DNA of 64,000 bases, from positions 4,975-68,974 of the forward strand of contig JALWUI010000063.1 in assembly GCA_027082775.1 (NCBI GenBank), written 5' to 3'. The notes below the pieces were generated by a model, which was not told the origin of the DNA, did not search any database, and was given only the letters and a program-made list of their open reading frames with translations. Source of the stretch: Candidatus Kapaibacterium sp. Lineage in GTDB: Bacteria > Bacteroidota > Ignavibacteria > Kapaibacteriales > WFXC01. The translations under genes and the position numbers were made by a program. The first letter of the stretch is position 1; the number at the start of each line of letters is the position of its first letter. This document shows positions 1 through 64,000 of the stretch, in pieces.

Positions 1-1
1 T

Positions 2-1105
2 CAGCGAACGCGGGAGCGAGCGCCGCTGCTGTGGGCAAAGCAGAACGGCAAAGCTGTGGATGAGCAGGCGTGGGAGGCGGTCGAGGCGAAGCATCTGGTC
101 AGCGATTACATCCCCTCCGAGGCATTGTGGCAGTGCACCACCTGCGGTGCGTGTATGCAGGAATGCCCCGTTGCAATCGAACACGTGCCGGCGATTGTGG
201 AATTGCGCCGCGGGCAGGTGATGATGGAGGCGAACTTTCCGTACGAAGCGCAGACGGCACTCAATAATCTGGAGAACAACTTCACTCCGTGGAATTTCTC
301 ACCCGAAGAGCGAGCTGATTGGGCAGAAGGGCTGGGCGTGAAGACAGTAGCCGAAGATCCGCAAATGGAAGTGCTCTTCTGGGTCGGATGCGCCGGGAGC
401 TATGATGCTCGGGCAAAGAAGGTATCCCAGGCTTTTGCAAAGTTGCTTCAGCGGGCAGGGGTGGAATTTCGCATTCTGGGAACGGAAGAGCGATGTACCG
501 GCGATCCAGCTCGCCGCATTGGTAACGAATACCTGGCAGATATGCTCATCAAAATGAACGTCGAAACGCTGAATCAGTACAATGTCAAAAAAATTGTGAC
601 CATTTGCCCGCACTGCTACAACACCCTGAAAAACGAATATCCCGCTTTCGGGGGCACCTATGAAGTGCTGCACCATACGCAACTGCTTCAGCAGTTAGTA
701 GCGCAGGGACGATTACCGGTATCGGCTGCGCAATTGGACGAAACCATAGCGTATCACGATTCCTGCTATCTTGGGCGATACGGTCAGGAATATGAAGCGC
801 CGCGGCAGGTGCTGCAATCGGTGGCTGGGTCAGCAGTAGCAGAGCCGCAGCGCACCCGGGATCGCAGCTTCTGCTGTGGCGCTGGTGGCGGACGAATGTT
901 TATGGAAGAGACGGAAGGGAAACGGGTAAACATTGAACGGACGGAAGAGTTGCTGGCATTGAATCCTTCCGCAATTGCCGTTAATTGCCCGTTCTGTATG
1001 ACAATGCTGACCGATGGCGTCAAAGCCAAAGAAAAGGCAGAAACTGTGAAGGTGCAGGATGTAGCAGAGATTCTGCTCACCGCTATTGAGCAGTCGGACC
1101 AATAG
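2..1105 (+). CDS. Fe-S oxidoreductase subunit with two cysteine-rich CCG domains (HdrD/GlcF-like), 5' partial
   Basis: The reading frame is open back to the window edge with no stop. There are CxxCxxC-type 4Fe-4S motifs (CTTCGACMQECP) and two CCG-like motifs (ICPHCYNTL...DSCY; CCGAGGG...NCPFCMTML). Confidence 0.7.
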   Translation, partial: QRTRERAPLLWAKQNGKAVDEQAWEAVEAKHLVSDYIPSEALWQCTTCGACMQECPVAIEHVPAIVELRRGQVMMEANFPYEAQTALNNLENNFTPWNFSPEERADWAEGLGVKTVAEDPQMEVLFWVGCAGSYDARAKKVSQAFAKLLQRAGVEFRILGTEERCTGDPARRIGNEYLADMLIKMNVETLNQYNVKKIVTICPHCYNTLKNEYPAFGGTYEVLHHTQLLQQLVAQGRLPVSAAQLDETIAYHDSCYLGRYGQEYEAPRQVLQSVAGSAVAEPQRTRDRSFCCGAGGGRMFMEETEGKRVNIERTEELLALNPSAIAVNCPFCMTMLTDGVKAKEKAETVKVQDVAEILLTAIEQSDQ

Positions 1106-1307
1106 TGCCGGTGCGTCAGAAGAGCGTGAAGAAGCATAGAGCAGCAGTGCGTTCTTACTGGCTGAAGCTGGCATTTCCAGTCGGTTGCTGGCGAAAGTCG
1201 ACGCTTGCGGAGTGTACTGGTAGAAGCTGACACTACCAGTCTAAGTGAAGATTTTCAGAATCGCCTATTTGCGCATGTGATCGGCGTGCTTCGTAAAGCC
1301 ATTCCGG

Positions 1308-1943
1308 CTAAACGCCGATCAGGAAAGGATTGTAGTGGCGTTCCTCGCCGATGGTGGTCGAAGGACCGTGTCCCGGATATACGACCACATCGTCATCGAG
1401 TGTCAAAAGTTCTTTGCGAATGGAATTGATCAGTTGCTCCATATTGCCACCGGGTAGATCCGTTCTGCCAATACTGCCAGCAAACAAAGTGTCGCCGGAG
1501 AACAGGAACTGGAGATGCGGGAAGTAGAAACACACACTGCCTTCCGTATGTCCCGGTGTGTGCTTCACAGTGCAGTCGGTGCCAGCCAGTTGAAGCTGTT
1601 GTTGATGGTCGACGTAGTTATCAGCAGGAGTAGGAGGAATGTCGACGGGCAGTGGAAAGATAGAATGGGCAGCAGGGTCAATCAGGCGGTATTCATCTGC
1701 CGGGTGAACATAAATCGGGGCGCCTGTGCGCTTTTTGAAAATGTGTAGATCGGCAATGTGATCCCAGTGGGTGTGCGTGAGAAGAATTGCTTCCAGAGAA
1801 CAGCGGTGCTGGCGAAGCACGGACAGCACGGGGTCAGCGGACTCCGGTGGTGCATCGATCAAAATAGCGGTGGCATTATCCAGGTTGAGCAACAGATAAC
1901 AGTTTGTTGCGACCAGTCCTGTCGTAAAGGTGTGTAATTCCAT
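1308..1943 (-). CDS. MBL-fold metallo-hydrolase (hydroxyacylglutathione hydrolase-like)
   Basis: LTHTHWDHI metal-binding motif, and GHTEGS/GDTLF motifs typical of the metallo-beta-lactamase fold. Confidence 0.8.
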   Translation of the reverse strand: MELHTFTTGLVATNCYLLLNLDNATAILIDAPPESADPVLSVLRQHRCSLEAILLTHTHWDHIADLHIFKKRTGAPIYVHPADEYRLIDPAAHSIFPLPVDIPPTPADNYVDHQQQLQLAGTDCTVKHTPGHTEGSVCFYFPHLQFLFSGDTLFAGSIGRTDLPGGNMEQLINSIRKELLTLDDDVVVYPGHGPSTTIGEERHYNPFLIGV

Positions 1944-1953
1944 TTTTGTCTCC

Positions 1954-3777
1954 TTATGGTTGTTCCAGCGTTCCCCGATTTAGTTCTGTATTTCGCAGAA
2001 GGCGAAATTCAACGCGCCGGTTGCGCCGGCGGTTTTCCTCCGAAGTATTGGGCACCAGCGGCTGGGATTCACCCATTGCCCGGATCGTGATCCGAGTCGG
2101 TGGAATGCCCAGGGTTTGCAGGAATGTTGCTACAGATTCCGCACGCTGCCGCGAGAGCTCCAGATTGAATTCTTCCGTGTCCAGATCATCGGTGTGCCCG
2201 ATGACAACCAGATTGTACTCCGGGTGATCCCGCAAAAACGCTGCCAGTCGGCGCAGTGCTTGCTGTGCTTCTTCCGATAGTTCCCAGCTTCCTAACTCGA
2301 ACAGCACATCGTGGATTTGATAGACAGTATCACCGACGACTACACTGATCTGTGGTTGCATTGAGGGAAGAAGCCTGATGCGAAAAATATCTTCCCGCCC
2401 CTGCGAATTTTCCACCGATACGAAATAGCCATAATCCGCCGTTGCGGGAATGGAGAAATAGCCATCCCAGTTGGGAGAGTTGATGACCGGTCCCAGATTC
2501 TGCGGCTTCGTCCAGGAGGTCCAGCTATCGTCCAGACGACGAGAAATGAAGAGGTCAGCACTCCCATATCCATTGTGCCCTTCGGAGCTGAAATAGAGCG
2601 TTTTGCCGTCCGGAGCAAGGAAGACCGTAAATTCATCCGCAGCCGTGTTGATCGTTGGACCCAGGTTCAGAGGTTTGCTCCACGTACTGTCAGGTTGCAG
2701 GAAAGAGACAAAGATGTCCATTCCGCCGTAGCCATCATCTCGCTGGATCGCCATCAGCAGCGTTCTGCCGTCGGCGGCTAAGAAATAGTTGACAAAGCGT
2801 CCACGGTTGTGGAAATCCCGGATTTGCAACGGTTTTGGGAAGCTCCAGTTCATCCCGTCAAAGCGAGTTAAGGAGGCACCCGGCGCGATCCGTCCATCTG
2901 GCAGATACTTTCCACCCACCAATGCGGTTTTGCCGTCGGGGAGGATTGAGCACAGGAAATTGATTCCACGGTTGTTCAGGGGTGGTCCCACGTTGACGGC
3001 TGGTTGCCACTGCCCATCCGGTCCACGAACCGCGTGCCAGATGTCTTCGGTTGGTCCACCGGTATTGCGAGGGTCGCCGCGACGGCAGAAAAAGAGCGTG
3101 TTCCCATCCGGGGCAATAACCGGCAGCAGTTCCGAATACCGGGTGTTGATAGCAGAACCTAAGTTCTCAGGCACTAAGCTGGCAGCGCGTTCATCGACGA
3201 TGTTGATCAGCGGTTTGACCGTGTCAGTTGTTGTTGCCAGCGCCACTGCATCGATCTCGTTCCAGCCCGGTACAGCACCGGTAAACACGATCAATTCCAC
3301 AGCAGAGACGTCAAAGGGAGGCGGATCGAAGAACAAATTCCACATCCGCCATTTAGCTTTTACCACCTGCGGACCTTCATCGTAGACTACCCATTGGCGG
3401 TGTCCGGAGCTATCCAGCAGCGTGACTTTGCCGATAGCGCCGGGATTGAGATTTTCTGCAACTGCCAGTTGCCGGGGACGCAGCGGGGGATCAAAGCCGA
3501 GAACGAGTCGGACTTTGATCGTGCTATCGTGAATTTTCAGCCCATCGTGTTGAGGATCCGCTGCCCACGAACATGGATTGGTCGTGCCCCGCAGCGAGAG
3601 GATGTTCGGTTCTCTTAAGAGTTGCTCAGCAGAATAGGGACCGAAAGGCTGATAAGAGGAAGAGGCAACAATGACTCGCGATGCCCAGTGCACCGTCGGA
3701 GGATATTGCGTAAAGACAGGGCTGACACACAGCACCGTCGCAAAGAACACGAACAATCCCAGACGCCCCTGCATCAT
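1954..3777 (-). CDS. OmpA-family protein with TolB-like PD40 beta-propeller repeats
   Basis: Signal peptide; repeated DG.TL.F....G..D.. PD40-like units; C-terminal OmpA domain (NLVVIGHTDDLDTEEFNLELSRQRAESV). Confidence 0.75.
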   Translation of the reverse strand: MMQGRLGLFVFFATVLCVSPVFTQYPPTVHWASRVIVASSSYQPFGPYSAEQLLREPNILSLRGTTNPCSWAADPQHDGLKIHDSTIKVRLVLGFDPPLRPRQLAVAENLNPGAIGKVTLLDSSGHRQWVVYDEGPQVVKAKWRMWNLFFDPPPFDVSAVELIVFTGAVPGWNEIDAVALATTTDTVKPLINIVDERAASLVPENLGSAINTRYSELLPVIAPDGNTLFFCRRGDPRNTGGPTEDIWHAVRGPDGQWQPAVNVGPPLNNRGINFLCSILPDGKTALVGGKYLPDGRIAPGASLTRFDGMNWSFPKPLQIRDFHNRGRFVNYFLAADGRTLLMAIQRDDGYGGMDIFVSFLQPDSTWSKPLNLGPTINTAADEFTVFLAPDGKTLYFSSEGHNGYGSADLFISRRLDDSWTSWTKPQNLGPVINSPNWDGYFSIPATADYGYFVSVENSQGREDIFRIRLLPSMQPQISVVVGDTVYQIHDVLFELGSWELSEEAQQALRRLAAFLRDHPEYNLVVIGHTDDLDTEEFNLELSRQRAESVATFLQTLGIPPTRITIRAMGESQPLVPNTSEENRRRNRRVEFRLLRNTELNRGTLEQP

Positions 3778-3842
3778 ACACTACAGCTCTTTTGATCCAC
3801 GTTGTAATTCTTTCGTTTTGTCAGAAATTGGAGGAAAGCCCT

Positions 3843-5129
3843 ATGTACCACCGGAAGCACAAAGGACACCTGATGGGGGTGTTTATTTTATCCCTGTTTC
3901 TGAGTGCTGGATCACTCCTTGCCCAACAAAAAATTCTCATTCCGATGGATATGACCCAGACCGATCACCTGAAAGCCTATGGCGTGACGTACTGGGCACT
4001 CAGCAAAGGATGGACTGCTGATTGGCTGCTGAATTATCGGGGTGGCTCTTTTATGCTACCGTATTCGGAAAAAATTGTTTTGAAATGTCGGCTGGAAGGC
4101 GTCGCTTTTGAAGTGGTCGATGCGGTTACAGCAGCGCAGATCTACGCAGAAGTGCAGGATCCCAACAGTAATATGGACGCAGTTCGGCTGGAGAAGGCGG
4201 CAAAAATTGCTGTTTATGCTCCACCGGGATTTCAGCCCTGGGATGATGCAGTAACTCTCGCACTGGACTATGCCGGCATTCCTTACGATCGGGTCTGGGA
4301 TGAAGAAATCCTCAATGATACGCTTTACCATTACGACTGGCTGCACCTCCATCACGAAGATTTCACCGGACAGTATGGCAAGTTCTACGCCGCCTTCCAC
4401 AATGCCCCGTGGTACATTCAGCAAGTGGAGTTGAACGAACAGATGGCGCGCAAGCTGGGATTTCGGAAAGTGTCGGAAATGAAGAAAGCGGTGGTGGAAA
4501 AAATTCGGCAGTATGTTGCCAGCGGCGGGTTTATGTTTGCAATGTGCAGCGCTACCGACACCTACGACATTGCGCAGGCAGCGATGAATGTGGACATTTG
4601 CGATGTGGTCTATGATGGCGATCCGCCCGATCCACATGCGCAGGAGAAACTGGATTTTTCCCGAACATTTGCATTTGAAAATTTCAAACTGGTGATGGAT
4701 CCTTACCAGTACGAATTTTCCAACATCGACATTGACGCCCGCACTCTTCTGGCAACAGCAGCGACCGATTACTTTACGTTGTTCGAATTTTCCGCCAAGT
4801 ATGATCCGGTACCCACGATGCTAACGCAGTGTCACGTCAACGTTATTCGCGGCTTTCTGGGACAGACAACAGCGTTTCGGGAGGAACTGATCAAAAAATC
4901 TGTGGTGATCTTGGGGAAGCGAGAAGGGACAAATCAGGTCAAGTATATCCACGGCAACTTTGGTCGTGGCACTTTTACGTGGTTGGGCGGACACGATCCC
5001 GAGGACTATCAGCACGCTGTCGGAGATCCCCCGACCGATCTCAATTTGCACAAAAATTCGCCGGGATACCGGCTGATCCTGAACAATGTGCTCTTTCCGT
5101 CGGCGAAGAAAAAGAAGCAGAAGACCTGA
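3843..5129 (+). CDS. Hypothetical secreted protein
   Basis: Long ORF. The internal start MYHRKHKGHLMGVFILSLFLSAGSLLAQQ gives a typical signal peptide. No domain was recognised with confidence. Confidence 0.5.
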   Translation: MYHRKHKGHLMGVFILSLFLSAGSLLAQQKILIPMDMTQTDHLKAYGVTYWALSKGWTADWLLNYRGGSFMLPYSEKIVLKCRLEGVAFEVVDAVTAAQIYAEVQDPNSNMDAVRLEKAAKIAVYAPPGFQPWDDAVTLALDYAGIPYDRVWDEEILNDTLYHYDWLHLHHEDFTGQYGKFYAAFHNAPWYIQQVELNEQMARKLGFRKVSEMKKAVVEKIRQYVASGGFMFAMCSATDTYDIAQAAMNVDICDVVYDGDPPDPHAQEKLDFSRTFAFENFKLVMDPYQYEFSNIDIDARTLLATAATDYFTLFEFSAKYDPVPTMLTQCHVNVIRGFLGQTTAFREELIKKSVVILGKREGTNQVKYIHGNFGRGTFTWLGGHDPEDYQHAVGDPPTDLNLHKNSPGYRLILNNVLFPSAKKKKQKT

Positions 5130-5167
5130 GATCCGCCAAAACTTCCTAAATTTGTACCTTTGCAAGG

Positions 5168-5815
5168 TTGAACAAGAGGAAAGCGCAAATGATTCGAGTC
5201 TGGAGCATTGCCATCGTCGCCGTACTGACGGGAAGTCTGTTGGCTGGATGGGCACAGCAGGCGAAAAAGAAGAAAGTGGAGCGTCCGCAGTATGTAATCG
5301 AAGTGTTTCAGAAAGGGAAAAAGCTGGGCGACATTGTGATTGAGCTGTTCCCCGACGTTGCGCCCAAACACGTGCGAAACTTCGACAGTCTGGTTTCGAT
5401 CAAATTCTACGATGGCACCGCCTTTCATCGGGTGATCCCCGGCTTTATGATTCAGGGAGGTGATCCAAATTCCAAAAATAAACCACGAAGCACGTGGGGC
5501 TATGGCGATCCTTCGCAGAAACGAGTACCGGCAGAGTTTAGCGATATTCCGCATAAACGGGGTATTGTGTCAGCAGCCCGGGGACCAGATCCGAACAGTG
5601 CAACTTCCCAGTTCTTTATCTGCGTGGCTGATGCGCCGTGGCTGGACGGAAAATACACCGTTTTCGGGCGGGTATTGAAAGGAATGGACGTGGCAGATAA
5701 AGTTGCCAACGTACCGCGGGATGCGCGGGATAATCCCATCGACAAGGTGGAGATGAAAATCCGCAAACTGAAGCCGGAAGAGTATATCCATCCGGGTAAG
5801 GGACAGGACAAATGA
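5168..5815 (+). CDS. Cyclophilin-type peptidyl-prolyl cis-trans isomerase (secreted/periplasmic)
   Basis: Motifs FHRVIPGFMIQGGDP and ...SQFFIC...WLDGKYTVFGRV; N-terminal signal peptide. Confidence 0.85.
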   Translation: MNKRKAQMIRVWSIAIVAVLTGSLLAGWAQQAKKKKVERPQYVIEVFQKGKKLGDIVIELFPDVAPKHVRNFDSLVSIKFYDGTAFHRVIPGFMIQGGDPNSKNKPRSTWGYGDPSQKRVPAEFSDIPHKRGIVSAARGPDPNSATSQFFICVADAPWLDGKYTVFGRVLKGMDVADKVANVPRDARDNPIDKVEMKIRKLKPEEYIHPGKGQDK

Positions 5816-6609
5816 GATTGATCAGCGTGCTTTTTCTTGGACTGCTCCTCTGGCTGCCGCTCAGGGCACAGGACGAAAAGATCGAAGATTTTTCCTTCGA
5901 GGATCTGCCGGAGGAAGAATTGAGCAGCTTCTATGAAATCGTTGGAGTTGGCGTCATCGGCACTGCGCAATTTCTCAACGTCGATGCCGTGCAGCAAGTG
6001 GCGGAGCAACTGTTCCCACAGTCGACTCCTGCCATCGATGCTCCACTCTACTGTGCGGGCTTTTATGTTGCTGAATCCTTTTATCCGGGCAAAAAGTTTC
6101 GATTCAGATTTTTGTATACGGCTGGCTCCCGGAAGCAGACCGGCACCGTGACCATAGGAGAGGGCATCGATACGGCGCAGGTGCAGCGGCGTCTGGAGTA
6201 TGGCATCAGTTACAATGCGCTGACGGTCGATTATGCTTTCGTGCCAGCTTCTCAGTTAGCAATCGTTGCCGGACTTCAGCTTGGATGGGGGAGCATTCGG
6301 TTTGGTGCGGCGCAGAGTCTGGAACAGCGGCGTTTTGACGAAGAATTCCAGTTCGATCGCCCCTCGATCAACAATTCGACGACGCTGGAAACCCTCCATT
6401 TCTTTACAGCGCCGCAGCTCGCGATTGAATGGTCGCCAACGGCGACAGCGCTGCTTCGCATAGCGGGAACTTACCACTTCTCCTGGACCGGGGAGTGGAA
6501 AGCAGACAATATCCAGCGTGTTGAGAACGTTCCAAAAACGCTGAATGGCGGTGGTTTCGGTGTTCAGGTTGGATTGTTCATCGGACTATTCCGAATTGGT
6601 GTGCCGTAA
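5812..6609 (+). CDS. Hypothetical outer-membrane beta-barrel-like protein
   Basis: Signal peptide (LLWLPLRAQ), alternating amphipathic segments, and an aromatic-rich C-terminus. Confidence 0.4.
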   Translation: MRLISVLFLGLLLWLPLRAQDEKIEDFSFEDLPEEELSSFYEIVGVGVIGTAQFLNVDAVQQVAEQLFPQSTPAIDAPLYCAGFYVAESFYPGKKFRFRFLYTAGSRKQTGTVTIGEGIDTAQVQRRLEYGISYNALTVDYAFVPASQLAIVAGLQLGWGSIRFGAAQSLEQRRFDEEFQFDRPSINNSTTLETLHFFTAPQLAIEWSPTATALLRIAGTYHFSWTGEWKADNIQRVENVPKTLNGGGFGVQVGLFIGLFRIGVP

Positions 6610-6616
6610 AGGAAGG

Positions 6617-6690
6617 GGGCCCTTAGCTCAAGTGGTTAGAGCAGCGGACTCATAATCCGCGGGTTGCAGGTTCGAGTCCTGCAGGGCCCA
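6617..6690 (+). tRNA. tRNA-Met (CAT anticodon); tRNA-Ile2 (lysidine) cannot be excluded
   Basis: Hand-folded cloverleaf: acceptor stem GGGCCCT/AGGGCCC, D arm GCTC..GAGC, anticodon stem GCGGA/TCCGC with loop CTCATAA, T arm GCAGG-TTCGAGT-CCTGC, discriminator A. The G1-C72 pair argues against an initiator tRNA. No CCA is encoded. Confidence 0.8.
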
Positions 6691-6744
6691 CTACCTTCCC
6701 TTTCTCCACATCCCTCATTCTCGATGACAGATGCGCTCATTTCA

Positions 6745-7135
6745 GTGTACACTTCTTGCCGGCTAAAGCCGGCGTTCCAGTTACTGGGAGCGCACACTTC
6801 AGTGTGCCTGGGAGCGCACGCTTCAGCGTGCATTCCCCTCACCCTAACCCTTTCCCAGAGGAAGAGGGGATTTCTTGCACCCGTAGGGGTGACCGGCTGG
6901 TCGTCCACCGGGCAAAGCACTGCTTCGCCCCGAGCATTGCACTGGGAGCGCACGCTTCCGTGTGCATCTTTGCCGACAAAAGTCGGTGCTCCCGGTGTTC
7001 GTACTCCCTCGCCCACAGGGAGAGAGGGAGGAGGTGGGGCCTTTGGCTGAACATCGCGCTTTCCCTTTCGCGCACTCCCATGGGGAGAGAGGCAGAAGGT
7101 GAGAGTGGGTATTTTTCATCTCTGTCACCTGGCGA
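6745..7135. repeat. Hairpin-array repeat cluster A (composite GC-rich palindromic units)
   Basis: Units such as CCGGCTAAAGCCGG, GCACGCTTCAGCGTGC, CCCCTC..GAGGGG, GCGACCGGCTGGTCGC and GGGCAAAGCACTGCTTCGCCC. It shares a ~150-nt module with cluster B. Confidence 0.7.
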
Positions 7136-7470
7136 TACAGATTTTTTTAGCACTACTTCTGTCAGTTGGGATACTTCGTTTGTCCAGTATCGGATAACTG
7201 TGAAACCTTTTGCTTCCAGAAAAGCGGTACGTTCTTCATCGTAGATTTTGTGTTGTGGCTCGGCGTGGTGACCGCCATCAATTTCGATGATGAGGCGTAA
7301 TTTCGTGGGAGTAGAAATCCACGATGTATGGACCAATTAGGATGCTGACGACGAAACTTGATTCCTAATAACTGATGGTTTCGGAGCAAATGCCATATTA
7401 AGTTTTCAGCATTACTTTGGTTCGTGCGAAGCGCACGGGCATAGGCAAGGAGCTTAGGGGGAGTTTTTCC
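7136..7470 (-). pseudogene. DUF559 (Vsr-like endonuclease domain) gene remnant, frameshifted; 3' end runs into the repeat cluster
   Basis: One frame (7162..7743) carries the N-terminal half (LLAYARALRTNQSNAENLIWHLLRNHQLLGIKFRRQHP). A second frame (6839..7336) carries the C-terminal half (LIIEIDGGHH...ERTAFLEAKGFTVIRYWTNEV). The junction lies near 7336. Confidence 0.55.
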
Positions 7471-8216
7471 CTCACCCCTAATTTCTCTCTCCAGGGGGAG
7501 CGGGAAATTTTGTCGATGGAGGTTTCGCGATAGTAGGCGGCACGCTTGGCGAACTTCTCGGGGATAGAATTGCCCGCTCGCAGGGCGTTGATCACCACGG
7601 GATCGAAGTCCACGAACCAGGACTTGAACAGTGCCTGCGCCATCGCCTCCAGCGTTTCGTTCATCCGCCGATTCAGCTCGATTTTGTCGTCCAGCGTGCC
7701 CAGAATGCGCGCAATGGCGCGTTGTTCGGGAAGGGGAGGACATCGGAACTTAAATTTTTTAATGCGATCTGGTGAAGTGTGTTTAACAGTTGTTCCAGTA
7801 GCTATTGCAAGAATTTGATGACGGTATTTTTCTGAGCACATCAAATAAAATAGAAAACGGATATCGATTATGTTTGGCTCTTTGATAACGATTTTGCCAA
7901 GCCGCTGGTTGTGAAGGTAGCGATGATTATCGCCTGAAGCTGGCACAAAAGCGGGAAGTCCCAAGATATCACCTTGTTTGCTCAAGTCCGTCATTGCGAC
8001 TATCAGGTCACCTTCTGTTAATACAAAGTCCTTTGGTACTGGCCCCTCATAATATTTCAATTTGTCATCTTTGAATCCCCCTCCAACTGCGAAGTTTCCT
8101 GGTGTAAGCAGGATATTGCCTGGTGGTTCGCTCCTGAAATATTTTCCTTTAAACGCATAGCCATGTTTGATGTCTATTACATCGCCCAGTGTTATTTCTT
8201 TCCATTCACTCCGCAT
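7398..8216 (-). CDS. hsdS: Type I restriction-modification specificity subunit HsdS (single target-recognition domain, half-size)
   Basis: One target-recognition domain followed by the conserved central HsdS helix region (LPEQRAIARILGTLDDKIELNRRMNETLEAMAQALFKSWFVDFDPV). There is no second TRD. Confidence 0.7.
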   Translation of the reverse strand: MRSEWKEITLGDVIDIKHGYAFKGKYFRSEPPGNILLTPGNFAVGGGFKDDKLKYYEGPVPKDFVLTEGDLIVAMTDLSKQGDILGLPAFVPASGDNHRYLHNQRLGKIVIKEPNIIDIRFLFYLMCSEKYRHQILAIATGTTVKHTSPDRIKKFKFRCPPLPEQRAIARILGTLDDKIELNRRMNETLEAMAQALFKSWFVDFDPVVINALRAGNSIPEKFAKRAAYYRETSIDKISRSPWREKLGVREKLPLSSLPMPVRFARTKVMLKT

Positions 8217-8264
8217 TACTCAGCACCTTCCACTTTTTAGTCAGTAACATAGCCGCGATTTTTA

Positions 8265-8753
8265 CTATCTCTCTAACACAAACCGGACCTTTTCCCGACG
8301 CAGCATTTCAAATGGAGTCATATGTCGAATTCCTAAACCGATGCAAACGTTCGGAAGTTTTACTTTCCGTCTGGTAGCTGCAGGAACTTCGTGTGTCACG
8401 AGCACGTAGTTCTGTGCCAGAGCATGTGCTACCAGGTAGTAGTCTGCTACCTGAAAGAAAGCGTTTATTGCGGCAAGATCGTAATTTTGAGTCATTACCC
8501 AACTGCTGACTTTACTGAATGCAGCGACAACCCATGTGTCAGGAGGAAGGAAAAAGTTTGCTTCACGCTGCTTTGCCCAGTCTGCCAGATCGTCATCGCC
8601 TGCGATTAACTCGTCCCTGACCTTTTCAATGCTGAAGACAAGTCCCTGAGCATTGGCAACGTCCAGCCAGTCCCAGAACGCCGGGCAAAAGTCAAAACCG
8701 TAATGGAGATTCTTTGCCTGGATGAAAACGTTCGAATCCAGTAGATACGCCAT
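8265..8753 (-). CDS. DUF4411-family PIN-like protein
   Basis: The N-terminus MAYLLDSNVFIQAKNLHYGFDFCPAFWDWL matches my recollection of the DUF4411 signature. The start ATG overlaps the stop of the upstream HTH-ImmA gene (ATGA). Confidence 0.6.
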   Translation of the reverse strand: MAYLLDSNVFIQAKNLHYGFDFCPAFWDWLDVANAQGLVFSIEKVRDELIAGDDDLADWAKQREANFFLPPDTWVVAAFSKVSSWVMTQNYDLAAINAFFQVADYYLVAHALAQNYVLVTHEVPAATRRKVKLPNVCIGLGIRHMTPFEMLRREKVRFVLER

Positions 8754-9904
8754 TATCCGATTCCCAGCTCTTGCGCGAATTTCTTGAGGGTTTGAGTCTT
8801 CAGAATGCCTAACATCGTATAAGCGTCCCGAAATAGCGTCTGTCCTTCCAGCGTACTGCTGACCAATGCCAGAGCAAAACGCTTGCTGACTTTGCGAGCG
8901 AGATTATAGTAGAAGTTCCCACCTTTGTTTCCAGCTAATGTCTGCTTATAGCTTTTTACCCGCTTTTGCTCCTCTTCATACACTTGCCGGTAGGCTTCCC
9001 GGCTCAGGAGCTCTGCGTCGAACAACCGTCTGAGAATCACCAGTGTGCTGACCTTGAATATGCGAGCCAGGCGTTGCAATTCCTGTCGTAAGTCATTTTT
9101 GGTGTTGAAATTTTCTACTAATGTAGTGATGGGCACCAGCAGCTCTGCTGCTACCTGGTTGCACCAGCGTTCCACGGTTTCTTCCGGATATCTCTCAAGA
9201 CTGGCATCCGATATTCCCGATTTGCCCAGCCAGATATGCGCCAGTTCGTGAGCCAGCGTGAAGGTTTTACCGGCAATAGTGTCAGCTCCATTGATAAAAA
9301 TCACCGGTGCTAAGGCGTCTACCAGAGCGAAACCGCGGAACTCTTCCGGATCCAGAGGGCGATGGGTATTGTTCCCCACCACACCATTCATCATTACCAG
9401 AATACCAGCCTCTTCTACCCGATCGATAAAGTAACTGAGCGCTTGCGTCCAGGTGGGAATGGCACGCCGTTTCTCAATCTCCAGATTGATCCGATCGCGG
9501 ATGGTAGCTGCGATGACACTTGCGTCGTCCGCTACGGTCGCTGACCCGACAAACGGCAGCGGTGTTGCTCCTTGAGCCAGCAGGTAATCGCGATACCACT
9601 CTTGCCGTTGCTGGCAAATATAAATGGTTTCCAGCAGCTCCGGGCTGGGGCGGGAAAGTCTTGCCTGAGGCATGGTACGAAAGTCCGGGATGGGCAATGG
9701 TTCCTCCGGTGGCGCTTCCAGGAAGAAAAAACCCAGCGGTACTCGAAAGGTTTTTGCCAGCCGCTCCAGTTGTTTCAAGGTCGGTTGACTTTTCCCGCTT
9801 TCCCATTCCTCATATCGTGGAAATGTTTTCGTGAGCGCATCTATCGTACCCTCAGCACGTTCTCTGGCCCATCGGAGGAGTTCCGGTTTAATGGTGACCC
9901 GCAT
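8753..9904 (-). CDS. XRE-family HTH fused to an ImmA/IrrE-family (COG2856) zinc metallopeptidase
   Basis: N-terminal HTH region (TLKQLERLAKTFRVPLGFFF); HEXXH motif within TLAHELAHIWLGKSGISD. Confidence 0.75.
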   Translation of the reverse strand: MRVTIKPELLRWARERAEGTIDALTKTFPRYEEWESGKSQPTLKQLERLAKTFRVPLGFFFLEAPPEEPLPIPDFRTMPQARLSRPSPELLETIYICQQRQEWYRDYLLAQGATPLPFVGSATVADDASVIAATIRDRINLEIEKRRAIPTWTQALSYFIDRVEEAGILVMMNGVVGNNTHRPLDPEEFRGFALVDALAPVIFINGADTIAGKTFTLAHELAHIWLGKSGISDASLERYPEETVERWCNQVAAELLVPITTLVENFNTKNDLRQELQRLARIFKVSTLVILRRLFDAELLSREAYRQVYEEEQKRVKSYKQTLAGNKGGNFYYNLARKVSKRFALALVSSTLEGQTLFRDAYTMLGILKTQTLKKFAQELGIG

Positions 9905-9989
9905 AGCACTTTTGCTGTTCTTTGTTTCCCATCTCCAATAGATCTGTGTCTTGATTCAGCTACACGCTTCGCCGGGAAGCTGCTGACTC

Positions 9990-10073
9990 GCTTGGCACAT
10001 AAGCGTTATTCAACGAACGTTTAATAACGCGCTGGCTTATTCAACGAAAAGGGCGTTTCGTTTAATAAGATGG
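9990..10073. promoter_or_regulatory. Direct-repeat element upstream of the HTH-ImmA gene (candidate operator)
   Basis: Two copies of TTATTCAACGAA...CGTTTAATAA lie 36 bp apart in the hsdM-ImmA intergenic region. Confidence 0.3.
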
Positions 10074-11627
10074 CTATTTCCCATACCCCAACACCTGTAG
10101 GTTCTTGCGAATTTCTGCTTCCAGCCGGCGACTTTCTTCGAACTGCTCATAGAGCTGTGCGGTCAACGCTGCCATCTTCTGCTCGAAGGGGACATCGTCG
10201 TCTTCTTTTTCCTCCACACCCACGTAACGTCCTGGCGTAAGGACGTAATCGTGTTTGCGGATGTCCTCGATGGTAGCTGACTTCCACCAGCCGGGTTTGT
10301 CTTCGTAACCCTTACCTCGCTTCCAGGCGTGGTACACGTCGGCGATCTGGCGGATTTCCTCCTGCGTGAGTTCCCGGTGCGTGCGGTCGACCAGCCGTCC
10401 CATTCGGCGGGCGTCGATGAAGAGCGTCTCGCCGGTGCGGTCGCGCCAGCCGCGCCTCGGATTGCTTTTCTTGGTGCGGGTAATGAACCAGAGGCAGGCG
10501 GGGATCGGCGTGGTGTAGAAGAGTTGCCCCGGCAGGGCAACGATACACTCTATCAAATCATCTTCGATGATTCCTTTGCAGATGGCAAATTCTGCTTTGG
10601 TGGAAGTGGATAGCGAACCATTCGCCATCACAAAGCCGGCTGTGCCGTTCGGAGCCAGGTGGTAGATGAAATGCTGGATCCAGGCGTAGTTCGCATTGCC
10701 CGCCGGTGGAACCCCGTACTTCCATCGAGGATCTTCCCGCAGCCGCTCACCGCCCCAATGACTCATATTGAACGGTGGATTGGCGAGAATGTAGTCGGCT
10801 CTGAGGTCTTTGTGCAGGTCGTTCAGGAAAGTGTCTGCCGGGTGTGGACCAAGATCTGCCTCGATGCGGCGAATTGCCAGATTCATTTTTGCCAGTCGCC
10901 AGGTGGTCGGGTTGGATTCCTGCCCATAAATAGCAATGTCACCAAGTTTGCCGCCGTGCGCTTCTACAAAGCGTTCTGACTGGATGAACATCCCGCCGGA
11001 GCCGCAACAGGGGTCATAGACTCTTCCCCGATAGGGCTCGATCATTTCGACCAGCAACTGCACCACACACTGAGGCGTATAGAACTCGCCTCCACCTTTG
11101 CCTTCAGCAGCCGCGAATCGACCTAAGAAGTACTCGTACACCCGTCCCAGTGGATCTTTGACTCCATACTCGCGGGCACGCAGGTCGATGTCCCCCACCA
11201 GCTTGACCAGCTCTCCCAGCCGGATTTTGTCCAGCGTTGGACGAGCGTAATTTTTAGGTAGCACGCCTTTGAGTGGCGGGTTTTCACGTTCGATCGCTTC
11301 CATTGCCTGATCAATTACCTGCCCAATCTCAGGTTGTGGCGCAGCCGCCTGAATTCGGTCCCAGCGTGCCTCTGGCGGTACCCAGAATACATTTGCCGCC
11401 AGATATTCGTCGCGGTCCTCTGGATCAGCATATTCCGTCTCTTGCAGTGCTTTCAGTTCCTCGTATTTCTTCTGAAACGCATCGGAGATGTACTTCAGAA
11501 AGATCAGCCCCAGCACCGTATGTTTGTACTCGGCTGCGTCCATATGGCCCCGCAATCGGTCAGCCATTTCCCAGAGTTTCTTTTCAAACCCCAAAGTTGC
11601 TCCGTTGGTCTGGATATCACTCATCAT
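10074..11627 (-). CDS. hsdM: Type I restriction-modification N6-adenine DNA methyltransferase subunit HsdM
   Basis: HsdM N-terminal domain, AdoMet motif DPCCGSGGM, and catalytic motif NPPFN. Confidence 0.9.
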
Positions 11628-11794
11628 CGATCCTCCGATGGGTTTTGTTCAGATTCAGTGTTCCCCAATTCGATTGCGTAAACAGTAAATCCACGATGCA
11701 GTGAGAAAAGCATTGCTTGTATGCTGAAAAGCTGCTGGGGTGAGCGTTCATCTGAAGAAAGGAAGACTTCCAGCAGGGAAGTTGCCCGTTTGCC

Positions 11795-12035
11795 GGGGGC
11801 GCACGCTTCAGCGTACATTCCCCTCACCCTAACCCTTTCCCAGAGGAAGAGGGGATTTCTTGCACCCGTAGGGGCGACCGGCTGGTCGCTCACCGGGCGA
11901 AGCACCACTTCGCCCCTACCATTGCACCGGGAGCGCACACTTCAGTGTGCACTTCCGATCCTTCTGCCGGCGAAAGCCGGCGCTTCCAGTTGTTGCCAGC
12001 AAGAGCTGGCGCTTTTCGCGCTTTTTCGTTGTAGA
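11795..12035. repeat. Hairpin-array repeat cluster B
   Basis: Positions 11796-11945 are about 93% identical to 6810-6960 of cluster A in the same orientation. Additional hairpins: GCACACTTCAGTGTGC, CCGGCGAAAGCCGG. Confidence 0.7.
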
Positions 12036-12094
12036 GGAGAGCACGGGCTGGGTGCGGGGGAGTTCGCCGCTGGTGATTCGGGCGGTTACCTGCC

Positions 12095-12811
12095 TTACTC
12101 TGACTGTTCCTGCTGGAACCGGAGATAATCGATGGTTGCTCGGACGTGGGCGAAGATGCTGCGCCACATTGCGTCGGTGAGGCGTCCGGTGAGGGTGTTC
12201 TGCTGGCTCGGATGGTAGGAGCCGATGAGGTAGTACGTGTCGAGTTGTACCGTTGCCCCGTGGTGGAACCGGGGTTTCGGTCTGGGAATGGGAACGTCGA
12301 AGGAGCGGAGCAGCTGCAGGCTGGTTTCCCACGCTATGCCGCCTAAGGCAAGAAGAACGCGGACGTTGGGTAGCAGTGAGAACTCTGCCCGGAGATACTC
12401 GAAACAGTTCTGGCGTTCTTCGCGCGTCGGCAGGTTGTTGGGGGGTACACACCGGACCGCGGCAGTGATGTAGCAATTGCTGAGCGTCAGCCCATCGTCG
12501 CGGGAAATGGATTCCGGCTGGGAGGCAAAGCCGTATTCGAAGAGGGCGCGGTAGAGCCACTCTCCACTTCGGTCGCCGGTGAACATTCTGCCTGTCCGGT
12601 TTGCACCGTGGGCGCCGGGCGCTAAGCCGACAATGAGGAGCATTGCATTGGGATCACCAAAGCCGGGAACAGGCTTGCCCCAGTACTCCCAGTCCTGATA
12701 CTTGCGCCGCTTGACCGTTGCAACCTGCTGCCGCCATTGTACTAAGCGTGGGCATTTTGTGCACGCTACCAGTGAGGCATTGAGCGCTTCGAGCGAAATG
12801 AATTTTTTCAT
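12095..12811 (-). CDS. Uracil-DNA glycosylase superfamily protein (family 4/5-like, Fe-S type)
   Basis: CTKCPRL Fe-S cysteine motif and GLAPGAHGANRTGRMFTGD active-site region. Confidence 0.8.
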   Translation of the reverse strand: MKKFISLEALNASLVACTKCPRLVQWRQQVATVKRRKYQDWEYWGKPVPGFGDPNAMLLIVGLAPGAHGANRTGRMFTGDRSGEWLYRALFEYGFASQPESISRDDGLTLSNCYITAAVRCVPPNNLPTREERQNCFEYLRAEFSLLPNVRVLLALGGIAWETSLQLLRSFDVPIPRPKPRFHHGATVQLDTYYLIGSYHPSQQNTLTGRLTDAMWRSIFAHVRATIDYLRFQQEQSE

Positions 12812-13887
12812 TGTTGTCCCTTTGCGTTGCGGATGATGGCAATGATTGCTTCGATGAGCACACCTTCAGCATTTTCCCCCGACCGCTTAATGCGGGCATC
12901 AGCCTGATACAGGATGTCCAGTGCCTGTACAATTGCTTTCAGAGGGAATTGCTGGAGAGCGGCAAGGTATTCGGGGATGAAAAATGCGTTGATCCCGGTG
13001 ATTTTGCTCAATTCCTGCGTGTTCCGTTTCCGAAGCTGCGCAAGTTTCAGAAGAACAGTAAAGTAGCGGGTGAGCATTGTCAGGATGATTAGTGACTGAC
13101 GCTGAACGGTTAAAAGGTGCTTGAGTATCCGGAGCGCTCGCGGCAAATCCGCCTTACCGATTGCTGTCTGAAGATCAAAGATAGTATGCTCACGTGCAAA
13201 TCCTGCCAGCGCGGCAACATCCTCAGCGGTGATCTTCGGACGATCGCCCACGTAGAGAACGAGCTTTTCAATTTCGTTGTGGACTGCATAGAGCGAATCG
13301 CCGGCATACTGGATCAGCAATTCCAGAGCGTCGGGGTCGATGGATTTGCCGTGCTGCCGGATGCGCTCCCCTGCCCACGACGGGATTTCCCGGTCATACA
13401 GTTTCGGATGCTCGATCCACAAATGGCGTTCTAACAACAACGGGAAGGGAAACGGTGCTTTCCGCAGTTTCTTCTCCACCGTTGCCTGATGCCGCGGTTT
13501 GTTGAGCTGCCGGCTGATGCCGTCCAGGGTGGGGAGAGAAGCAACGAAGACCAGCGTGTTTTCCGGGATCGGGCGTTCTAAGAGTTGACGCAACAGGGTT
13601 CCCTCTTTGCGCTTCTCCAGCTTTGCCAGCCGTTCGGCGCGACGTAAAATAAGCAGCCGCCGGCTGCCCAAAAGAGGATAAGCCATCATCCGGCTGAGCA
13701 GTTGCTCCGGCGGAAGCTCTTCACAGTTCAGGAATTCCACCTGCTGCGACGTAACACCCCGTCGGTAGGCTTCCTGCAGCAATTGCTGGAGCGTTTCTTC
13801 CACCAGCAACCGTTCTTCGCCAAAGATGAGCAGCACAGGCGGCAACTGCTTTGCCTTTCGTAAAGCCGCGATCGTGACTGGTTTCAT
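12808..13887 (-). CDS. holA: DNA polymerase III subunit delta
   Basis: HolA-like overall architecture and length. Its stop overlaps the udg start by 4 bp. Confidence 0.7.
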   Translation of the reverse strand: MKPVTIAALRKAKQLPPVLLIFGEERLLVEETLQQLLQEAYRRGVTSQQVEFLNCEELPPEQLLSRMMAYPLLGSRRLLILRRAERLAKLEKRKEGTLLRQLLERPIPENTLVFVASLPTLDGISRQLNKPRHQATVEKKLRKAPFPFPLLLERHLWIEHPKLYDREIPSWAGERIRQHGKSIDPDALELLIQYAGDSLYAVHNEIEKLVLYVGDRPKITAEDVAALAGFAREHTIFDLQTAIGKADLPRALRILKHLLTVQRQSLIILTMLTRYFTVLLKLAQLRKRNTQELSKITGINAFFIPEYLAALQQFPLKAIVQALDILYQADARIKRSGENAEGVLIEAIIAIIRNAKGQQ

Positions 13888-13936
13888 TCCTGTTGCTTCA
13901 AATACTTGCGCTGTACCCTTAAAAACGAACGTTTCA

Positions 13937-15001
13937 TTACTCCCGCCGCATTAAGGTTCGAGGATCGAGCGCATCGCGCAAGCCATCGCCGAGCAGATTA
14001 AAGGCAATGACCGCCAGCGCGATGGCAATGCTGGGGAAGACGGTCAGTTCCCAGTTCACCCCAGCAGCGATGTACCCATACCCATCCCGGATCATCTGTC
14101 CCCACGACGGCGTGGGCGGCTGCACCCCTAAGCCGAGGAAGCTCAATCCTGCTTCCGCGATAATCGCATTGGCAAAGCCGGCGGTCATAATGACCGTCAG
14201 CGGACCCAGGGTATTGGGCAGAATGTGGCGCAGGATGATCCGCCGCGTGGGATAGCCCAGCGCGCGGGTTGCTTCCACAAATTCCGCTTCGCGCAGAGAA
14301 AGGAACTGCCCCCGAACAATGCGGGCAATGTCGACCCACGTGGAAATCCCAATAGCAACAAAGGTTTGCCAGAATCCCTGTCCTAAGACAACAGAGAAGG
14401 CGATAACCAACAGAATGGTTGGAAACGACCACACGACATTGATCAGCCACATAATGAGGTCATCGATCCAGCTCAGGAAGTATCCTGCCAGCGCTCCCAG
14501 AAGGATTCCGATGCTCAGCGCAATGCCCTGAGAAATCAAGCCCACTGAGAGACTGATGCGAGCGCCGTAGACCAGGCGACTGAAAACATCCCGTCCATAC
14601 CGGTCTGTCCCCAGCAGAAAGAGCGGTTGCCGATGCCAGTCGGAAGGATCATCACCCCACAGTTGCTGAATTGCAATGCGGTGGCGTCTGCCGTCGATGT
14701 CCGTGTAAACAACGGTGTCGCCACGTACTTCGTAGTGCTGGATAGGAATCAGCAACGGCTCATCTGGATGGGCAGGATTGCGTTTTAGCAGGAGATTGCC
14801 GCGAAAGAAAGCCGGTTTGATCGCATATTCCAGGATTTGCACGTGCGGCGGAAATGGGGCGATAAAGTCTGCGAAAATTGCCGTCAGGGTCAGCAGACTG
14901 ATAATGCTCAGTCCCACCATTGCAGCAATACTCTGCCGCAACCGCCGCCACGTTTGCTGCCACAATCCTCCGTGTCGATCGCTATATGCTTCGCGATTCA
15001 T
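13937..15001 (-). CDS. ABC transporter permease (OppC/DppC-like)
   Basis: Multiple transmembrane segments and the binding-protein-dependent transport EAA-like motif. Confidence 0.8.
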   Translation of the reverse strand: MNREAYSDRHGGLWQQTWRRLRQSIAAMVGLSIISLLTLTAIFADFIAPFPPHVQILEYAIKPAFFRGNLLLKRNPAHPDEPLLIPIQHYEVRGDTVVYTDIDGRRHRIAIQQLWGDDPSDWHRQPLFLLGTDRYGRDVFSRLVYGARISLSVGLISQGIALSIGILLGALAGYFLSWIDDLIMWLINVVWSFPTILLVIAFSVVLGQGFWQTFVAIGISTWVDIARIVRGQFLSLREAEFVEATRALGYPTRRIILRHILPNTLGPLTVIMTAGFANAIIAEAGLSFLGLGVQPPTPSWGQMIRDGYGYIAAGVNWELTVFPSIAIALAVIAFNLLGDGLRDALDPRTLMRRE

Positions 15002-15013
15002 CTCAATGCACCG

Positions 15014-15940
15014 CTATGACAGTTTGATTTTCGGATCCAGGAAAGCATAGATAATGTCGACCAGTAAGTTGATAATCACGAACACGACAGCGGTAAAGAG
15101 CACAACTCCTTGAATCACGGGATAATCCAGCTTTTCAATGGCGTTAATGGCGACCGTGCCAATGCCGGGCCAATTGAAGATGTACTCGATAAAGAAGGTT
15201 CCGGCAAGCAGGGCAGCGAACCAGGCACTGACGGTGGTGACCACCGGATTGAGGGCATTGCGCAGAGCGTGCTTGAAGAGCACCGCTGATTGGGGTAAGC
15301 CCTTTGCTTTCGCCGTACGAATGTACTCCTGATGGAGGACTTCCAGCATACTACTTCGGGTAAGGCGGGCGATGATGGACAGCGGGCGAACACCCAGGGT
15401 GATCATCGGCAAAAGTAAATACTCCCATCCCCGGTTGATGTAGCCAGAAATGGGTAACCACTGGAGCAGAACGCCGAACAGTAAGGCGAACAGCAATCCG
15501 GTGACAAAGGAAGGTAATGAAATGCCCAGTAGGGCAGTAGTCATAATGGTGGTGTCAAACCAGGTATTTGCCCGCAGGGCAGAGAAGATGCCCAGAAGAA
15601 TACCCAGAATGGATGCAAGAGTAATAGCGCTGACTGCCAGCAGTGCCGTTGCCGGAATCCGTTCCGCGATTGTTTCAACGACGTCACGATTGGTCGCAAA
15701 CGAGCGTCCCAGATCGCCGTGTAGCACTCGCCAGAGATAGTTCACGTACTGTTCGTACAGCGGGCGATCCAGTCCTAACTGTTTGCGGAGTGCTTCAACC
15801 GATGCAATATCAGCGCGCTGTCCCAGCAATAGCCGGGCAGGATCGCCAGGAAGAACGTAGTTGATGAAGAAAGTAATGGTCAGAACACCGTAGAGCACCA
15901 GCACTGAATACAGCAATTTTCGGATAATGTACGCTGCCAT
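15014..15940 (-). CDS. ABC transporter permease (OppB/DppB-like)
   Basis: Typical OppB N-terminus (MAAYIIRKLLYSVLVLYGVLTITF) and transmembrane profile. Confidence 0.8.
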   Translation of the reverse strand: MAAYIIRKLLYSVLVLYGVLTITFFINYVLPGDPARLLLGQRADIASVEALRKQLGLDRPLYEQYVNYLWRVLHGDLGRSFATNRDVVETIAERIPATALLAVSAITLASILGILLGIFSALRANTWFDTTIMTTALLGISLPSFVTGLLFALLFGVLLQWLPISGYINRGWEYLLLPMITLGVRPLSIIARLTRSSMLEVLHQEYIRTAKAKGLPQSAVLFKHALRNALNPVVTTVSAWFAALLAGTFFIEYIFNWPGIGTVAINAIEKLDYPVIQGVVLFTAVVFVIINLLVDIIYAFLDPKIKLS

Positions 15941-15943
15941 TGG

Positions 15944-16870
15944 CTACACAATCACCAGCAATTTCATTGGAATTTCCCCAGCTTCTGCAAAAGCCTTAAG
16001 ACGTTCAATCATCGATGGTGTTAGCGGTTCATTGCTGCCGACAATGAGCAAACCGTAAGAAGTATAGCAATTCTCTGCCAGTTGCATTCCGGGTTGCAGT
16101 TGTGCCACGCTCAGCCGCCGGATGACCTTTTGTCCCAGTTTCCGGCGCTCTTCTTCAATGAGAGCAATGAATGTATCAACGACTTTTTCGCTGAAGATGC
16201 TGCCCGCCTTCGATTGCAGGTACTGCAATGCCTGCTCCGATCGCTGGCGGGTATAGTCCAGCAGAGATTGCGTTGAAAAGTATGGAGTCGACGATTTGGC
16301 AACTTCGGTCCGATCTCTCGATTGTTTGTACACCGCATTGTGATAGACGTCGACAACCCCAATGATCAGTGCTGCTGGGTGAATGAGCCTGCCGGACAAC
16401 CCCTGAGGAAAGCCACTGCCGTCCAGCCGTTCGTGATGGTGTAAGACCGCCGTGGCAATTTCGGCAAATCCCTTGTGGCGCGAAAGAATCCGATGTCCCA
16501 GCACCGGATGGGATCGATAGAGCGCTAACTCCTGATCCGTCATCGATCGGGTTGATTTGCCAATGATTCGGTCTGGTAAGCCGATCTTTCCAATGTCGTG
16601 GAGATAGCCAGCGATGCGGGTGATAAAAACCTCCTCTGCATTAAGCCCCAGACGTTCCGCTACCTGCGCGGATTTTTCGCCGACAAAAACGGAGTGGCTG
16701 GTGGTGTAAAAACGTTCGTGCGCCCCAACGATCGATTGCAGCATCTCAATGGTTTGCTGGAAAGCTTCGACCAACTGTCTTTCAAGGCTGGAGGACATTG
16801 GACAGTGCTGTTTGAAGGTTGGACTCAACTCGCAAAGAATCGATGGAGTGTCCCAAAAAGCGTTCGGCAA
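15944..16870 (-). CDS. HD-GYP domain protein (putative c-di-GMP phosphodiesterase)
   Basis: Motifs GYLHDIGK and HHERLDGSGFP. The 5' end overlaps the murI 3' end, so the true start is probably the internal Met near 16798. Confidence 0.7.
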   Translation of the reverse strand: MPNAFWDTPSILCELSPTFKQHCPMSSSLERQLVEAFQQTIEMLQSIVGAHERFYTTSHSVFVGEKSAQVAERLGLNAEEVFITRIAGYLHDIGKIGLPDRIIGKSTRSMTDQELALYRSHPVLGHRILSRHKGFAEIATAVLHHHERLDGSGFPQGLSGRLIHPAALIIGVVDVYHNAVYKQSRDRTEVAKSSTPYFSTQSLLDYTRQRSEQALQYLQSKAGSIFSEKVVDTFIALIEEERRKLGQKVIRRLSVAQLQPGMQLAENCYTSYGLLIVGSNEPLTPSMIERLKAFAEAGEIPMKLLVIV

Positions 16871-17615
16871 TGGCAGGAAATTGACGGGGAAGATCAGTCA
16901 CGATGACGTGGAGCTCTCCGGAGCGCTGCGGTTGCGGAGGTTGCGAAGCAACGGTGCGAGCCAGGGCAGAGGCAGCCGCCGCTCCGGAATTGATGATATG
17001 CATTCCCGGCAGAACACGCCGGATCACCGCTGTGAGCAAGGGGAAGTGGGTACAACCTAAGATCACTGTGTCAGCATCGGAAGAAACAAAACGTTCCAAA
17101 TACAGACGCGCTGCCTGGTAGGCGATCGGATGCTCTGCCAGTCCTTCTTCGGCTAAGGGAACAAAAAGGGGGCACGGCACGCTGAGCGTGCGAATGGTGG
17201 GATCGTATTCCACCAGACTATGCTCATACGCCCGGTTTTCAACCGTTGCATACGTCCCGGTAATAAGTACCGTCTTTGTCTGCGTTTGCTGCGCTGCTTG
17301 CTGCGCTGCTGGATCGATCACATCGAATACCGGGATGGAGAGATGCTGCCGAAGAAAGGGAGCAGCGACGGCGGAAGCGGTATTGCAAGCGATCAGCAGG
17401 GCTGTTACGTCGTAGTGTTCCAGCAGGTACGTTACACCCTCGATGGTGTAGCGGAGGATGGTGTCGTTCGACTTGGTACCGTACGGCAATCGGGCGGTAT
17501 CGCCCAGGTAGATAATGGTAGCGGTGGGCAGCAGCCGCTCCAGTTCCCGGACAGCAGTCAGTCCGCCAATACCAGAATCGAAGACGCCAATTGTGATTGC
17601 TGAGCCTTGGTTCAT
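16782..17615 (-). CDS. murI: Glutamate racemase
   Basis: Motifs VFDSGIGGLTV and ...ACNTAS...; start assigned to MNQGSAITIGVFDSGIGG. Confidence 0.85.
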   Translation of the reverse strand: MNQGSAITIGVFDSGIGGLTAVRELERLLPTATIIYLGDTARLPYGTKSNDTILRYTIEGVTYLLEHYDVTALLIACNTASAVAAPFLRQHLSIPVFDVIDPAAQQAAQQTQTKTVLITGTYATVENRAYEHSLVEYDPTIRTLSVPCPLFVPLAEEGLAEHPIAYQAARLYLERFVSSDADTVILGCTHFPLLTAVIRRVLPGMHIINSGAAAASALARTVASQPPQPQRSGELHVIVTDLPRQFPAIAERFLGHSIDSLRVESNLQTALSNVLQP

Positions 17616-17681
17616 TGTCGAAAGTATGCTAAATTTGCTGAAATCAAAAGTCAAATATACAGTGAAACAGCCAGCTATCCA

Positions 17682-19046
17682 ATGATGACGCAGCAACGCC
17701 GGGATGGAGGAAATTTTTTTGTCGCTATCGCTCTTGCTTTATTGCCAGTGCTGATCGCTCCTGTATGGGCGCAGCCGGACGATACGGTGTATGTGCAGAC
17801 CAACAAGCCGCAGCCTACCTTTTCACGGTACTATCACTGGAAGCAGGCTGCGTATTTGTGGACGGTCAGTGGGAGCGGCGTTTTTGGTACGATCGTTGGA
17901 GGTATTGAACTCACCGCCGATGCCCGGTTCTCGCTGGTCAGTTTCGCAGGCTTACCGCAATATCCGAAATTGCCACTGGAGGATAACGGATGGCAGGGAC
18001 AGGCTTTTTGTAGTATTACTCCTGCTGCCTGTCGGATCTTTTTTGCAACCAACGCGCGAGTTGACCGGAACTTTACCCTCGAAGATATGCAACTGGACGT
18101 TGCAGATTCGATGAAAAAGTATCGATTTATTCCGGAAAATGACACGTACAATCCCCAGCATGTGTACACGCGCACTGTCTATGGGAACGACGTCAAAGCG
18201 CAATTTCTGTACATCGATCGGTATGGCGAGGCAAATAACCAGTACTACTTTGACAATACGGCTGTATTTCGAGTGGTAATTCAGCGCAAGTCGCCTGAAC
18301 TGCTGGTAATCCAGCCCAATCCCTATCGCATTTTGAACGATGGTCCACCAAATACGATTCCCAACACCGTTTTTCGAGAAGAAGTACTCAACTTTGGCCA
18401 GGCGCCCGTTGGGGGCGGAGCAACGATTCAATTTCGCCGGATTTTGAAAAATCGAGGATTGGAATCATTGCGGATTCGTCAGATTGTGGTAGCCGGGACA
18501 AACATCGCCGACTTTGCGGTGCAGCGAACCGATGGTGCGCCGCTGACGCAAACCACTGATTTGCAACAGTGGCAGGATTCGGTAGAGTTGGTGTTCCAAT
18601 TTCAACCAACCAGCGTGGGAGCAAAACAGGCAGAGGTGCTGGTTTTCTGTAATGATCCCACGCAAAATCCCGGCGCTGGAGAAACCTACTTCCGCTTTCT
18701 GTTGCAGGGTGAAGGGGTCCAGGCGCAATTGTCGGTGCTGCCGGAAATCGACTTTGGAGATGTGTGGGTTGGACAGCAAAAAGACACGACGCTGGTCATT
18801 ACCAATATTGGTAACACGGCAGCGACCCTATTGCAGTATACCGGTGTTGCTGATCCATTCTTTCTGACCGACCCGGTGGATACGAATCAACCGCCGCAGC
18901 CGCCGGCAGCGCTGGATCCGGGACGGTCGGATTCCCTGCGCATCGTTTCCGCCCAGCGCAGAAAGGACGAGTGCGGGATACGCTGCGAATTGCTGCAACC
19001 AATACCTCGCCGTATTCGGTGGTGCTGCGAGGACGGGGATTGCTGA
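17682..19046 (+). CDS. Secreted protein with repeated Ig-like (DUF1573/choice-of-anchor-like) units; probably the N-terminal portion of a larger gene that continues in the next ORF
   Basis: Signal peptide MMTQQRRDGGNFFVAIALALLPVLIAPVWAQ and repeated DFGxV..G...tl.I.N.G motifs. It overlaps the next ORF by 76 nt in a different frame. Confidence 0.5.
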   Translation: MMTQQRRDGGNFFVAIALALLPVLIAPVWAQPDDTVYVQTNKPQPTFSRYYHWKQAAYLWTVSGSGVFGTIVGGIELTADARFSLVSFAGLPQYPKLPLEDNGWQGQAFCSITPAACRIFFATNARVDRNFTLEDMQLDVADSMKKYRFIPENDTYNPQHVYTRTVYGNDVKAQFLYIDRYGEANNQYYFDNTAVFRVVIQRKSPELLVIQPNPYRILNDGPPNTIPNTVFREEVLNFGQAPVGGGATIQFRRILKNRGLESLRIRQIVVAGTNIADFAVQRTDGAPLTQTTDLQQWQDSVELVFQFQPTSVGAKQAEVLVFCNDPTQNPGAGETYFRFLLQGEGVQAQLSVLPEIDFGDVWVGQQKDTTLVITNIGNTAATLLQYTGVADPFFLTDPVDTNQPPQPPAALDPGRSDSLRIVSAQRRKDECGIRCELLQPIPRRIRWCCEDGDC

Positions 19047-21277
19047 GTGCTGCGAAAATCTGGTATCGCTGGCAGTTTGCAGATTCCCTGCGGGATACGA
19101 TCGATTTTGGTCAGGTATCGGAAGGAGAGCAACGAATCCGGGCTTTTACCATTCGGAATCTGGGGAATGTCCGCCTGACGATCCCGGAAAAAGTGGTGCC
19201 GTATTACGAAGTGGTGGACATTATCCCCGGCTCCAAAGATGAGTTTGTGGAATTGTTTCAGTTAGGCTGCGATACCTGTTTTATCGATACCCTGACGCCG
19301 TATTACGATAAGCAGTTCGCTTTTCTGTACGACGGAACGCTGACGTTCCCGATTGGCAAAAAGGCGGTGCGATTACGCCTGAGCGTGCGACAGCAGGATG
19401 ATATTAGTAAGATAGTCGCCCAAAAAGAGTTTGTGCTGATCGCCGAAAAAATTCCCGTGCGGCTCAGCGTTGCTCCAGCGGAGCAGGATTTTGACTCCGT
19501 ATACATCCATCGAACCTCGCCACCGAAGCTGCTGCGGTTGATGAATATTTCGAAGCAGCACGCCATCTGGATTGATACGATTCTGTTTATCGGTGGAAGT
19601 GTTGCCGGCGAGTTTCGGATTGCCAGTGGCGATTATCAAATTCAACTGGCACCGGAGGATTCGCTCGGATTGCCCGTGGTCTACCAGCCAGCAGATCGAG
19701 GGTGGGACACAGTGCGGTTGATTGTCCGCTACCATTCGGTGATCAACGGAAACCGCCGGGATGATTCGGTAACGGCGATCCTGCGAGGAATTGGGGTGGA
19801 ACAGCGGTTGCTGCTGGAAGCAGCCGTTAGCGGCGGCATTCCCCCGGAACCCTTCGAGGTACGGCGAGGGTTAGCCGTTGATACGATTGACGTAGGAGCG
19901 GTGCGGGTTGGCAGAAGTCAGAGTATTCTGGCATTTGTTCGCAATCTGGGCAATCTTGTCGTCCATCCTGCTCAGACCTTTTTCTATGTGCTGGAAGAGC
20001 TGACACCCAATGCCCTGCTTCACTATCAGGTGGTCTCGCCGCACGATTCGAGCCTGGCGATTGGGCAGCGCGATACAGTGCATTTGCTGTTTCAACCGAA
20101 AAGTCCAGGGCAGCACGCTGTACGCTATGTGCTTTCCAGCAATGTTCCTGATCGCATTGGAACAGCACCCGATTCAATTCGCCAGTGGAGTTTTGTAGTG
20201 GTAGGGCGGGGAATTCGCCCTGAAGTTATGTGGAGTCAGCAGGCAGTGGATTTCGGTGATGTTGTTGTTCTGCAAAACTGTCCTGATGGGATTGTGGAGC
20301 GCTCGGTCCGGCTGACCAACGCTGGAGATGCTCCGGTTCTCATTGTTGCTGCAGTCATTGTGCCCAATTCAGGCGTCTTCACTTTGCAGGGAATGTACGT
20401 TGGAAAGACGGTCGAACCGGGAGAGTACCTTGATTTCCCGATCCGGTTTGCGCCTCCGTCGGTTGGAACGTTTACCGCAGAGCTGGTGGTACATACCGAC
20501 GAAGCGTTTCCGTACAAAGAATACCGCATTCAACTGGAAGGGCGGGGCATTGCACCGCCTGTTGTCCCAATGCAGTTGCCAGCATTGATCCGCGTTCGCC
20601 CCGGACGACCCATAGCGCTGCCCATACGGTGGGCGACGCAGTCCTATGGCGACTTGCTGCTGCAAATTGATACGGTCGAATTTGCTTTGCGCTACAATAA
20701 AACCCTGCTGGAGTATCAGCGGTTTGAAGTTTTAGGCACCGCAGCAGAAAATGCAACGGTCGATGCACAGCAGACCCGGCTTCCCGGTGATCCCCAGGCA
20801 GTACTTGCTGTCCGGATTGCACAGCCAGATCCGCTGTTGTTGCGAGACACCCTGATCGTGCTGTGGTTCGATACCTTTTTGGGAACGCAGGCGTCGACAG
20901 AAGTGACACTCAATGACACGCGGGTTGTCGTGGATGAATGTGAAGGGGTTGTGGAGTTGCTGGCAGAAGGAGGCGCGGTGACCTTGGACTCACTCTGTGG
21001 ACTGGAGCAAAAGCTGGCACCGGTCGGGGCTTACCGTTTTCGGCTGCAAGCGGGACAGCATAATGGCACGTGGTCGGTCGAGTATGAAATTCCGTTCGAT
21101 ATTACGGTACAACTCGAACTCTTTACGCTCAATGGCATCAGGGTGTGGGAGTATCGCCAGTGGCATTCGTGGGCAGGACGGTATGTGGTTCCACTGCCAT
21201 CGGTGCCGCCGGGTGTGTACCTGTGTCAAATGAAAGCGGGAATTTTTTCTAAGACAGTGCTGCTGTGGAGGAGATAG
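18971..21277 (+). CDS. Large secreted protein with T9SS C-terminal sorting-domain-like tail
   Basis: Repeated DFGxV...I.N.G motifs and a C-terminus (VPPGVYLCQMKAGIFSKTVLLWRR) resembling the T9SS C-terminal domain (CTD). The start is GTG. Confidence 0.5.
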   Translation: MRDTLRIAATNTSPYSVVLRGRGLLSAAKIWYRWQFADSLRDTIDFGQVSEGEQRIRAFTIRNLGNVRLTIPEKVVPYYEVVDIIPGSKDEFVELFQLGCDTCFIDTLTPYYDKQFAFLYDGTLTFPIGKKAVRLRLSVRQQDDISKIVAQKEFVLIAEKIPVRLSVAPAEQDFDSVYIHRTSPPKLLRLMNISKQHAIWIDTILFIGGSVAGEFRIASGDYQIQLAPEDSLGLPVVYQPADRGWDTVRLIVRYHSVINGNRRDDSVTAILRGIGVEQRLLLEAAVSGGIPPEPFEVRRGLAVDTIDVGAVRVGRSQSILAFVRNLGNLVVHPAQTFFYVLEELTPNALLHYQVVSPHDSSLAIGQRDTVHLLFQPKSPGQHAVRYVLSSNVPDRIGTAPDSIRQWSFVVVGRGIRPEVMWSQQAVDFGDVVVLQNCPDGIVERSVRLTNAGDAPVLIVAAVIVPNSGVFTLQGMYVGKTVEPGEYLDFPIRFAPPSVGTFTAELVVHTDEAFPYKEYRIQLEGRGIAPPVVPMQLPALIRVRPGRPIALPIRWATQSYGDLLLQIDTVEFALRYNKTLLEYQRFEVLGTAAENATVDAQQTRLPGDPQAVLAVRIAQPDPLLLRDTLIVLWFDTFLGTQASTEVTLNDTRVVVDECEGVVELLAEGGAVTLDSLCGLEQKLAPVGAYRFRLQAGQHNGTWSVEYEIPFDITVQLELFTLNGIRVWEYRQWHSWAGRYVVPLPSVPPGVYLCQMKAGIFSKTVLLWRR

Positions 21278-21285
21278 GAGCGGTG

Positions 21286-22053
21286 ATGCGCATTGTTGGA
21301 GTAGTCTTTTTGCTGCTGGCTGCTATGAGCATCGCTCGTGCACAGGGATTTCAATGGACGCCTTCGGTGCGCCTGCCCTTTGAACATCCTCGGCTGTACG
21401 TGGGAATAGAGGGAGGAGCAGCTTTCGAATATCACTGGGGAGAGCTCCGAAATATGGAGGGATGGACATTGTGCGGCGTCTACCGGTCGGCGTATGGACA
21501 GCGGTGGAGTGTGGGAGCAGGCGCAGAGTACTGGGTTCGCCCTGATCGTACCATTGGCGGCATCTTCCGCTGGGTCCGTCGCCAGATTCGATTTACCCAT
21601 CGAACCGATCCAATTCCGCAGAAAGATTCCCTGGGTAATACGTTGCCGCCATTGGTCACAGAGTATGAGTTTGTCCCGATCGTGCAGCAACTGCAAATAG
21701 GGGCGCGAGTGAAACAGCGGCTGTTGATGCCCTATGCTTTTGTCACAGCAGAAGTGATGACCAGTGTGTTGCTGTCGTACGAAGCCACCCAAACAGAGCG
21801 TATCGTCAGCCCACCGGAGCGCCGCTTTGCCGATGGTTCCTTTGAACGAACGGTTGTCGCAACACCCGTTGCCCAACTTGCCACTTTGAACGTCGAGGCT
21901 GCCATTGGCGTCGGTGCCGACATTCCACTGATCTACGGCGTTTACGCCAGCCCTTCCGTACGACTTGCGATGCCATTCTTTCCAATAGAGCGGCAAAGTC
22001 TGTGGCGAGCTCTCAGCGTAAGCGCTACGATCGCAGTGTATGTTGGATTGTAG
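21286..22053 (+). CDS. Hypothetical outer-membrane beta-barrel-like protein
   Basis: Signal peptide MRIVGVVFLLLAAMSIARAQ; aromatic-rich C-terminal strand. Confidence 0.4.
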   Translation: MRIVGVVFLLLAAMSIARAQGFQWTPSVRLPFEHPRLYVGIEGGAAFEYHWGELRNMEGWTLCGVYRSAYGQRWSVGAGAEYWVRPDRTIGGIFRWVRRQIRFTHRTDPIPQKDSLGNTLPPLVTEYEFVPIVQQLQIGARVKQRLLMPYAFVTAEVMTSVLLSYEATQTERIVSPPERRFADGSFERTVVATPVAQLATLNVEAAIGVGADIPLIYGVYASPSVRLAMPFFPIERQSLWRALSVSATIAVYVGL

Positions 22054-22132
22054 CGCAATGCAGCAAAGAGCCGTTCGTCAATGCAAAACCTGTTGTGGTT
22101 TTTTGTTCACAAAAAATGGAGGGGTGAGTCCA

Positions 22133-22858
22133 ATGCAACGGAGTTTTCTCAGCCTGTTCGTTGCTTTCCTGACCGTTGCCAGCGCATTCGCACAGCCGAA
22201 ACTGGAAATCGTTGGCGGACCCGTAGTGAACTGGGGCACTGTGAACTCAAAGCAGTCGCCATTGAAAGCTAAAGTGAAAATTGTGAACACCGGCAACGAA
22301 GAACTGAAGATTTCCAAAGTTCGTCCCTCGTGTGGCTGTACCGCGACGTTGCTGGACAAAGACCTGCTCAAACCGGGAGATACGGCAACGATTGACGTGT
22401 CGTTGAATATCCGGGGACGTTCTGGCAGTGTGACCAAGACGGTGACGATTAGCAGCAATGATCCGAAACAACCACGGAAGGTGCTGTATCTGAAGGCAGT
22501 GGTGCGGGATCCTGTGACCATTTCTCCGCGATATTTTGCCTTCGGCAGTATGGAGGTGGGTAAACCGGCACGGGCACAGGTGAAAGTGCAGAACAACACG
22601 AAGGAAGACATTACTCTTTCCGATTTTAAAGCCAGCAACGGTTTGCAACTCAATGTCAAGGATCCAATGACCCTGAAAGCAGGGGCTTCTGCAATTCTGG
22701 TCGTCAAAGTGACGCCAACGAAGCCGGGACCCTTTACAGGGGTGGTAACATTCAAGACCTCCCATCCGGATTTTTCCAGCTTCCAGGTGATGGCGTATGG
22801 CAATGTGAAAAAGCCAGAGCAGTCGAAAGTCTTTGAAAAACCCAGCAGCAAGAAATAG
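22133..22858 (+). CDS. DUF1573 domain protein (two Ig-like domains), secreted
   Basis: Signal peptide; PSCGCT motif plus a second beta-sandwich unit. Confidence 0.75.
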   Translation: MQRSFLSLFVAFLTVASAFAQPKLEIVGGPVVNWGTVNSKQSPLKAKVKIVNTGNEELKISKVRPSCGCTATLLDKDLLKPGDTATIDVSLNIRGRSGSVTKTVTISSNDPKQPRKVLYLKAVVRDPVTISPRYFAFGSMEVGKPARAQVKVQNNTKEDITLSDFKASNGLQLNVKDPMTLKAGASAILVVKVTPTKPGPFTGVVTFKTSHPDFSSFQVMAYGNVKKPEQSKVFEKPSSKK

Positions 22859-22892
22859 CCACTTCAATAAAAATTTTTTGAGCTGGCTTGGA

Positions 22893-22921
22893 ACCCGCCC
22901 TTGTGGCGGGTTTTGTGTTTT
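22893..22921 (+). terminator. Rho-independent terminator
   Basis: CCCGCCC-TTGT-GGCGGG hairpin followed by TTTTGTGTTTTT, between two convergent genes. Confidence 0.5.
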
Positions 22922-23154
22922 TGCAGGGAAGTGTTGCAGCAAACAGGTGTGGAAACAGGAACTTCCATTGGTAAGCTGACCGGTTCCGCAGTAGTACCGT
23001 GCTCTTAGGTTGCCCTTTCCGCAGATGGACGCAGCGGCGGGCAGCTCTGAAACCAACAGCAAGAAACGAGAGGGAGTACCACAATGTCCTGAGCGATAGC
23101 GCTGGGAGATGCCGCTCAAAACTGACAATCCGATCGTTATCCGAAGAAGGCGGC

Positions 23155-24366
23155 TCATTCAGCGGGAGACTGGAGGCAGCGGAAGAGGAAAAATTTCAGA
23201 TATTTTGTCTGGGGCATTGCTGGCAAAATGGGATGATCAGGTGATTGCTGTCCCCGGTAGAGAAGTTGCAAAAAGCGACCTGCCCGAAGCGCTTCTTCCT
23301 GAACGATGCGGAGAAAGCGCTCTTCATCAATGTGGTACGAACAACTGCTGGTTGCCAGAATGCCATCCGGAGCCAGTACCCGGAAAGCTAAGCGATGCAG
23401 GCGAGCATAACCGCGGATTGCTGCAGGAATTTGTTCCTTGCTTTTGGTAAAAGCTGGAGGATCTAAGATGATCAGGTCCCACTGTCGCCCTGCTCGTTTC
23501 GCTTCCAGGAGGAAATCAAAAACGTCATCGCAAACAAACTCGACCGCCTGCTTTGAAAATCCGTTGAGTTCGAAATTGCGCTGCGCAATAGCTAACGCCG
23601 GAGCAGAGCTATCAACTGCCGTAATACTCCGGGCACCGGCTGCTGCCGCATTGAGAGCAAATCCTCCTTGATTGCTAAAGCAATCCAGAACCGCACGATC
23701 CCGTGCGAATTTCTGTATCCACCGCCGATTGGTTTTCTGATCCAGAAAAAATCCCGTTTTTTGACCGGATGCGATATTGATGCAAAAGCGGAGATTGTTT
23801 TCCAGACATATGATTTCTTCGGGAATGCTGCCCCAGAGCGTTTCTTCGTACTGGGGAAGTCCTTCCTTTTGCCGCAGGACTGAATCATTTTTTGCATAGA
23901 TTCCCCGCAAATCTGGCAGAACCTGCAGCAATGCTTCTTGAATTTCGGCAGATAACCGCTCCAGACCGTAAGCTAACATCTGGATCGCTGCGTAGCGGTC
24001 GAAAATATCAACGACCAGTCCGGGGAGGAAATCAGATTCGCTGAAAACCAATCGATACATCGTGTTCTGCTGGAAATCGATCAACTGCTGCCGCAGCAGA
24101 TAGGCATTGCGGATACGGTCGGCGAAAAAATCAGCAGTGATTGGTGCAGTGTGGGTGAGCAAAAGCCGGATGCGGATTTTGCTGTGGGGATTGTAGAAAG
24201 CAAGCCCTAAGTCTTTGCCCGCATAATTCCGGACTCGTACAATATCGCCGGGCTGCGGATCTCCTTCGACTGCTTCGACTTCATTGTCGTATGCCCACAG
24301 TTGCCCTTTTCGGATGAAGCGCTCAAAGTGTGGCTTGAGCGTCACGACTGCATAGTCCAGCGCCAT
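23155..24366 (-). CDS. Class I SAM-dependent rRNA methyltransferase (RlmI/RlmK-like, PUA + methyltransferase)
   Basis: PUA-like N-terminus; AdoMet motif VLDCFSNQGGFAL; motif ILDPPAF. Confidence 0.8.
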   Translation of the reverse strand: MALDYAVVTLKPHFERFIRKGQLWAYDNEVEAVEGDPQPGDIVRVRNYAGKDLGLAFYNPHSKIRIRLLLTHTAPITADFFADRIRNAYLLRQQLIDFQQNTMYRLVFSESDFLPGLVVDIFDRYAAIQMLAYGLERLSAEIQEALLQVLPDLRGIYAKNDSVLRQKEGLPQYEETLWGSIPEEIICLENNLRFCINIASGQKTGFFLDQKTNRRWIQKFARDRAVLDCFSNQGGFALNAAAAGARSITAVDSSAPALAIAQRNFELNGFSKQAVEFVCDDVFDFLLEAKRAGRQWDLIILDPPAFTKSKEQIPAAIRGYARLHRLAFRVLAPDGILATSSCSYHIDEERFLRIVQEEALRAGRFLQLLYRGQQSPDHPILPAMPQTKYLKFFLFRCLQSPAE

Positions 24367-24543
24367 CGATGACAGCTTTTTCACCGCTTTGTTATGTCCT
24401 AATTGCCCTACAAACCGCAAATTTGCAAATTCTGAAGCGACTGGCGATCAGCTTACGGCAAACAGCGGGAGAATAACGGCAAAATGATGGGCGATCCACA
24501 GCCGCAGACGATGCAGGATATGGGACCGGGAGCAACGCAAAAG

Positions 24544-26247
24544 ATGCGATCGGTGAAAGTAAGAGTGCTTCTGCTGGCGCTTGCGCTGGCACTGGGAGCA
24601 TGCCAATCGGAAGCGCCGAAGGCAATTCGGGAAGGAGGATTTTTTTACAATGAACCGGATGGATTGAATACGCTGGATCCGGCTCGGATGGGATATCGAG
24701 CAGCGATCTGGGTGGGGACCCAGCTTTTCAACGGATTGGTGGAACTGGATACCTCTGGCGCCATTGTGCCTTCTCTTGCTCGCCGGTGGACGGTGGATTC
24801 GACTGGAACGCGATGGACCTTTGTACTTCGAGACGATGTCTGGTTTCACGAAGATTCCTGCTTTGGAGCCCGGCGAACCCGGCGGGTCGTGGCTTCGGAT
24901 GTAAAGTTCTCCTTTGAACGTATTTGCGATGCCCGGACAAAGTCCACGGGAGTATGGGTGCTGCGGGATAAGATTGCTGGCGCTGCGGCATTTTTCGAAG
25001 CAACGGCGGCGGGGAAAGAAACACCGAAAGGAATCTCCGGCATTCGAGTGCTCAATGATTCTACCGTTGAGATTCAACTGGTCAAGCCGTTTGCTCCGTT
25101 TCTGGCGCTGCTGACTATGCCCTATTGCTTCATTGTTCCACGGGAAGCGGTGGAATTCTATGGCGAACGTTTTTTTCAGCATCCTGTGGGAACGGGACCG
25201 TTTCGATTCGGAAGATGGCGTGAAGATGTGGAACTGGTGCTCTATCGGAACGATCGGTATTTTGAGCGAGATGGGCAGGGACGCCAGTTGCCCTACCTGG
25301 ATTCCATCGTGGTCACTTTCTTGAAGGATACCAAATCAGAGTTTCTGTTGTTCCAGCAGGGAAAATTGGATTTTCTGAGTGCGATTGATCCGGCATTTCA
25401 GCCGCAGTTGTTTGATGAAAATGGGCATCTTCGGGCGGAATATCGACACTGGCAATTGTATCAGGCGCCAGCATACTCGATTGAGTACTACGGTTTTTTG
25501 CTGGATACGACGTTCGCTGCTGCCCGACGTCTTTCCTTTGCTCGTTCTCGCGCCCTGCGGCAGGCGCTGAACTATGCCGTGGACCGCGAAGCGCTGGTTC
25601 GCTATGTACTGCGGGGCAAAGGTATACCGGCACACTTCGGCATTCTACCACCGGGTTTCCCCGGCTTTGATTCGACCGTGCAGGGGTACCGATACAATCC
25701 GCAACGAGTACGACAGTTGTTAGCCGAAGCTGGATTCCCGGATGGCAAAGGCTTGCCGGAATTTACCCTGCAGTTAGGGCAGAGTGAGCGGACGATGGCA
25801 GTAGCGGAAGCGGTGCAGGAACAGTGGCGAAAATTTGGCATCCGGGTCAAACTCCGGCAGGTAGATTTTCCACAGCATCTGGAAATGGTGCGAACCGGTA
25901 AGTTAGCCTTCTGGCGGACCAGTTGGATCGCCGACTACCCGGATCCGGAAAATTTCTTAGCGCTTTTCTATTCGCCATTCTTTGCCCCGTACGGACCGAA
26001 CACCACTCATTTTGCTCATCCGGTGGTTGATTCGCTGTACGAGCGGGCACTGTCGCCGTTGTTGTCGCCCCAGCAGCGATTCCAGATATACCATCAGATG
26101 GAGAAAATCGTCTTAGCGGAAGCACCGTGGGTATTTTTGTACTATAACGTGATTCAGCGGCTGGCACAGCCGTGGATTCGGGGCTTTTTTGTTGATGGCA
26201 GCGATCGGTTGCTGCTGAAGTACGTGTGGAAACAGCAGGGGCAATAA
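24544..26247 (+). CDS. ABC transporter substrate-binding lipoprotein (family 5, peptide/nickel, OppA/DppA-like)
   Basis: Lipoprotein signal LLLALALALGAC; SBP-family-5 length and conserved blocks. Confidence 0.8.
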   Translation: MRSVKVRVLLLALALALGACQSEAPKAIREGGFFYNEPDGLNTLDPARMGYRAAIWVGTQLFNGLVELDTSGAIVPSLARRWTVDSTGTRWTFVLRDDVWFHEDSCFGARRTRRVVASDVKFSFERICDARTKSTGVWVLRDKIAGAAAFFEATAAGKETPKGISGIRVLNDSTVEIQLVKPFAPFLALLTMPYCFIVPREAVEFYGERFFQHPVGTGPFRFGRWREDVELVLYRNDRYFERDGQGRQLPYLDSIVVTFLKDTKSEFLLFQQGKLDFLSAIDPAFQPQLFDENGHLRAEYRHWQLYQAPAYSIEYYGFLLDTTFAAARRLSFARSRALRQALNYAVDREALVRYVLRGKGIPAHFGILPPGFPGFDSTVQGYRYNPQRVRQLLAEAGFPDGKGLPEFTLQLGQSERTMAVAEAVQEQWRKFGIRVKLRQVDFPQHLEMVRTGKLAFWRTSWIADYPDPENFLALFYSPFFAPYGPNTTHFAHPVVDSLYERALSPLLSPQQRFQIYHQMEKIVLAEAPWVFLYYNVIQRLAQPWIRGFFVDGSDRLLLKYVWKQQGQ

Positions 26248-26260
26248 AAGAGGGCATGGG

Positions 26261-27115
26261 ATGCGGCTTGTGGGTACGGCGTTTTTACTGCTTTCCTTGA
26301 TCGCTTTTTTTCCTCCTTCCGGATGGAGCGTGCCGCCGGTCAAGCACAAGGCGGTATCGAAGCAGAAAAAGAAGCATAAACATCAATTGCGGCGGTACCG
26401 GCGGCGATCGAATACCCGGAAAGGGAAGCAGCAGGCAATGATGTTTTTGCAGGCTTACGAAGATCTGGCAAAGCTGGCAGGATTGCCGTATAAGCCGCCG
26501 GCAGATCAGCAGCAACTGCAACAAATGGTGAATGAAGATGGCGAGGTGCTGACCGATACCGAAGCAGTGGCAATGCTGCCAGAAACCGATACGCTTTCCT
26601 GGAATCCGGCTGATTACGATATCACCGCTTTTCGAGAACAATGGGATGCGTACATTGCCCAATTTGAGGACGAAGAAGTGACCGAAGCCGGAGTTGAGAA
26701 AAAAGCTATTCTGCATTCGATTCTGGAATGGATTGGAACTCCCTATCGGTACGGCGGTACCACGCGTCGCGGGATCGATTGCTCCGCTCTGGTACAACAC
26801 GTTTATCGGCAGGCAGCCGATGTCCAGTTACCCAGAACTGCGCGGTATCAGTATTTGCTGGGACAACCGATTGAGGATATCGATGATCTTCGCTTTGGGG
26901 ACTTAGTCTTCTTCCACACCCGCCGCTCCGTCTATGTTTCACACGTTGGGATCTATTTAGGACACAGGCTGTTCGCCCACGCCAGCTCTCGCTACGGAGT
27001 GACCGTCTCTTCGCTGGAAAGTCCCTACTACCGCAAGCGGTTCATTGGAGGGCGGCGATTGCGCGTCGACGATCTGTTTAATTTGCAGGCAGTAACCGCC
27101 GGACAAACCCAGTAA
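26261..27115 (+). CDS. NlpC/P60 (C40) family peptidase
   Basis: Catalytic Cys context GIDCSALV, conserved His in HVGIYLG, signal peptide. Confidence 0.8.
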   Translation: MRLVGTAFLLLSLIAFFPPSGWSVPPVKHKAVSKQKKKHKHQLRRYRRRSNTRKGKQQAMMFLQAYEDLAKLAGLPYKPPADQQQLQQMVNEDGEVLTDTEAVAMLPETDTLSWNPADYDITAFREQWDAYIAQFEDEEVTEAGVEKKAILHSILEWIGTPYRYGGTTRRGIDCSALVQHVYRQAADVQLPRTARYQYLLGQPIEDIDDLRFGDLVFFHTRRSVYVSHVGIYLGHRLFAHASSRYGVTVSSLESPYYRKRFIGGRRLRVDDLFNLQAVTAGQTQ

Positions 27116-27254
27116 CGCCCGCTCTTTAGATTGCGATATCCGAACACTTCACTCCCCAATATACGGTAAAAAAAGCATAGTTGCAAACGGTGAGCATCTT
27201 GGTCTTGCTGTATATTTGCAAATCGGGAAGTTTCGTAGGGTAACGTGCTCGAAA

Positions 27255-28418
27255 ATGCTGAAGTCGAAGAAAGAAGAAAACGTGTTTTTGACGGTTGGTA
27301 TTCTGGGTGGTGGGCAACTGGCAAAAATGCTGGCAGCGGCAGCGCAGAAACTGGGGTTCCGAGTCCATATCTTTGAGCGTTTTTCCGATTCGCCTGCATC
27401 GCGCAGTTGCGATCGGGAATTTGTCGGATCGTGGCGGTCGTGGGAAGTGTTACGGAATTTTGCCCATAGCTGCGATGTGATCACGATTGAAAGTGAATTT
27501 GTGCCAGCCAGTACCCTCCATTGGCTCCATTCCATTACGCCGGTGTATCCAGATCCTGTGTCGCTCCAGCGATTGCAGGATAAGTATGAGCAAAAAAGCG
27601 TTGCGCAGCAGGCGGGCTTTGCCGTTGCCCCATACCGTGCCGTTGAAAGTGAAGCTGACGTTCAGGCATTTGCTGAGCAGTATGGTTATCCGGTAGTGCT
27701 CAAAACCCGATCCCTCGGGTACGATGGTTACGGGAACCGGGTGGTGCATCAGTCGTCGGACATCAAAAGTGCTTTGCGAGCATTGCAGCAGCGGGAGGAA
27801 AATGCTGGCATTTTTGTCGAAGCTTTCGTGAATTTTCAGAAGGAGCTGGCGCTGGTCTATACTCGCGATGCTGCGGGGCACGTCCGCTTTTATCCGCTGG
27901 TGGAAACTGTTCAGCAGGATGGAATTTGTCACAAAGTCTTTGCGCCAGCAGTAGTGGATGCTGACGTGGAGGAACAGGTACAACAACGGGCGGCACGATT
28001 AGCTGATGCTTTGCGAGTTGTTGGAACGATGGCAATTGAATTGTTTCTGGTCGATGAAACAACAGTGTTGTTCAACGAAATAGCCCCGCGAGTTCATAAT
28101 TCCGGCCATTTTACGATCGAAGCGTGTTTCACCAGTCAGTTTGAAAATCACATTCGAGCAATTACCGGATTGCCGCTGGGTGCAACGGAAATGATCGTGC
28201 CGGCAGCAGCAATGATCAACATCCTGGGTACCCGGGAAGGCGAGCCTTTTCTTCAGAATCCAGCCGCTTTGCTGGAGCTGGACAAAATTTCTGTGCATTT
28301 TTATAGCAAGGAACAGGTGCGTCCACGGCGGAAAATGGGCCATGTAACAACTGTTGGTGAAACCCGTCAAGAAGTCATCGATCGAATTGAGCAGGTAGCA
28401 AAGGTGTTGCAATGGTAA
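27255..28418 (+). CDS. purK: N5-carboxyaminoimidazole ribonucleotide synthase
   Basis: ATP-grasp enzyme with GILGGGQLAKM N-terminus and a PurK-like C-terminus (RKMGHV). Confidence 0.8.
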   Translation: MLKSKKEENVFLTVGILGGGQLAKMLAAAAQKLGFRVHIFERFSDSPASRSCDREFVGSWRSWEVLRNFAHSCDVITIESEFVPASTLHWLHSITPVYPDPVSLQRLQDKYEQKSVAQQAGFAVAPYRAVESEADVQAFAEQYGYPVVLKTRSLGYDGYGNRVVHQSSDIKSALRALQQREENAGIFVEAFVNFQKELALVYTRDAAGHVRFYPLVETVQQDGICHKVFAPAVVDADVEEQVQQRAARLADALRVVGTMAIELFLVDETTVLFNEIAPRVHNSGHFTIEACFTSQFENHIRAITGLPLGATEMIVPAAAMINILGTREGEPFLQNPAALLELDKISVHFYSKEQVRPRRKMGHVTTVGETRQEVIDRIEQVAKVLQW

Positions 28419-29008
28419 AAGATCCCTTGCAGTGGGTGATGGAGGCGTTGCAGCCGCAGCGGCTTCTGGAGGGAGACTGGATACAACGTCAGGTGTACGA
28501 AGCGCTGGAACGGATGCAATTGCTTTCCGTGCTGGCACCATTCGAACCCATAGTGACGGGAACATATCCGCTGGGCATCCACATTGCCGGGAGCGATCTG
28601 GACGTGAGCTGCTACCTGCCACTCAGTGGTGAGCTGGAGCAGGTGCTCCTGCGCCATTTTTCAGGTTATCCGCAGTTTCGGATGCTGCATCAGGAACGGG
28701 AAGGCATTCCAACCCTTATTGCCCGGTGGTACTGGGGAATGCTGCCGGTAGAGGTTTTTGCTCAGCCGATCCCGCCGCTGGAGCAAAGGGCAGTCCGCCA
28801 TTTGTTGATCGAACAATTTTTGCTGGAGCAATTTCCGGCGCTGCGGCCAGAAGTCCGAAAACTCAAGCAGCAGGGGCTCAACACGGAAGCTGCATTCGTG
28901 CACGCCCTGGGTATCGAAGCTGAGCCTTTTTCTTTCCTCTACGACCTTTCTTTTCAGCCAGTGGAACGGATTCTGGAAATCGTTGCAGCCCGGCAAAGAG
29001 CTGAATGA
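28412..29008 (+). CDS. Nucleotidyltransferase-fold/DUF4269-like protein
   Basis: Motif GS..DLDV consistent with a minimal nucleotidyltransferase fold. Translationally coupled to purK (ATGGTAA overlap). Confidence 0.4.
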   Translation: MVKDPLQWVMEALQPQRLLEGDWIQRQVYEALERMQLLSVLAPFEPIVTGTYPLGIHIAGSDLDVSCYLPLSGELEQVLLRHFSGYPQFRMLHQEREGIPTLIARWYWGMLPVEVFAQPIPPLEQRAVRHLLIEQFLLEQFPALRPEVRKLKQQGLNTEAAFVHALGIEAEPFSFLYDLSFQPVERILEIVAARQRAE

Positions 29009-29014
29009 CGGCTG

Positions 29015-29815
29015 ATGATCGTTGCTAAGAACATTTTTAAATCGTTTGGGGACAAAGCAGTTTTGCGGGGAATTTCCTTAGAAATTCCAGATCGTCACAC
29101 CACGTGCATCATTGGGCGATCTGGCTGTGGTAAAAGCGTTTTGATGAAAATCATTGTTGGTTTACTGCCGCCAGACCGGGGCGAGGTCTGGATTGATGGG
29201 AAGCCGCTGGCGCAGCTCAGTGCAGCAGAGCGGTATCAGTTGCGGAAGGATATCGGCTTTGTATTCCAGGGAGCAGCCTTGTTTGATTCTCTGACAGTGC
29301 TGGAAAATGTCGTTTTAGCGCCGTATCAACACGGAGTGCGGGATCCAGAGTATCTGGAGCGCGAAGCACAGCGCGTGCTGGAAGCAGTTGGATTGCTCCC
29401 GAATCGGGAAGAGGTGGGGGAAGAAGTTTTTCTTCGGGAATATGCAGCATTGAAGGACAAAAAACCGGCAGAATTATCGGGAGGGATGCGCAAGCGCGTT
29501 GGCATTGCCCGCGCGCTGGTCGGCAATCCCCGGTATGTTTTCTATGATGAACCAACCACCGGACTGGATCCGGTTACCTCGGAGCAAATTGACCGCCTCA
29601 TCCGGCACCTGGCGCAGCAGCTTTCCGTCACTTCCGTTGTGATCACCCACGATCTATTTTCGGTAACCAACGTCGGCGATACCGTTGTGCTCCTCCACAA
29701 TGGTAAAGTGCAGTTCGCTGGCACACCGCTGGAGCTCCTGCAATCCTCCGATCCGATCGTCCAGGAATTCATCGAACGGTACGAAGAAGGAGCGCAGTAC
29801 CTGTCGCAGGTGTGA
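29015..29815 (+). CDS. ABC transporter ATP-binding protein (MlaF/Ttg2A-like)
   Basis: Walker A GRSGCGKS, signature LSGGMRKRVGIARAL, Walker B VFYDEPTTGLD. Confidence 0.85.
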   Translation: MIVAKNIFKSFGDKAVLRGISLEIPDRHTTCIIGRSGCGKSVLMKIIVGLLPPDRGEVWIDGKPLAQLSAAERYQLRKDIGFVFQGAALFDSLTVLENVVLAPYQHGVRDPEYLEREAQRVLEAVGLLPNREEVGEEVFLREYAALKDKKPAELSGGMRKRVGIARALVGNPRYVFYDEPTTGLDPVTSEQIDRLIRHLAQQLSVTSVVITHDLFSVTNVGDTVVLLHNGKVQFAGTPLELLQSSDPIVQEFIERYEEGAQYLSQV

Positions 29816-29842
29816 GGAAATTTCGCCTCTCATCACGACCGG

Positions 29843-30090
29843 GCGCGTACACTTCAGTGTCCATTCTTTGCCGGCTGAAGCCGGCGCTCCCAGTGTGCGT
29901 ATTCAACCATCCTCACAACATCCCATCCGTAGGGGCAACCCGGCTGGTCGTCCGTAGGGGCGAGCGCCGCTTCGCCTCTACACATCGGCCGGGAGTACGC
30001 GTCTCAGTGTGCATTCCTCTCACCCTAACCTTCTCCCAGAGGGAGAGGGGATTTCTTGCCGGCTAAAGCTGGCGCTCCCGATTGTGCGTT
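29843..30090. repeat. Hairpin-array repeat cluster C
   Basis: Hairpins GTACACTTCAGTGTCC, CCGGCTGAAGCCGG, GGGCGAGCGCCGCTTCGCC and CTCACCCTAACC..GAGGGG. It shares a ~80-nt module (29868-29950) with cluster D (34293-34385). Confidence 0.7.
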
Positions 30091-30287
30091 GCTAATGCCA
30101 CTTCTTGGTTATATGGCGGAAATTTGCTATATTGAAAATGTTGAAAATGGCAGGAATGGAGGAGGGGCGAAGCGGAGAGCGTTGGAGACGGATAGGAACG
30201 GAAGGAGTGAATCGGTAACGTTCTGGACATTTGACGCAGCGAACGGAGATTCAAACTGTTGTGGGATAAATCAAAGGAGTTTCGCTG

Positions 30288-33200
30288 ATGCAACGATTCA
30301 CTCTGTCGCTGATCGTTCTGTTCCTGACAACCGCTTCGCTGTCGAGCCGCACGATTTCCGAAATCTACAACGTGATCGCATCGCCGTATAGTTACGTTCC
30401 CGTGTCGCAATCGAATTCTTCAACCCTGGTGGATCTCAAGCAATATACCTCAACCTATCCAAGCAGTCCGCTGTATGGCAATTATGACGACGGCATTATT
30501 CTGCTGGGAAATTTTGGTAATTCTCAGGTCATCAATTTTGCGTTCCCGTTCAATTTGAATGAGGAAAACCAGAATGTTTTAGCACACGCTGTAAGTACGA
30601 ATGGAATGTTTCAACCCATTCGGACGCGTTCCAGCGGGGGAGGTGTGGTCACCGTGAACTCTTTTCCGTATCCATCCAGCGCCGGATACTGGGGGAATTC
30701 CCAGACCTGGAATGCAATCTTTGGCTTCGGAGGCGATCTGGATCTCTCGAACGACACGACGTCGAAATGGTACTATGCGGTTCAGGGGAGTGCACCGAAT
30801 CGGCGAATTGTCTTTGAATGGCGAAATGCGAAGATTTATGGTACCAGCACGCGGGTGACTTTCCAGATCATTTTGAACGAGTCCGATAAGTCGATCGACT
30901 TTGTCTTTGGTGGCGTCAACGGTCCGATGCCATCAAATATGACCTTTTACACCGGTGTAAACGAAGGAACGGCAGCGTTGTCCAATTACAACATTCCTGA
31001 AAAAGACAGCCACGGCGATCCGGGAAATTACATTGCGTGTAAATTTGAGAATGGATCGTGGACGTACTCCAGTTCGGTGTCGAATCCATACGGAACGATC
31101 GGAACGTTCCCGACAGAAAATATCCGCTTCTGCATTGCCCCGATTCTGAACGTATCTGCGCCGCCAACAACATTGTTCAATGCAGCGACAAATACAAATG
31201 ATCGGATCAGCGTGGGAACAACCCTGACAAAGACGTACACCATTACCAATCAGAATTCTTCCAATGCGCCGCTGAAGATCACTACCGAAATTTCCGGTCC
31301 GGGTGCCGGTTCGTATTCGGTGACCCCCGCGCAGGTGGCAGCCTTGCAACCGGGCAGTTCGCAGCAGTTTCAGGTAACGTTTTCCGGCAATGCGTTCGGT
31401 CCACGGAACGCTCAGTTGATTTTCCGCCTTTCGTCCATTGATGGTGCCAGTTGTCCTGAATTTCTGGATCCGGTCTCTGTTGGACTTCAGGGGCGCGTTC
31501 TGGGATTGGATGCTGTGATCGATCCGCTGGAGCTGGATTTTGGACAGGTTGCGGTGAATGCAACGACGGATCGAGAGTTTGCCCTGTTCTGGAATGAATC
31601 TTCGCAGACGTTGCGCTACCGCTTCTATGACCTGCAGGGGGGAGAGTTCCAGTTGCTGGGAGCGACCGGCGTTCCGCCAGAAATCGTCGGTACCGTGGCG
31701 CCGGGTGATACGGTGAAACTTCCCATCCGGTTTCATCCCAGCAGCATTGGACAGCAGCAGGCAACGGTGCGATTTCAGTATTCAAATGTGCAGCAAACGG
31801 TGTTTTCCGATGAGTACCTGGTCACGGTGCGCGGCGAGGGGACACCCACACGGTTGAAGTTTGCCATCGGCGATAACGATGAGCACGCTCCATCCGGTTC
31901 CGTGCTGGGACAGCAGCGGGAGGCAGTGGTTGGTGAACAGCCGGCAGACTTTCCCTTTACCATTTCCAATACCGGGATCGGCGGGAACGTGCGGCTGTGG
32001 AATTTCCACTTCGTTGCGCTGGATGTGGATAATCCCGTCGGTGGGCGGTTCCGCGTGCTCTGGACCCACGGCTTTGGCCAGGGAGAACCGGTGTCGCTGA
32101 ATCGCCACTTCCGGTTGCAGGCGTGGAATGGAACGGCGTGGGAAATGGTAGATCCGGCAGTTGGGGTGACGGTGAAACCGGGAGAATCGCTGCAAATGCG
32201 GGTGCTCTTTGCTCCCCATCGACGGGGCGTGTATTTTGCCCGGATGTTCTTCCAGACCGATGCAACTGCCGACCACAACTACAATGCAATTGAGGCGTTG
32301 AATGAAGCCGATCAACTCACTGCTGGATTGCAGTCCTATGATCTATACGGGTTGCGGGCACGAAATTCCCGGCTGGAACGGTTGAAGAGAGTGGAATTTC
32401 CGCCGACGAAGATTGGGCACTCAGCAGAAGTGGCGGTGCCGATTGTGAACACTGGCGATGCCCGGTTGCTCATCGACCAGTCAAGGGTGCGGCTGTTGCC
32501 CGGTGATCCTGATTTTGAAATTGTCTCGGCGTTTCCCCAGAAACCGATTGACAATGGCAACTACGTGATCGCTGTGGGCGACACCGGATACATCTACATT
32601 CGGTTCACGCCGCAGGCGATTGGTGCGCGCTACTCCCGATTGGAACTGTACTGCAATGATTCAACCAATGCAGAAAGCACTCGTGGACGGCGTTCCGCTT
32701 TTATCTTTGGAGAAGCGGTGGGAGTGCCAGTGCTGGATGTGCAACTGGCAGGATCCGACACGGTCCTTTTCGCTCAGGATACCGTTGTGGTCGGGGATCC
32801 AACCACGTACAAGACAGCGAGTGTTCAGCTTGTGAATACGGGAAGCGAGACCTTAGAAATCACCGACATTCTGCTCAGCGGTGCCAATGCTGACGACTAT
32901 CAGCTTGCCTACCGAACGTGGCGGAAAGATCCAGAACCACAGGGAGATTTGCCCTGGCTGCTGGAGCCCGGTGATCAGCGCACGGTGACGGTGAGTTTTA
33001 TGCCGCAGACGCCGGGACATAAATCTGCTGCAGTGCAAATTCGGAGTAATGCAGAGAATGGCGCAGTGCTGGAAATTCCACTGGGTGGCTTTGCTGGCGT
33101 TCGCACAATCGCTGCCGCTGTTGATACCCTCTTCCTCACCGATAGCGTGGTGATCCAGGAAACGATCACGCGCACCGTTGCCATCCTGAATACCGGCACT

Positions 33201-34022
33201 GTGCCGGTACAGATTCTCAACGCAACGATTCAGGATGATGCAAATCGGAGCTATGCAGTCAACTTCTCCGATCCGGTCACCATTCCACCGTCGGAAAGCT
33301 ATGATCTGGAAGTGCGGTTTACGGGGAAGGAACTGGGACCGCAGCCAGCGACCTTGGTGGTAGAAAGCAATGCGACCGATGCGGCACAGTTGCACATCGC
33401 GCTGGCAGGCTATGTGGGATATCGCCTCCTGCGGTCGATTAGCCCGTTGATCAAAGTGACCCGGCACATCACCCCCGGTGGATTGCAGGGCAGCGAAGGG
33501 TGTGTCGATTTGCAAAATCTGGGCGACATCTCCCTGCGGATCCTCAGCGTTGCGATTTACGGTGATCAACTGGGTGAGTTTGAAATCCTCGAGTACCCGG
33601 AAGTGCTGATGCCGAATCAAAAAGCACCGTTGTGCATTCGGTATACTCCGAAATCTGAGCAGTTCCCCACCGCCTTTGTGGAAATCGAAGACAACGATCC
33701 ACGGTCGGTCAATCTGACCATTCCGATCAACATCATCGTTACGGGAATTGCCAAACAGCCGCACCAGAATCGAGGGATTACCGCAACGCTCTACGACGAG
33801 AACCGGGTGCTATCCATCGACCTGGCACTCACCCATCCGCAGCCAGTGCAAATTCGGATAACGGATCTTGCGGGCAAAGTGCTCTTTCAGGCGAAGGAAA
33901 CCAATCCGGTAACCCGGCTGCGGTTGCAGGTGCCGGCAGAGCGATGGAGTAGTGGTTTATACGTATTGCACGTTCAGGGCGTCGATGGTCAGTTAACACA
34001 ACTCTTTTCCATCGTGCGCTGA
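30288..34022 (+). CDS. 1244-aa secreted multi-Ig-like-domain protein with T9SS C-terminal sorting domain
   Basis: Signal peptide; many DFGQV..N.t repeats; C-terminal T9SS CTD-like beta-sandwich (...LYVLHVQGVDGQLTQLFSIVR). Confidence 0.6.
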   Translation: MQRFTLSLIVLFLTTASLSSRTISEIYNVIASPYSYVPVSQSNSSTLVDLKQYTSTYPSSPLYGNYDDGIILLGNFGNSQVINFAFPFNLNEENQNVLAHAVSTNGMFQPIRTRSSGGGVVTVNSFPYPSSAGYWGNSQTWNAIFGFGGDLDLSNDTTSKWYYAVQGSAPNRRIVFEWRNAKIYGTSTRVTFQIILNESDKSIDFVFGGVNGPMPSNMTFYTGVNEGTAALSNYNIPEKDSHGDPGNYIACKFENGSWTYSSSVSNPYGTIGTFPTENIRFCIAPILNVSAPPTTLFNAATNTNDRISVGTTLTKTYTITNQNSSNAPLKITTEISGPGAGSYSVTPAQVAALQPGSSQQFQVTFSGNAFGPRNAQLIFRLSSIDGASCPEFLDPVSVGLQGRVLGLDAVIDPLELDFGQVAVNATTDREFALFWNESSQTLRYRFYDLQGGEFQLLGATGVPPEIVGTVAPGDTVKLPIRFHPSSIGQQQATVRFQYSNVQQTVFSDEYLVTVRGEGTPTRLKFAIGDNDEHAPSGSVLGQQREAVVGEQPADFPFTISNTGIGGNVRLWNFHFVALDVDNPVGGRFRVLWTHGFGQGEPVSLNRHFRLQAWNGTAWEMVDPAVGVTVKPGESLQMRVLFAPHRRGVYFARMFFQTDATADHNYNAIEALNEADQLTAGLQSYDLYGLRARNSRLERLKRVEFPPTKIGHSAEVAVPIVNTGDARLLIDQSRVRLLPGDPDFEIVSAFPQKPIDNGNYVIAVGDTGYIYIRFTPQAIGARYSRLELYCNDSTNAESTRGRRSAFIFGEAVGVPVLDVQLAGSDTVLFAQDTVVVGDPTTYKTASVQLVNTGSETLEITDILLSGANADDYQLAYRTWRKDPEPQGDLPWLLEPGDQRTVTVSFMPQTPGHKSAAVQIRSNAENGAVLEIPLGGFAGVRTIAAAVDTLFLTDSVVIQETITRTVAILNTGTVPVQILNATIQDDANRSYAVNFSDPVTIPPSESYDLEVRFTGKELGPQPATLVVESNATDAAQLHIALAGYVGYRLLRSISPLIKVTRHITPGGLQGSEGCVDLQNLGDISLRILSVAIYGDQLGEFEILEYPEVLMPNQKAPLCIRYTPKSEQFPTAFVEIEDNDPRSVNLTIPINIIVTGIAKQPHQNRGITATLYDENRVLSIDLALTHPQPVQIRITDLAGKVLFQAKETNPVTRLRLQVPAERWSSGLYVLHVQGVDGQLTQLFSIVR

Positions 34023-34162
34023 AAACGCTTCCATAGCACCCGACAACGTCGCAAGCGTGCAACGGGTCGCAGACGGAGAACGCTATGGCGCGCTCTTACT
34101 CTCAAGCGGCGCTACAAGCGTGCAACGCCTCGCAGAGCAGAAGATTTTGAGCGGTAGCGCTG

Positions 34163-34455
34163 CCGGCGGGTTTTCGTTGGTAGAAAAGTTTCGCACGTCA
34201 CTCACGGGAAACACGCATTGCAGCCCGCATTTAGCGGGAGCGCACGCTTCAGTGTGCATTCACTGGGAACGTACCCTTTAGGGTGCAAAGATGCCGGCTA
34301 AAGCCGGTGCTCCCAGTGTGTGTGTATTCAACCATCCTCACAACATCCCATCCGTAGGGGCGACCCGGCTGGTCGCCCACTTTCTACATCCGCAGGAACT
34401 CTCGATAGCTCATCGGGCGAAGCACCGCTTCGCCCCTACCATTGCGCGCAACTAC
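34163..34455. repeat. Hairpin-array repeat cluster D
   Basis: Positions 34163-34292 are about 95% identical to 37396-37525 of cluster E in the same orientation. Also contains a 22-nt direct repeat CAAGCGTGCAACG..TCGCAGA, two copies between 34050 and 34145. Confidence 0.7.
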
Positions 34456-34490
34456 ACCCAATGGTTCGAGGAGGTACACCGCAAGTTGGA

Positions 34491-37265
34491 TTACCGCACC
34501 AGCACCATTCTTTTTACCTCAACAACTCCACCAGCCCTGAGCTGGTAGATGTATACTCCGTCCGGTAACTTGCTGGCATCGAAGACTACCGAATGCCTGC
34601 CTGCTTCAAGCACTGCATCGATCACCGTCGCTACCTCTCTGCCGAACAGATCAAAGACCTTCAGCGTCACAGCGGTTCGCTGTGGCAGGAAAAAAGGAAT
34701 AGTCGTTGTGGAATGGAATGGTTCCGGTTGATTCTGCTCAAGAATTGGTCGGTGAGGAAAGAGCGGATTTTCCGATACACTGGTTGCCTCTACCGTGATT
34801 GTTCGCCACTGGCTCCAGTATCCCAGTGCCGTTTTCCAGTCCATTGCCCGGACGCGGAATTCCCACGTCCCACCGGCTAATGCCAGCGAATCAGGCAGGG
34901 TAAATGATGCGGCTATACCGGGATCAGCAAAGGCAGTTTGCCAGTGGATAGTCACAGTATCCCGTTTGAGCTCGATGCGATATGCCAGCGAATCTCCCTG
35001 GGGATCATCGGCTTTCAGAACAAACGTTGGTGTGGGTGATACCATTGCGCCTGCTGCTGGTTCTGTGATCTCCACCGCCGATGGTGAATCGTTCAGGGAG
35101 TCCAGTTGCTTGTAGATCTCAGGGGTCATCTCGTGGAGTGTGTCGCCCTGTTGCCAGAGGCGATTACCGTCTGCTCCTGCTACTTTCCGGGGTGTTGCGG
35201 GCGGCGTCAGTTCACGTTGTATTCTGGAAGGCGGGATGTGCACCCGATCTTGCCAGTTGATCCCGTGGCGCAGATCGATGTTTGCCCAGTCATCATAACT
35301 GGTCAACACGCTTCTTCTCCAATCTCTGTTAATATCCCGCTGCACGTTGACATCGTGGGTATCGCCATCTTGATTCCAATCAACGGGACCGCGTTCACGA
35401 ACAAAGGTGGTGTCCATAGGAAGCACATGCCCTGCGTGTCCCCCGATCCCTGCTGGTTCAGAAAGGGAATCTTCGTTTAAGATGTTGAATGCCTGGCGGG
35501 AATAATCCAGGATCCAGCTTCCCGCATAGCTCCTGAGAGGAAGCTGCCAGAGGTAGTTCATAACGCTATGGAAGTTCGGTTTATAGTTTGTGTGGTCGCT
35601 GCCGCCGTGGCGAAGTCCAAGGGTATGCCCCAGCTCGTGCATAAAGGTTCCTGCTACGACGTTATCCCACGTTAGCGGTGGATTGGGATGTTTGGTAAGC
35701 GCCAAGCGGTATGCTTGCCAGTCAAAGCTTCCCAGGGAAACGATAAAATCATCGCCGGGGAGTTCTGCCAGGCCAGAGGATCCATCGGCATCATACTGAA
35801 CGGCAAAAAGGCAGTAGCGAAAAACCATCCGCCTGGCTTTGCGAATGTTCTCCCAGTTGTCGCTGGCCCGCTCTGCTGGAGTACCGAAATATATGGCTTT
35901 CAGTGAATCAAATTCCTGCCAGATGGTCAGCAGCGGATCTGGATCGATGGATAGATCTCCACCATTCTGCACGTGCAGTGCAAATGGTGGCTTGTCAGGC
36001 GCGCGCCGAAAGGCAGCAACGACTGCATCAATCGCTGCTTTAGATGGAGCCATCCCCTGCATTGCATCATATTCCACGAAGATATCCCGCTGTCCCACCT
36101 TAGCACCTAACGCTGGCAGGTCAAGATCAACAGTGCCGTCGTTGTTGATGTCGATTCCGTCGCGTTCCCAGTCATCGCAGATGTAATCCTGATCGGTATC
36201 CCCGCCGGGGCAGGTATTCAGCAAAAAGCCCCTGGAATACCCGACTGTAGCGTTGAAACCGTTTCCTACGATGTAGCGGCCGTCAGAAGAAATGGCTTCT
36301 GCGGAAATGAGTTGCGAGCCATCAGCTAACAGGGTAGCAAAAGTAGAATCCAAATTTTCTACTCTGAACATCTGAATATCCCACACCGCAGCGTGATAGT
36401 TACCACGTTCATCCTTGGCCTTACCTACCACGAAACGCCCATCGGCGGAGATACCGTGCGCCTCACTGGACGTCCCCCCGAAGGTGCCGAGCCCGAGCAT
36501 AAGCTTTGATGCTATGTCCCATAAAACGGCTTGCCTGAAATCTCCGCCTGTTTGCCCTGCAACGAAGCGCCCATCAAGAGATACATCATAGGGCCGGCTA
36601 TCATAGTCGTCAAGAAATTCGAGATCTAACAGCTTCCCTGTTTTTACACTCCAGCGCACGGCGTGCCGATTATTGGCTGAATCCGTTGTCATACCAACCA
36701 CAAAACGACCATCGGGAGAAACAGCATTGGCGACACCCCAGTAGCCCCCTAAGTCCCCAAGATCCTGAATCCGTCCAGTTCGTGCATCCCAAAGGAAGGC
36801 ACGACGTATTCCTAAATTTCCTTCCTCAGCCCAGCCAACCACGTAACGACCATCGGCAGAAATGTCCGTGGCTCTGCTGCGTGCTCCTCCCAGTGTGCCA
36901 AGATCCTGGATCCGTCCAGTTCGTGCATCCCATAAAAAAGCACGTTCGTATCCTTCGGCATTGCGGGAACTCCCAACCACAAAATGACCATCGGCAGAAA
37001 TACCCCAGGCGAAGCTTTCGTCCCCTCCCAGTGTCCCGAGATCCTGCACTTTCCCTGTGACTATATCCCATCGAACAGCGTGTCTTGTGCCACTGGTGGT
37101 GCTTGCCCAGCCGACTGCGTAGCGGCCATCAGCAGAAATGTCGTATGCTGCACTGAAATCACCCCCTAACGTGCCCAGCCAGATAAGCTGTTGTGCCTGC
37201 GAGATGGGAGTCCAGAGGATCATCACTACCAGCGAGATGGAACAAACAGAACGCCACTTCATCAC
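34491..37265 (-). CDS. T9SS-sorted protein with N-terminal HAF repeats and a metzincin-type zinc metalloprotease domain
   Basis: Signal peptide; about 8 HAF repeats (RAFLWDARTGRIQDLGTLGG..S.A.gISADGRyVVG); metzincin motif HELGHTLGLRHG (HExxHxxGxxH); FN3-like module; T9SS CTD (GVYIYQLRAGGVVEVKRMVLVR). Confidence 0.65.
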   Translation of the reverse strand: MMKWRSVCSISLVVMILWTPISQAQQLIWLGTLGGDFSAAYDISADGRYAVGWASTTSGTRHAVRWDIVTGKVQDLGTLGGDESFAWGISADGHFVVGSSRNAEGYERAFLWDARTGRIQDLGTLGGARSRATDISADGRYVVGWAEEGNLGIRRAFLWDARTGRIQDLGDLGGYWGVANAVSPDGRFVVGMTTDSANNRHAVRWSVKTGKLLDLEFLDDYDSRPYDVSLDGRFVAGQTGGDFRQAVLWDIASKLMLGLGTFGGTSSEAHGISADGRFVVGKAKDERGNYHAAVWDIQMFRVENLDSTFATLLADGSQLISAEAISSDGRYIVGNGFNATVGYSRGFLLNTCPGGDTDQDYICDDWERDGIDINNDGTVDLDLPALGAKVGQRDIFVEYDAMQGMAPSKAAIDAVVAAFRRAPDKPPFALHVQNGGDLSIDPDPLLTIWQEFDSLKAIYFGTPAERASDNWENIRKARRMVFRYCLFAVQYDADGSSGLAELPGDDFIVSLGSFDWQAYRLALTKHPNPPLTWDNVVAGTFMHELGHTLGLRHGGSDHTNYKPNFHSVMNYLWQLPLRSYAGSWILDYSRQAFNILNEDSLSEPAGIGGHAGHVLPMDTTFVRERGPVDWNQDGDTHDVNVQRDINRDWRRSVLTSYDDWANIDLRHGINWQDRVHIPPSRIQRELTPPATPRKVAGADGNRLWQQGDTLHEMTPEIYKQLDSLNDSPSAVEITEPAAGAMVSPTPTFVLKADDPQGDSLAYRIELKRDTVTIHWQTAFADPGIAASFTLPDSLALAGGTWEFRVRAMDWKTALGYWSQWRTITVEATSVSENPLFPHRPILEQNQPEPFHSTTTIPFFLPQRTAVTLKVFDLFGREVATVIDAVLEAGRHSVVFDASKLPDGVYIYQLRAGGVVEVKRMVLVR

Positions 37266-37308
37266 CGATGATCTCCTTTGTTGTGCTCACAAACAAATCT
37301 TGCAGTAC

Positions 37309-37372
37309 TACAAATTTACGCCGCCCGTTGCTTCAATGCAATAGCATTTTTTCCAAAATGTCACTGGAAGAA
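37309..37372 (-). promoter_or_regulatory. Conserved upstream motif plus Bacteroidetes-type -33/-7 promoter (copy 1) for the HAF-metzincin gene
   Basis: Gene-sense sequence ...CCAGTGACATTTTGGAAAAAATGCTATTGCATTGAAGCAACGGGCGGCGTAAATTTG. TTG and TAAATTTG (TAnnTTTG) are spaced 20 nt apart; the upstream block recurs at 58760 and 51710. Confidence 0.5.
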
Positions 37373-37395
37373 GTTCCTTTTAGCGACATATGCCG

Positions 37396-37925
37396 CCAAT
37401 CGCTACTGGGTCTCCATCGGTGAAAGAATCTTTCGGCACGTCACTCGCGGGAAACACGCATTTCAGCCCGCATTTAGCGGGAGCGCACGCTTCAGCGTGC
37501 ATTCACTGGGAACGTACCTTTAGGGTGCATTTACTGGGAACGCACCCTTTAGGGTGCATTCTTGCCGGCTAAAGCCGGCGCTCCCGGTAAGGCACTCCCT
37601 GTTACTGGGAGCGCACCCTTTAGGGTGCATTCTTGCCGGCTGAAGCCGGTGCTCCCAGTGGGGTTTACTGGGGGCATACGCTTCAGCGTACGTTGCCCTC
37701 ACCCTACCCCTTTCCCAGAGGAAGAGGAAATTTCCTGTATCTGTAGGGGCGACCGGCTGGTCGCCCATCGGGCGAAACATTGCTTCGCCCCTACATATCA
37801 CGCTGGGAGCGCACCCTTTAGGGTGCATGCCGACTGAAGTCGGCGCTCCTGGGTGGGTTGCGACAGGGGAGCGCACGCTTCAGCGTACACCATCTGTGGT
37901 AGGACAACCCTCCGGGTTGTGCAAG
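37396..37925. repeat. Hairpin-array repeat cluster E (largest)
   Basis: Units GCACGCTTCAGCGTGC, GCACCCTTTAGGGTGC (several copies), CCGGCTAAAGCCGG, CCGACTGAAGTCGG, GCGACCGGCTGGTCGC, GGGCGAAACATTGCTTCGCCC and GGACAACCCTCCGGGTTGT. Confidence 0.75.
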
Positions 37926-38014
37926 CTAAGCCAGCGGTTTGCTCTACTATTTATATCCTGTCGTCGAAAGCTGGTGCTCCGGTTTACTCTTCTTCCTGAG
38001 CACAGAAACTCCGA

Positions 38015-39613
38015 CTACTCTGCCACCAGCTCGTGCCATTGCAGAAATGTCAGCGCTGGCATTCGCCCGCTACCTTCTTCCCACTCCTGCTGCCGTTTCT
38101 GCTGGTAGTATTCCGTGATCGACATACCTGCTGCTTTCGCTTCCAGCCAGGTGAGAATATCGAATTCGATCGATTCCTGCTCCAGAGCTTCTGAAAGGAT
38201 GCGATGGATGCGCTGGTAAAACGGCAGCGTTGCCGAAAGGTGCGATGCGGCAACAGTGCTGGATATTCGCTGCAGGATGCGTCGCATCACCCCTACCACG
38301 GGGACAAATGAAGGGTACTGCTGCACAAAGCGGTAGAGGCGTCCTAAAGCACGCTCTGTTGCTTCAAAGTCGCGCTGTTCCCAGGCGATGATGCTGAGAA
38401 GGAGTCGCACGAGAAAACCGATTTGTTGCAACAGCCGTTGTGAGGTGCGATCGTATGCGGCTTCCAGGTACTGACGGGCAAGGTCATACTCTTGCAGCCA
38501 GAAAGCAATGCAGCCAAGGTGGTACAAAGCCGCTTTGTAAAAGTAGGGATATCGCTGGCAATACTGTTGCAGAATCTGTTCGATTATCTGCCGATGGGCA
38601 AAGATTTCTTCAAACTGTCCTAATTCCAGCGCCAGATACAACACCACGTTCAGATACAGCATCTCCACCTCGTCCCTGATGATGTCGTTTTCTTGAGCAG
38701 CACCGTTTTCCTGTTGCCAAAGCTGTTTGATGGTTTCAAATCGTCGCTCGATGGTGTGGGCATCGCGGGCGGCGGCAGCACTGATAATCTGGTTATGCAG
38801 CGCATTGAAATAGGCTAACGGGTACCACTGCGGTCGCTGGGAATCGTACTGAAAATACTGGATCAACTGTTCATAGCATTCTACTGCCCGTGCTGGCTGA
38901 CCACTAATAGCCCATAGCAGTGCCTCGGTGTTCCAGCGCAAAAAGGGGATGGGGAAAGGATCGGTCATATAAGCAGGAATGCACTGAAGCTGATCGATCA
39001 CTGGCTGAATAAGCATCTTGCCCTTAGCACTGGAAGCTCGAACGTTGCCCTCAACGTAGCGGGTGTTCCACCGGGAGTGAATATCCAGTAATTGCACGAA
39101 CCGCTGGGTCTGGTCCAGCGCTTCCTGCAACTGTTTCAGGTGCTGAGAAAGCTCCTCCTGGCTGAACAACTGAAAATTCCGATGACTGTGATACTCAAGT
39201 TGCAACACCGCTGCCGCCAGTTTTTGCACAGGATCACCAGCGATGTCGGCAGTGCGGTAGGTTTTTTGTGCGGCTTTTATAGCATCGCTATCCTGTCCTC
39301 CTACAAAAGCGAAGCGGGAGAGAACCAGGTTGAACAGTCCAGCACTCTGCTTGTCCTGTTTCATTAAAACGTACGTTCCAATCTGCAACACTCTGGTATA
39401 CACCTTGTGCCGCAGCGCTCGAAGATCTGTCTGAATTCCCTGCTGCTGGAGGGCAGAGCGCAACTGTTGATCGCCCCATTCTGGATGCTGTTCCAGAAGC
39501 TCCAGAAAGACCTGCTCTGCTTCCGTGAGTTGAATCCGTATCCCTTGCTTGATTTGCTGCCACAGGTCTGAAGGAAGTGTGCGCAATAATTGATTCAGTT
39601 TGTAATGTGCCAT
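38015..39613 (-). CDS. Hypothetical all-alpha (TPR-like) cytoplasmic protein, paralog 1 of a two-member family in this window
   Basis: No signal peptide; helical composition. It is roughly 65-70% identical across its full length to the ORF at 51807..53387 (MAHYKLNQLLRTLP... vs MADHKLDQLLRALP...). Confidence 0.6.
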   Translation of the reverse strand: MAHYKLNQLLRTLPSDLWQQIKQGIRIQLTEAEQVFLELLEQHPEWGDQQLRSALQQQGIQTDLRALRHKVYTRVLQIGTYVLMKQDKQSAGLFNLVLSRFAFVGGQDSDAIKAAQKTYRTADIAGDPVQKLAAAVLQLEYHSHRNFQLFSQEELSQHLKQLQEALDQTQRFVQLLDIHSRWNTRYVEGNVRASSAKGKMLIQPVIDQLQCIPAYMTDPFPIPFLRWNTEALLWAISGQPARAVECYEQLIQYFQYDSQRPQWYPLAYFNALHNQIISAAAARDAHTIERRFETIKQLWQQENGAAQENDIIRDEVEMLYLNVVLYLALELGQFEEIFAHRQIIEQILQQYCQRYPYFYKAALYHLGCIAFWLQEYDLARQYLEAAYDRTSQRLLQQIGFLVRLLLSIIAWEQRDFEATERALGRLYRFVQQYPSFVPVVGVMRRILQRISSTVAASHLSATLPFYQRIHRILSEALEQESIEFDILTWLEAKAAGMSITEYYQQKRQQEWEEGSGRMPALTFLQWHELVAE

Positions 39614-39875
39614 CGTGCGTTCAGCTTGCTTGAACGTCCCGGCATAAATTTAGCAAATTGGATGCAAAGCGCTGTTGCCTTTGCCACTTTGCGAGAGTCT
39701 CAGGCTTCAATCTTTTGGGGACACTATTCAACGCAAAGACAGCCCCTTTCCTGACTGCTAGCACTTCTGCAAACATTGTTCAGTGTGGAGGGAACGAGCA
39801 GCGCACGGCACCGAGTCAATGGGCGTGTTCTCGCAGTGGTATACATGCCCGATCTTCGCGTACCAATGTTTGTTG

Positions 39876-40571
39876 TCAATCGTTATGCTGGCGCAGTGCT
39901 TCCAGTACCTGCTGGATGTGGCGACAAACGGTTGTCGCAGAGCAGCGATGGAGGCGAGCAATTTCTTCTAAGGTCCATCCCTGAGCCCTGCGGTACACCA
40001 TATCCCAGACGTCCGGACCGAACCGCCGGCGTATCCACTGCTCAAGACGCTCCAGTTGCAGTCGGGCATCCACTGTCATTTCGGGAGAATGCAAGTCGAC
40101 CGGTTCCTGAGAGAGTGCAGACACTTTCTGCGCCCGTCTGCGATTCTCCGAGGTGAGAGAGCGAACGGCGACTTTTTCCGCATAGCGCCAGAGCGCTCCG
40201 GGAATATGCCGAATCTTCCGGGGTGATTTCTCCAGAAGGACTGCAAGCGCTTCTTGTACCGCATCCTCTCGATCCTCTGGAGGAAAAGCAGCAAAGTGGT
40301 GGTCCAGAAAGTGCTGGAGCGTGTGCTGCAAGATGCGAAGCGCAACCGGGAACTGTAAGAGGTCAGGCGGGTGATAACTCGACACCTGGCATTGCTCTGC
40401 AACTTTCGGGAGGAGGGCATCAAAGTGGAAGAACGCATCTACCACCTCCGTTATGGACTCTTCCTCCAGTAGTTGACCCAGGACCTGCGTTATTTGATGC
40501 GGTGCGATATCTGGCAGGGCATACTGGAACAGTGGTAAGAGTTGCTGGACAATGGTCGTCTCCTCACTCAT
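39876..40571 (-). CDS. Sigma-70 family (ECF-like) RNA polymerase sigma factor
   Basis: Region-2-like EDAVQEALAVLLEK..ALWRYAEKVAVRSL and region-4 HTH GWTLEEIARLHRCSATTVCRHIQQVLEAL. Start assigned to MSEETT, with a TTTG-N15-TTAAATTAG promoter-like element just upstream. Confidence 0.6.
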   Translation of the reverse strand: MSEETTIVQQLLPLFQYALPDIAPHQITQVLGQLLEEESITEVVDAFFHFDALLPKVAEQCQVSSYHPPDLLQFPVALRILQHTLQHFLDHHFAAFPPEDREDAVQEALAVLLEKSPRKIRHIPGALWRYAEKVAVRSLTSENRRRAQKVSALSQEPVDLHSPEMTVDARLQLERLEQWIRRRFGPDVWDMVYRRAQGWTLEEIARLHRCSATTVCRHIQQVLEALRQHND

Positions 40572-40823
40572 AGCGATATACCCCCATCTCAGCGACTCTT
40601 TGATCGGTTCTAATTTAAGCATTTCCCTGCAAAATCGGCATCGATGCCCATTATGCGATGCCTCAGCCACTGAGGAACCGGTTTTTTTTCTCTTTGCAGA
40701 TTTCTCGATCACCGTCAGCACTTTCACTGCTGGCTCCAGCGATTGGACGTGAAAAATTTTGCGCCGAAAATCCTCTATAGAGTTTGGGAAGGTAATCAGT
40801 CGCAAAACTACGATAGATAGGCT

Positions 40824-41285
40824 ATGAGAAGAAAGGCAACAGTGATTTTCATCTTGATGGGATTGTTTGTCAGTGTGTATTATACCAATGCAGCAACTAA
40901 AGATTGGGTGCCTTCTTTAAAATGCGGACCTGGAATTGTTTTTACTCGAGTGGGACCTGCTATCGAATGGCTATGCTTCGAATATGTGGCAGGTTGCTAT
41001 GTAACCTGCAAATATGTGTGTACCTATGAATCGGAAGGTCACCGTTATACTTTCGTCTTTAGATGTAGAGAAGGACTGTGGCAGTTTCCATCTTTAGTAT
41101 GTCTGCGACGTCCTTATGGTGTTCGGAGTTGCAATGATCCTCAAGATCTCTTCTTATTATGCAATCAACAATTCTCAGTTTTACAGCAGATTTATTGCGA
41201 GAGCTGCGAAGACTTTGACAGTGGAGATATTTTCTGTGCTCAGGTTTTGACCATAGAGCCGCGAATTCTGGCGCCCGGACAATAA
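40824..41285 (+). CDS. Small secreted cysteine-rich protein with Sushi/CCP-like spacing; lies in an AT-rich islet
   Basis: Signal peptide; about 13 Cys residues; the segment C-GPG...C...G-Y..C...G..Y....C..G-W..P...C resembles the Sushi/CCP consensus. Local GC is about 42% against about 57% elsewhere. Confidence 0.45.
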   Translation: MRRKATVIFILMGLFVSVYYTNAATKDWVPSLKCGPGIVFTRVGPAIEWLCFEYVAGCYVTCKYVCTYESEGHRYTFVFRCREGLWQFPSLVCLRRPYGVRSCNDPQDLFLLCNQQFSVLQQIYCESCEDFDSGDIFCAQVLTIEPRILAPGQ

Positions 41286-41318
41286 GAGCCGTTTCACAGA
41301 TAAAGGAAGCTCGAAAAG

Positions 41319-42659
41319 ATGCGTTGGAGATTAATAGGATTGTTCGTTATTTGCGCTTGTTGTAATTCTTTGTTTGCCCAGCGATGGATTGACCAATTTT
41401 ACCCGCATCCTCTCTTCCTTCTCTCAATGAGGGATGAGGGTAAGCTTTCATACTACGAATTTGATGATCACTTTGACTCCGTTGGGATTAGTTGTACCAT
41501 TGGTGAATTCCGCCTCCTGCTGGACAGCATAACGGAACGGGTAATTCCCATCCAGTACGAGTCCATTCCTTCTGAAGGGATCAAAGGGATTCCAGATCGT
41601 GGACTGGACACCTTTCTCCTCAACTTCACGCGCACGGATACCTTTACCATTCCCAGCAATGCAACACTCTTTTTCTTTCGATTACTTCGTCGCGGTTTCC
41701 CATTTCTGCCGATACCACTGGACTCGTCGCTGTCGCCACCGCATTGGACCGATGCGTACTGGGTAACGCCACCGGGATGGATTCAGGATACGGTAATTTT
41801 CGTCACGGAGCTCCGCCGCGCCAGTGACAACACAGTACTGGCAGTACTCGACAGCGTCGGCGTATATCCGAATCGGCAGTCGTGGTTTCCTGTTCGCTTT
41901 GGCACTGAGCCCAATCGAACGCGGCATTTCCGATCGCTTCCTTCAGAACTTGCAGGAACGACTGCATACGTGCAGATCAAAGCCTATCGGTATGGTCCCA
42001 CGCCGTATGGCCTCCATCTGTTCCGCTCCTTAGAATGGTGCTCCCTCTCTACTATGATGGAGTATGACAGTAGTGCAATAGCCGAAGGGCGGGGTATATG
42101 GGCTATTTCAGAGGCGGAAATGGACTCCCTAAGCCACGCATATTATGCTACTTTGCGCGCCTACCTGGACTTTGGCTTGGCAGCAACAGGCAAGTTGCCG
42201 CCGCACATTCCTCCCTTTGCCTTTGTACTGGACTCTGCAATTCGGGCGGATTACGAAGCACGCTACGGGGGGTATCCCAGGGAATTTGATCCAGAATTTG
42301 TATTTGTGCTGGACACGATTTGGGGCGATACCAGTGCACGGATGATTCGAGGAAAGTTGACCGGCATTACATCGACTGCTATCTCTTCCATCTCGTTCAT
42401 AAGCGTAACTGTCGATGGCAATGCTTCGCCACCAGTACTGCACCTGAAGATCGTCACATCGCAACCATTGCCCGGTAGTACCATTTCAATCATCGATGTC
42501 TTAGGACGAGACCTTGGTCTCATCTGGAACAGCAATCTTCAGTCTGGCAGCAATGAGCTCCAGATCCCGCTCCCGCAATCGCTCTCGACAGGACAATACT
42601 TCCTGATACTCCGCGATCAACACAATCAGATCCTCGCCATCCAGGACTTCACGTTATAG
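41319..42659 (+). CDS. Hypothetical secreted protein with T9SS C-terminal sorting-domain-like tail
   Basis: Signal peptide MRWRLIGLFVICACCNSLFAQ. The C-terminal 80 aa have a CTD-like beta pattern (...QYFLILRDQHNQILAIQDFTL). The 5' portion is AT-rich. Confidence 0.5.
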   Translation: MRWRLIGLFVICACCNSLFAQRWIDQFYPHPLFLLSMRDEGKLSYYEFDDHFDSVGISCTIGEFRLLLDSITERVIPIQYESIPSEGIKGIPDRGLDTFLLNFTRTDTFTIPSNATLFFFRLLRRGFPFLPIPLDSSLSPPHWTDAYWVTPPGWIQDTVIFVTELRRASDNTVLAVLDSVGVYPNRQSWFPVRFGTEPNRTRHFRSLPSELAGTTAYVQIKAYRYGPTPYGLHLFRSLEWCSLSTMMEYDSSAIAEGRGIWAISEAEMDSLSHAYYATLRAYLDFGLAATGKLPPHIPPFAFVLDSAIRADYEARYGGYPREFDPEFVFVLDTIWGDTSARMIRGKLTGITSTAISSISFISVTVDGNASPPVLHLKIVTSQPLPGSTISIIDVLGRDLGLIWNSNLQSGSNELQIPLPQSLSTGQYFLILRDQHNQILAIQDFTL

Positions 42660-42819
42660 CAGTGCCGCCGGGGGCACAATACCCCCGGTGGTGGAATTCA
42701 GTCCCCGGCGTTTCCGGACATTTCGCGCAGGCTTGCACCACAGATAAGGAATAAGCGCCTACGCCAGTCGGCATCACCTCCGGCTCCACGCGCATACTTA
42801 CCAAAAACCGGCTATGTTC

Positions 42820-43310
42820 CATCGACCGGGAGCGCACACTCTTAGGTGTGTATCGTTGATCCTTATGCCGACTGAAGTCGGCGCTCCCAGTCGGCGCTCC
42901 CGGTAAGCGATCCCAACTGCTGGGAGCGCACGCTCTTAGGCGTGCATTGCCCTCACCCTAACCCTCTCCCAGCGGGAGCGGGAATTTTTGCATCTGTAGG
43001 GAGCGACTCGGCTGGTCGCCATCACCCGCACCCGTAGGGGCGACCGGCCGGTCGCCCCTACTACACATTTACGCCAGTGCCTCCTTTATCATCTGCCGGC
43101 TGAACCCGGCGCTCCCAGTTCAGTGCTTCCACCTACTGGGAGCGCACACTCTTAGGTGTGCATCTACTGGGGAGCGCACCCTTCAGCGTGCATTCACTGG
43201 GAGCGCACCCTTTAGGGTGCATCTTTGCCGGCTAAAGCCGGCGCTCCCAGAGGAGCGCACGCTTCAGCGTGCACCATCTCTGTGGTAGGACAACCCTCCG
43301 GGTTGTCCAA
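42820..43310. repeat. Hairpin-array repeat cluster F
   Basis: Units GCACACTCTTAGGTGTGT/C (3 copies), CCGACTGAAGTCGG, CTCACCCTAACCC..GGGAGCGGG, GGCGACCGGCCGGTCGCC, GCACCCTTTAGGGTGC and GGACAACCCTCCGGGTTGTCC. Confidence 0.75.
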
Positions 43311-43548
43311 AGCAATGCTTTGCTATCCACTGCTGGCGAAAGTCGACGCTCTCAGCCCTGAGGAAGGAAATAGAGCAGATGGCTTTTTCCATATGGAGGA
43401 AATCTTCGAGGCTTCGGGAAGAACCGTGCCCAGGTTCAGCGAAGGACGTATCCTAAGAGTGCCGATAGCGTGCCTTCCTTGCTTATGTCAGATTTCGATA
43501 GCTACACATCACGGAAACCCACGCGATGGCTGCTGCCCGTGAAAATCC

Positions 43549-44937
43549 TCAACGCACCACAATCACCTTCACTGTTTTGTTCAATTCCCCAGCACGGATG
43601 TGGCACAGGTAGATGCCTTCAGGTATCCCCAGCAACGCCCATCGCACCTGATGTTCGCCGGGTGGCAGCATCCTATCGACCAGCGTTGCTACGTGGTATC
43701 CCAGCAGGTTGTAGATTTCCAGCGCTACGGGTGCAGGCTTCGGCAGCGAAAAACCGATGTGGATGTCAAGGCTGGCGGGAGGGTGCACAACGTTGACCTT
43801 CCACGGAATATCTCCATCATCGCTCAGGTCCGTGGACGATTGCGCATCCAGCCAGAAGGCTTCTCTCCAGCGACCTGCTATGGCATTGAATCCTACGCCC
43901 ACGATGTAGCGGCCATCTGGCAGGATGGCGCGTGCTTCCTTGAGAAAGGAATCGCCGGCGAGCAGGGTGCTGTAGGTCTGGCTGAGGTTTTCCGCTATGC
44001 CTGCCACGGCATCCCACCGAACAGCGCGGACCTCGCCACTATCATTCTCTGCCCAGCCGACGACATACCGTCCGTCCGACGAAACGCCCACAGCCCAACT
44101 CGAACCGCCGCCCAGCGTACCGAGGTCCTGGGTCAGACCAGTTTCCATATCCCACCGAACAGCGTGGACGTCACCGCTGTCATTCTCTGCCCAGCCAACC
44201 ACAAATCGCCCGTCGGCTGAGATGCCAAACGCATAGCTTTCGTTCCCTCCTAAGGCTCCAAGCTCCTGAATTTCCCCGCTCTGCATATCCCATCGCACAG
44301 CGCGCCATTGCCCAGCAGCATTTTCTGCCCAGCCGACAACAAATCGTCCATCGGCGGAGATCCCGTAGGCAATGCTCTCACTGCCGCCCGGCGTTCCCAG
44401 TTCTTCCATCTGTCCAGACTGCATATCCCACCGTACGGCACGCCATTGCCCAGCAGCATTTTCCGCCCAGCCGACGATGAAGCGTCCATCGGCGGCAATG
44501 CTATACGCCCGACTCCAGCCACCACCCAGATGCCCCAGATCCTGCACCTGGCCGGTTAGCGCATCCCACCACGCAGCGCGCCGCCAATTGCTGTCGTTTT
44601 CTGCCCAGCCGACGACATATCGACCATCGGCGGAAATCCCGAACGCGACACTCTCCTTTCCTCCAAGGGTTCCCAGATCCTGCACATGTCCAGTCAGCAC
44701 ATCCCACCGCACAGCTCGCCGCCAGCTACTATCGTTTTCCGCCCAGCCGACAACGAAACGCCCATCGGCAGAGATCCCATACGCCCAGCTTTTACTTCCG
44801 CCCAGCGTCCCCAGCCAGCGCAGATGCTGCCCGTTGCCGGTGCTAACAGCAAGGAGCAGAACGAAGCCTGCTGAATACACCCATCGACGCATTGCTTCTC
44901 TCCTGATCGTTCCTGAAAGTACGAGGGAAATTAACAC
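43549..44937 (-). CDS. HAF-repeat protein (seven repeats) with T9SS C-terminal sorting domain
   Basis: Seven tandem units (RRAVRWDvlTG.vQDLGTLGG..S.A.GISADGRfVVGWAEN) followed by a CTD (GIYLCHIRAGELNKTVKVIVVR). The start may be the internal MRRWVYS (44892). Confidence 0.7.
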   Translation of the reverse strand: MLISLVLSGTIRREAMRRWVYSAGFVLLLAVSTGNGQHLRWLGTLGGSKSWAYGISADGRFVVGWAENDSSWRRAVRWDVLTGHVQDLGTLGGKESVAFGISADGRYVVGWAENDSNWRRAAWWDALTGQVQDLGHLGGGWSRAYSIAADGRFIVGWAENAAGQWRAVRWDMQSGQMEELGTPGGSESIAYGISADGRFVVGWAENAAGQWRAVRWDMQSGEIQELGALGGNESYAFGISADGRFVVGWAENDSGDVHAVRWDMETGLTQDLGTLGGGSSWAVGVSSDGRYVVGWAENDSGEVRAVRWDAVAGIAENLSQTYSTLLAGDSFLKEARAILPDGRYIVGVGFNAIAGRWREAFWLDAQSSTDLSDDGDIPWKVNVVHPPASLDIHIGFSLPKPAPVALEIYNLLGYHVATLVDRMLPPGEHQVRWALLGIPEGIYLCHIRAGELNKTVKVIVVR

Positions 44938-45433
44938 TGAAGTGAGAAGATCCTGAGGTTCTATGGATCATCGTTTTTCTGCTTCCACCCGGTAAACCCA
45001 AAAACAATAGCCACGTATTTTGTGGTTCTGTCATTATCATTCCTGCTTTACCAGAAGCCCATAGTGCGATAGGCGAAAATACGAAAAAAATGCTAACTAT
45101 CGAGCCGAATGAGAAAATTGTTTCCCTTACACGATGCTAGCTATGGTTTCCCTTACACAATCCTGGCTATGCTCAGCGCACCACTGGAAGAGAGGACAAT
45201 GCTGACACGGTGCGATCACAGTGGGTCTTCCATCAGCGCATCACTGGTACAGAAAGGGAGCACCTCCTTGCACAATCCCGGCAATACCCAACACTCCCCC
45301 GAAATCCCGGCGGTACGGGGGAACCGTTACTGAAACGCTGCTGCACAGTGCAGCATCGGTGGGGGCCTTCTTCGCAGTCTCGCTACGCTCTGAGTGTCTC
45401 CATAAACTCAGCACAGTAACGGCTTTCTCGCTC

Positions 45434-47956
45434 CTACTTCACCACAACGATACGTTTCACATCAACGGCGCCGCCAGCGTTGAGGTGATACACATAGACT
45501 CCCGCCGGCAATGCCGTTGCATCGAGGACTACCGACTGCTTCCCTGCTGCCATTGCACCTTCCACGATGATTGCTACCGTTCTGCCCAGCATATCGGTAA
45601 CCGTCAGCCGCACGTACGCTGGTTGGGGTAGTACGAATTCGATGCGCGCTGTCTTCATCAGGGGATTGGGATGCACGGTCGAAAGAAACCATTGTGACTG
45701 GCGGTTCCTCCGGGTTCCTCGAACGGCAGTAACGAACGCATCATCGGTGCGCCACAGCCCGCCGCCCAGCGTGCCGACATAGAGCTGACTCGGACGGGTG
45801 GGGTTGAGTGTGATGAACGTGATGAGCGTGTGCTGGAGGTTGTTTGTGATATCTGTCCAGGTCTGTCCGCCATCGGTGGTGACGTGAATCCCTTTCTTCA
45901 TCGACGGGAGATACTGGTACCACCCCTGCACAGCAACGGCGATGTTGCGGGGATTCGCTGGATCGATCGCAACATCGAAGGTTCTGGGTGCGTCGAAGAT
46001 TTTCGTCCACGTAGCTCCGCCGTCCGTTGAGCGATATAACCCGCCATCGGTGCTCCAGTCGTAGAAATCTGTCGCACACACGTAGATCGTTCCTTCACTG
46101 TCGAATTTGATGTTGAAAACGCTGGAAGCAGGAAAGTGCTCCAGTCTGCGCCACGTAGCACCGCCGTCTGTGGATGCGTACAGTCCACCCGGACCGCCAC
46201 GACTTCCTTTGTAGAGTCCTACGAAAATTTCATTGGCGTTCGCCGGATTGATGGAAAGTGTCCAGATATACCGGAAGTTAGTATCCACTCCGAGTTGTAT
46301 CCAGTTGTTTCCACTATCCGTGGATTTGTAAAGCCCGTTCCAGAAGCTGGCGTAGTACAGCGTCCGTGTCTGCGGCGTTCCAGAAGCTGTGTCCATTGCC
46401 AGGAAGGGTTTTCCTTTCGGCAGATTGGCAACACGCTGCCACGTGTTCCCCCGATCCCGGCTGATCCATAAGCCGCCATCAGCATAGCCAATTGTCTCCG
46501 TTGCTCCTATGCCTTCGTATCGGGTCATATAGATGATGTTGCTGTTCGCCGGGTCAACAATGATATTTCTGGCAGCATCGTACCCTTCATACGGATCTTG
46601 ATACGGATCCAGCGGGTAGAATGAATATCCACCGTCATCGGATCGAAACGGTCCAAAGTCATCGTAGGCGACATACAGCACGCCCGGATCGGAGGGATCA
46701 AAAGCAATTCCTTCAACCGCCATACACTCCATTCCTCGCGTGGTCCATCCATTTGCCGTTTTCGTGGCATATATTTGCTCCCACGTTTCACCTGCATCCG
46801 TGGTTTTGTATACATCCACCGTTCCCATTACCAGAATCGACGGATCGCTGGGTGCTATTTCCAGATAGTGGGTGTTGTACTCTGAAAAAAACGGTGCTTC
46901 CAGCCAGCCTGTTGAGGTGCGATAGCCTTGCTGTATCCGCCGCCAGGTCTGTCCTCCGTCGGTAGTTTTGAAAATTCCCGCACCAGACCACGCAGCGTAG
47001 TTCCGAAAAGTTGCGATATAGATAATCTCCGGATTGGAGGGATGGACAGCGAAACTTACGTAGGTATAAGCAGCCTCATCTTCGACGCTCCACTTTGGAA
47101 GATTTCCGGTAATATCCATCCAGGTTTCTCCAAGGTTGGTGCTTCTGAATATGCCTCCCGTGTAGCGGGTTGTATCCTGCGGATTGACATCCAGTTCGAC
47201 AGTGACAAACAACAGCAGTTGTCCGTTGTGCGCAACGCCCCGGAGTTGCCGGCAGATTTTATCCGTCAGCCCGTTGTTCACTGCCTCCCACGTCTGTCCT
47301 CCGTCATCGCTTCTGTATATCCCGGAATCTGTTGCGACAAAAATTCGTCTGTTGCCAACCGGAGAGATCGGGTCGATCACGATGCCAGTGATATTCGAAG
47401 GGTCGCCGGGCAGATAGAGTGTATCCCACGTCTGCCCGCCGTCACTGGTTCTGTATAATCTTCCCGTCCCTTCACCGAGTTCGTGCCGATTTCCCGAACC
47501 GACGAGAATGAAATTCGTATCGGCAGGATCAATTTCGATCACGGCAGCAGCGATTTCGTCGAGCCGTTCGGTGTACTCGATCGTATCCGGAAAAAAGAGT
47601 TGCCAGTTATCGCCGGCTGCGGTGCTTTTGAAAACTGCTCCGGCGGCAATGAATACCGAGTGATAATTGAGTGGGTTGATCGCTATGTCCTGAACGTAAT
47701 AAGCGTTTGCAGCGAAGGTTCTACTGAGCGTGTTATTGATCATCCGCCACGTTCTGCCACCATCGGTTGTTTTGAAAATTCCCTCGATGTCTCCAGCAAC
47801 ATAGATCACGTCCGGGTTATCCGGTTGAAAAGCGGCTGTCAACAGATCGCTGCCAGCGCCCGGTCCAACGGGCGTCCATTGCTGTTGCTGCGCCATTGTG
47901 AAAGATCGAAGCACAAAGAGCGCGGAGAGAGTAAACAGCCAGAGTCTGGAATCCAT
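45434..47956 (-). CDS. BNR/Asp-box repeat (sortilin/VPS10- or GH74-like beta-propeller) protein with T9SS C-terminal sorting domain
   Basis: At least ten S/T-x-D-G-G-x-T-W Asp-box motifs (TTDGGRTW, TSDGGQTW, SDDGGQTW, STDGGATW...), signal peptide, CTD (GVYVYHLNAGGAVDVKRIVVVK). Confidence 0.7.
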   Translation of the reverse strand: MDSRLWLFTLSALFVLRSFTMAQQQQWTPVGPGAGSDLLTAAFQPDNPDVIYVAGDIEGIFKTTDGGRTWRMINNTLSRTFAANAYYVQDIAINPLNYHSVFIAAGAVFKSTAAGDNWQLFFPDTIEYTERLDEIAAAVIEIDPADTNFILVGSGNRHELGEGTGRLYRTSDGGQTWDTLYLPGDPSNITGIVIDPISPVGNRRIFVATDSGIYRSDDGGQTWEAVNNGLTDKICRQLRGVAHNGQLLLFVTVELDVNPQDTTRYTGGIFRSTNLGETWMDITGNLPKWSVEDEAAYTYVSFAVHPSNPEIIYIATFRNYAAWSGAGIFKTTDGGQTWRRIQQGYRTSTGWLEAPFFSEYNTHYLEIAPSDPSILVMGTVDVYKTTDAGETWEQIYATKTANGWTTRGMECMAVEGIAFDPSDPGVLYVAYDDFGPFRSDDGGYSFYPLDPYQDPYEGYDAARNIIVDPANSNIIYMTRYEGIGATETIGYADGGLWISRDRGNTWQRVANLPKGKPFLAMDTASGTPQTRTLYYASFWNGLYKSTDSGNNWIQLGVDTNFRYIWTLSINPANANEIFVGLYKGSRGGPGGLYASTDGGATWRRLEHFPASSVFNIKFDSEGTIYVCATDFYDWSTDGGLYRSTDGGATWTKIFDAPRTFDVAIDPANPRNIAVAVQGWYQYLPSMKKGIHVTTDGGQTWTDITNNLQHTLITFITLNPTRPSQLYVGTLGGGLWRTDDAFVTAVRGTRRNRQSQWFLSTVHPNPLMKTARIEFVLPQPAYVRLTVTDMLGRTVAIIVEGAMAAGKQSVVLDATALPAGVYVYHLNAGGAVDVKRIVVVK

Positions 47957-48017
47957 CGTACAGCTCCTTTTATTTTTTCCAACACTGTTTTCAGACAGGA
48001 TATTGAAGACTGCCGGG

Positions 48018-48340
48018 AGCGTTGACCCTGAGAGCGCCGGCTTTAGCCGGCACGTTCATGCACCCTAAAGGGTGCGTTCCCAGTGAATGCACGCTGAAGC
48101 GTGCGCTCCCAGTGACTGGAGCGCCGACTTCAGTCGGCAACAACTTCCCTCCTTCTCTGGGAGAGGGTGAGGGTGGTGCACACCTCAGAGTGTGCGCTCC
48201 CAGGCGATGGAAACACCGACACTGAGAGTGCCCCACTGGGAGCGCCGACTTCAGTCGGCAATAACTAAACAGCAGGACAAGCCGCTGGCTTGCCCTGGAC
48301 ACCCCGGAGGGGTGTCCTACCACCGTAAATGCGCACTGAA
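48018..48340. repeat. Hairpin-array repeat cluster G (inverted orientation relative to D/E)
   Basis: GCACCCTAAAGGGTGCGTTCCCAGTGAATGCACGCTGAAGCGTGCGCTCCCAG is the reverse complement of the D/E module. Also CCGACTTCAGTCGG (2 copies), CCCTCCTTCTCTGGGAGAGGGTGAGGGTGG and GGACACCCCGGAGGGGTGTCC. Confidence 0.75.
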
Positions 48341-48447
48341 GGGTATGCTCCCGATAGATGCGCCCCAAGGGCGTGCTCTCATCTGAATTCACCCTGGAAT
48401 GTCCACTGTTCATCATAAGGGATCCTATCGCTATTGAGCCCAGTACA

Positions 48448-51375
48448 CTACCGGCGCACGAAAAACGGCTGGACTACCGTTGTGGTTCCATACCGGAACT
48501 GGCACACATACATCCCATTGCTCAGCATCGGGAGTACTGGCTGGAAGCAGCGCTGTCTTATGTCCACGTGCTGTTTCCAGAGCAATCGCATTTGTGCATC
48601 GTAGATCGATACGGTCGCTGTGCCGCTGCTTTGCGGTAGCACACTCCAGCAGATGGTAAAGCGCCCATCGTTGACTGAAGGATTGATAGAAAGGTCAAAA
48701 GCTGGGTAATCTCGATGCTCTGCCACTTCTGCTGGCGTCTCTGCGCGCTGAAGCGGAACATACCACAGCCCCGGATGGTACGTTGTGGCGGGATCATCCC
48801 ACTGCGCCTTTGCTGGGAAAAGTTCTACGACACAGGAAGAATCAGTAACAGGCACCAGCACATCATTTGCTTTGCCATCCAATCCGATCAGATGAATCTG
48901 ATCATCATTCGGTGTCCAGCCAGCAATCGCCGCTCGACGGCGTATGCGCCTATCCCAGGACAACTGGTAGATCCGGGTTTGGTAGCTCCGATCGTTGTTT
49001 TCCATTGTATCGATACGGATCAGACACCAGAGTCCCGAAGCAGTCAGCGCCTGCGGCACAATCCACCACTCTGCTTCTACTGGTTCAGGAAAACTCCATT
49101 GCCGGATGACACGCCGGGTTGTGAGATCATAAGCCGTTATGGTGTGGATCTTTTCATTTGGAGCCAGACCGACAATTTCCGTCCAGACCAGGGTGTTGCC
49201 GAAAAGGCGAGCGCGGTGAATCGCCGCCGAAGGAGCTTGACTAACAATTCGCTGCTCTGTCCGGGATCGGTAATCAAAGACAACCAGCGTGTCCGGCTTG
49301 TCAACTCGCCCCGTATCCGGTAAGCGCCATACTACCCGACCTTTTTGATGGTCGAGAATATCGTAGAACCGGGCATCAGCGATGGGATGGTTCCATTCTG
49401 CTAACACGGTATAGGGATGATTGGGTCCCCATACAACTATTTGCACCGAATCACTGCCCCGGTAACTTCGTCGCCACGCCATCACGCTGCCATCCAGATG
49501 GAAATCCTCATTGGTCCAGAGCGTAAAGGTGGGGCGAAGGGCAAGGGATTGAATCGATCGGGTATCGACATCGCCGACATAGAGCGTATCTCTATACTCA
49601 TCGGTCCACCAGATTCGCCGGTTGGCAACGCCGAGCAAGTGGAGGCGGGAGGGGAAGGCGGTATGCGGTTCCCACTGCCACCCATACCGGAGCCGGTCAT
49701 CTTCATAGTTGATGAAAGCAGCAGTCGAATCCTGTACCCATCCTGGCAGTTGCTTCACCTGGTGGTCGCTGACAACCCACGCGATACCGGTGTTACCAGC
49801 AACGACATCGCCAAGTGTCAGCGCTCGTTGCGGTGGGTTGATACTGTAAGCATTGACCGTATCATAGAGCACGCCGGCAAACAACAGCGATTGCACCTTC
49901 CAGTTCCGAAGGTCCGCTCGGTAAAGCAGACAGAAAATGTCATCACCCCGCGTTGGAACAACGCTGGCGAACCGTGCATTCCCCCACAAAAGAGCTACAT
50001 TCTGTGCATTGCTGCCGAACAATGCGCCATTCCCCAGAAAATGTGCTGAATCCAGACTTCGGCTCTGGAGTTTACAATCGTACAGTTTCTTTGTGCCAAG
50101 ATTGACCACAACATAGCTACACATCACATCCGATGGAGTCAGTGAGGGTTCGGTCAACGCAATGCCAATGACTTTTTTCGGTACGGTGTGCAACACCTGC
50201 TTTACCACCACCGAATCCTGGCGTTCCAGAAAACGGAGAATTCGGGCAGCAGCACTGAAGTCCACGTATGCAGCTTCGTATTCTGACAAAAGCGCGATGT
50301 CCGTTGAGTCAAACTCAGTTTCGTAAGCCGAAAATGATTTGTCAGCAAACGGTCGGCGCTTGAGCTGATACTGAAATCCCCATCGGGGATCCACATTCCG
50401 ATCTTGTACCCAGAGGGCGATCCAGAAATCCCGGACCAGCTCAACGAACGAGCGATCGGCACCCACCTGCCGGAGTGCAGAATCAATCCCGGCTCTGCCG
50501 GATAGCGGATTCTGCACAAGGTATCGTAAGAGTGTATCGCCGTACTGTTCCAGACAGTACTTGTAGAACAGCGCTGCTCGCCCGTAGGTTATTTCCGCAT
50601 CTTCTCTTGAAAAATCGGCAAACTGGAGAATTCCTCTTCGCTTGTAAGCTGGAAGCGCTGTCACGAAAGAGTTCACAAACTCATCCCACTGAAAGCCACA
50701 AATATATTCTCCCATCTGCGCCCGTCCTTCTAAGCTGAAGCGTTCTTCTTGCGGATCATATCGATGTTCGATCAGGTGAACCAGTTCGTGGGCAGCCGTG
50801 CCTGCGATTTCAGCAACGGTTCCGGTGCCAAAATTTCGCCAGTTCAGGTAGAGAATATTGCCCTTATTGCTTTTGTCAGTGTCCTTTTGATCCATCGGGC
50901 TGAACCATCCACGCGCAGCGTAGTTGACGTCTGTAACAAGATAGTGGACTGTATCAGCATTGCCCTGTGGGAATTGATTGGGTACAGTCCCAACCCATTG
51001 GTGCAGGAGCGTTCCAATTCCCAGATTGGGATTTTTTGATCCGTCAGGAGTTTGATTCGCCAGGAAATTGAGCAACGTGTCGACTTTCGGTTGAACAGCC
51101 GCATTGCCGGAGAGTGCTGTGTCGATCCATAGCTTGAAAGGGAAGCCACTGTACCCTGTCCGGAAAAGCTGAAAAGTGCGCCGCTGACGGAAGGATTGGG
51201 TAGTATCCACAGGATCCTGAACATCCACGTAGAAATTCCTCAGGGGACCATCCAAAACTTCCTGAATAAACTCAACCGGTTGCTGATATGCCTTCGAAAA
51301 GAAGGCAGGTTCTTGAGCAAAGCTGCTGATCGCGATCAGCAGTGCCAGTGTAATAACACCTTTAGGGATTCCCAT
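48448..51375 (-). CDS. 975-aa secreted putative zinc metalloprotease (HExxH) with T9SS C-terminal sorting domain
   Basis: Signal peptide MGIPKGVITLALLIAISSFAQEP; motif TAAHELVHLIEH; C-terminal CTD (MYVCQFRYGTTTVVQPFFVRR). Confidence 0.55.
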   Translation of the reverse strand: MGIPKGVITLALLIAISSFAQEPAFFSKAYQQPVEFIQEVLDGPLRNFYVDVQDPVDTTQSFRQRRTFQLFRTGYSGFPFKLWIDTALSGNAAVQPKVDTLLNFLANQTPDGSKNPNLGIGTLLHQWVGTVPNQFPQGNADTVHYLVTDVNYAARGWFSPMDQKDTDKSNKGNILYLNWRNFGTGTVAEIAGTAAHELVHLIEHRYDPQEERFSLEGRAQMGEYICGFQWDEFVNSFVTALPAYKRRGILQFADFSREDAEITYGRAALFYKYCLEQYGDTLLRYLVQNPLSGRAGIDSALRQVGADRSFVELVRDFWIALWVQDRNVDPRWGFQYQLKRRPFADKSFSAYETEFDSTDIALLSEYEAAYVDFSAAARILRFLERQDSVVVKQVLHTVPKKVIGIALTEPSLTPSDVMCSYVVVNLGTKKLYDCKLQSRSLDSAHFLGNGALFGSNAQNVALLWGNARFASVVPTRGDDIFCLLYRADLRNWKVQSLLFAGVLYDTVNAYSINPPQRALTLGDVVAGNTGIAWVVSDHQVKQLPGWVQDSTAAFINYEDDRLRYGWQWEPHTAFPSRLHLLGVANRRIWWTDEYRDTLYVGDVDTRSIQSLALRPTFTLWTNEDFHLDGSVMAWRRSYRGSDSVQIVVWGPNHPYTVLAEWNHPIADARFYDILDHQKGRVVWRLPDTGRVDKPDTLVVFDYRSRTEQRIVSQAPSAAIHRARLFGNTLVWTEIVGLAPNEKIHTITAYDLTTRRVIRQWSFPEPVEAEWWIVPQALTASGLWCLIRIDTMENNDRSYQTRIYQLSWDRRIRRRAAIAGWTPNDDQIHLIGLDGKANDVLVPVTDSSCVVELFPAKAQWDDPATTYHPGLWYVPLQRAETPAEVAEHRDYPAFDLSINPSVNDGRFTICWSVLPQSSGTATVSIYDAQMRLLWKQHVDIRQRCFQPVLPMLSNGMYVCQFRYGTTTVVQPFFVRR

Positions 51376-51694
51376 CTTTCATCCCTCCTGTTCTGTTGCA
51401 TTGCCCCATATTCAGTGCCCGGACTCGAAGGGCTCTTTTTTATCGTTTGTTCATTCCCCGAATTCTCTTTCAGGTCTTGACGCCTAACTCTTCCAGCATC
51501 AGAAATGCTGACCGGTGAATCTACCGCATTTTCGGATCCGAGCAAATTTACGTCGAAATTCCTTCCCAGCAAGGGAAAATTTTTGCAAATGTCCCGCAGG
51601 GGACAGGTGTTGATGATGATTCCTGCCGGGAAGCAAAGGAACGCTGGGTTTGAGGGTTCCCATAATTGACATTCCCCAAGTGTGGACACAATAC

Positions 51695-51762
51695 TGCAAA
51701 TTCACGCTACTTGCTGCCCGAATGCAATAGTGCTTTTCCCAACAAATGTTATTGTTTCAGCA
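51695..51762 (-). promoter_or_regulatory. Conserved upstream motif plus -33/-7-like promoter (copy 3), about 320 nt upstream of the HExxH protein gene
   Basis: Gene-sense sequence ...AACATTTGTTGGGAAAAGCACTATTGCATTCGGGCAGCAAGTAGCGTGAATTTG. A weaker related block lies at about 51545-51600. Confidence 0.4.
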
Positions 51763-51806
51763 ACACAGTTTCCCATCTTCTCATTCTCCGGAATAGGAGG
51801 AAATGA

Positions 51807-53387
51807 CTACTGCGGCACCAGCTCGTGCCATTGAAGGAATTTCAATGCTGGCATTCGTCCGCTGCTTTCTTTCCACTGCTGCTGCCGCTTCTGTTGATAA
51901 TACTCCGTGATTGATATCCCCTGCACCTTGGCTTCCAGCCAGGTAACCAGGTCAAACTCGATCGATTCTCGTGCCAAAGCCTCTGAAAAGATGCGATAGA
52001 TGCGCTGGTAGAACGGCTGCTCCTCCGGCAGTCGATGTGCTGCAAAGGTGCTCGGCATCCGCTCTACTATACGTCGCACTGCACGTACCACCGGAACAAA
52101 AGCTGGATACTGCCGGACGAACCGGCGAAGACGCTCCAGTAACCGTTCCAACGCCTCAATGTCCTGCTGCTCCCAGGCAATGATGCATAAAAGGAGTCGG
52201 ACCACAAAGCCAATTTGCTGCAACAGTCGTTGCGAGGTATGATCGTAAGCGGCTTCCAGATACTGGCGGGCAAGGTCGTATTCCTGTAACCAGAAAGCGA
52301 TGCAGCCCAGGTGGTATAAAGCCACTTTGTAAAAATATGGATACTGTCGGCGATAGTGCTGCAGTATCTTTTCAACGTGCGACCGGTCATTGAAAATGTT
52401 GTCGAAGCTCCCTAATTCCAGAGCTAAATACAGGACGATGTTCAGATACAACATATCCATTTCGTTTTTGATTGCAGCATCCGATTGCTGCCGGAGCCGT
52501 ATAATTTCCGCAAAGCACCGCTCGACGATCGCTGCGTTTCGGGCTGCTGTTGCAGCAACGACCTGATTATGCAATGCACTGAAATATGCCGGTAAATAAA
52601 GGTGTTTTCGACTTTCGGCGATCTGGAAATACCGAAGAAGCTGTTCATAGCATTGCACTGCTTTGTCCGGTTGTCCCTGTATGTTCCACAGCAGCGCTTC
52701 GGTGTTCCACCGCAGAAATGGGATGGGAAACGGGTCTGCTTCATAAGCAGGAATCTTCTGGAGTTGCTCGATAACCATAGGAGCAACTGTTGCAGCTTCG
52801 GAACTGGAAATCCGAATTTCTCCTTCAACGTACCACGAATACCATCGAGCATTTAACAGAAGCAATTGCACATATCGTTGAGTCTGGTCCAGGGCAGTCT
52901 GCAAGTGCTCGAAACTCTTACGTAATTCCTCGTGATCCAGCAGTTGGAGGTTTCGATGCAGATGGTACTCAAGCTGTAGCGCCATTGCTGCCAGCTTTTG
53001 AATAGGATCACCAGCGGTATCGGCTGAGCGATAGGTTTTTGCCACAGCCTTTAAAGCATCGCTATCCTGCCTCCACTCAAAAGCAAAGCGAGAAAGAACC
53101 AGATCAAACAATATAGTACTTTGTTTGTCCTGTTGCATTAGCACGTATGCTCCGATCTGCAATACCTTGGTGTACACTTTATGCCGCAGTGCTCGAAGAT
53201 CTGTCTGAATTCCTTGCTGCTGGAGCGCAGAGCGCAACTGTTGATCGTCCCATTCTGGGTACTGCTCCAGAAGACTCAGAAAAGACTTTTCCACCTCCGT
53301 CAGTTGAATCCGTATTCCCTGCTTGATCCGCCTCCGCCACACTGGCGGCAAGGCGCGCAGGAGCTGATCCAGTTTGTGATCTGCCAT
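51807..53387 (-). CDS. Hypothetical all-alpha cytoplasmic protein, paralog 2
   Basis: Full-length similarity to 38015..39613. Start assigned to MADHKLDQLL by alignment with its paralog. A conserved element, CATAAA(T)TTAGCRAATTG, lies 35-45 nt upstream of both paralogs. Confidence 0.6.
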   Translation of the reverse strand: MADHKLDQLLRALPPVWRRRIKQGIRIQLTEVEKSFLSLLEQYPEWDDQQLRSALQQQGIQTDLRALRHKVYTKVLQIGAYVLMQQDKQSTILFDLVLSRFAFEWRQDSDALKAVAKTYRSADTAGDPIQKLAAMALQLEYHLHRNLQLLDHEELRKSFEHLQTALDQTQRYVQLLLLNARWYSWYVEGEIRISSSEAATVAPMVIEQLQKIPAYEADPFPIPFLRWNTEALLWNIQGQPDKAVQCYEQLLRYFQIAESRKHLYLPAYFSALHNQVVAATAARNAAIVERCFAEIIRLRQQSDAAIKNEMDMLYLNIVLYLALELGSFDNIFNDRSHVEKILQHYRRQYPYFYKVALYHLGCIAFWLQEYDLARQYLEAAYDHTSQRLLQQIGFVVRLLLCIIAWEQQDIEALERLLERLRRFVRQYPAFVPVVRAVRRIVERMPSTFAAHRLPEEQPFYQRIYRIFSEALARESIEFDLVTWLEAKVQGISITEYYQQKRQQQWKESSGRMPALKFLQWHELVPQ

Positions 53388-54012
53388 CACTTTTCTGTTG
53401 CTATCTGTCACAGACCCACCAGACATAAAATTAGCGAATTGAGTCCGAATAGTTGCTGCATTTTTCACGTGCTGAAAAGATGCACTCCTTTTTCTGCCAC
53501 ACTTTATTCAAACGGGAAGAAAACGGCAGAGGCTTTGTGCTCATTCCACCGCCCAGCGCAGAGAGCAGAGCAATGTCGAATCCTTCGAGGATAACACAAA
53601 AGGGACAAAGAATAAAAAGAAGCGAGCGTTGCTCGAAAGCGCGTCTTTGGTCTTCGGGTCTCAGAAACAAAGGACCCAGTATGTACGAGAGCGATCTACA
53701 ACGGTAGCTGGTGCAACCAGTAGCTCAGGCTCCATAAAGAACCAATCCTCTGGCAGTAGCACCACCGGGCTTGTTCCTCGACGGGAAAACACCTGCCGAT
53801 TTCGCAGGATCAGCGTGATCAGATCTTTTCATTTTTCGACCCAACTACCCGTGACCACCCCATCGCTGTATGTGCTGGAATGCGGAGTCGGGGAATACTG
53901 AGGCGATGCTGCTGGCGTTCCTCAGACATCAATGGAATCCCATTGCAAATGCCCTGCTGTATTGGAAGTCAGGAGCTTTGGAGGTTTGATTCAACCAGCA
54001 CCCGTACTGGAG

Positions 54013-56823
54013 TTATCGAGCGACCACAAACGGGTATGTTACAACATCGCGTTCCAGATGTACCACCACCATATAGATTCCCGATGGTAGTGCCGGGATA
54101 CTGAGCGTGTAGCCCCCTGCTTTGTGGAATCCTTCAGCAAGAGCGGCAACAGTGCGGCCCATCAGATCGACGATGGCTATCCGGATCGGCTGTGATGCCG
54201 GTAAGTGGTAATGGAGTCGAGCACCTTCAACAACGGGAAGCGGTTCTATCCAGAGTTTCAGGGGCACCGAGCGCCTGGGCTGCATTCCCGTTGTTTCTTT
54301 GATGGATTCCGAAAGTGCAAACCGAATTTCCCGACTATTGGTACCAAGGTTGGGAATACTGTCGCCATCGGTATCAAGGACATATACCCGAACTTTTTCC
54401 AGCCCAGCAGTATCGTTGCTTTGTTCCCGATCGTGGAGATATCCTATCCACGGAATGCCTAAGGTCTGACCACATTCGAAGACACGCACAGCGTGCCCGC
54501 CTCGGGGATGTCCGGCCGAATCATACGAAAACACGATCTCTACGTCTTCGCCTCGCCGGATTTCATCGCAAATCCATTGCCAGCTTACCACGGCTCCGCT
54601 ATCATAAGAGGTAATGCCGCTACTGGTGAAGTTTCCTGGCGGCAGCGCCTGTCCCTGCGTTGAGTCTCCATATCCTCTTCCCTGATGCTTGTGAACTAAT
54701 GCATCCCGCAACCCACTCCGTGCTAAGTAGGCAAACTTCCCACGGAGCATAGGCTGGAACCATACCCCATAACCTGAATCTCGTCGAGGCGCGATACGGC
54801 GGGCCAAACTATCCAGCCATCCAACGATACTGACTGTGTCACCTCGTAGCCCGGGCCGATGAGCGTGTGGAATATTGAGTTCGTATCGGTTCTTTAGATA
54901 CTGCAAGCTGTTAGCAACCGCCATTGGAAAGCACTGATTCTTTGCTGCTTGAACATTTGTGTCGTTCGGTTGCGTAACTTTCCAGGAAAGTCCCGATGGA
55001 TCGAAGATGATCATATTCGGAGACGGTGGGACACCAATATGCGAGACCGTTCCTTCCCCCGCTCCTTCTGCATTCCAGACAACCCGATCCACAGGAAATG
55101 CCAATCGAGGTCCATCACCAAACGATGGTACAGGCTTGGGAGTAAAAATCAAGTAGCCTGACAGCGTGTCTACTTTTTGTCCATCCTCAGCTGCCAGAGC
55201 AAAGTACGTCACTACCTCCGTATCCGTGGAATCAACCCAGAGGTTTTGGACCACCCACCCAAGGTCCGTGAAAAGGTTGAGATATCCTCCCGAAAGATCA
55301 GCCGCTCCCGTCAGGGTAGGTCGATCAACACTGAGTCGTCCCCACGCCGAGAAAGGTTCCTCAATGCCGGAGAAGGAGAAATGCACCTGCTGGATCTCAA
55401 CGCCCTGTCCCGGTTCAACACGGTTCGGCGACGTGACGCTGAAGGACAGCGAGTCACTCCAGGATCCCCATGCGCCCGCTTTGTCTTCTGCCCGCACACG
55501 CCACCACCATTGTCCCGATGAGAGAGAAGCGATCCGAGGCACAGTAATGCTGTCAGGTTCACCACTGGCTACCCAGTCGGTCTGATACGTTCGCACATCC
55601 GTACCCTGCCACACTGCTATTTCGTAGCGTACGGAGTCACCGTTGGGATCTTCTCCGCGTACCACAAAGGTTGGCGTTGGTCCTTGCTGTGCAGCACTAT
55701 CGGGAGACAGCATCGCTGGAATCGACGGAGGAAAATTGCTGATGCTAAGCCGATACGCCTCTATTCTCTGCGATGTGCCATTGTATCCCTGTCCCACAAT
55801 CACGGTGCCGTCGGGGGTAATGGCAGTTGGAGTGCCAAGTAGCGAACTATCTTGTAGCAGCGCTGCATAGGTGTAGGAAAGATCCTCAAATCCTGTTTGT
55901 GCCGTCCAGCGGAATATTCTCTCTTCGCCGGAAGAAGCTATCCATCGCCCAAGGATTGTGGGATCGGAAGATCCCATCGAGGCAGTAGTGTTCGAAACAA
56001 CGAGAGCTTCGCTGGGTTTGATGTCATCGGGGAGAGGAAGCACATATACCTCTGCTGGTGAGTGCCGGAGATCCCATACTGCTGCTAAGGGGGTCAGGGA
56101 AGTGTCAGCCACAGCCCCAACGACGAACGTTCCATCTGGCGAAATTGCTCGCGCAAATGCATAGAGATAGTTTGCAGGAACAGGAAGTTGTTCCACAACA
56201 TAGCTATCTCCTTTCCGGCGCCATAAGAGAACGATGAACGCTCCTTTGTCTGTTCGGAGAATGCCGAGAATTTCATCACCATTTGCTGAAACATCTACAG
56301 CCTCAGCTTCACCATCTTTCGGTAAAGGTAGTTCCGAGAACTCTCCCATAGAATTCCACCAGCAAGCATGAGAGATACCGACAGAATCTACCCAGCTACC
56401 GACTATGACGCGCCCGTTTTGCGAGATGCTTCGGGCAATGGCATACCACGTTCCTTCTGGAACAGAAAGGGCAATGATTGTGTCAGCGCGGCGGAGAAAT
56501 GGTTGAAGATCATCGCCTTCCTCCGGAACGCCAATGCCTACCACCGTTTCACCATCTCCCGCGATATCGTACCCTTGAAGCTGGATCCACGAAGTGTTAA
56601 TTGGAGTATGTGACTGAGTACTGCTTTCCCACAGCGTTGTGAGAACCTGCATCAGTGTTGTATCGTGTGACTGCACCAGCACTTTGCTGCCGTCAGGAGT
56701 CAGAGCCAGAGCTCGGCTGGAAGCATATCCGGAAGAGGTTCCCAGCCAATCCAGATTTTGCGCGGCGAGAGAAGTTGTTGTCAAAAGTATCAATAGCCAT
56801 TTGGGGACAAGGTGCTGTTTCAT
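54013..56823 (-). CDS. 936-aa secreted protein with HAF-like and FN3-like modules and T9SS C-terminal sorting domain
   Basis: Signal peptide; degenerate ..S..G..vVG repeats; an FN3-like module similar to one in the HAF-metzincin protein (PNGDSVRYEIAVW...WWWRVRAEDKAGAWGSWSD); CTD (GIYMVVVHLERDVVTYPFVVAR). Confidence 0.55.
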   Translation of the reverse strand: MKQHLVPKWLLILLTTTSLAAQNLDWLGTSSGYASSRALALTPDGSKVLVQSHDTTLMQVLTTLWESSTQSHTPINTSWIQLQGYDIAGDGETVVGIGVPEEGDDLQPFLRRADTIIALSVPEGTWYAIARSISQNGRVIVGSWVDSVGISHACWWNSMGEFSELPLPKDGEAEAVDVSANGDEILGILRTDKGAFIVLLWRRKGDSYVVEQLPVPANYLYAFARAISPDGTFVVGAVADTSLTPLAAVWDLRHSPAEVYVLPLPDDIKPSEALVVSNTTASMGSSDPTILGRWIASSGEERIFRWTAQTGFEDLSYTYAALLQDSSLLGTPTAITPDGTVIVGQGYNGTSQRIEAYRLSISNFPPSIPAMLSPDSAAQQGPTPTFVVRGEDPNGDSVRYEIAVWQGTDVRTYQTDWVASGEPDSITVPRIASLSSGQWWWRVRAEDKAGAWGSWSDSLSFSVTSPNRVEPGQGVEIQQVHFSFSGIEEPFSAWGRLSVDRPTLTGAADLSGGYLNLFTDLGWVVQNLWVDSTDTEVVTYFALAAEDGQKVDTLSGYLIFTPKPVPSFGDGPRLAFPVDRVVWNAEGAGEGTVSHIGVPPSPNMIIFDPSGLSWKVTQPNDTNVQAAKNQCFPMAVANSLQYLKNRYELNIPHAHRPGLRGDTVSIVGWLDSLARRIAPRRDSGYGVWFQPMLRGKFAYLARSGLRDALVHKHQGRGYGDSTQGQALPPGNFTSSGITSYDSGAVVSWQWICDEIRRGEDVEIVFSYDSAGHPRGGHAVRVFECGQTLGIPWIGYLHDREQSNDTAGLEKVRVYVLDTDGDSIPNLGTNSREIRFALSESIKETTGMQPRRSVPLKLWIEPLPVVEGARLHYHLPASQPIRIAIVDLMGRTVAALAEGFHKAGGYTLSIPALPSGIYMVVVHLERDVVTYPFVVAR

Positions 56824-57021
56824 CGCTTGCTCCTTCCGAATGGTTTCACATCAGGAATAAACAAATTTCCACTGGTGATCGGACAATTCTTCTGGTCATC
56901 GCTAACTTTGCTGCTGATTGAAGACGACCAATTGTCAGCACTTTTTCCCATCGGGTGAGAGTCCTGCCGTTTCTTCGTTCTTTCCATTGGAAGTTCGCAC
57001 ACGGATAGCACGAGCGTTTCT

Positions 57022-58668
57022 TCAGCACGGCTGTCCATCCAGTCCCTGTTGTCCCTGTTGAACATTGACTGCGTTTCCCGGATTGCCACCCTGACCGAGA
57101 CGACCATTGGGTGGAGGTGCGCCCCATCCACCATTTCCTCCATTACCGGATAGCCCATCAGTATTGCCTGCATTGCCAATTCCGTCGCCATTGCCAGGCA
57201 GACCGGGATATGCTTCTGCATCTCCTCCTTTACCACCATCACCACCCTGAAACGGTGGCTGGCAACACCATCCACCATCGCCACCATCACCACCATAGGC
57301 GGTTGCATTTCCGCCGTTCCCCCCGGTACTGTTTCCAACACGCTTTAGAGGAGCCGGGACGGCGACGACGAAATCTCCGCCCTTGCCTCCTCTGGCTATA
57401 GCCTTTCCGCCGTCGCCACCGTGGCAGGGACCGGAACTACAATTATCATCTTTTCCCTTCCCGCCGTCACCGCCGAACGCTATAGCATTTCCTCCCTGTC
57501 CCCCAACTGCATTCACACCTATGGTGATTTTGTCGAGCCCAATGATATTTCCCCAGTACCTTACTTGCCAATTGACGGATCCACCATTACCGCCAATAGC
57601 CGTGGCATTACATCCGTTCTCCCCAGGACATCCTGCCTTACCGTCCAATGCCTCTGCGTGGGCATTTCCTCCCTTGCCTCCATTGCCAAGATTGAATCTT
57701 AAGTTGTCGTGGACGACAATTGCTTGGTTTAAGCCAAAGAAATCAACTTCGACTCTGAATAAGCCAGGTTTCCCTCCTTTGCCGCCTCTTGCTCGCGCAG
57801 GACAGCAGTCAACAGCAGTTGCATTTCCTCCGGGACCTCCAGATCCCAGATTGAAGGTTACATCACCGTAAAACTCAATGCGGTTGGTGGCGCGGAGAAC
57901 TACAGATCCACCTCTTCCCCCTCTACCTCCAATAGCATTGCATTTACTTTTATCTTTTCCGCGTTTGCCGTGAGGGAGATCATAAGTCGTTGATTTTCTT
58001 GCTCGACTGCCAACATTGAGCTGGCCCCAGATATATACCCATATGCTCCGCCCACTGCTGTCTTTACGAAACTTAATAGGGGGTAGCCAGACAGGTGGTG
58101 GAAAAACAAAAACTTTGTGTGCCTTGATAGGGGTACTCATTACAGGATTTCGGCGGGAGTCTCCAAACGGGCTTTTCCCCACGCCAATTCCCGGACCATA
58201 GTGCTCTATTTGCTGGATGTCCATTTCCAACTGCTCCGGCGTTGGTACCAATTCGGGAGAACTTACCAGGATGAAATTTCCTCCCGGCTCCACCATCGCC
58301 TCTGGTCCACATTCCAGTCCTCCCGGTACGATTAGCACTAAATCTCCGCCACTACGGATCCGACCGTTCAGGGTCAGTTTCCCCGTGCAGTGAATGGTCA
58401 GGGGACCTGTAGCCGTTACCATTGCCCCTTCCGCTATCGTTAAGTTTCCTGCCCGGTACACTTCTGCTGCCTGGACTGTTTCCGTAATAATGCGGTCGGG
58501 AAATTCCTTGCTTTTCCGGATTTCAGACCCTTCCTGCTGCCCACCAGAGCGTGTGATTGTCCCGTCAGGTTCAGTGAGGAGCGTCGAGGGTTTCTCCTGA
58601 CAGCCGGATACCATCCAGACCAGAAGAAAGCTCAAGAAGATCATTCCTGCTGTGATAAATTTTCTCAT
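57022..58668 (-). CDS. Glycine-rich repeat lipoprotein (GGxGGxAxA/GGDGG units, beta-roll-like periodicity)
   Basis: Lipobox LVWMVSGC. The C-terminal ~300 aa are dominated by GGNGGNATAYGGDGGDGG, GGDGGKGGDAEAY and GGQGGNAIAFGGDGGKGKDD repeats. Confidence 0.55.
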   Translation of the reverse strand: MRKFITAGMIFLSFLLVWMVSGCQEKPSTLLTEPDGTITRSGGQQEGSEIRKSKEFPDRIITETVQAAEVYRAGNLTIAEGAMVTATGPLTIHCTGKLTLNGRIRSGGDLVLIVPGGLECGPEAMVEPGGNFILVSSPELVPTPEQLEMDIQQIEHYGPGIGVGKSPFGDSRRNPVMSTPIKAHKVFVFPPPVWLPPIKFRKDSSGRSIWVYIWGQLNVGSRARKSTTYDLPHGKRGKDKSKCNAIGGRGGRGGSVVLRATNRIEFYGDVTFNLGSGGPGGNATAVDCCPARARGGKGGKPGLFRVEVDFFGLNQAIVVHDNLRFNLGNGGKGGNAHAEALDGKAGCPGENGCNATAIGGNGGSVNWQVRYWGNIIGLDKITIGVNAVGGQGGNAIAFGGDGGKGKDDNCSSGPCHGGDGGKAIARGGKGGDFVVAVPAPLKRVGNSTGGNGGNATAYGGDGGDGGWCCQPPFQGGDGGKGGDAEAYPGLPGNGDGIGNAGNTDGLSGNGGNGGWGAPPPNGRLGQGGNPGNAVNVQQGQQGLDGQPC

Positions 58669-58737
58669 TGCTCAGCTCCTTTTGATTGAACACCTTAACT
58701 GAACAACAGTCTCTCCTTATTGCTGAATTCAACTTAC

Positions 58738-58800
58738 TGCAAATTTAAGCTGCTCGCTACCCGAATGCAAGAGCATTTTTTCCAAAATGTCACTGGAGAA
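58738..58800 (-). promoter_or_regulatory. Conserved upstream motif plus Bacteroidetes-type -33/-7 promoter (copy 2) for the Gly-rich lipoprotein gene
   Basis: Gene-sense sequence TTCTCCAGTGACATTTTGGAAAAAATGCTCTTGCATTCGGGTAGCGAGCAGCTTAAATTTG, with TTG-N20-TAAATTTG. Confidence 0.5.
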
Positions 58801-58957
58801 TGCTGGATACTCGTCGCTCGCGGCAGAAGAAATGGAGCGGCTGTGCCTACAGAATCGGGGGATGCTCAGTGGCAGCGGGATTTTCGTCCGCTCAAAATGT
58901 CACCAAAGGGGTTTTGAAAATTTCAGGAATTTTTGAAAATTTTTTGTAAGAGGCTGC

Positions 58958-59056
58958 CGTGGGAAGTGCACTGTTGCGGAAAACACGAGTGTAATTAGGC
59001 TCGAACCCGACATCGTTTTTGATGCGTGGGAAGTGCACTGTTGCGGAAAACACGAG
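58958..59056. repeat. Perfect 32-nt direct repeat pair (CGTGGGAAGTGCACTGTTGCGGAAAACACGAG) separated by 35 nt
   Basis: Copies at 58958-58989 and 59025-59056. Further degenerate direct repeats (CCCTTTGTG..GTGTAGRGGAGTCGGCGC) lie at 59156-59259. Confidence 0.6.
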
Positions 59057-59467
59057 GGGGAATCTGCAATTGAGATGGTCCACTTCCATTGCTGCTGGCT
59101 GCTTTGTGCTGGCGAAGTGTTAGCCGGATGAGCGGAAACGCTGCGTCGTATTGGCACTGCCGCTCCCTTTGTGGCAGTGTAGAGGAGTCGGCGCGTAATC
59201 TGCTCCTTTTTCTGCGCAATATTTGCCTGCCCTTTGTGCTGGTGTAGGGGAGTCGGCGCCGGGATAGGCACTGCTTGGGGAAACTGTCAGAGATACAGCA
59301 CGGGTGTGCTGTGGCTGCTGGACAGCGGGCGGTGTATGGTGTCGGCGCGTGGGTGGAGCAAAAATTGCGATTCTACACATTGATGACGGTGGCGCGTCTT
59401 CTGAATGTGCTCCGTTGCTTTCCGATTGGCAGGAGTTTTTGCCCGGTGTCAGCGCATCCTGGCGGTC

Positions 59468-61399
59468 TTAGAATTCCTGGAGTAAGAAGGTACGGTATCC
59501 TCGGGGAGAACGGTAGAGGATAACCGTGTAGGCACGCCCGCGGAGTGCGAAGAGATTTTCCAGCCGGGTGTAACGCTCTTCCGTTTCGGGATGCCAGAAT
59601 ACCAGAGTGGTTCGCCGCTCTCGCGGTAGCTGGATGAATTCGCTGTGTTCGCCAAAGGGAAGTGCTGTCAGCAGGAGATCCCCGTGCAGGGAATCGAGCG
59701 ACACATTGACCTCAGCAATGCCGTCTGCTAAGTGAAACAGACGGATTGCTGGATGCTCTACGCTTTTCGGTAGCTGGTAGAAAAGTGCGGTGACGAAGGA
59801 GGAGTCGTTGACGGGAGCAATCAATACTGCCGCTCGCTGCTCCGGTGTTCCCTGAAATGTAACAGGACGTTGATCAACTTCCACTGTTCCTGCATCCAGT
59901 GGCAACACAGTGGAAAGCTCGCTTTCAGCCGGCATTGTGAGCTGAGTAAACACGGGCGCTGCGGACAGCACGATGGGCTGGTTTTGCAAATTGACAACCC
60001 GGAGAAATCGACCGGTGGGCAATGGAGTGAGCTCAGTTTGCTCCTGACCCTGCGGCAACAGTACCATCTGAAGCTGCGCATTGCGATGCAGGACGACACC
60101 CAGATAGGAACGCTGCTGGAGGGTGGCGATGACGCCCTGGACAAAACGGTTTGCAGAATCCGGATGAAAGAAGGCAAGGGGAAAAACACCGGGAGACACG
60201 GGGACGGGCGATGATACAGTGCCAGTATGCCAGTTGTCTGCTAACACTTCACCACCTGCCAGCCGCCCGTCGGCAAGCTGTCGGGTGCCAGAAGCGGCAA
60301 GCAGGGAAGCATCGGATGTTGCATTGTACAACTGAATCACCGCCTGTCCAGCCGGTGGAGAGAGGGGATAGCTGTGCAGGAGCAATCGGATGCCACCGGT
60401 ATCCGCCGTTGCAACCAGCACATATTCCTTCTGCACTTCAAATTGTGCCGGGATTTTCCACACGCCCGAACCAGCGGTAACGGTCAGCGTGTCCTGCTCC
60501 ACACTTCGACAGGCTTCGATCGATACGGGCAATGATCGCTGCCACGGTGCTACGGCAGAGGCAATGGGCGTTTCGTTCAACTGGACGGCGATCGGATCTG
60601 TTGTTAAATTGGCAATGGTAAGTGTTGCTGTGAGCTCTGTTGTGGGCTCTGCAAGCTGCCACGCTGCAGCAGACTGCTGCTCGTTCAGAACTCCCAACTG
60701 CCACTGTCCCTGCGGATTCCGGAAGAGAATGAGGGTAAAGCTGAACGGTGCAGCAGTAGTGATGCGGACAAATTGCAAAACGGAATCCTGCTGCTGACGT
60801 CGACGCAGGACGCTCAGCACAAGATCGCCTGGCGGACGCTCCACAAAATTGGAAATTCGGGCATAGGGGACAAAGCCAAAAGTTGGATGTGCAGAAGGGC
60901 ATCCAACTGCGATGCCATACAGAGCGGAATCGGGAATAGCGTTCAGCAGGCGAATACCAACCTTAGAAACCGTTACCTCTGAAGGTGTGGGGAGCGCAAC
61001 CAGCGGTACGACTGTATCCCGTACTTTGCCGCCTTGCTCTATCTGGAGAACGACGAAGGTTGTGTACGTCCCTTTCCGCAGCACGACCGAATCCTGCCAG
61101 GTGGTATCCGTATCCGATCGGTGGATGCTTACAATCAGAGAATCAGCCGGTATTGCCCGGAGCGGTGAAAGTTGCGCATAGCCAACGTCGGCAATTGTGA
61201 GCAGATTGCCAATGGTGACACTCCGTACCTGGCGATCGGCGGCTAAATTCAGCACCCGGACAAATGCTGTGTCCGCTTGTAGCGGCTGGAGCAATGTGGG
61301 ATCTTCCTGAATCCAGCAGCCAGAGTTTCCAAGCAGTATTCCCAGCAATATCGCTATTCCGACCAGTAAGCCACTTCGCATCCTCTGCTCTCTTTTCAT
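59468..61399 (-). CDS. DUF4397-like repeat lipoprotein
   Basis: Lipobox LLGNSGC and repeated ..VR.vN...d...v.v modules (FVRVLNLAADRQV, IRLLNAIPDS, FLRVVNLQNQPIV). Confidence 0.5.
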   Translation of the reverse strand: MKREQRMRSGLLVGIAILLGILLGNSGCWIQEDPTLLQPLQADTAFVRVLNLAADRQVRSVTIGNLLTIADVGYAQLSPLRAIPADSLIVSIHRSDTDTTWQDSVVLRKGTYTTFVVLQIEQGGKVRDTVVPLVALPTPSEVTVSKVGIRLLNAIPDSALYGIAVGCPSAHPTFGFVPYARISNFVERPPGDLVLSVLRRRQQQDSVLQFVRITTAAPFSFTLILFRNPQGQWQLGVLNEQQSAAAWQLAEPTTELTATLTIANLTTDPIAVQLNETPIASAVAPWQRSLPVSIEACRSVEQDTLTVTAGSGVWKIPAQFEVQKEYVLVATADTGGIRLLLHSYPLSPPAGQAVIQLYNATSDASLLAASGTRQLADGRLAGGEVLADNWHTGTVSSPVPVSPGVFPLAFFHPDSANRFVQGVIATLQQRSYLGVVLHRNAQLQMVLLPQGQEQTELTPLPTGRFLRVVNLQNQPIVLSAAPVFTQLTMPAESELSTVLPLDAGTVEVDQRPVTFQGTPEQRAAVLIAPVNDSSFVTALFYQLPKSVEHPAIRLFHLADGIAEVNVSLDSLHGDLLLTALPFGEHSEFIQLPRERRTTLVFWHPETEERYTRLENLFALRGRAYTVILYRSPRGYRTFLLQEF

Positions 61400-61483
61400 C
61401 CGCAATACCCGTGTTGACGAATAACTCCGGGTTTGTATCCACTCTTTGCGGTAAAGGACACAGATAAAGCAAACCACTGGCTT

Positions 61484-61822
61484 GCCCGGACAACCCGGAG
61501 GGTTGTTCTACCAACGATGAAGCTCCACTGAAGCACGCATTTCCAGTAAACCGTAGGGGCGAATGCTGAGAGCGCCGACTTCCGCCGGCAAAGGTTAAAA
61601 CACCGTGTAGGGGCGAAGCGATGCTTCGCCCGGCGGGCGACCAGCCGGGTCGTCCCTACGCGTATGTGGCGACCAGCCGGGTCGCTGCTGCTGGGAGCGC
61701 TGGCTTTCGCCGGCAAAAATGCACCCTAAAGGGTGCGCTCCCAGTAAACGCACGCTGAAGCGTGCGCTCCCAGTAAATCCTACCCGAAGTGCCGACTGGA
61801 AGCGCCGACTTTAGCCGGGCAA
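61484..61822. repeat. Hairpin-array repeat cluster H (inverted orientation)
   Basis: Units GGACAACCCGGAGGGTTGTTC, GGGGCGAAGCGATGCTTCGCCC, GCGACCAGCCGGGTCG (2 copies), GCACCCTAAAGGGTGC, GCACGCTGAAGCGTGC, CCGACTGGAAGCGCCGACTTTAGCCGG. Confidence 0.75.
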
Positions 61823-61848
61823 AGGAGCGTTTACAAGGAAATTCTTTT

Positions 61849-62283
61849 TTACTCCGATACTTTTGGAACTCCCGCTGGTGGGTGTGCTGCCAGGTGCTGC
61901 GCTTCCCGGAGAAGCTGGTCGATCCGGTCCTGTGGCAACACGATCTGTGTCTGGAATCCTTCGGCAATTTTCCGGGATCGGGATACCGCTTCGATGCGGC
62001 ATTTGATGACTGGCAGCCGGACTTCGGTGACCGTGGCGGTGATCGTTACCTGATCTCCGACGGCTGCCATTGCCAGATGCTTCAGATACAGCTCGCCTCC
62101 AACAGCATTCTCGCCCGGATCGAAGAAGGATTCAATTGCGCGTCGGGCAGCAACTTCGCTATGATACGCCAGCCAGTACGTGGAGTAGACCGGGTGGATC
62201 AGGCGTCCATCCAGTACCGCTGTCATTTCCTCTGTGACCCGCACCGTAACGGTAGCACGGGAATGTGCAACTTCCGGTTTCAT
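61849..62283 (-). CDS. Hotdog-fold thioesterase family protein
   Basis: About 140 aa with a hotdog-like pattern (central helix region GGELYLKHLAMAAVGDQV). Family-level call only. Confidence 0.5.
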   Translation of the reverse strand: MKPEVAHSRATVTVRVTEEMTAVLDGRLIHPVYSTYWLAYHSEVAARRAIESFFDPGENAVGGELYLKHLAMAAVGDQVTITATVTEVRLPVIKCRIEAVSRSRKIAEGFQTQIVLPQDRIDQLLREAQHLAAHPPAGVPKVSE

Positions 62284-62348
62284 AGACTACACCCCATTTT
62301 GTGTTCGTTTATCCGTGCAATTGGGTGAAAAAGAAAGTTTGCAAATTT

Positions 62349-63701
62349 ATGAAAAGGGCTACAAGTAGCGGGACGGTACAATTGATCAGCTTTGGCTGCA
62401 AGTTGAACTACGCTGAAACCTCTGCCATCCGGCATCAACTGGAGGAAGCAGGGTTTGCGGTTGCTGCCTCGGACCAGATTCCCGATTACGTCATCATCAA
62501 CACGTGTGCTGTTACCTCACAGGCGGAAAGAGATGCGCGCAAAGCGATTCGCCGGGTCCACCGACTATTCCCGTCAGCGAAGATCGTGGTGACCGGCTGT
62601 TATGCACAACTCCGTCCCGAAGAATTAGCAGAGCAGCCCGGCGTTATTGCGGTATTCGGCAATGCCGCCAAGGGACAGATCGCTTCGTTCTTATCCTCGC
62701 ATCCGGAGGATTGTACGACGCATCTGTTTGTCTCCGATCCCGACGGTTTCTATCAGGCAGCGACGGCGCCGGAGGACAGTCGAACGCGGGCATTTTTGAA
62801 GGTGCAGGATGGCTGCGATTACAGGTGCAGTTACTGCACGATCCCGAAAGCGCGGGGCAAAAGTCGGGGAATGGCAATAGAGGAAGTGTTGCAGCACATT
62901 GAGGCACTGGAGCAGGCAGGCTATCCGGAAGTGGTGTTGACCGGGATCAATCTTGGGGATTATCGAGATCCACAGAATCGTAAATTTTTCCAGTTGCTTC
63001 AGGCGATTGAGGCGATGCGTCCTGGGCTTCGAGTGCGTATTTCCTCCATTGAACCGAATCTGGTCACCGAATCGATCGTGTCTTTGATCGCCCAATCTTC
63101 CGTTTTTTGCCCCCATTTCCATCTGCCGTTGCAAAGTGGGTCGCCAGCCATCCTGCGTCGGATGCGCCGGCGGTACACGGTGGAAACGTACCGTCAGAAG
63201 GTATCGATGATTCTGGAAGCTATGCCCAATTGCGCTATTGGCGTCGATGTCATTGTCGGATTTCCGGGGGAAACGGAAGAACACTTCCAGCAAACGTACG
63301 AGTTTCTGGAAAGTCTCCCAGTGGCGTATCTGCACGTCTTCAGCTACTCCGAACGTTCCGGAACGGATGCTGCGCTGTTCTCGAACAAAGTGCCGGCAGA
63401 AGAGAAAAAGCGGCGATCGCAGCTATTACGGCGACTGTCGGAGCAGAAGCGGCAGGCGTTTGCACAACGATTCGTTGGGCAGACGCTGGAATGGATTCCG
63501 GAGCAGTATGATCCACAGCACGGTGGATGGGTTGGATGGACGGAAAATTACATCCGGCTGTTTGTGCCTGCGCCGGCAACGCTGGCACATCGGCGATATA
63601 CCGTGCATATCCATCGCCGTAAAGCGGCGCAACTGGTTGGTGACATTGCCGAGCCGTTGACCGCCCCAGCAGCCGTGGTACAATTACCGGTGGTGTCGTA
63701 G
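62349..63701 (+). CDS. mtaB: Radical-SAM methylthiotransferase (MtaB-like; MiaB family)
   Basis: MTTase N-domain (LISFGCKLN..NTCAVT), radical-SAM CDYRCSYC cluster motif, C-terminal TRAM-like region. Confidence 0.75.
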   Translation: MKRATSSGTVQLISFGCKLNYAETSAIRHQLEEAGFAVAASDQIPDYVIINTCAVTSQAERDARKAIRRVHRLFPSAKIVVTGCYAQLRPEELAEQPGVIAVFGNAAKGQIASFLSSHPEDCTTHLFVSDPDGFYQAATAPEDSRTRAFLKVQDGCDYRCSYCTIPKARGKSRGMAIEEVLQHIEALEQAGYPEVVLTGINLGDYRDPQNRKFFQLLQAIEAMRPGLRVRISSIEPNLVTESIVSLIAQSSVFCPHFHLPLQSGSPAILRRMRRRYTVETYRQKVSMILEAMPNCAIGVDVIVGFPGETEEHFQQTYEFLESLPVAYLHVFSYSERSGTDAALFSNKVPAEEKKRRSQLLRRLSEQKRQAFAQRFVGQTLEWIPEQYDPQHGGWVGWTENYIRLFVPAPATLAHRRYTVHIHRRKAAQLVGDIAEPLTAPAAVVQLPVVS

Positions 63702-63703
63702 CG

Positions 63704-64000
63704 ATGGCAGGACCGATCCACACACATCGGCGCGTTGCGCTGTTGCTGGAATACGATGGTACGCAGTACTCCGGATGGCAGCGGCAATTGAATGCGCCGT
63801 CGATCCAGGAAGTGCTGGAAAATACGTTCCGCCGAATGCTGGGACGGTACATCAACGTCATTGCAGCAGGCAGAACCGATGCTGGTGTCCACGCCCTGGG
63901 ACAGGTTGCGCACGTGGATTTGCCGTCGACTGTGACGTTGCCCCCGCTGAATCTGGCGAAGGCATTGAACACAATGTTGCCACCGGATATCCGCATTTTG
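63704..64000 (+). CDS. truA: tRNA pseudouridine(38-40) synthase TruA, 3' partial (runs off the window)
   Basis: Translation MAGPIHTHRRVALLLEYDGTQYSGWQRQ...AAGRTDAGVHALGQVAHVDLP contains the TruA catalytic motif GRTDAGVHA. It is absent from the ORF track because no stop lies within the window. Confidence 0.8.
   Translation, partial: MAGPIHTHRRVALLLEYDGTQYSGWQRQLNAPSIQEVLENTFRRMLGRYINVIAAGRTDAGVHALGQVAHVDLPSTVTLPPLNLAKALNTMLPPDIRIL

Follow-up and report, generated by a model that had tools for sequence, protein, structure and literature searches.

A 64,000-nt stretch of DNA from Candidatus Kapaibacterium sp. (contig JALWUI010000063.1, positions 4,975-68,974; the window) carries a group of genes whose products end in tails that resemble the sorting domains (CTDs) of type IX secretion system (T9SS) cargo. 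The preliminary description of this DNA took the group for a polymorphic island of surface proteins or exoproteins, as opposed to scattered cargo. This raises the question of whether the gene content of the locus is strain-variable as a whole, or whether the cluster is mostly kept among relatives and only parts of it vary.

Cargo genes and their C-terminal tails

Profile and local HMM searches recovered exactly eight CTD-ending ORFs between 17.6 and 56.8 kb (cargo 1 to cargo 8, Table 1), the number given in the preliminary description for 19-57 kb. In separate scans of the C-terminal 110 aa of the proteins, TIGR04183 (cut-off 23 bits) was the best or sole match for all eight tails, none failing, and two control tails gave no match. 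Five tails scored above the cut-off (those of cargo 2, 3 and 6, and just above it those of cargo 5 and 8), and three, those of cargo 4, 7 and 1, were sub-threshold; only three of the full-length proteins exceeded it. With a local HMM built from the five strong tails, the three weak ones ranked 6th to 8th among 560 six-frame ORFs (cargo 1 being 6th and cargo 4 7th), all with the match at the extreme C-terminus, and the next ORF had E=1.1. FlgD_ig and DUF3244 also matched some tails, more weakly than TIGR04183. In addition, seven of the eight tails finish with R or K after a hydrophobic strand, and signal-peptide-like N-termini were read from the sequence on all eight proteins.

The start of the cluster had been placed at 18971, which lies inside the first cargo gene. 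A 1-nt frameshift near 18944 divides this gene into two ORFs (17607-19046 and 18971-21277), whose products match NF012200 with 56 and 78 bits. Insertion of one base after 18944 gave a single 1223-aa ORF, with an Ig domain completed at the junction, so that the true start is 17607. Since it is frameshifted in this assembly, cargo 1 may have become a pseudogene, or the assembly may be in error there.

Table 1. Coordinates of the cargo genes and accompanying features in the window. TIGR04183 scores in bits, full length / tail where both are given.
Feature	Position	Strand	Evidence and remarks
Cargo 1, choice-of-anchor-D/Ig-repeat, N-terminal signal peptide, weak type-A CTD	17607..21277	+	NF012200; TIGR04183 tail 16.0 (ORF 18971-21277)
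Small secreted protein, two DUF1573/Ig domains	22040..22858	+	Pfam DUF1573 99 bits; adjoins cargo 1
Cargo 2, 1244 aa, at least 4 choice-of-anchor-D Ig domains, type-A CTD	30288..34022	+	NF012200 167.9 bits; TIGR04183 25.0 / 28.3
Left direct-repeat copy, ~100-140 nt, REP-like hairpins	34174..34316	+	Repeat search; flanks cargo 3
Cargo 3 (HAF-metzincin), the variable gene	34491..37265	-	TIGR02913 106.9 bits; TIGR04183 26.5 / 31.4
Promoter-like module copy 1 (TTGCATT-N16-TAAATTTG)	37306..37368	-	Repeat search; 41 nt upstream of cargo 3
Right direct-repeat copy, then REP-like hairpin array to ~37890	37417..37529	+	Repeat search; flanks cargo 3
TPR paralogue 1, cytoplasmic, 532 aa, all-helical, candidate regulator	38015..39613	-	68% identical to 51807-53387
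ECF-type sigma-70-family protein, 231 aa from internal Met	39876..40571	-	TIGR02937 45.4 vs cut-off 42.9; Pfam region-4 matches
Small Cys-rich secreted ORF, 153 aa, GC 42%	40824..41285	+	Segment seen in this genome only
Cargo 4, 446 aa, signal peptide, uncharacterised N-terminal domain, type-A CTD	41319..42659	+	TIGR04183 17.7 / 21.3
Cargo 5, six clean 46-aa HAF repeats and degenerate seventh, then type-A CTD	43549..44937	-	TIGR02913 120.6 bits; TIGR04183 21.2 / 23.9
Cargo 6, BNR/Asp-box (Sortilin-Vps10-like) beta-propeller, type-A CTD	45434..47956	-	TIGR04183 33.6 / 37.9
Cargo 7, predicted M30-family (lugdulysin/hyicolysin-like) zinc metalloprotease domain, beta-rich region, weak type-A CTD	48448..51375	-	TIGR04183 tail 18.7
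Promoter-like module copy 2	51692..51754	-	Between TPR paralogue 2 and M30 protease gene; 317-nt leader
TPR paralogue 2, 526 aa from Met aligned with paralogue 1	51807..53387	-	96% aa identity with L006
Cargo 8, HAF-like, Ig-like, papain-fold cysteine-peptidase-like, type-A CTD	54013..56823	-	TIGR04183 20.3 / 24.4
Gly-rich (GGxGGxA-type) lipoprotein	57022..58668	-	Lipobox ...VSGC read in sequence; directly upstream of cargo 8, same strand
Promoter-like module copy 3	58735..58797	-	67 nt upstream of Gly-rich lipoprotein gene
DUF4397 repeat lipoprotein-like	59468..61399 (start at internal Met; ORF 59468-61477)	-	Pfam DUF4397 79.7 bits, 4 stretches

Passenger domains

HAF repeats had been assigned to three of the cargo proteins. 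Two of them, cargo 3 and cargo 5, matched TIGR02913, with tandem ~46-aa repeats that fit the family profile; the third, cargo 8, had no TIGR02913 match at E<0.01, but it is homologous over ~340 aa to both HAF proteins (BLASTP 6e-20 and 3e-12) and weakly matches a local HAF HMM (E 1e-4), and it is a diverged paralogue of the true HAF proteins. These three HAF or HAF-like modules are probably beta-propellers. Most descriptions of TIGR02913 concern Proteobacteria, in which PEP-CTERM tails often accompany the repeats, and we know of no function for the family. Unlike in the PEP-CTERM-tailed proteins, the repeats are joined here to T9SS CTDs and peptidase domains.

In cargo 3 a signal peptide, ~7 HAF repeats (residues 27-340) and a Ca-binding-like DxDxDG motif are followed by a metzincin domain (~355-690), an Ig-like module (~720-830) and the CTD. 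The two HExxH motifs reported previously are indeed present, at residue 543 of cargo 3 and residue 196 of cargo 7. The metzincin call for cargo 3 was borne out by the motifs HELGHTLGLRH (i.e., HExxHxxGxxH) and SVMNY (the Met-turn), and HExxHxxGxxH, the Met and the Tyr were invariant across 45 relatives; a family could not be assigned, all Pfam metzincin families, M10 included, being below threshold (best Reprolysin_3, 20.6 vs 22.4 bits) and M43 giving no match. The domain shares this zinc site and the conserved Met-turn with the metzincin clan (serralysins M10B, adamalysins M12B and archaemetzincin M54), whose zinc-binding helices were matched by its profile. Its similarity to solved structures, however, is limited to ~25 residues, and unlike known metzincins the domain is fused to an N-terminal HAF array and to a C-terminal Ig-like module and CTD. 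This module, previously called FN3-like, is an Ig-like sandwich that weakly resembles PDB 4xed and has no Pfam fn3 match. The HAF-metzincin fusion, thought to be rare, is uncommon but not unique, since among the 120 relatives closest to the protease domain at least 2-3 have HAF repeats.

The second HExxH protein belongs, by its sequence relatives, among the M30 gluzincins. The predicted protease domain of cargo 7 (residues ~75-430; H196, E197, H200 and E216) has 976 relatives, and HExxH...E is invariant in the family; among 48 relatives, 34 have a Por_Secre_tail and 7 match Peptidase_M30. The protein alone was below the Pfam M30 and NCBIfam thresholds, and the family profile matched lugdulysin (PDB 7bb8, E 1.8e-51) as well as solved T9SS CTDs. 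This profile aligns with lugdulysin/hyicolysin (MEROPS M30; Pfam PF10460) over ~330 residues, with the HExxH and the downstream NEG-type Glu likewise invariant. Cargo 7 differs from these enzymes, whose context is Gram-positive export, in ~450 extra residues without an assigned fold and in its T9SS CTD.

Cargo 8 consists of the diverged HAF-like region (~20-360), an Ig-like domain (~365-465) and an unannotated module of ~390 aa that ends in a papain-fold cysteine-peptidase-like domain (~560-860; Q-C, H, D), a domain absent from the list in the preliminary description. No Pfam or NCBIfam model was found for it. In the family alignment, Q62-C63, H209 and D230 were nearly invariant; only 28 clusters, from scattered taxa, came up in a search that misses long proteins. 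The AF2 model (pLDDT 84, pTM 0.83) had staphopains, IdeS/Mac-1 and cathepsins as top Foldseek matches (E 4e-5, prob 1.0). The predicted fold of residues ~600-860 matches clan CA peptidases, i.e., staphopains (C47), IdeS/Mac-1 (C66) and papain-like cathepsins (C1), with a TM to target of 0.57-0.62, and the Q-C...H...D order is kept; the sequence identity to them is 9-13%, and cargo 8 has an additional N-terminal sub-module of ~100 aa. The model points to a cysteine peptidase with a papain fold, from a family that lacks annotation.

The remaining passengers are two large Ig-repeat (choice-of-anchor D) proteins, one without an assigned fold (cargo 4) and the BNR propeller of cargo 6, which was found as described (Sortilin-Vps10 134 bits, BNR 55.7 bits, NF045728 199.5 bits, its cut-off being 175). 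Both lipoproteins said to sit in the island are present, but just past its end at 56823. Profile searches gave no family matches for the Gly-rich lipoprotein or for the Cys-rich ORF, and the tail of the small DUF1573 protein gave no match when scanned for a CTD.

Candidate regulatory genes and a repeated module

Because the cluster contains two TPR paralogues, a sigma-like gene and three copies of a promoter-like module, local regulation is suggested. The 63-nt module occurs three times in the window, where 0 occurrences were expected, and every copy precedes a gene of the cluster. Relatives have kept two of the copies, one upstream of the cargo 3 orthologue in the MAG locus L004 and the other (copy 3) in L006. 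The sigma-like gene is directly upstream of TPR paralogue 1, and a 231-aa gene was called in L002. TPR paralogue 1 found only 5 clusters in the database search, and the TPR proteins were confined to the genus in the searches run. Both TPR proteins weakly match, from end to end, the BT_2802 family of NCBIfam (paralogue 1 with 41.5 bits and E 9e-11, far under the cut-off of 550), whose founding member, RusR (BT2802), is a putative regulator (bioRxiv 10.1101/574913). The AF2 model of paralogue 1 (pLDDT 67), a TPR solenoid, gave generic TPR fold matches, Rap/NprR-type regulators being among many. The TPR paralogues adjoin exoprotease genes; unlike for the Rap/NprR type, no signalling peptide gene was identified, and a search for a DNA-binding domain confirmed none (best HTH match E 0.09).

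A tentative reading is that the sigma-like and TPR proteins would control the adjacent protease and lipoprotein genes through the module, in a co-regulated locus for extracellular proteolysis whose products could feed nearby peptide-uptake genes. Regulator-exoprotease pairs exist in other bacteria, each TPR paralogue is directly upstream of a module copy and a zinc-protease gene, and the surroundings encode Opp-type permeases (13937-15940) as well as an SBP_bac_5 protein (24484-26247). However, these peptide-uptake genes are dispersed and differ in strand, the mediocre TPR model and the unconfirmed DNA binding speak against regulators, TPR paralogue 1 is retained in MAGs without the HAF-metzincin gene, and the module may be a strong housekeeping-type promoter duplicated along with the genes. 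Such co-regulation would be compatible with the locus being a neighbourhood of gathered cargo genes.

Conservation of the locus and its variable gene

Domain content, paralogy, synteny and the pattern of variation were observed directly. At least five Candidatus Kapaibacterium MAGs are syntenic with this region, and the gene order was the same in all the loci compared. Five of the seven cargo proteins compared were 95-98% identical at the aa level to the orthologues of the closest MAG (cargo 2, 96.9%, and cargo 5, 97%, both with L004), as were both lipoproteins and TPR paralogue 2 (95-98%), and housekeeping proteins were 96-98.5% identical; the Gly-rich lipoprotein was 97.8% identical to that of L006. 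At 90% identity, the conserved cargo, the lipoproteins and TPR paralogue 2 each cluster with proteins encoded on several contigs, in groups of 5-9. Furthermore, the 23-30 kb region holds housekeeping genes (rlmI-like methyltransferase, SBP_bac_5, NlpC/P60, purK, DUF4269 and ABC ATPase).

The variation is local and concentrated in the HAF-metzincin gene, which is missing from three MAG loci (L002, L003 and L005), has 71% aa identity with mosaic divergence in L004, from the closest MAG, and stands alone when proteins are clustered at 90%. Divergence is far greater in its HAF and Ig-like modules than in the catalytic domain and the CTD; this mosaic, with 88-96% conservation in the CTD and 48-72% in the HAF part, points to purifying selection on the CTD. 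The gene is flanked by direct repeats (left copy 95% over 100 nt to 37431-37529, BLASTN), and the MAG loci without it hold a single repeat copy. Two small intergenic segments are also variable. Two further indel sites are marked by the window-only Cys-rich ORF (segment 40781-41376, which L004 and L005 both lack) and by a gene for a PEGA lipoprotein, seen in other MAGs only.

A polymorphic island, strain-variable in its whole gene content as could follow from diversifying selection by phages, predators or competitors, would account for the HAF-metzincin gene, the two indel sites and the lower identities of the M30 protease (85%) and cargo 4 (83%), against a backbone of ~97%. It is nevertheless rather unlikely, as most of the cargo, the lipoproteins and TPR paralogue 2 are as conserved as described above, the gene order is identical in every locus compared and housekeeping genes lie within the span. 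Of the original proposal, the domain calls are largely correct, and the variability applies to parts of the locus only.

Very unlikely, too, is that the tails are structural Ig-like domains rather than secretion signals, in a lineage without a working T9SS whose proteins would be periplasmic or exported otherwise. The three sub-threshold tails and the weaker FlgD_ig and DUF3244 matches would agree with it; against it, TIGR04183 is the top match on every tail and each time sits at the very C-terminus, no part of the fast-evolving HAF-metzincin protein is better conserved than its CTD, the relatives of the M30 protease mostly have recognised CTDs, and the T9SS is widespread across the phylum to which Kapabacteria belong, the Bacteroidota. 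As in the type-A cargo (TIGR04183/PF18962; e.g., gingipains) of Porphyromonas gingivalis and Flavobacterium johnsoniae, a signal peptide, passenger(s) and a C-terminal beta-sandwich of ~75 aa are found, the relatives' profile fits solved structures of T9SS CTDs, and the proteases, propellers and Ig-repeat adhesin-like passengers are the usual set for a type-A secretome. Unlike for the studied cargo of these species, three tails are sub-threshold. No T9SS core genes were seen in the window, the sole T9SS-related gene (1954-3777, PD40 + OmpA) scored 130 bits with the PorE model (cut-off 600), and no paper on the T9SS in Kapabacteria and no experimental data for the lineage were found in the literature. 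A horizontally acquired genomic island, with local hints such as the 42%-GC Cys-rich ORF segment and the direct repeats on either side of the HAF-metzincin gene, can practically be dismissed, given a GC of 0.49-0.57 without a step across the region, no integrase or transposase found, a sole tRNA at 6617 (none in 17-62 kb), the housekeeping genes within the span and synteny kept at backbone identity across MAGs.

The cluster is inherited vertically and syntenic in the genus, and is not a mobile island. With a probability of roughly three in four, the region is a chromosomal neighbourhood of Candidatus Kapaibacterium in which T9SS cargo genes have gathered, partly through local duplication; it is a gene cluster of an ordinary kind that relatives have mostly kept, apart from one gene that varies strongly. 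What we infer is that the cargo is secreted, that the predicted proteases are active and that the regulatory links exist. By analogy with studied T9SS, each of the eight cargo proteins, with its predicted N-terminal Sec signal peptide and C-terminal type-A sorting domain, would pass the inner membrane via Sec, the outer-membrane translocon would then recognise it through the CTD, and after CTD removal it would be released or anchored at the cell surface. The passenger domains suggest a toolkit for extracellular binding and proteolysis, with predicted peptidases of three types: a metzincin without a family, a gluzincin of the lugdulysin type (M30) and a cysteine peptidase that has a papain fold and belongs to an unannotated family.

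Sorting tails, signal peptides and secretion context of the eight predicted cargo proteins

The preliminary description had assigned C-terminal sorting domains (CTDs) of the type IX secretion system (T9SS) to eight ORFs, listed here as cargo 1 to 8 (see the table). In scans of the C-terminal 110 residues alone, TIGR04183 came out as the top or sole NCBIfam match for each of the eight candidates, and two control tails gave no match. Five of the tails scored at or above the 23-bit cut-off (37.9, 31.4, 28.3, 24.4 and 23.9 bits) and three scored below it (21.3, 18.7 and 16.0 bits), with the match at the extreme C-terminus; the Pfam profile PF18962 behaved in the same way. At full length, three of the eight proteins passed the TIGR04183 cut-off. 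A local HMM made of the five strong tails was run unfiltered on the 560 six-frame ORFs that are 60 aa or longer. The three weak tails were its next three matches, each at the very C-terminus, and beyond the eight tails nothing was found below E = 1 among these ORFs, so that the count of exactly eight predicted CTD cargo genes was borne out. For cargo 7, the weakest-supported protease, independent support for a predicted CTD comes from its family: 34 of 48 relatives carry a Por_Secre_tail and six a type-B CHU_C domain, and the family profile also matches the solved T9SS CTD structures 8glj and 8glk.

Judged by inspection, all eight cargo proteins carry an N-terminal Sec signal peptide-like sequence, with a basic n-region, a hydrophobic core and an A-x-A/AQ-like site, provided that cargo 1 is read from 17607. 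The ORF at 18971-21277 has its start within an Ig domain and is without a signal peptide. One base added after 18944 joins it to the ORF at 17607-19046, which bears a signal peptide; the 1223 aa then form one uninterrupted frame, and a choice-of-anchor-D-type domain is complete across the junction. Since this one-base fusion restores both the signal peptide and the Ig domain, the true start of the first cargo gene is at 17607, and the gene is frameshifted in the assembly, where it appears as two overlapping ORFs; the frameshift could mark a pseudogene or an assembly error. Directly 3′ of cargo 1, and overlapping its stop codon, lies an ORF of 262 aa that has a signal peptide and matched no family; its product may be an outer-membrane protein. 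A further cargo gene could lie outside the window, on a related contig (L007, 8339-10555) and to the left of the region matching the window start: its 738-aa product is a DUF4397 protein whose C-terminus weakly resembles a CTD (local HMM, E 0.0055).

The single T9SS-core-related gene of the window encodes a protein of 607 aa in which three PD40 repeats are combined with an OmpA domain, building blocks common to T9SS PorE and the CHU_0125 family. It scored 130 bits against the PorE model (cut-off 600) and 176 bits against the CHU_0125 family (cut-off 620). A walk outside the window toward T9SS core genes reached only a ferredoxin-like gene and another DUF4397 protein, and a literature search found no T9SS work on Kapabacteria.

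Features of the window, from the ORF listing and family profile scans, with amino-acid identity to the closest MAG (JALWJX010000004.1)
Position	Feature	Identity
1-17.6 kb	PD40/OmpA protein, cyclophilin, tRNA-Met, type I R-M/toxin-antitoxin islet, holA, Opp-type permeases, murI; ordinary chromosomal genes	
1954-3777	PD40/OmpA protein	
6617-6691	tRNA-Met	
6617-11951	tRNA-Met, then small defence-type islet	
7398-8216	type I R-M specificity subunit	
10074-11627	type I R-M methylase subunit	
6810-6966, 11795-11951	157-nt direct repeats bracketing the islet	
17.6-22.9 kb	choice-of-anchor-D protein and two small secreted proteins	
17607-21277	cargo 1, choice-of-anchor-D Ig-repeat protein	
18936-18950	one-base frameshift in cargo 1	
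21265-22053	262-aa ORF	
23.1-29.8 kb	housekeeping: rlmI-like methyltransferase, SBP_bac_5, NlpC/P60, purK, DUF4269, ABC ATPase	
30.3-61.5 kb	secreted-protein genes in dense run	
30288-34022	cargo 2, 1244-aa choice-of-anchor-D Ig-repeat protein	95-98%
34174-34316, 37431-37529	direct repeats flanking the HAF-metzincin gene	
34491-37265 (-)	cargo 3, HAF-metzincin	71%
38015-39613 (-)	TPR paralogue 1	91%
39876-40571 (-)	ECF-type sigma-like gene	
40781-41376	595-bp segment with 153-aa ORF	
41319-42659	cargo 4, 446 aa	83%
42716-43542	REP-like array	
43549-44937	cargo 5, HAF-462	95-98%
45434-47956	cargo 6, BNR propeller	95-98%
47991-48416	spurious ORF in REP-like array	
48448-51375	cargo 7, M30 protease	85%
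51376-51691	leader of M30 protease, about 317 nt	
51543-51572	second TAAATTTG element	
51807-53387 (-)	TPR paralogue 2	95-98%
54013-56823	cargo 8, HAF-like/Cys-peptidase	95-98%
6757-6993, 11795-11987, 29869-30079, 34236-34314, 37479-37888, 42866-43272, 48030-48260, 61568-61820	REP-like clusters	
from 62.3 kb	mtaB	
	both lipoproteins	95-98%
	housekeeping genes	96-98.5%

Predicted peptidases, HAF repeats and Ig-like modules

Two HExxH zinc-protease motifs had been noticed in the cluster, and both held up, one in a predicted metzincin and the other in a predicted M30 gluzincin. Cargo 3 carries HELGHTLGLRH at residues 543-553 followed by SVMNY at 566-570, and the three His and the Glu are invariant across 45 aligned relatives, as are the Met and a Tyr. 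The HExxHxxGxxH motif and the Met-turn agree with the metzincin domain first described. The assignment to M10 or M43 found no support, and none of the Pfam metzincin families was matched above its threshold: Peptidase_M10 scored 14.9 bits (cut-off 24), Reprolysin_3 scored 20.6 bits (cut-off 22.4), M43 gave no match, and the profile of the 45 sequences matched solved metzincins of several families in the PDB over the zinc helix alone. The catalytic domain is predicted to be a metzincin of unassigned family, not demonstrably M10 or M43. At the start of this family (residues about 355-385) there is a conserved DxDxDGxxDxWE motif, which aligns to the calcium-binding segment of binary-toxin components of the C2-II/anthrax protective-antigen type (PDB 2j42, E 2e-4).

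For residues about 75-430 of cargo 7, a search of 1.84 billion cluster representatives found 976 relatives, and H196, E197, H200 and E216 are invariant in the family. The window protein alone fell below the family thresholds, and PF10460 was matched by seven of 48 relatives. As a family profile with the window protein as its first row, however, the domain matched lugdulysin (PDB 7bb8) over 326 positions with E 1.8e-51, and cargo 7 is accordingly classed, from its sequence relatives, as a predicted protease of the M30 (hyicolysin/lugdulysin) gluzincins.

A new finding was made in cargo 8, in which residues about 470-860 gave no Pfam or NCBIfam match and no significant match in a sequence-level PDB search. 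This module has at least 28 related clusters in scattered taxa, and Q-C, H and D are nearly invariant in the alignment. Its AlphaFold model (AF2; pLDDT 84, pTM 0.83) was compared with the PDB by Foldseek, and each of the 11 top matches was a peptidase of clan CA (E 4e-5 to 1e-3), with staphopains, IdeS/Mac-1 and cathepsins in the lead (probability 1.0, E 4e-5). On the strength of this model, cargo 8 is predicted to carry a papain-fold cysteine-peptidase-like domain of clan CA, which, added to the metzincin and the M30 protease, brings the cluster to three predicted peptidases of different types. The BNR beta-propeller that had been proposed for cargo 6 was confirmed, with 199.5 bits for NF045728 (F510_1955 family; cut-off 175), 134 bits for PF15902 Sortilin-Vps10 and 55.7 bits for BNR. 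The passenger domain of cargo 4 is without an assigned fold or family.

Of the three HAF-repeat proteins originally named, two stand with TIGR02913 above 22.65 bits: cargo 3 (106.9 bits, about seven repeats) and cargo 5 (120.6 bits, six clean 46-aa repeats and a degenerate seventh), which share 49% identity over 350 aa. The third, cargo 8, gave no TIGR02913 match at E<0.01 and only a weak score (15.3 bits) with a local HAF HMM, but it is homologous to both HAF proteins over about 340 aa (BLASTP E 6e-20 and 3e-12) and is thus a diverged HAF relative. The module described as FN3-like exists as an Ig-like one: those of cargo 3 and cargo 8 are homologous to each other (E 6e-14) and weakly resemble an accessory domain of known structure (4xed). 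When the three large cargo proteins were searched directly against PDB sequences, the useful yield was limited to a weak Ig-like match to 4xed and a TolB-like match in the HAF region.

Peptidase domains of two catalytic types are fused to a HAF or HAF-like array and to an Ig-like module, the metzincin in cargo 3 and the papain-fold domain in cargo 8. Fusions of HAF repeats to a metzincin number at least two to three among 120 relatives of the protease domain. Every protein that the homologue search retrieved was 550 aa long or shorter, and the query's own 923-aa protein was not among them although the collection contains it, so that this count and that of the cysteine-peptidase family are lower bounds. 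Repeats of the HAF model are described mainly in Proteobacteria, often in proteins with PEP-CTERM tails. It is a speculative and rather improbable reading of these architectures that the HAF array would be an exchangeable, fast-evolving target-recognition module, aiming T9SS-secreted peptidases at particular substrates or cells.

Conservation and variable sites of the cluster

The preliminary description took the region for a polymorphic island. BLASTN against five related loci showed gene order to be conserved between 24.8 and 63.2 kb, with nucleotide identities of 88-95%, and most of the cargo is nearly as similar to the closest MAG as the housekeeping genes are (see the table). Between 17 and 62 kb there was no integrase or transposase, no tRNA or att junction and no compositional shift. 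A mobile island was rejected on this synteny, the even GC without a step, the missing integrase and the position of the only tRNA, at 6.6 kb. The island reading is supported in part: the region is best read as a conserved chromosomal cluster with a few hot spots, not as a mobile or wholly polymorphic island. After the tRNA-Met there is a small defence-type islet, which also contains a DUF4411 protein and a spr1629-like antitoxin/repressor, and its bracketing repeats are 92% identical.

Three other loci lack the HAF-metzincin gene and have about 95 bp in place of about 3.6 kb. Its protein is a singleton in 90% clustering, whereas the other cargo proteins have 2-9 members, most of them 6-9. Between close genomes it diverges as a mosaic, with 48-72% identity in the HAF region, 78-98% in the catalytic domain, 52-58% in the Ig-like region and 88-96% in the CTD. 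The gene is flanked by direct repeats that are 95% identical over 100 nt and consist of REP-like hairpins, and genomes without the gene have a single copy of the repeat. This arrangement fits loss or gain of the gene by recombination between the flanking repeats, but in the closest MAG the gene is present with only one detectable copy.

At a second site, a 595-bp, 42%-GC segment absent from related MAGs carries a Cys-rich ORF of 153 aa, which has a signal peptide and matched no family. At a third, where the window has the REP-like array between cargo 4 and cargo 5, the closest MAG has about 60 bp, and three related loci (L002, 6713-7120; also L003 and L005) encode a 135-aa PEGA-domain lipoprotein. 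The REP-like hairpin units (GGGAGCGCACGCTTCAGCGTGC, GGGAACGCACCCTTTAGGGTGC, TGCCGGCTAAAGCCGGCGCTCCC) occur in about 38 copies in eight intergenic clusters, with 0 expected by chance, and their stem variants keep pairing (GCCGGC/GCCGGC vs GCCGAC/GTCGGC). The arrays coincide with two of the three cluster indel sites, and they yield spurious ORFs.

Candidate regulators and meaning of the cluster

Two cytoplasmic, all-helical TPR paralogues, 68% identical, lie each directly upstream of one zinc-protease gene and one copy of a 63-nt promoter-like module; the ECF-type sigma-like gene precedes paralogue 1. The TPR proteins have five related clusters in 5.8 billion proteins, and the relatives of paralogue 1 occur only in MAGs of Candidatus Kapaibacterium sp. 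Against BT_2802 (NF058569) they scored 41.5 and 25.1 bits in full-length alignment, below the cut-off of 550; RusR, the founding member, is a putative regulator (bioRxiv 10.1101/574913). The structure model of paralogue 1 bears neither way on a Rap/NprR-like regulator, as it is mediocre (pLDDT 67) and gave generic TPR fold matches. A profile search did not bear out the HTH that inspection had suggested at the N-terminus.

The 63-nt module, TTGCATT-N16-TRAATTTG, occurs in exactly three copies in the window (0 expected), all on the minus strand. One lies upstream of the HAF-metzincin gene, one upstream of the M30 protease gene, and the third upstream of the Gly-rich lipoprotein gene ahead of cargo 8; two of the copies are kept in relatives. 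TAnnTTTG resembles the Bacteroidota -7 promoter element. Between the module and the start codon of the M30 protease there is an unusually long leader with a second TAAATTTG element; no Rfam families were found in the long leaders, this one included, and a scan for sigma-70 promoters and terminators gave sites no commoner than in shuffled sequence. As a hypothesis, the TPR and sigma-like proteins would regulate genes of the cluster via the 63-nt module. If this switch acts through the shared module and the recognition reading of the HAF array is also true, the cluster would amount to a polymorphic, regulated system of extracellular proteases.

T9SS cargo genes that lie in clusters and are in part duplicated are a known phenomenon in Bacteroidota genomes, found here in an unstudied lineage, and because they are expected in the phylum the value of the analysis lies in annotation and the generation of hypotheses, with no new mechanism. 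Its outcome is several new annotations and one genuinely variable HAF-protease gene. To our knowledge there is no secretion biology on record for Kapabacteria, an uncultured Bacteroidota lineage of hot springs and sediments, for which the cluster provides a verified list of likely T9SS substrates. One hypothetical protein with an HExxH motif is now assigned to the M30 lugdulysin family, and the unannotated papain-fold peptidase family, together with the HAF-peptidase fusions, may help to explain the role of HAF repeats.

Follow-up and report, generated by a model that had tools for sequence, protein, structure and literature searches.

Why do genes for large secreted proteins in this Kapaibacterium genome lie between arrays of small hairpins, and do the arrays move the genes that they enclose? 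A sequence-only reading of the window, i.e., the whole 64-kb stretch of DNA analysed here, had described the arrays as direct-repeat brackets around individual T9SS cargo genes, and had proposed a recombination- or cassette-like organisation of accessory genes mediated by a composite MITE/BIME-like element. The answer that we consider probable, though well short of certain, is that the arrays are mosaics of the REP/BIME or NIME kind, specific to Kapaibacterium, which are fragile or recombinogenic and in which homology-driven exchange shuffles the adjacent genes; in other words, that they act as recombination hot spots and not as a cassette system.

Hairpin units and the arrays they build

The basic unit, M1, is 27 nt long and consists of an unpaired tail, ACTGGGAGC, followed by a GC-rich stem of 6 bp and a TTYA loop of 4 nt. 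Pairing in the stem amounts to 94.6%, with compensatory changes in three of the six pairs, and the stems fall into two subtypes, a (GCACNC) and b (GCCGNC), which pointed in opposite orientations in 108/108 typed clusters of a position-weight scan of sequence tiles. Neighbouring units are spaced by 2-5 nt in a-b pairs and by 2 nt in a-a and b-b pairs, and these latter head-to-tail tandems account for 126 of 399 neighbour pairs; units also occur singly. The 57-nt a-b doublet has a predicted fold of -20.8 kcal/mol (z = -5.9) and ends in 9-nt terminal inverted repeats, ACTGGGAGC/GCTCCCAGT, and the pair is predicted to adopt a Y-shaped structure closed by both tails.

Two other modules are interleaved with this hairpin. 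The minor one, M2 (GTAGGGGCGA...), carries a GTAG tag and forms head-to-head REP dimers. The second, M3 (e.g., 30017-30050), is placed in the spacer between the two hairpins of an a-b doublet, scored as terminator-like in a terminator check, and matches, at 86-95% over 38-45 nt, a dispersed intergenic repeat of E. coli (CCCTCACCCTAACCCTCTCCC...GGGAGAGGGG) that is present in ~13-19 copies per E. coli genome and that we take to be 'Box C'. A composite of ~190 nt is dispersed over many loci at 73-83% identity. In Rfam, at gathering thresholds, the tRNA was the sole match and the repeats were unmatched.

A covariance model of the basic hairpin found 45 copies in the window, in addition to two weak outliers (E at least 0.05), and all 45 fall within the eight arrays of Table 1, with none in genes. 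Array C reads a, b, a stretch termed C-unique (29895-29932), a GTAG-REP dimer, an a-like hairpin, M3 and b. In array D, the segment C' is a 94% copy of 29868-29953 and ends in a GTAG-tagged hairpin (34354-34378), which makes a head-to-head REP dimer with that at 34415-34439. Array E continues after X' with a a a b a b, an a-like hairpin with M3 (37696-37729), a GTAG dimer (37743-37794) and a b a. A dif-like site was sought at the GC-skew switch and not found. The description as a composite BIME-like element proved apt, with small extragenic palindromes that alternate, are joined by short linkers and are mixed with other repeat modules.

Table 1. Arrays, their parts and the neighbouring genes (positions in the window)
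Feature	Position	Strand	Remarks
Array A	6756-6996		b a a M3 GTAG-dimer a b; adjoins tRNA gene 6617-6690
Array B	11792-11990		90-92% identical to A over ~190 nt
Array C	29838-30088		between ABC ATPase gene and 1244-aa T9SS gene
1244-aa secreted protein	30288-34022	+	Ig-like repeats, T9SS C-terminal sorting domain; conserved in all relatives
Array D	34137-34445		X, a-a-b triplet, C' and GTAG dimer
X	34137-34232		locus-specific non-family sequence 3' of 1244-aa gene
a-a-b hairpin triplet of D	34233-34317		b hairpin at 34291-34317
Right part of D	34318-34445		C', spacer, inverted GTAG hairpin 34415-34439
924-aa HAF-repeat protein	34491-37265	-	weak T9SS tail; variable gene of slot 2
HAF-gene promoter-like element	37306-37368	-	TAAATTTG on minus strand; putative promoter
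Array E	37373-37925		X' first (37373-37475)
TPR protein, 532 aa	38015-39613	-	paralogue of 553-aa TPR gene 51807-53468
Array F	42752-43279		between convergent genes
Array G	48024-48266		opposite polarity; 3' of 975-aa gene
Slot 1	51376-51806		between TPR553 and 975-aa gene; empty in window and M17
Array H	61562-61822		opposite polarity; 5' of DUF4397 gene

The family is narrowly distributed. A scan of 185,579 species representatives gave matches almost only in two Kapaibacterium MAGs, and the position-weight scan counted 361 copies in 388 kb of tiles from the relative S141 and 97 in 151 kb of tiles from M17.

Adjacent arrays and the variable gene between D and E

All-against-all alignment bore out the claim that adjacent clusters are alike, since the three most identical array pairs are all adjacent, and the near-identical modules reported in C/D and D/E are present and far beyond chance. 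Positions 29868-29950 of C and 34293-34385 of D are identical at 77 of 81 aligned nt (95%), and 34163-34292 of D and 37396-37525 of E at 107 of 119 (90%), both in direct orientation. The best core of the latter pair, 34189-34287 and 37431-37529, also direct, reaches 95% over 100 nt, and a longer core, 34189-34317 and 37431-37588, again direct and with a 28-nt extra hairpin in E, reaches 93% over 129 aligned nt.

Such likeness might come only from shared abundant units, in which case the brackets would be a reading artefact, and it is true that the pure a-a-b blocks of any two arrays, whether neighbours or not, have an identity of 87-90% (e.g., D/G, F/H, F/G). We give this explanation next to no chance: not only are the top three pairs all adjacent and the bracketed gene polymorphic, but the stretches shared by C/D and by D/E contain 30-45 nt that, orthologous spots aside, are found nowhere else in ~0.9 Mb of related sequence. 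These are the X core (~34189-34232, matching 37436-37475) and C-unique (matching 34324-34357). Adjacent pairs are special only through these unique parts and through the A/B composite, which exceeds the 73-83% of its other copies.

The distribution of the unique parts among relatives tells something of their history. C-unique occurs at the orthologous site of both S141 (L044) and species B (L089), and inside array D it is confined to the window genome. X has one copy in the 'empty' alleles of S141 and species B, and a second copy, X', in array E of all filled alleles, where it always carries a common 8-nt insertion. Array D of the window genome is a chimera in which a copy of E and a copy of C meet within the b hairpin at 34291-34317.

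What is empty or filled here is a position behind a TPR gene. Each of the two TPR paralogues, of 532 and 553 aa, is followed by one 'slot', and strain-to-strain variation is seen precisely at the gene that D and E bracket. Slot 2 (D-E) holds the HAF gene in the window, in M17 and in JOHN19, the protein being 73% identical between the window and M17 in this same slot, and in a third assembly (L082) it holds HAF and six extra genes (5.5 kb), an insertion not bounded by hairpins at its distal side. It is empty in S141 and species B, in which HAF sits instead behind the paralogous TPR gene, in slot 1, making that slot ~3.0 kb longer (for S141, a figure obtained by tile arithmetic). The promoter-like element of HAF is related to 51692-51754, to 58735-58797 and, in species B, to an element 5' of the slot-1 HAF gene. 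The idea that X' was brought from slot 1 along with HAF was rejected, as slot 1 of species B contains the promoter element only and no X-like sequence. A metagenome scan with the TPR532 protein gave one 2.4-kb contig, on the wrong side of the gene, and an exact-sequence lookup of the 1244-aa protein gave no match.

M17 holds HAF in slot 2, yet its array D has neither the long X-right/a-a-b copy nor the C copy, so genes do not move by means of the long direct repeats; the C/D and D/E brackets are probably scars of rearrangement events. The M17 observation weighs against the view that a dedicated cassette system is at work. The appeal of that view lies in gene presence or absence exactly at the D-E bracket, in the two alternative slots of HAF and the further six-gene insertion in slot 2, and in arrays A and B, which beside a tRNA gene enclose an island, namely a type I R-M module in which a DUF4411/HTH-M78 gene pair is embedded; a similar idea has been proposed for dRS3 in the NIME arrays of Neisseria (PMC1797815). 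Besides the M17 slot, what speaks against it is that the duplicated X and C-unique are unique sequence with no common core, that the breakpoints at slot 2 differ from allele to allele, with the hairpin-free distal end in L082, that housekeeping operons are bracketed as well, and that integrase, transposase and Y1 enzyme are absent from the window and the inserted segments. A cassette system is thus a very improbable account; from the proposal of a recombination- or cassette-like organisation we retain the first half, with the arrays placed at rearrangement breakpoints, and abandon the second.

Under the explanation that we favour, exchange between recombinogenic arrays, the HAF gene and its promoter would have been placed into X, 3' of the 1244-aa gene, and X would thereby have been duplicated. 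Later, array D of the window genome would have been rebuilt from copies of its neighbours E and C, the switch between them falling in the shared b hairpin. More generally, the arrays would be fragile or recombinogenic and would be mended or exchanged between arrays by homology-driven recombination, by gene conversion or by template switching, and exchange both within the chromosome and with DNA of related strains would shuffle the adjacent, mostly T9SS-secreted, protein genes. We infer this mechanism from end products only, and these allow the order of events at slot 2 to be reconstructed in part.

The relatives show the same pattern at other sites, the loci compared lying outside positions 1-23,000 of the window, the region of A and B. 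Arrays lie at breakpoints where genes have been gained, lost or relocated, or where one allele has replaced another. At orthologous sites the syntenic position is kept and the content changes fast, from 1 to 12 hairpins. Site F has three alleles: array F is absent in M17, and a PEGA-domain gene lies beside it in S141 and species B; the site is not a clean empty/filled pair, and no insertion signature was obtained from it. Between the window and M17, genes that flank arrays are 90.8% identical (n = 9) and other genes 96.6% (n = 6; p = 0.004), a difference that need not stem from the arrays, as secreted-protein genes evolve fast anyway.

Placement at the 3' ends of genes

Arrays occur in 38 of 62 convergent (61%), 30 of 224 tandem (13%) and 15 of 49 divergent intergenic regions, as counted after masking, because the stop-free arrays let spurious ORFs read through. 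In 8-kb tiles that were picked for containing a hairpin, and with crude ORF calls, an array lies 3' of 29 of 37 genes with a T9SS tail (78%) versus 68 of 311 other genes (22%; OR 13, p = 1.5e-11). This association holds when gene length and arrangement are taken into account, and its Pfam-only version gave 19/142 versus 2/150. On the 5' side of T9SS genes there is no enrichment (6/24 versus 53/298). The supposed tie to T9SS cargo is consequently real at one end of the gene and missing at the other, and brackets are not reserved for such cargo, as PtsI and an RsmB/pseudouridine-synthase operon, both housekeeping units, are bracketed by arrays too.

This placement invites a reading at the level of RNA, whereby the units would be 3'-end elements that terminate or protect abundant T9SS cargo mRNAs, with the rearrangements being incidental. 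The one-sided bias at T9SS genes fits it, as do the median distance of 70 nt from stop codon to first hairpin, the terminator-like M3 and the finding of no canonical terminator between stop codons and arrays; REPs elsewhere are known to lie 3' of genes and to stabilise mRNA (PMC3733652, PMC12306157). It fits less well with the polarity of the arrays, which varies relative to the upstream gene (20 versus 10 at T9SS genes, 44 versus 36 at other genes), with the changeable content of orthologous arrays, some sites being empty, or with the arrays of divergent, i.e., promoter-side, regions. As the main explanation we hold such a role to be possible but rather unlikely. It overlaps, moreover, with exchange between recombinogenic arrays, under which the units would probably double as 3'-end RNA or terminator structures.

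Mobility machinery and comparison with known repeat systems

None of the window ORFs of at least 150 aa, all of which were scanned, is an integrase, recombinase or transposase, and no Y1 enzyme, integrase or transposase was found in the window or the inserted segments. A phmmer search for RAYT with a single E. coli RayT query (E <= 10) gave no match in 5,736 ORFs from 886 kb of sequence, which is redundant and covers part of each genome. The judgement that the locus is not integron-like holds: no integrase is among those window ORFs, the bracket repeats are unique local duplications, and housekeeping genes intervene.

The MITE label fares worse. It would make the 57-nt a-b doublet, or the 190-nt composite, a non-autonomous transposon that a DDE transposase mobilises, with the brackets as neighbouring insertions. 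The doublet is indeed compact, with its 9-nt inverted tails as termini, the composite is dispersed over many loci (73-80% identity), and orthologous sites differ in whether they have an array, as with F in M17. However, a 2-nt target-site duplication accompanies 7 of 118 head-to-head doublets versus 7.4 expected by chance; single units and a-a/b-b tandems with fixed 2-nt spacing exist; the unique X and C-unique within the brackets cannot derive from a transposon; and a transposase was found neither among the window ORFs nor, with the RayT query, in the sampled ORFs. We therefore regard a MITE as quite improbable. The units presumably multiply by a single-strand, Y1-transposase-like or recombinational route that leaves no target duplication.

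Among known systems, REPs and BIMEs, described in E. coli and other bacteria (Nunvar 2010, PMC2817692; Ton-Hoang 2012, PMC3333891; Di Nocera 2013, PMC3733652), are closest in structure. Like REPs, the units are extragenic, GC-rich palindromes of high copy number with an unpaired tail, their 27 nt falling within the "small 20-40 bp palindromic stem-loop" of the REP definition; they form arrays mainly 3' of genes and between convergent genes, have no target-site duplication and are accompanied by M2, with its GTAG tag and head-to-head dimers. Like BIMEs, they are mosaics with other modules in which two stem variants alternate in orientation with short linkers; BIMEs are characterised in addition by a biochemical trait, in that their linkers or REPs bind IHF, gyrase or Pol I. 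Unlike the REP super-families, which have a GTAG or CGTC tag, the main unit has the tail ACTGGGAGC, and head-to-tail a-a/b-b tandems, called rare in the 2013 survey (PMC3733652), are common. The host, a Kapaibacterium of the Bacteroidota/Chlorobiota group, and the pronounced bias of the arrays towards the 3' side of T9SS cargo genes also differ from REPs elsewhere. A REP-like family with a non-GTAG, non-CGTC tail and a strict a/b orientation rule is previously unreported; it comes from an uncultured thermophilic (hot-spring) lineage, and its arrays have a strong, orientation-specific link with the 3' ends of T9SS cargo genes. In practice, metagenome assemblies break at such arrays, and mis-binning can result.

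The M3 module differs from the E. coli repeat presumed to be 'Box C' in that it sits within an a-b doublet, and the hosts belong to different phyla.

In REPIN/RAYT systems, the gene for the cognate RAYT, a Y1 HUH transposase, is usually flanked by REPs. REPINs and RAYT transposases were reportedly treated by Bertels & Rainey in 2011. The present family resembles REPINs in its inverted doublets of REP units, which give a larger hairpin, and in being lineage-specific with hundreds of copies; in contrast to REPINs, the doublet partners differ systematically in their stems, which favours local hairpins and a Y-shape rather than a single long hairpin. RAYT transposases have been described (PMC2817692, PMC3333891), and, unlike in REP systems, no RAYT gene was seen here in the sampled DNA.

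In behaviour, the best-known parallel is the NIME arrays of Neisseria, in which dRS3 units (ATTCCCN8GGGAAT) bound RS elements (Bentley et al. 2007, PMC1797815). NIMEs have been proposed to raise the local recombination rate, and were reported as not seen outside Neisseria (PMC1797815). As in NIMEs, small inverted-repeat arrays with variable fillers keep their synteny and vary in repeat number between genomes, adjoin genes for surface or secreted proteins, have flanking genes of lower identity, and contain or adjoin the end points of allele replacements and insertions. Unlike NIMEs, they are tailed stem-loops of unrelated sequence, not 20-bp dRS3 repeats bounding RS elements, and no phage recombinase is known as a candidate for acting on them. 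The syntenic variable arrays with altered flanking genes thus recall NIMEs as an analogy, without dRS3 membership, and the Kapaibacterium arrays would be a NIME analogue by convergence. A bolder version seems to us decidedly unlikely: that they are a NIME-like 'variation engine' under selection, of independent origin in Kapaibacterium and placed specifically behind T9SS cargo genes, which would promote the exchange, relocation and replacement of these surface or secreted proteins from slot to slot and from strain to strain, maybe with an enzyme recognising the ACTGGGAGC-tailed hairpins; if true, it would mean repeat-guided gene shuffling outside Neisseria by a new kind of REP unit. Should the parallel itself be true, arrays that focus recombination on surface-protein genes, thought to be specific to one genus, would instead be a recurrent bacterial strategy.

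Hairpin units, modules, and host range

The eight intergenic arrays of the window, labeled A to H, are composed of three interleaved modules, M1 to M3. M1, the basic unit, spans 27 nt and consists of ACTGGGAGC followed by GC(AC/CG)NC, TTYA, GN(GT/CG)GC, and A. In its 6-bp stem, 94.6% of the cells are paired, compared with only 18–36% in slid registers; both-sided changes occur at three of the six pairs, and no shuffle reached the observed covariation. A covariance model of M1 found 45 copies in the window, all inside the eight arrays and none in genes, along with two weak outliers (E ≥ 0.05). The stem of M1 has two subtypes, GCACNC (a) and GCCGNC (b), which have opposite orientation in 108/108 clusters with typed units, counted in the window and in the tiles, i.e., hairpin-containing 8-kb pieces of the related assemblies S141 and M17. 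Neighboring a-b units are head-to-head (n = 158, spacing 2–5 nt), b-a units are tail-to-tail (n = 115, variable spacing), and a-a and b-b pairs are tandem (n = 65 and 61, respectively), mostly spaced by exactly 2 nt. The a-b doublet is predicted to fold as a Y, in which a 9-bp closing stem from the two tails encloses both hairpins (ΔG −20.8 kcal/mol, z = −5.9).

M2 is a GTAG-tagged hairpin with two stem variants that forms head-to-head dimers, and M3, CCCTCACCCTAACCCTTTCCCAGAGGAAGAGGGG, is located in the a-b doublet spacer and has a terminator-like score. A composite of ∼190 nt (a-M3-M2 dimer-a-b) is present at many dispersed loci with 73–80% identity. An Rfam search returned no family for the hairpin units or modules, and no target-site duplication above chance was seen at 118 head-to-head doublets (2-nt match, 7 vs 7.4 expected). 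M3 also has a striking cross-phylum likeness, 86–95% identity over 38–45 nt, to an intergenic repeat that almost all complete E. coli genomes carry in ∼13–19 copies, e.g., CCCTCACCCTAACCCTCTCCCAAAGGGAGAGGGGA in the ugpB-ugpA spacer, which we take to be “Box C”.

A degenerate 23-nt pattern of the a type matched at least 76 stretches in a scan of 185,579 species, each represented by a single genome. Among the matches listed, almost all belong to the MAGs Candidatus Kapaibacterium sp. S141_32_esom and Candidatus Kapaibacterium sp. M17_metabat1_scaf2bin.117, the others being one isolated match and a 1.5-kb contig (L007, 1,506 bp, ten hairpins) binned as “Aquificales”, which is probably mis-binned. 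Both this contig and another short one, L078 (3,083 bp, HAF gene only), have both ends in hairpin arrays; evidently, short-read assemblies break at the arrays, and mis-binning can result. The family is also present in the “species B” assemblies, which we count as S141’s own species on the basis of identical slot-2 sequences (see below).

The window is collinear with S141 contig WFXC01000044 at 88–94% identity, and the M17 and JOHN19 assemblies are nearer, with 95–98% in most genes. This kinship is mosaic: two genes match S141/species B better than M17, namely that for the ABC ATPase (97.5% vs 93.4%) and the 975-aa gene (92.6% vs 86.1%), a pattern that points to recombination between the window, M17, and S141/species B populations. 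The 153-aa ORF, which is without a Pfam family, has no S141 counterpart (in L070 the alignment passes directly from 1635 to 1511) and gave no tblastn match in the other related loci.

Features of the window (positions in nt)
Feature	Position	Remark
tRNA gene	6617-6690	immediately left of array A
A/B segment	6756-11990	bracketed by arrays A and B
hsdS	7398-8216	between A and B
DUF4411 gene	8265-8753	between A and B
HTH + peptidase-M78 ImmA-like gene	8753-9904	between A and B
hsdM	10074-11627	between A and B
ABC ATPase gene	29015-29815	
Array C	29838-30088	between ABC ATPase and 1244-aa genes
1244-aa gene	30288-34022 (+)	Ig-repeat protein, T9SS tail
Array D	34137-34445	between 1244-aa and HAF genes
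HAF gene (924 aa)	34491-37265 (−)	HAF repeats, T9SS tail; convergent with 1244-aa gene
Array E	37373-37925	between HAF and TPR532 genes
TPR532 gene	38015-39613	532 aa
153-aa ORF	40824-41285	
Arrays at F site	42660-43548	889 bp
462-aa gene	43549-44937	
975-aa gene	48448-51375	
TPR553 gene	51807-53468	
X	34137-34232	in D
X′	37373-37475	copy of X in E
X-right	∼34189-34232 = 37436-37475	in D and E
C-unique	29895-29932 = 34324-34357	in C and D
b hairpin	34291-34317	contains chimera junction of D
M2 dimers (examples)	34354-34439, 37743-37794	
M3 copies	6836-6869, 11821-11854, 30017-30050, 37696-37729, 42950-42983	core CCCTCACCCTAACCCTYTCCCAGAGGRAGAGGGG
Coding tandem repeats	36424-37178, 44038-44814	138–141 nt, HAF repeats
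Promoter-like element	37306-37368, 51692-51754, 58735-58797 (−)	ends in TAAATTTG

Brackets, slots, and the origin of array D

The sequence-only reading had proposed that adjacent arrays share near-identical modules in direct orientation, and the alignments bear this out: over the intervals as first drawn, C and D match at 77 of 81 aligned nt (95%) and D and E at 107 of 119 (90%), both directly oriented. The D/E core reaches 95% identity over 100 nt; extended to 129 nt, where E contains an additional hairpin, the figure is 93%. When all eight arrays were aligned against each other, the top three identities were D/E, C/D, and A/B, each an adjacent pair. The a-a-b block alone is 87–90% identical between any arrays, and the central parts of the long bracket identities are non-family sequence; these parts, X-right and C-unique, occur elsewhere only at the orthologous position in ∼0.9 Mb of related DNA.

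Gene content at the D-E slot varies between relatives, as had been anticipated, being empty, HAF, or HAF plus six genes. Along the minus strand, the gene order is 936 - TPR553 - [slot 1] - 975 - BNR840 - ... - TPR532 - [slot 2] - 1244 (convergent) - ABC, and the two slots are alternative HAF sites. In S141/species B, slot 2 is empty, with a single X and a few hairpins between the 1244-aa and TPR genes, and slot 1, ∼3.0 kb longer, holds HAF and its promoter element; the S141 tile spacing implies a matching excess of 3,045 bp. The window shares with M17 and one JOHN19 assembly the reverse arrangement, HAF in slot 2 and an empty slot 1. Another JOHN19 assembly (L082/L083) has HAF in slot 2 with a further 5.5 kb (L082 3089-8595, ENA JOHN19-1 scaffold_13194), which separates the 3′ end of HAF from X. 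Of the six proteins encoded there, one has a metallo-beta-lactamase fold, one is a DUF6615 protein, and four are without a family; there is no recombinase among them.

Every filled allele has a full X′ beside the HAF promoter, with a common 8-nt insertion relative to X, and therefore the duplication of X predates the window/M17 split. The D side is different in each genome: M17 retains just the left portion of X, L082 even less, and the window has the whole X and a-a-b, followed by C′, the copy of part of C. Judged by its sequence, array D of this genome is a recent chimera of E and C copies, because its X-right carries the X′-type CCCGC (CTTGT in empty alleles) and C-unique lies within D only in the window among the compared alleles. 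One piece, [X-right-a-a-b], is 93–95% identical to E, the other, [b-C-unique-GTAG hairpin], is 94% identical to C, and the junction falls inside a b hairpin. The brackets are scars of local copying from one neighboring array to another, which switched within a hairpin common to both, and are not the route by which HAF arrived.

Several observations concern the surroundings of the slots. Each TPR paralogue (71–81% identical in nucleotide sequence across the repeat stretches detected, ∼70% in protein) lies directly upstream of one slot, and their homology may have guided HAF relocation. A conserved promoter-like element precedes three minus-strand genes for large, apparently secreted proteins (HAF, 975-aa, and 548-aa), as well as HAF in species B slot 1, and its end resembles the Bacteroidetes −7 motif. 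The HAF repeats are common to the 924-aa and 462-aa genes. Exactly at slot 2, at ∼34 kb (about 32000-36000), a GC-skew sign change, a cumulative-skew peak, and converging gene orientation coincide; the point may resemble a replication terminus or reflect a mere gene-strand effect, and no dif-like motif turned up nearby in a simple search.

Orthologous arrays keep their position and have from 1 to 12 hairpins; array C, for example, is 222 bp long in the window vs 519 bp in S141. At the F site, M17 has a 124-bp spacer with no array (L093 7301-7423), and S141/species B have arrays plus a 135-aa PEGA-domain gene (L089 6058-7440). Adjacent genes vary as well. The window and M17 HAF proteins are 73% identical, with 95–98% nucleotide identity in neighboring genes, and the C-terminal two-thirds of the window protein is closer to species B slot-1 HAF (84%) than to M17 (81%), which together indicate allele replacement. 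Mean window-M17 nucleotide identity is 90.8% for array-flanking genes vs 96.6% for others (n = 9 and 6, one-sided Mann-Whitney p = 0.004); with species B in place of M17, the difference is not significant.

Arrays A and B (90–92% identity over ∼190 nt) enclose a type I R-M module without hsdR and with an embedded toxin-antitoxin-like pair. The segment looks like an island and its bracket, known from the window alone, looks like the same phenomenon.

Array placement relative to genes

Intergenic occupancy was counted from ORFs called after array masking, and the tiles were chosen for containing a hairpin, with crude gene calls. In the window and tiles, arrays occupy 38/62 convergent, 30/224 tandem, and 15/49 divergent intergenic regions. 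The Pfam T9SS sorting domain is found in 19/142 array-flanking genes vs 2/150 others in these hairpin-selected tiles (p = 5e-5), and a locally iterated T9SS-tail HMM gives 31/142 vs 8/238. The effect belongs to the 3′ side, where an array lies immediately downstream of 29/37 T9SS-tail genes vs 68/311 others (OR 13, p = 1.5e-11, hairpin-selected tiles and crude ORFs), and persists under stratification by gene length and arrangement: 28/33 vs 25/105 for genes of at least 400 aa, 22/22 vs 46/102 for convergent ends, and 7/15 vs 22/209 for tandem ends. At the 5′ side, the figures are 6/24 vs 53/298, which is not significant, and array polarity has no link with gene strand. Housekeeping units, namely PtsI, SAM hydroxide adenosyltransferase, and the pseudouridine synthase-RsmB operon, are array-bracketed on both sides. 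The suggested tie to T9SS cargo genes stands as a 3′ enrichment, neither extending to the 5′ side nor exclusive. The arrays probably also act as 3′-end structures and may have a role at the RNA level.

Recombination and known repeat systems

The cassette-like organization first suggested is retained as recombination-driven turnover at repeat-flanked slots; its mechanism is not, as no dedicated system is seen in the window and the brackets are secondary scars. No integrase, recombinase, or transposase was found among window ORFs of at least 150 aa, all scanned against Pfam. Turnover may proceed by gene conversion, template switching, or exchange with foreign DNA; we infer this route, as well as the direction of some slot-2 events and the mode of spread of the hairpin units.

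REPs alternate in orientation with regular spacing (PMC2817692), and their dimers, heterodimers, and clusters lie mostly downstream of ORFs (PMC3733652). The Kapaibacterium elements fit the REP definition in structure and position, and the arrays are organized like BIMEs. They differ in that the main unit, M1, has no GTAG or CGTC tag, that head-to-tail tandem pairs are common, and that no relative of E. coli RayT, the one query used, was seen in 5,736 ORFs from 886 kb of window and related loci, a weak test covering a small part of each genome. The closest functional parallel is the NIME arrays of Neisseria, which are syntenic yet variable, lie beside surface-protein genes, and have lower flanking-gene identity and recombination end points within the arrays (PMC1797815). 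Given this combination of REP/BIME structure and NIME-like behavior, we read the Kapaibacterium elements as arrays of REP/BIME type that would serve as hot spots of recombination next to genes for T9SS cargo.

Follow-up and report, generated by a model that had tools for sequence, protein, structure and literature searches.

The question raised by this locus is why genes for secreted proteins that are unrelated to one another should begin with nearly the same promoter DNA. The window, that is the whole 64,000-nt stretch of Candidatus Kapaibacterium sp. DNA analysed here, contains a promoter block of about 65 bases before two secreted-protein genes, plus one decayed third copy. All genes concerned lie on the minus strand, and quoted sequences are given in gene sense. 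The copies (s1, s2 and s3), a weakly related promoter (s4) and their parts are the following.

37300-37368, minus strand: s1, block before the metzincin gene; its 33-nt stretch is shared exactly with s3
37344..37367, minus strand: 24-nt upstream element CCAGTGACATTTTGGAAAAAATGC of s1, predicted at about -61 to -38; exact 22-mer match
37336..37341, minus strand: TTGCAT of s1, containing the -33 TTG, 20 nt before the -7 box; from the sequence
37311..37318, minus strand: -7 box TAAATTTG (TAnnTTTG) of s1; predicted transcription start near 37306
58727-58797, minus strand: s3, block before the 548-aa lipoprotein gene; its 33-nt stretch is shared exactly with s1
58773..58796, minus strand: 24-nt upstream element of s3; 22-mer match and profile; orthologues in L018 and L095-L099
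58765..58770, minus strand: TTGCAT of s3 (-33 TTG); from sequence and alignment
58740..58747, minus strand: -7 box TAAATTTG of s3; predicted transcription start near 58735
51697..51755, minus strand: s2, degenerate copy, 56 nt past the TPR-2 stop codon and upstream of the HExxH gene
51543-51598, minus strand: s4, GGGACATTTGCAAAAATTTTCCCTTGCTGG, 16 nt, then TAAATTTG, between s2 and the HExxH gene

The s1 and s3 blocks contain the same 33-nt stretch, CCAGTGACATTTTGGAAAAAATGCTnTTGCATT, followed by 16 nt and TAAATTTG; counted from TTGCAT, 17 nt precede the box (37311-37318 in s1, 58740-58747 in s3). The 22-mer GTGACATTTTGGAAAAAATGCT occurs exactly twice in the window, at 37343-37364(-) and 58772-58793(-), with none expected in 100 dinucleotide shuffles even when 3 mismatches are allowed. 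A repeat search recovered a 63-nt family at 37306-37368, 58735-58797 (84% identity) and 51692-51754 (62%), and a profile built from the canonical copies gave the three sites E=1.8e-23, 6.1e-22 and 1.8e-9. The preliminary description had placed the motif at three genes, of which two carry it intact. The s2 copy reads ACAATAACATTTGTTGGGAAAAGCACTATTGCATTC and lacks the string originally quoted, with a 2-nt insertion and an element identity of 17/26; its sequence is identical in an independent assembly (L106). In this genome two copies remain intact, s1 and s3, while s2 is decaying. The s4 promoter is recovered only faintly (nhmmer E=0.35; PWM 9.9 bits).

Bacteroidota-type promoters have been reported to follow TTG-N17-23-TANNTTTG (bioRxiv 10.1101/172254), with the -7 box at -12 to -5 (PMC9723704). 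The gap between TTG and the -7 box is N20 in s1, s2 and s3 and N19 in s4, all within 17-23. Since TTG-N20-TAnnTTTG lies in the published range, the geometry of s1 and s3 fits a Bacteroidota/Chlorobi-type sigma-A promoter, from which a transcription start can be predicted. The -33/-7 shape claimed earlier holds for these two copies (TTG-N20-TAAATTTG), but not for s2, where the box, TGAATTTG at 51697-51704, no longer has its second-position A and departs from TAnnTTTG. The block shares TTG-N20-TAAATTTG with sigma-A promoters of this type, and the box is also found at other genes of the window; what it adds is a strictly conserved 24-nt element upstream of -33. The other TAAATTTG-box promoters of the window (5147+, 17630+, 62349-) are without it.

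The genes that the copies may drive, and the cassette to which one of them belongs, are listed below.

34491..37265, minus strand: metzincin-like secreted protease gene, 924 aa, downstream of s1; signal peptide, T9SS C-terminal domain
34288..37424, no strand assigned: cassette of about 3.1 kb comprising the s1 promoter and the metzincin gene, with REP-like hairpin repeats on both sides
57022..58668, minus strand: Gly-rich lipoprotein gene, 548 aa, lipobox VSGC, downstream of s3
54013..56823, minus strand: secreted-protein gene, 936 aa, downstream of the 548-aa gene; signal peptide, weak Por_Secre_tail
48448..51375, minus strand: HExxH secreted-protein gene, 975 aa, downstream of s2 and s4

The three proteins encoded downstream of s1, s2 and s3 are unrelated to one another. 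A signal peptide is present in every protein encoded by the putatively driven genes, and a T9SS C-terminal domain in most of them; the Pfam matches of the metzincin gene are all weak (Reprolysin_3, Peptidase_M66, Por_Secre_tail). The 936-aa gene is possibly on the same transcript as the 548-aa gene. Neither the profile nor the PWM detected the motif at the other T9SS cargo genes of the window (BNR, 462-aa, 1244-aa). A partial copy had been described at 47960-47990, at the BNR gene, where only the 11-mer TTGGAAAAAAT is present, beside an AAGGAG ribosome-binding site and the ATG. This 11-mer reaches E=55 with the profile, has no -33/-7 downstream and corresponds to TTG--AAAAAT in the orthologous sequence of relatives, and it is treated as chance. 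With two intact copies only, the second copy decayed and the BNR copy put down to chance, the suggested co-regulation of the whole island is not supported.

Conservation is unevenly spread over the block. The upstream element is identical at 24/24 positions in s1, s3 and the metzincin copy of species B, and in the three pairwise comparisons of paralogous copies the values are 24/24 for the element, 8/8 for the -7 box, 8-9/17 for the spacer and 1-4/8 for the flanks. The TTG is invariant in 8/8 aligned copies; species-B s3 and the distant relative L100 have a one-T-shorter -7 variant, TAnnTTGY. Compared with the others, the L100 element is still recognisable (17/24), whereas its spacer is at random level (2-6/17), and conservation by column is highest in the T and A runs, the distant L100 copy included. 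The extended conservation beyond the core promoter noted in the preliminary description is borne out over about 24 nt (24/24 against 8-9/17 in the spacer), a contrast that a functional site upstream of the promoter would be expected to show. As element and -7 box are identical, the spacer about 50% identical and the flanks random, the pattern points to selection rather than recent duplication.

Which protein might act at the element is suggested by two neighbouring genes.

38015..39613, minus strand: TPR-1, RusR/BT2802-like, 532 aa, candidate activator; NF058569, hhalign and AF2
51807..53387, minus strand: TPR-2, candidate activator sharing 68% amino-acid identity with its paralogue TPR-1; directly upstream of s2

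TPR-1 is an all-helical TPR protein (AF2 model pLDDT 83). Against NCBIfam NF058569 (BT2802 family) the TPR proteins align end to end at E=8.8e-11 and 41.5 bits (protein 7-498 against profile 8-497 of 502 positions), a score below the curated cut-off of 550 bits that makes them distant homologues and not members. A comparison by hhalign with BT2802-like proteins gave a probability of 99.9% and E=1.2e-31 over 492 columns, as expected of full-length homology, and bridging homologues match NF058569 at 1e-29 to 1e-55. No known DNA-binding domain was detected in the TPR proteins; Pfam, PDB sequence/profile and Foldseek searches returned TPR-type matches only. The best helix-turn-helix family, HTH_32, is below significance (E=0.06-0.13), and a LuxR/sigma-4-like helix pattern at N-terminal residues 31-84 is an unconfirmed impression.

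A TPR gene lies immediately upstream of the block and co-oriented with it at s1, at s2, at the species-B metzincin copy, in L101 and in L100. The TPR-1 stop codon is 650 nt upstream of s1, the gap being filled with REP repeats, and the block follows TPR-2 after 56 nt at s2 in this genome, after 53 nt in species B (L008, L095-L099) and after 110 nt in L101. In L100 it lies about 140 nt past a TPR homologue of 41% identity. There, the best PWM match falls exactly at the TPR-downstream intergenic site, with 18.7 bits vs 8.4 for the next match in 21.6 kb on both strands, a score reached by 0/500 shuffles; no further relatives of the L100 regulator were found in the protein collection. Directly upstream of s3 there is no TPR gene; the place is taken by a DUF4397 gene and non-coding DNA of 800 nt, and a search there for a TPR pseudogene remnant found none. 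The motif was absent downstream of the TPR-1 orthologues in L092-L094 and at the more distant RusR-like loci L102, L104 and L105, and the PWM found no autoregulatory copies above background upstream of the TPR genes. The motif carriers amount to four or five lineages, all close relatives except L100. Scanned with a degenerate pattern, 185,579 species-representative genomes gave two Kapaibacterium matches only, both orthologous to sites of the window, and about 180 kb of related loci yielded no additional strong PWM matches. A site at L093:6539 resembles the motif weakly (14 bits) but has no -33/-7 at the right spacing and was rejected, as was a metagenome scan with TGACATTTTGGAAAAAATG, in which 0 of 72 matches were related and many were ordinary TTGACA-N17-TATAAT promoters or coding sequence.

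The usual position of a lineage-specific TPR gene directly upstream of the block, in the window, in close relatives and in one distant relative, makes its product a concrete candidate activator. The explanation proposed here, which we consider to have an even chance of being correct, is an activator-dependent promoter re-employed before unrelated T9SS cargo genes, with a RusR-like TPR protein as the putative factor. A complete sigma-A promoter (TTG at about -35 to -33 and, 20 nt further on, TAAATTTG at -12 to -5) would be fused to the 24-bp element CCAGTGACATTTTGGAAAAAATGC (about -61 to -38), which would serve as cis-target of the RusR/BT2802-like TPR proteins encoded beside it (TPR-1, TPR-2). 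The TPR protein would bind the GTGACATTTT / AAAAAATGC element immediately before the -33 box, or be recruited to it, and would activate the adjacent T9SS cargo genes, the signal presumably being sensed by the TPR body. The block has been reused ahead of unrelated genes: those for the metzincin, for the 548-aa lipoprotein, which the 936-aa gene follows, and, in a distant relative, for a giant beta-helix protein. We infer all three of positive regulation, a transcription start at the block and the TPR protein as factor. The proposal is weakened by the failure to detect a DNA-binding domain, by the lack of a TPR gene at s3, by the motif-free TPR-1 orthologues and distant RusR-like loci, and by the small number of independent observations that four or five mostly closely related lineages provide. 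A bolder proposal, that CCAGTGACATTTTGGAAAAAATGC is the first operator of the RusR/BT2802 superfamily and that regulator gene, operator and promoter form a portable unit set before genes for various T9SS-secreted proteases and surface proteins in Kapabacteria, is tentative and more apt to fail than to hold.

The proposed mode would parallel RusR activating the neighbouring rus operon in Bacteroides. The rusR gene (BT2802) lies immediately upstream of the operon under its control and is needed for growth on ribose; about 10% induction remains upon its deletion, and DNA binding by RusR is predicted (bioRxiv 10.1101/574913). Its regulon is the adjacent PUL only (PMC12596196). Although RusR-type proteins are required to activate the Bacteroides ribose-utilisation locus, the literature found describes neither the DNA recognised, as an operator, nor a demonstration of DNA binding. 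The rus locus of B. thetaiotaomicron resembles the present one in having an all-helical TPR-like protein of about 500 aa encoded immediately upstream of, and co-oriented with, its proposed targets, in its full-length homology to the TPR proteins found here and in its local regulon. The homology is very distant, however (41.5 bits against the 550 cut-off), the host is a Kapabacterium, the targets are T9SS-secreted proteases and surface proteins instead of a sugar-utilisation locus, and the motif has no counterpart among described RusR operators, none of which was found in the literature.

The T4-N2-A6 run at about -52 to -41 makes a factor-independent UP element the main rival to an activator-dependent promoter, and we regard this rival as rather unlikely while giving it more credit than any other alternative. 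The alpha C-terminal domains would contact the T-tract and the A-tract, a strong constitutive promoter would have been copied, and the TPR neighbour would be incidental. UP elements are A/T-rich, span -59 to -38 and have a TTTTnnAAAA core or an A-tract proximal subsite. The position of this subsite in E. coli was reportedly defined by Estrem et al. in 1998/1999, and we take -46 to -41, the position of the A6 tract, to be the same. The likeness to E. coli UP elements such as that of rrnB P1 presumably extends to an A/T-tract directly upstream of -35/-33, with A6 at the proximal subsite. In the block, TTTT-GG-AAAAAA at about -52 to -41 fits the core, by a numbering that rests on an assumed start site, and conservation peaks in the T and A runs even in L100. 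With TAAATTTG placed at -12 to -5 (PMC9723704), the element would span -58 to -38 and its A6 tract would lie at -46 to -41. Against this, G/C is found at 9/24 conserved positions of the element, and conservation is no less strict in the G/C-containing flanks (CCAGTGAC, TGC) than in the A/T runs (24/24), which an UP element would not require. The motif is also extremely rare and confined to the neighbourhood of RusR-like genes, being tied to a regulator gene and not to highly expressed housekeeping genes as in E. coli, and other TAAATTTG-box promoters of the window do without it. The preliminary description had named a common activator or an UP-like site; the first now has a candidate in the RusR-like TPR protein encoded usually directly upstream, but sequence alone cannot separate the two.

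Shared ancestry only, in which a promoter segment was recently duplicated or gene-converted and the upstream 24 nt have no special regulatory role, is improbable. Common descent as such is shown by the spacer identity of about 50%. Putative mobile promoters have been defined as stretches of 50 nt or more that are at least 80% identical and precede non-homologous genes in one genome (Matus-Garcia, Nijveen and van Passel 2012; PMC3575422), and s1 and s3 qualify, with 84% over 63 nt and unrelated downstream proteins. The metzincin cassette has, moreover, demonstrably moved together with its promoter: by blastn synteny breakpoints it is missing at this site in L092/L093, and in species B it is found after TPR-2; the repeats around it belong to families D2/D4/D8. 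As relatives have one copy after TPR-2 before the metzincin gene, while here cassette and promoter sit elsewhere, s1, s2 and s3 are, on this comparison, not three independent observations. Neutral decay, however, would hit element and spacer equally, which disagrees with 24/24 vs 8-9/17 and with an element still at 17/24 in L100 beside a random spacer (2-6/17). What sets these copies apart from mobile promoters in general is that element and boxes are kept while the spacer diverges, and that a regulator gene is linked to them; both favour a specific regulatory reading.

A different factor might bind the element, for example a sigma-70 region-4/ECF-like protein or a regulator that controls T9SS cargo globally; the TPR protein would then be a co-factor or unrelated. 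The local candidate would be the following.

39876-40805: sigma-70 region-4/ECF-like ORF, just upstream of TPR-1; weak HTH_23, Sigma70_r4 and ECF matches

This ORF has a recognisable DNA-binding fold, whereas none was detected in the TPR proteins, and a cargo regulator would suit a set of genes that all encode signal-peptide proteins, mostly with T9SS C-terminal domains. The sigma-like gene, however, accompanies TPR-1 only (L092, L093) and is absent beside the motif in species B, L100 and L101; the -7 box is canonical sigma-A and not an ECF-type -10, and other T9SS cargo genes of the window are without the motif. We consider such a factor to be quite unlikely.

REP-like repeats, defined as arrays in either orientation of a G+C-rich dyad unit (GGGAGCGCAC...GTGCA), occur within about 110 nt of s1 and flank the metzincin cassette, but that the motif is itself part of such a hairpin family or of a miniature mobile element of intergenic regions is very improbable, as it has no similarity to these units, is never inside the arrays, forms no stable structure (fold z-scores -0.4 to +1.1) and is always in gene sense directly upstream of genes. 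The motif proved separate from the hairpin repeats, to which the preliminary description had allowed it might belong. An RNA element or terminator was rejected, since neither an Rfam family nor significant RNA structure was found. By eye, a sigma-54 reading failed on the wrong GG..GC spacing, and an ECF reading on a variable spacer without a conserved ECF-type -10.

The candidate activator also recalls the RRNPP regulators of Firmicutes (PlcR, NprR, Rap), which have TPR bodies and often control adjacent secreted-protease genes. In a Foldseek search of the PDB, Rap and NprR gave the highest TM-scores for the TPR protein (0.51-0.56), a generic TPR fold similarity. RRNPP proteins differ, however, in phylum and lack sequence homology to the TPR proteins found here, in which there is no match to an N-terminal XRE-type helix-turn-helix/HTH_3 and beside which no signalling-peptide gene is evident; the likeness is an analogy only.

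The activator-dependent promoter, as proposed, is an ordinary kind of gene switch with a previously undescribed DNA target. The RusR/BT2802 superfamily comprises widespread, mechanistically uncharacterised TPR regulators of the FCB group, and a short, sharply bounded and conserved element between a RusR-like gene and its putative promoter is a directly testable operator candidate. If true, the proposal would give a first view of secreted-protease control in an uncultured Kapabacterium and would widen the role of the RusR/BT2802 family from sugar scavenging to secreted-protein control. The copies also appear to be a clean case of promoter reuse, in which similarity is explained by selection and not by recency.

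A last feature lies on the far side of the s3 copy.

58893..58904, minus strand: second GGTGACATTTTG, 110 nt upstream of s3

The sequence GTGACATTT has 3 occurrences only in the window, all in gene sense. The distal GGTGACATTTTG copy upstream of s3 is kept in L018 and L096, and it is a possible distal half-site.

The block, a 24-nt upstream element fused to a -33/-7 promoter, recurs in the window on the minus strand. The copies before the metzincin gene (s1) and before the gene of a 548-aa lipoprotein (s3) read, in gene sense, CCAGTGACATTTTGGAAAAAATGCT(A/C)TTGCATT, 16 nt, TAAATTTG(T/C)AGTA. For GTGACATTTTGGAAAAAATGCT the window has exactly two occurrences (37343-37364 and 58772-58793), with none expected by chance even with three mismatches. 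A repeat finder delimited a 63-nt family of three members in the window, at 37306-37368, 58735-58797 (84% identity) and 51692-51754 (62%), which a profile made from canonical copies scored with E-values of 1.8e-23, 6.1e-22 and 1.8e-9. The recurrence at three genes reported in the preliminary description thus holds for the good copies s1 and s3, but the third copy, s2, is degenerate, with a 2-nt insertion, several substitutions in its upstream part and a -7 box with G instead of A at position 2.

51697-51755, minus strand: s2, ACAATAACATTTGTTGGGAAAAGCACTATTGCATTC...TGAATTTGCAGTA
51543-51598, minus strand: s4, weakly related promoter-like site with TAAATTTG, between s2 and the HExxH gene

In the best-supported reading, s1 and s3 are intact and s2 is decaying. 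The supposed partial copy at 47960-47990, before the BNR gene, is regarded as chance, since it consists of the 11-mer TTGGAAAAAAT alone, lacks a -33/-7 promoter downstream, has a profile E-value of 55 and is not kept in relatives, which carry TTG--AAAAAT at this position. The 11-mer sits right beside the BNR gene's ribosome-binding site and start codon (ATG).

The proposed -33/-7 promoter shape is supported. The distance from TTG to TAAATTTG is 20 nt, and TTG-N20-TAAATTTG falls within the range TTG-N17-23-TANNTTTG quoted for RpoD promoters of Flavobacterium and Chlorobaculum (bioRxiv 10.1101/172254). Numbered from the TAnnTTTG box of F. psychrophilum, located at -12 to -5 (PMC9723704), the TTG falls at -35 to -33, with the additional element CCAGTGACATTTTGGAAAAAATGC covering about -61 to -38. 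Boxes of the TAAATTTG type are found without the upstream element at other window genes (5147+, 17630+, 62349-); therefore, the -7 box is generic for the organism, unlike the element. In two copies from relatives (L096:4551-4619 and L100:11727-11785), the -7 box lacks one T (TAAATTGC and TAGTTTGC), giving TAnnTTGY, known from Flavobacterium psychrophilum as variant 'SM5'. In the s3 copy of species B (loci L095-L099), the element's T and A runs have 1-nt deletions, on which five independent assemblies agree. Clear Shine-Dalgarno sequences (AAGGAG or AGGAGG, 7-9 nt 5' of the start codon) are present at 37266-37285, 58669-58690, 51376-51395 and 47957-47975. Such sequences are largely absent from Bacteroidia and Flavobacteriia.

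When 185,579 species-representative genomes were scanned with a degenerate pattern, only two relevant matches came up, both in Kapaibacterium: the s3 orthologue in a locus 97% identical (L018) and a canonical motif after a TPR gene (L008). The source organism is related to metagenome-assembled genomes of Candidatus Kapaibacterium. For gene orders, contigs of TPR homologues were retrieved and then aligned to the window. The order in species B is DUF4397, motif, 548-aa, 936-aa, TPR-2, motif, metzincin, 979-aa HExxH and BNR. The window has this order minus the metzincin cassette after TPR-2 (51807-53387, minus strand), where s2 and s4 are found (51398-51734). The 3.1-kb cassette (about 34288-37424, including s1) follows TPR-1 (38015-39613, minus strand), with REP-like repeats on both sides, and its window site is empty in L092 and L093/L094. 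Across s2 the window agrees fully with an independent assembly (L106), and the arrangement is therefore genuine. The two gene orders indicate that the three copies represent two ancestral sites plus a relocation, the promoter moving with its gene. The island proteins have signal peptides and, in most, C-terminal sorting domains for type IX secretion (T9SS). The metzincin gene (36424-37178) and a 462-aa gene (43549-44937; repeats 44038-44814) have in common 138-nt periodic coding repeats of the HAF type ('DGRYVVGWA'), showing that island proteins share domains.

The motif lies 56 nt past the TPR-2 stop codon at s2, 53 nt past it in species B, and 110 nt past a TPR gene in L101, where a 548-aa-like gene downstream is presumably driven by it. 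At s1, 650 nt of REP repeats separate TPR-1 from the motif. The most informative case is L100, whose TPR homologue is merely 41% identical. About 140 nt past its stop codon, the intergenic region contains GTAACATTTTAGAAAAATAGGGCTTGTTT, 17 nt and TAGTTTGCAG, upstream of a gene for a secreted beta-helix/CARDB protein of >5,600 aa. This site has the top position weight matrix score on both strands of the 21.6-kb locus (18.7 bits; next 8.4), reached by 0 of 500 shuffles; identity is 17/24 in the element and at random level in the spacer. One exception to the linkage is the TPR-1 orthologues in L092-L094, downstream of which no motif was found. A weak motif-like site in L093 (6539-6571, CCAGAGATATTTTGGAGAAACAGC; 14 bits), upstream of a PEGA-domain gene missing from the window, is probably due to chance, as no -33/-7 promoter stands at the right spacing. 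The other exception is s3, which follows a DUF4397 gene and an 800-nt non-coding stretch in which no TPR remnant was found. These 800 nt contain direct repeats of 65-67-nt period (58958-58989 / 59025-59056, 32 nt identical; 59165-59194 / 59230-59259, 30 nt, 87%), apparently with a different copy number in species B (L096). A second GGTGACATTTTG (58893-58950 region, minus strand), 110 nt 5' of s3, is conserved in L018 and L096 and preceded by an A/T-rich stretch with two AAATTTTCAAAA; this second copy may serve as a distal half-site of an operator, or as a bend.

Only five close homologues of the TPR protein exist among 5.8 billion clusters. Pfam recognizes one TPR and nothing else. The NCBIfam model NF058569 ('BT2802 family ribose utilization protein') gives an end-to-end alignment (E=8.8e-11; 41.5 bits, far under the 550-bit cut-off). 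An exhaustive HMMER search gave about twenty remote homologues of ~500 aa, which match NF058569 at 1e-29 to 1e-55, and profile-profile comparison joins both groups with 99.9% probability over 492 columns. BT2802 is RusR, encoded directly upstream of the rus locus and needed for growth on ribose, with about 10% induction left after deletion (bioRxiv 10.1101/574913); its regulon is the adjacent locus only (PMC12596196). No RusR operator was found described in these papers. The AlphaFold model from a deeper alignment is confident and all-helical (pLDDT 83, pTM 0.78); Foldseek retrieved generic TPR proteins only, with top TM-scores for Rap and NprR (0.51-0.56), and no helix-turn-helix family matched the N-terminus significantly. 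Two remote RusR-like genes on unrelated contigs (L104:1258-2694, L105:1416-3920) each have a divergent BNR/Sortilin-type protein beside them, with a T9SS sorting domain in L105, echoing the island BNR gene (45434-47956).

For function, where every statement is one that we infer, the evidence best supports a sigma-A promoter that depends on an activator. The RusR-like protein encoded nearby would act on the 24-bp upstream element as its target, and the block would have been reused before unrelated T9SS cargo genes. Chief among the rival readings is an UP element acting without any factor, since T4-N2-A6, at about -52 to -41, matches the core and the proximal subsite of UP elements in E. coli. 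Three points speak against this rival: the G/C flanks are strictly conserved, the motif is extremely rare, and it is linked to the regulator gene. The two readings are compatible with each other. In kind, local activators, operators joined to core promoters and the reuse of promoters (PMC3575422) are well known; new are this particular motif, its link with a distant branch of the RusR family, itself barely characterised, and the setting among T9SS proteases.

Neutral shared ancestry of the blocks is less likely. The proteins encoded downstream of s1, s2 and s3 are mutually unrelated, and no flank alignment was obtained among these sites.

Identity in three paralogous pairs (s1/s3, s1/species-B metzincin, s3/species-B metzincin) whose flanks and downstream genes lack similarity
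24-nt upstream element: 24/24 in all three pairs
Linker plus TTGCAT: 6-7/8
17-nt spacer: 8-9/17
-7 box: 8/8
Flanks: 1-4/8 and 3-6/13

The leftover spacer similarity shows common ancestry of the blocks, hence promoter reuse, and the contrast between element and spacer indicates that selection on the element is no weaker than that on the -7 box.

A different factor, for example the product of the sigma-70 region-4-like ORF 39876-40805 (minus strand), is also less likely. This ORF, directly 5' of TPR-1 and also preceding its orthologues in L092 and L093, has weak C-terminal matches to HTH_23, Sigma70_r4 and ECF-sigma. Its product may act with the TPR protein as a sigma-like partner.

Origin from the G+C-rich REP-like hairpin units, abundant across the window, is likewise less likely, and the motif is distinct from them: profile and weight-matrix searches of the window gave no similarity to the units and zero copies within their arrays. 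The motif had no Rfam match, its RNA folding energies equal those of shuffles (z-scores -0.4 to +1.1), and no common structure was found. Many intergenic regions are filled by these arrays, with dense families of units GGGAGCGCACGCTTCAGCGTGCA and TGCCGGCTAAAGCCGGCGCTCCCAG.

REP-like arrays in the window
6757-7002
11792-11996
29838-30088
34233-34323
37476-37890
42817-43282
48028-48266
61566-61820

Two of them flank the relocated metzincin cassette, which suggests that such arrays mediate rearrangements.
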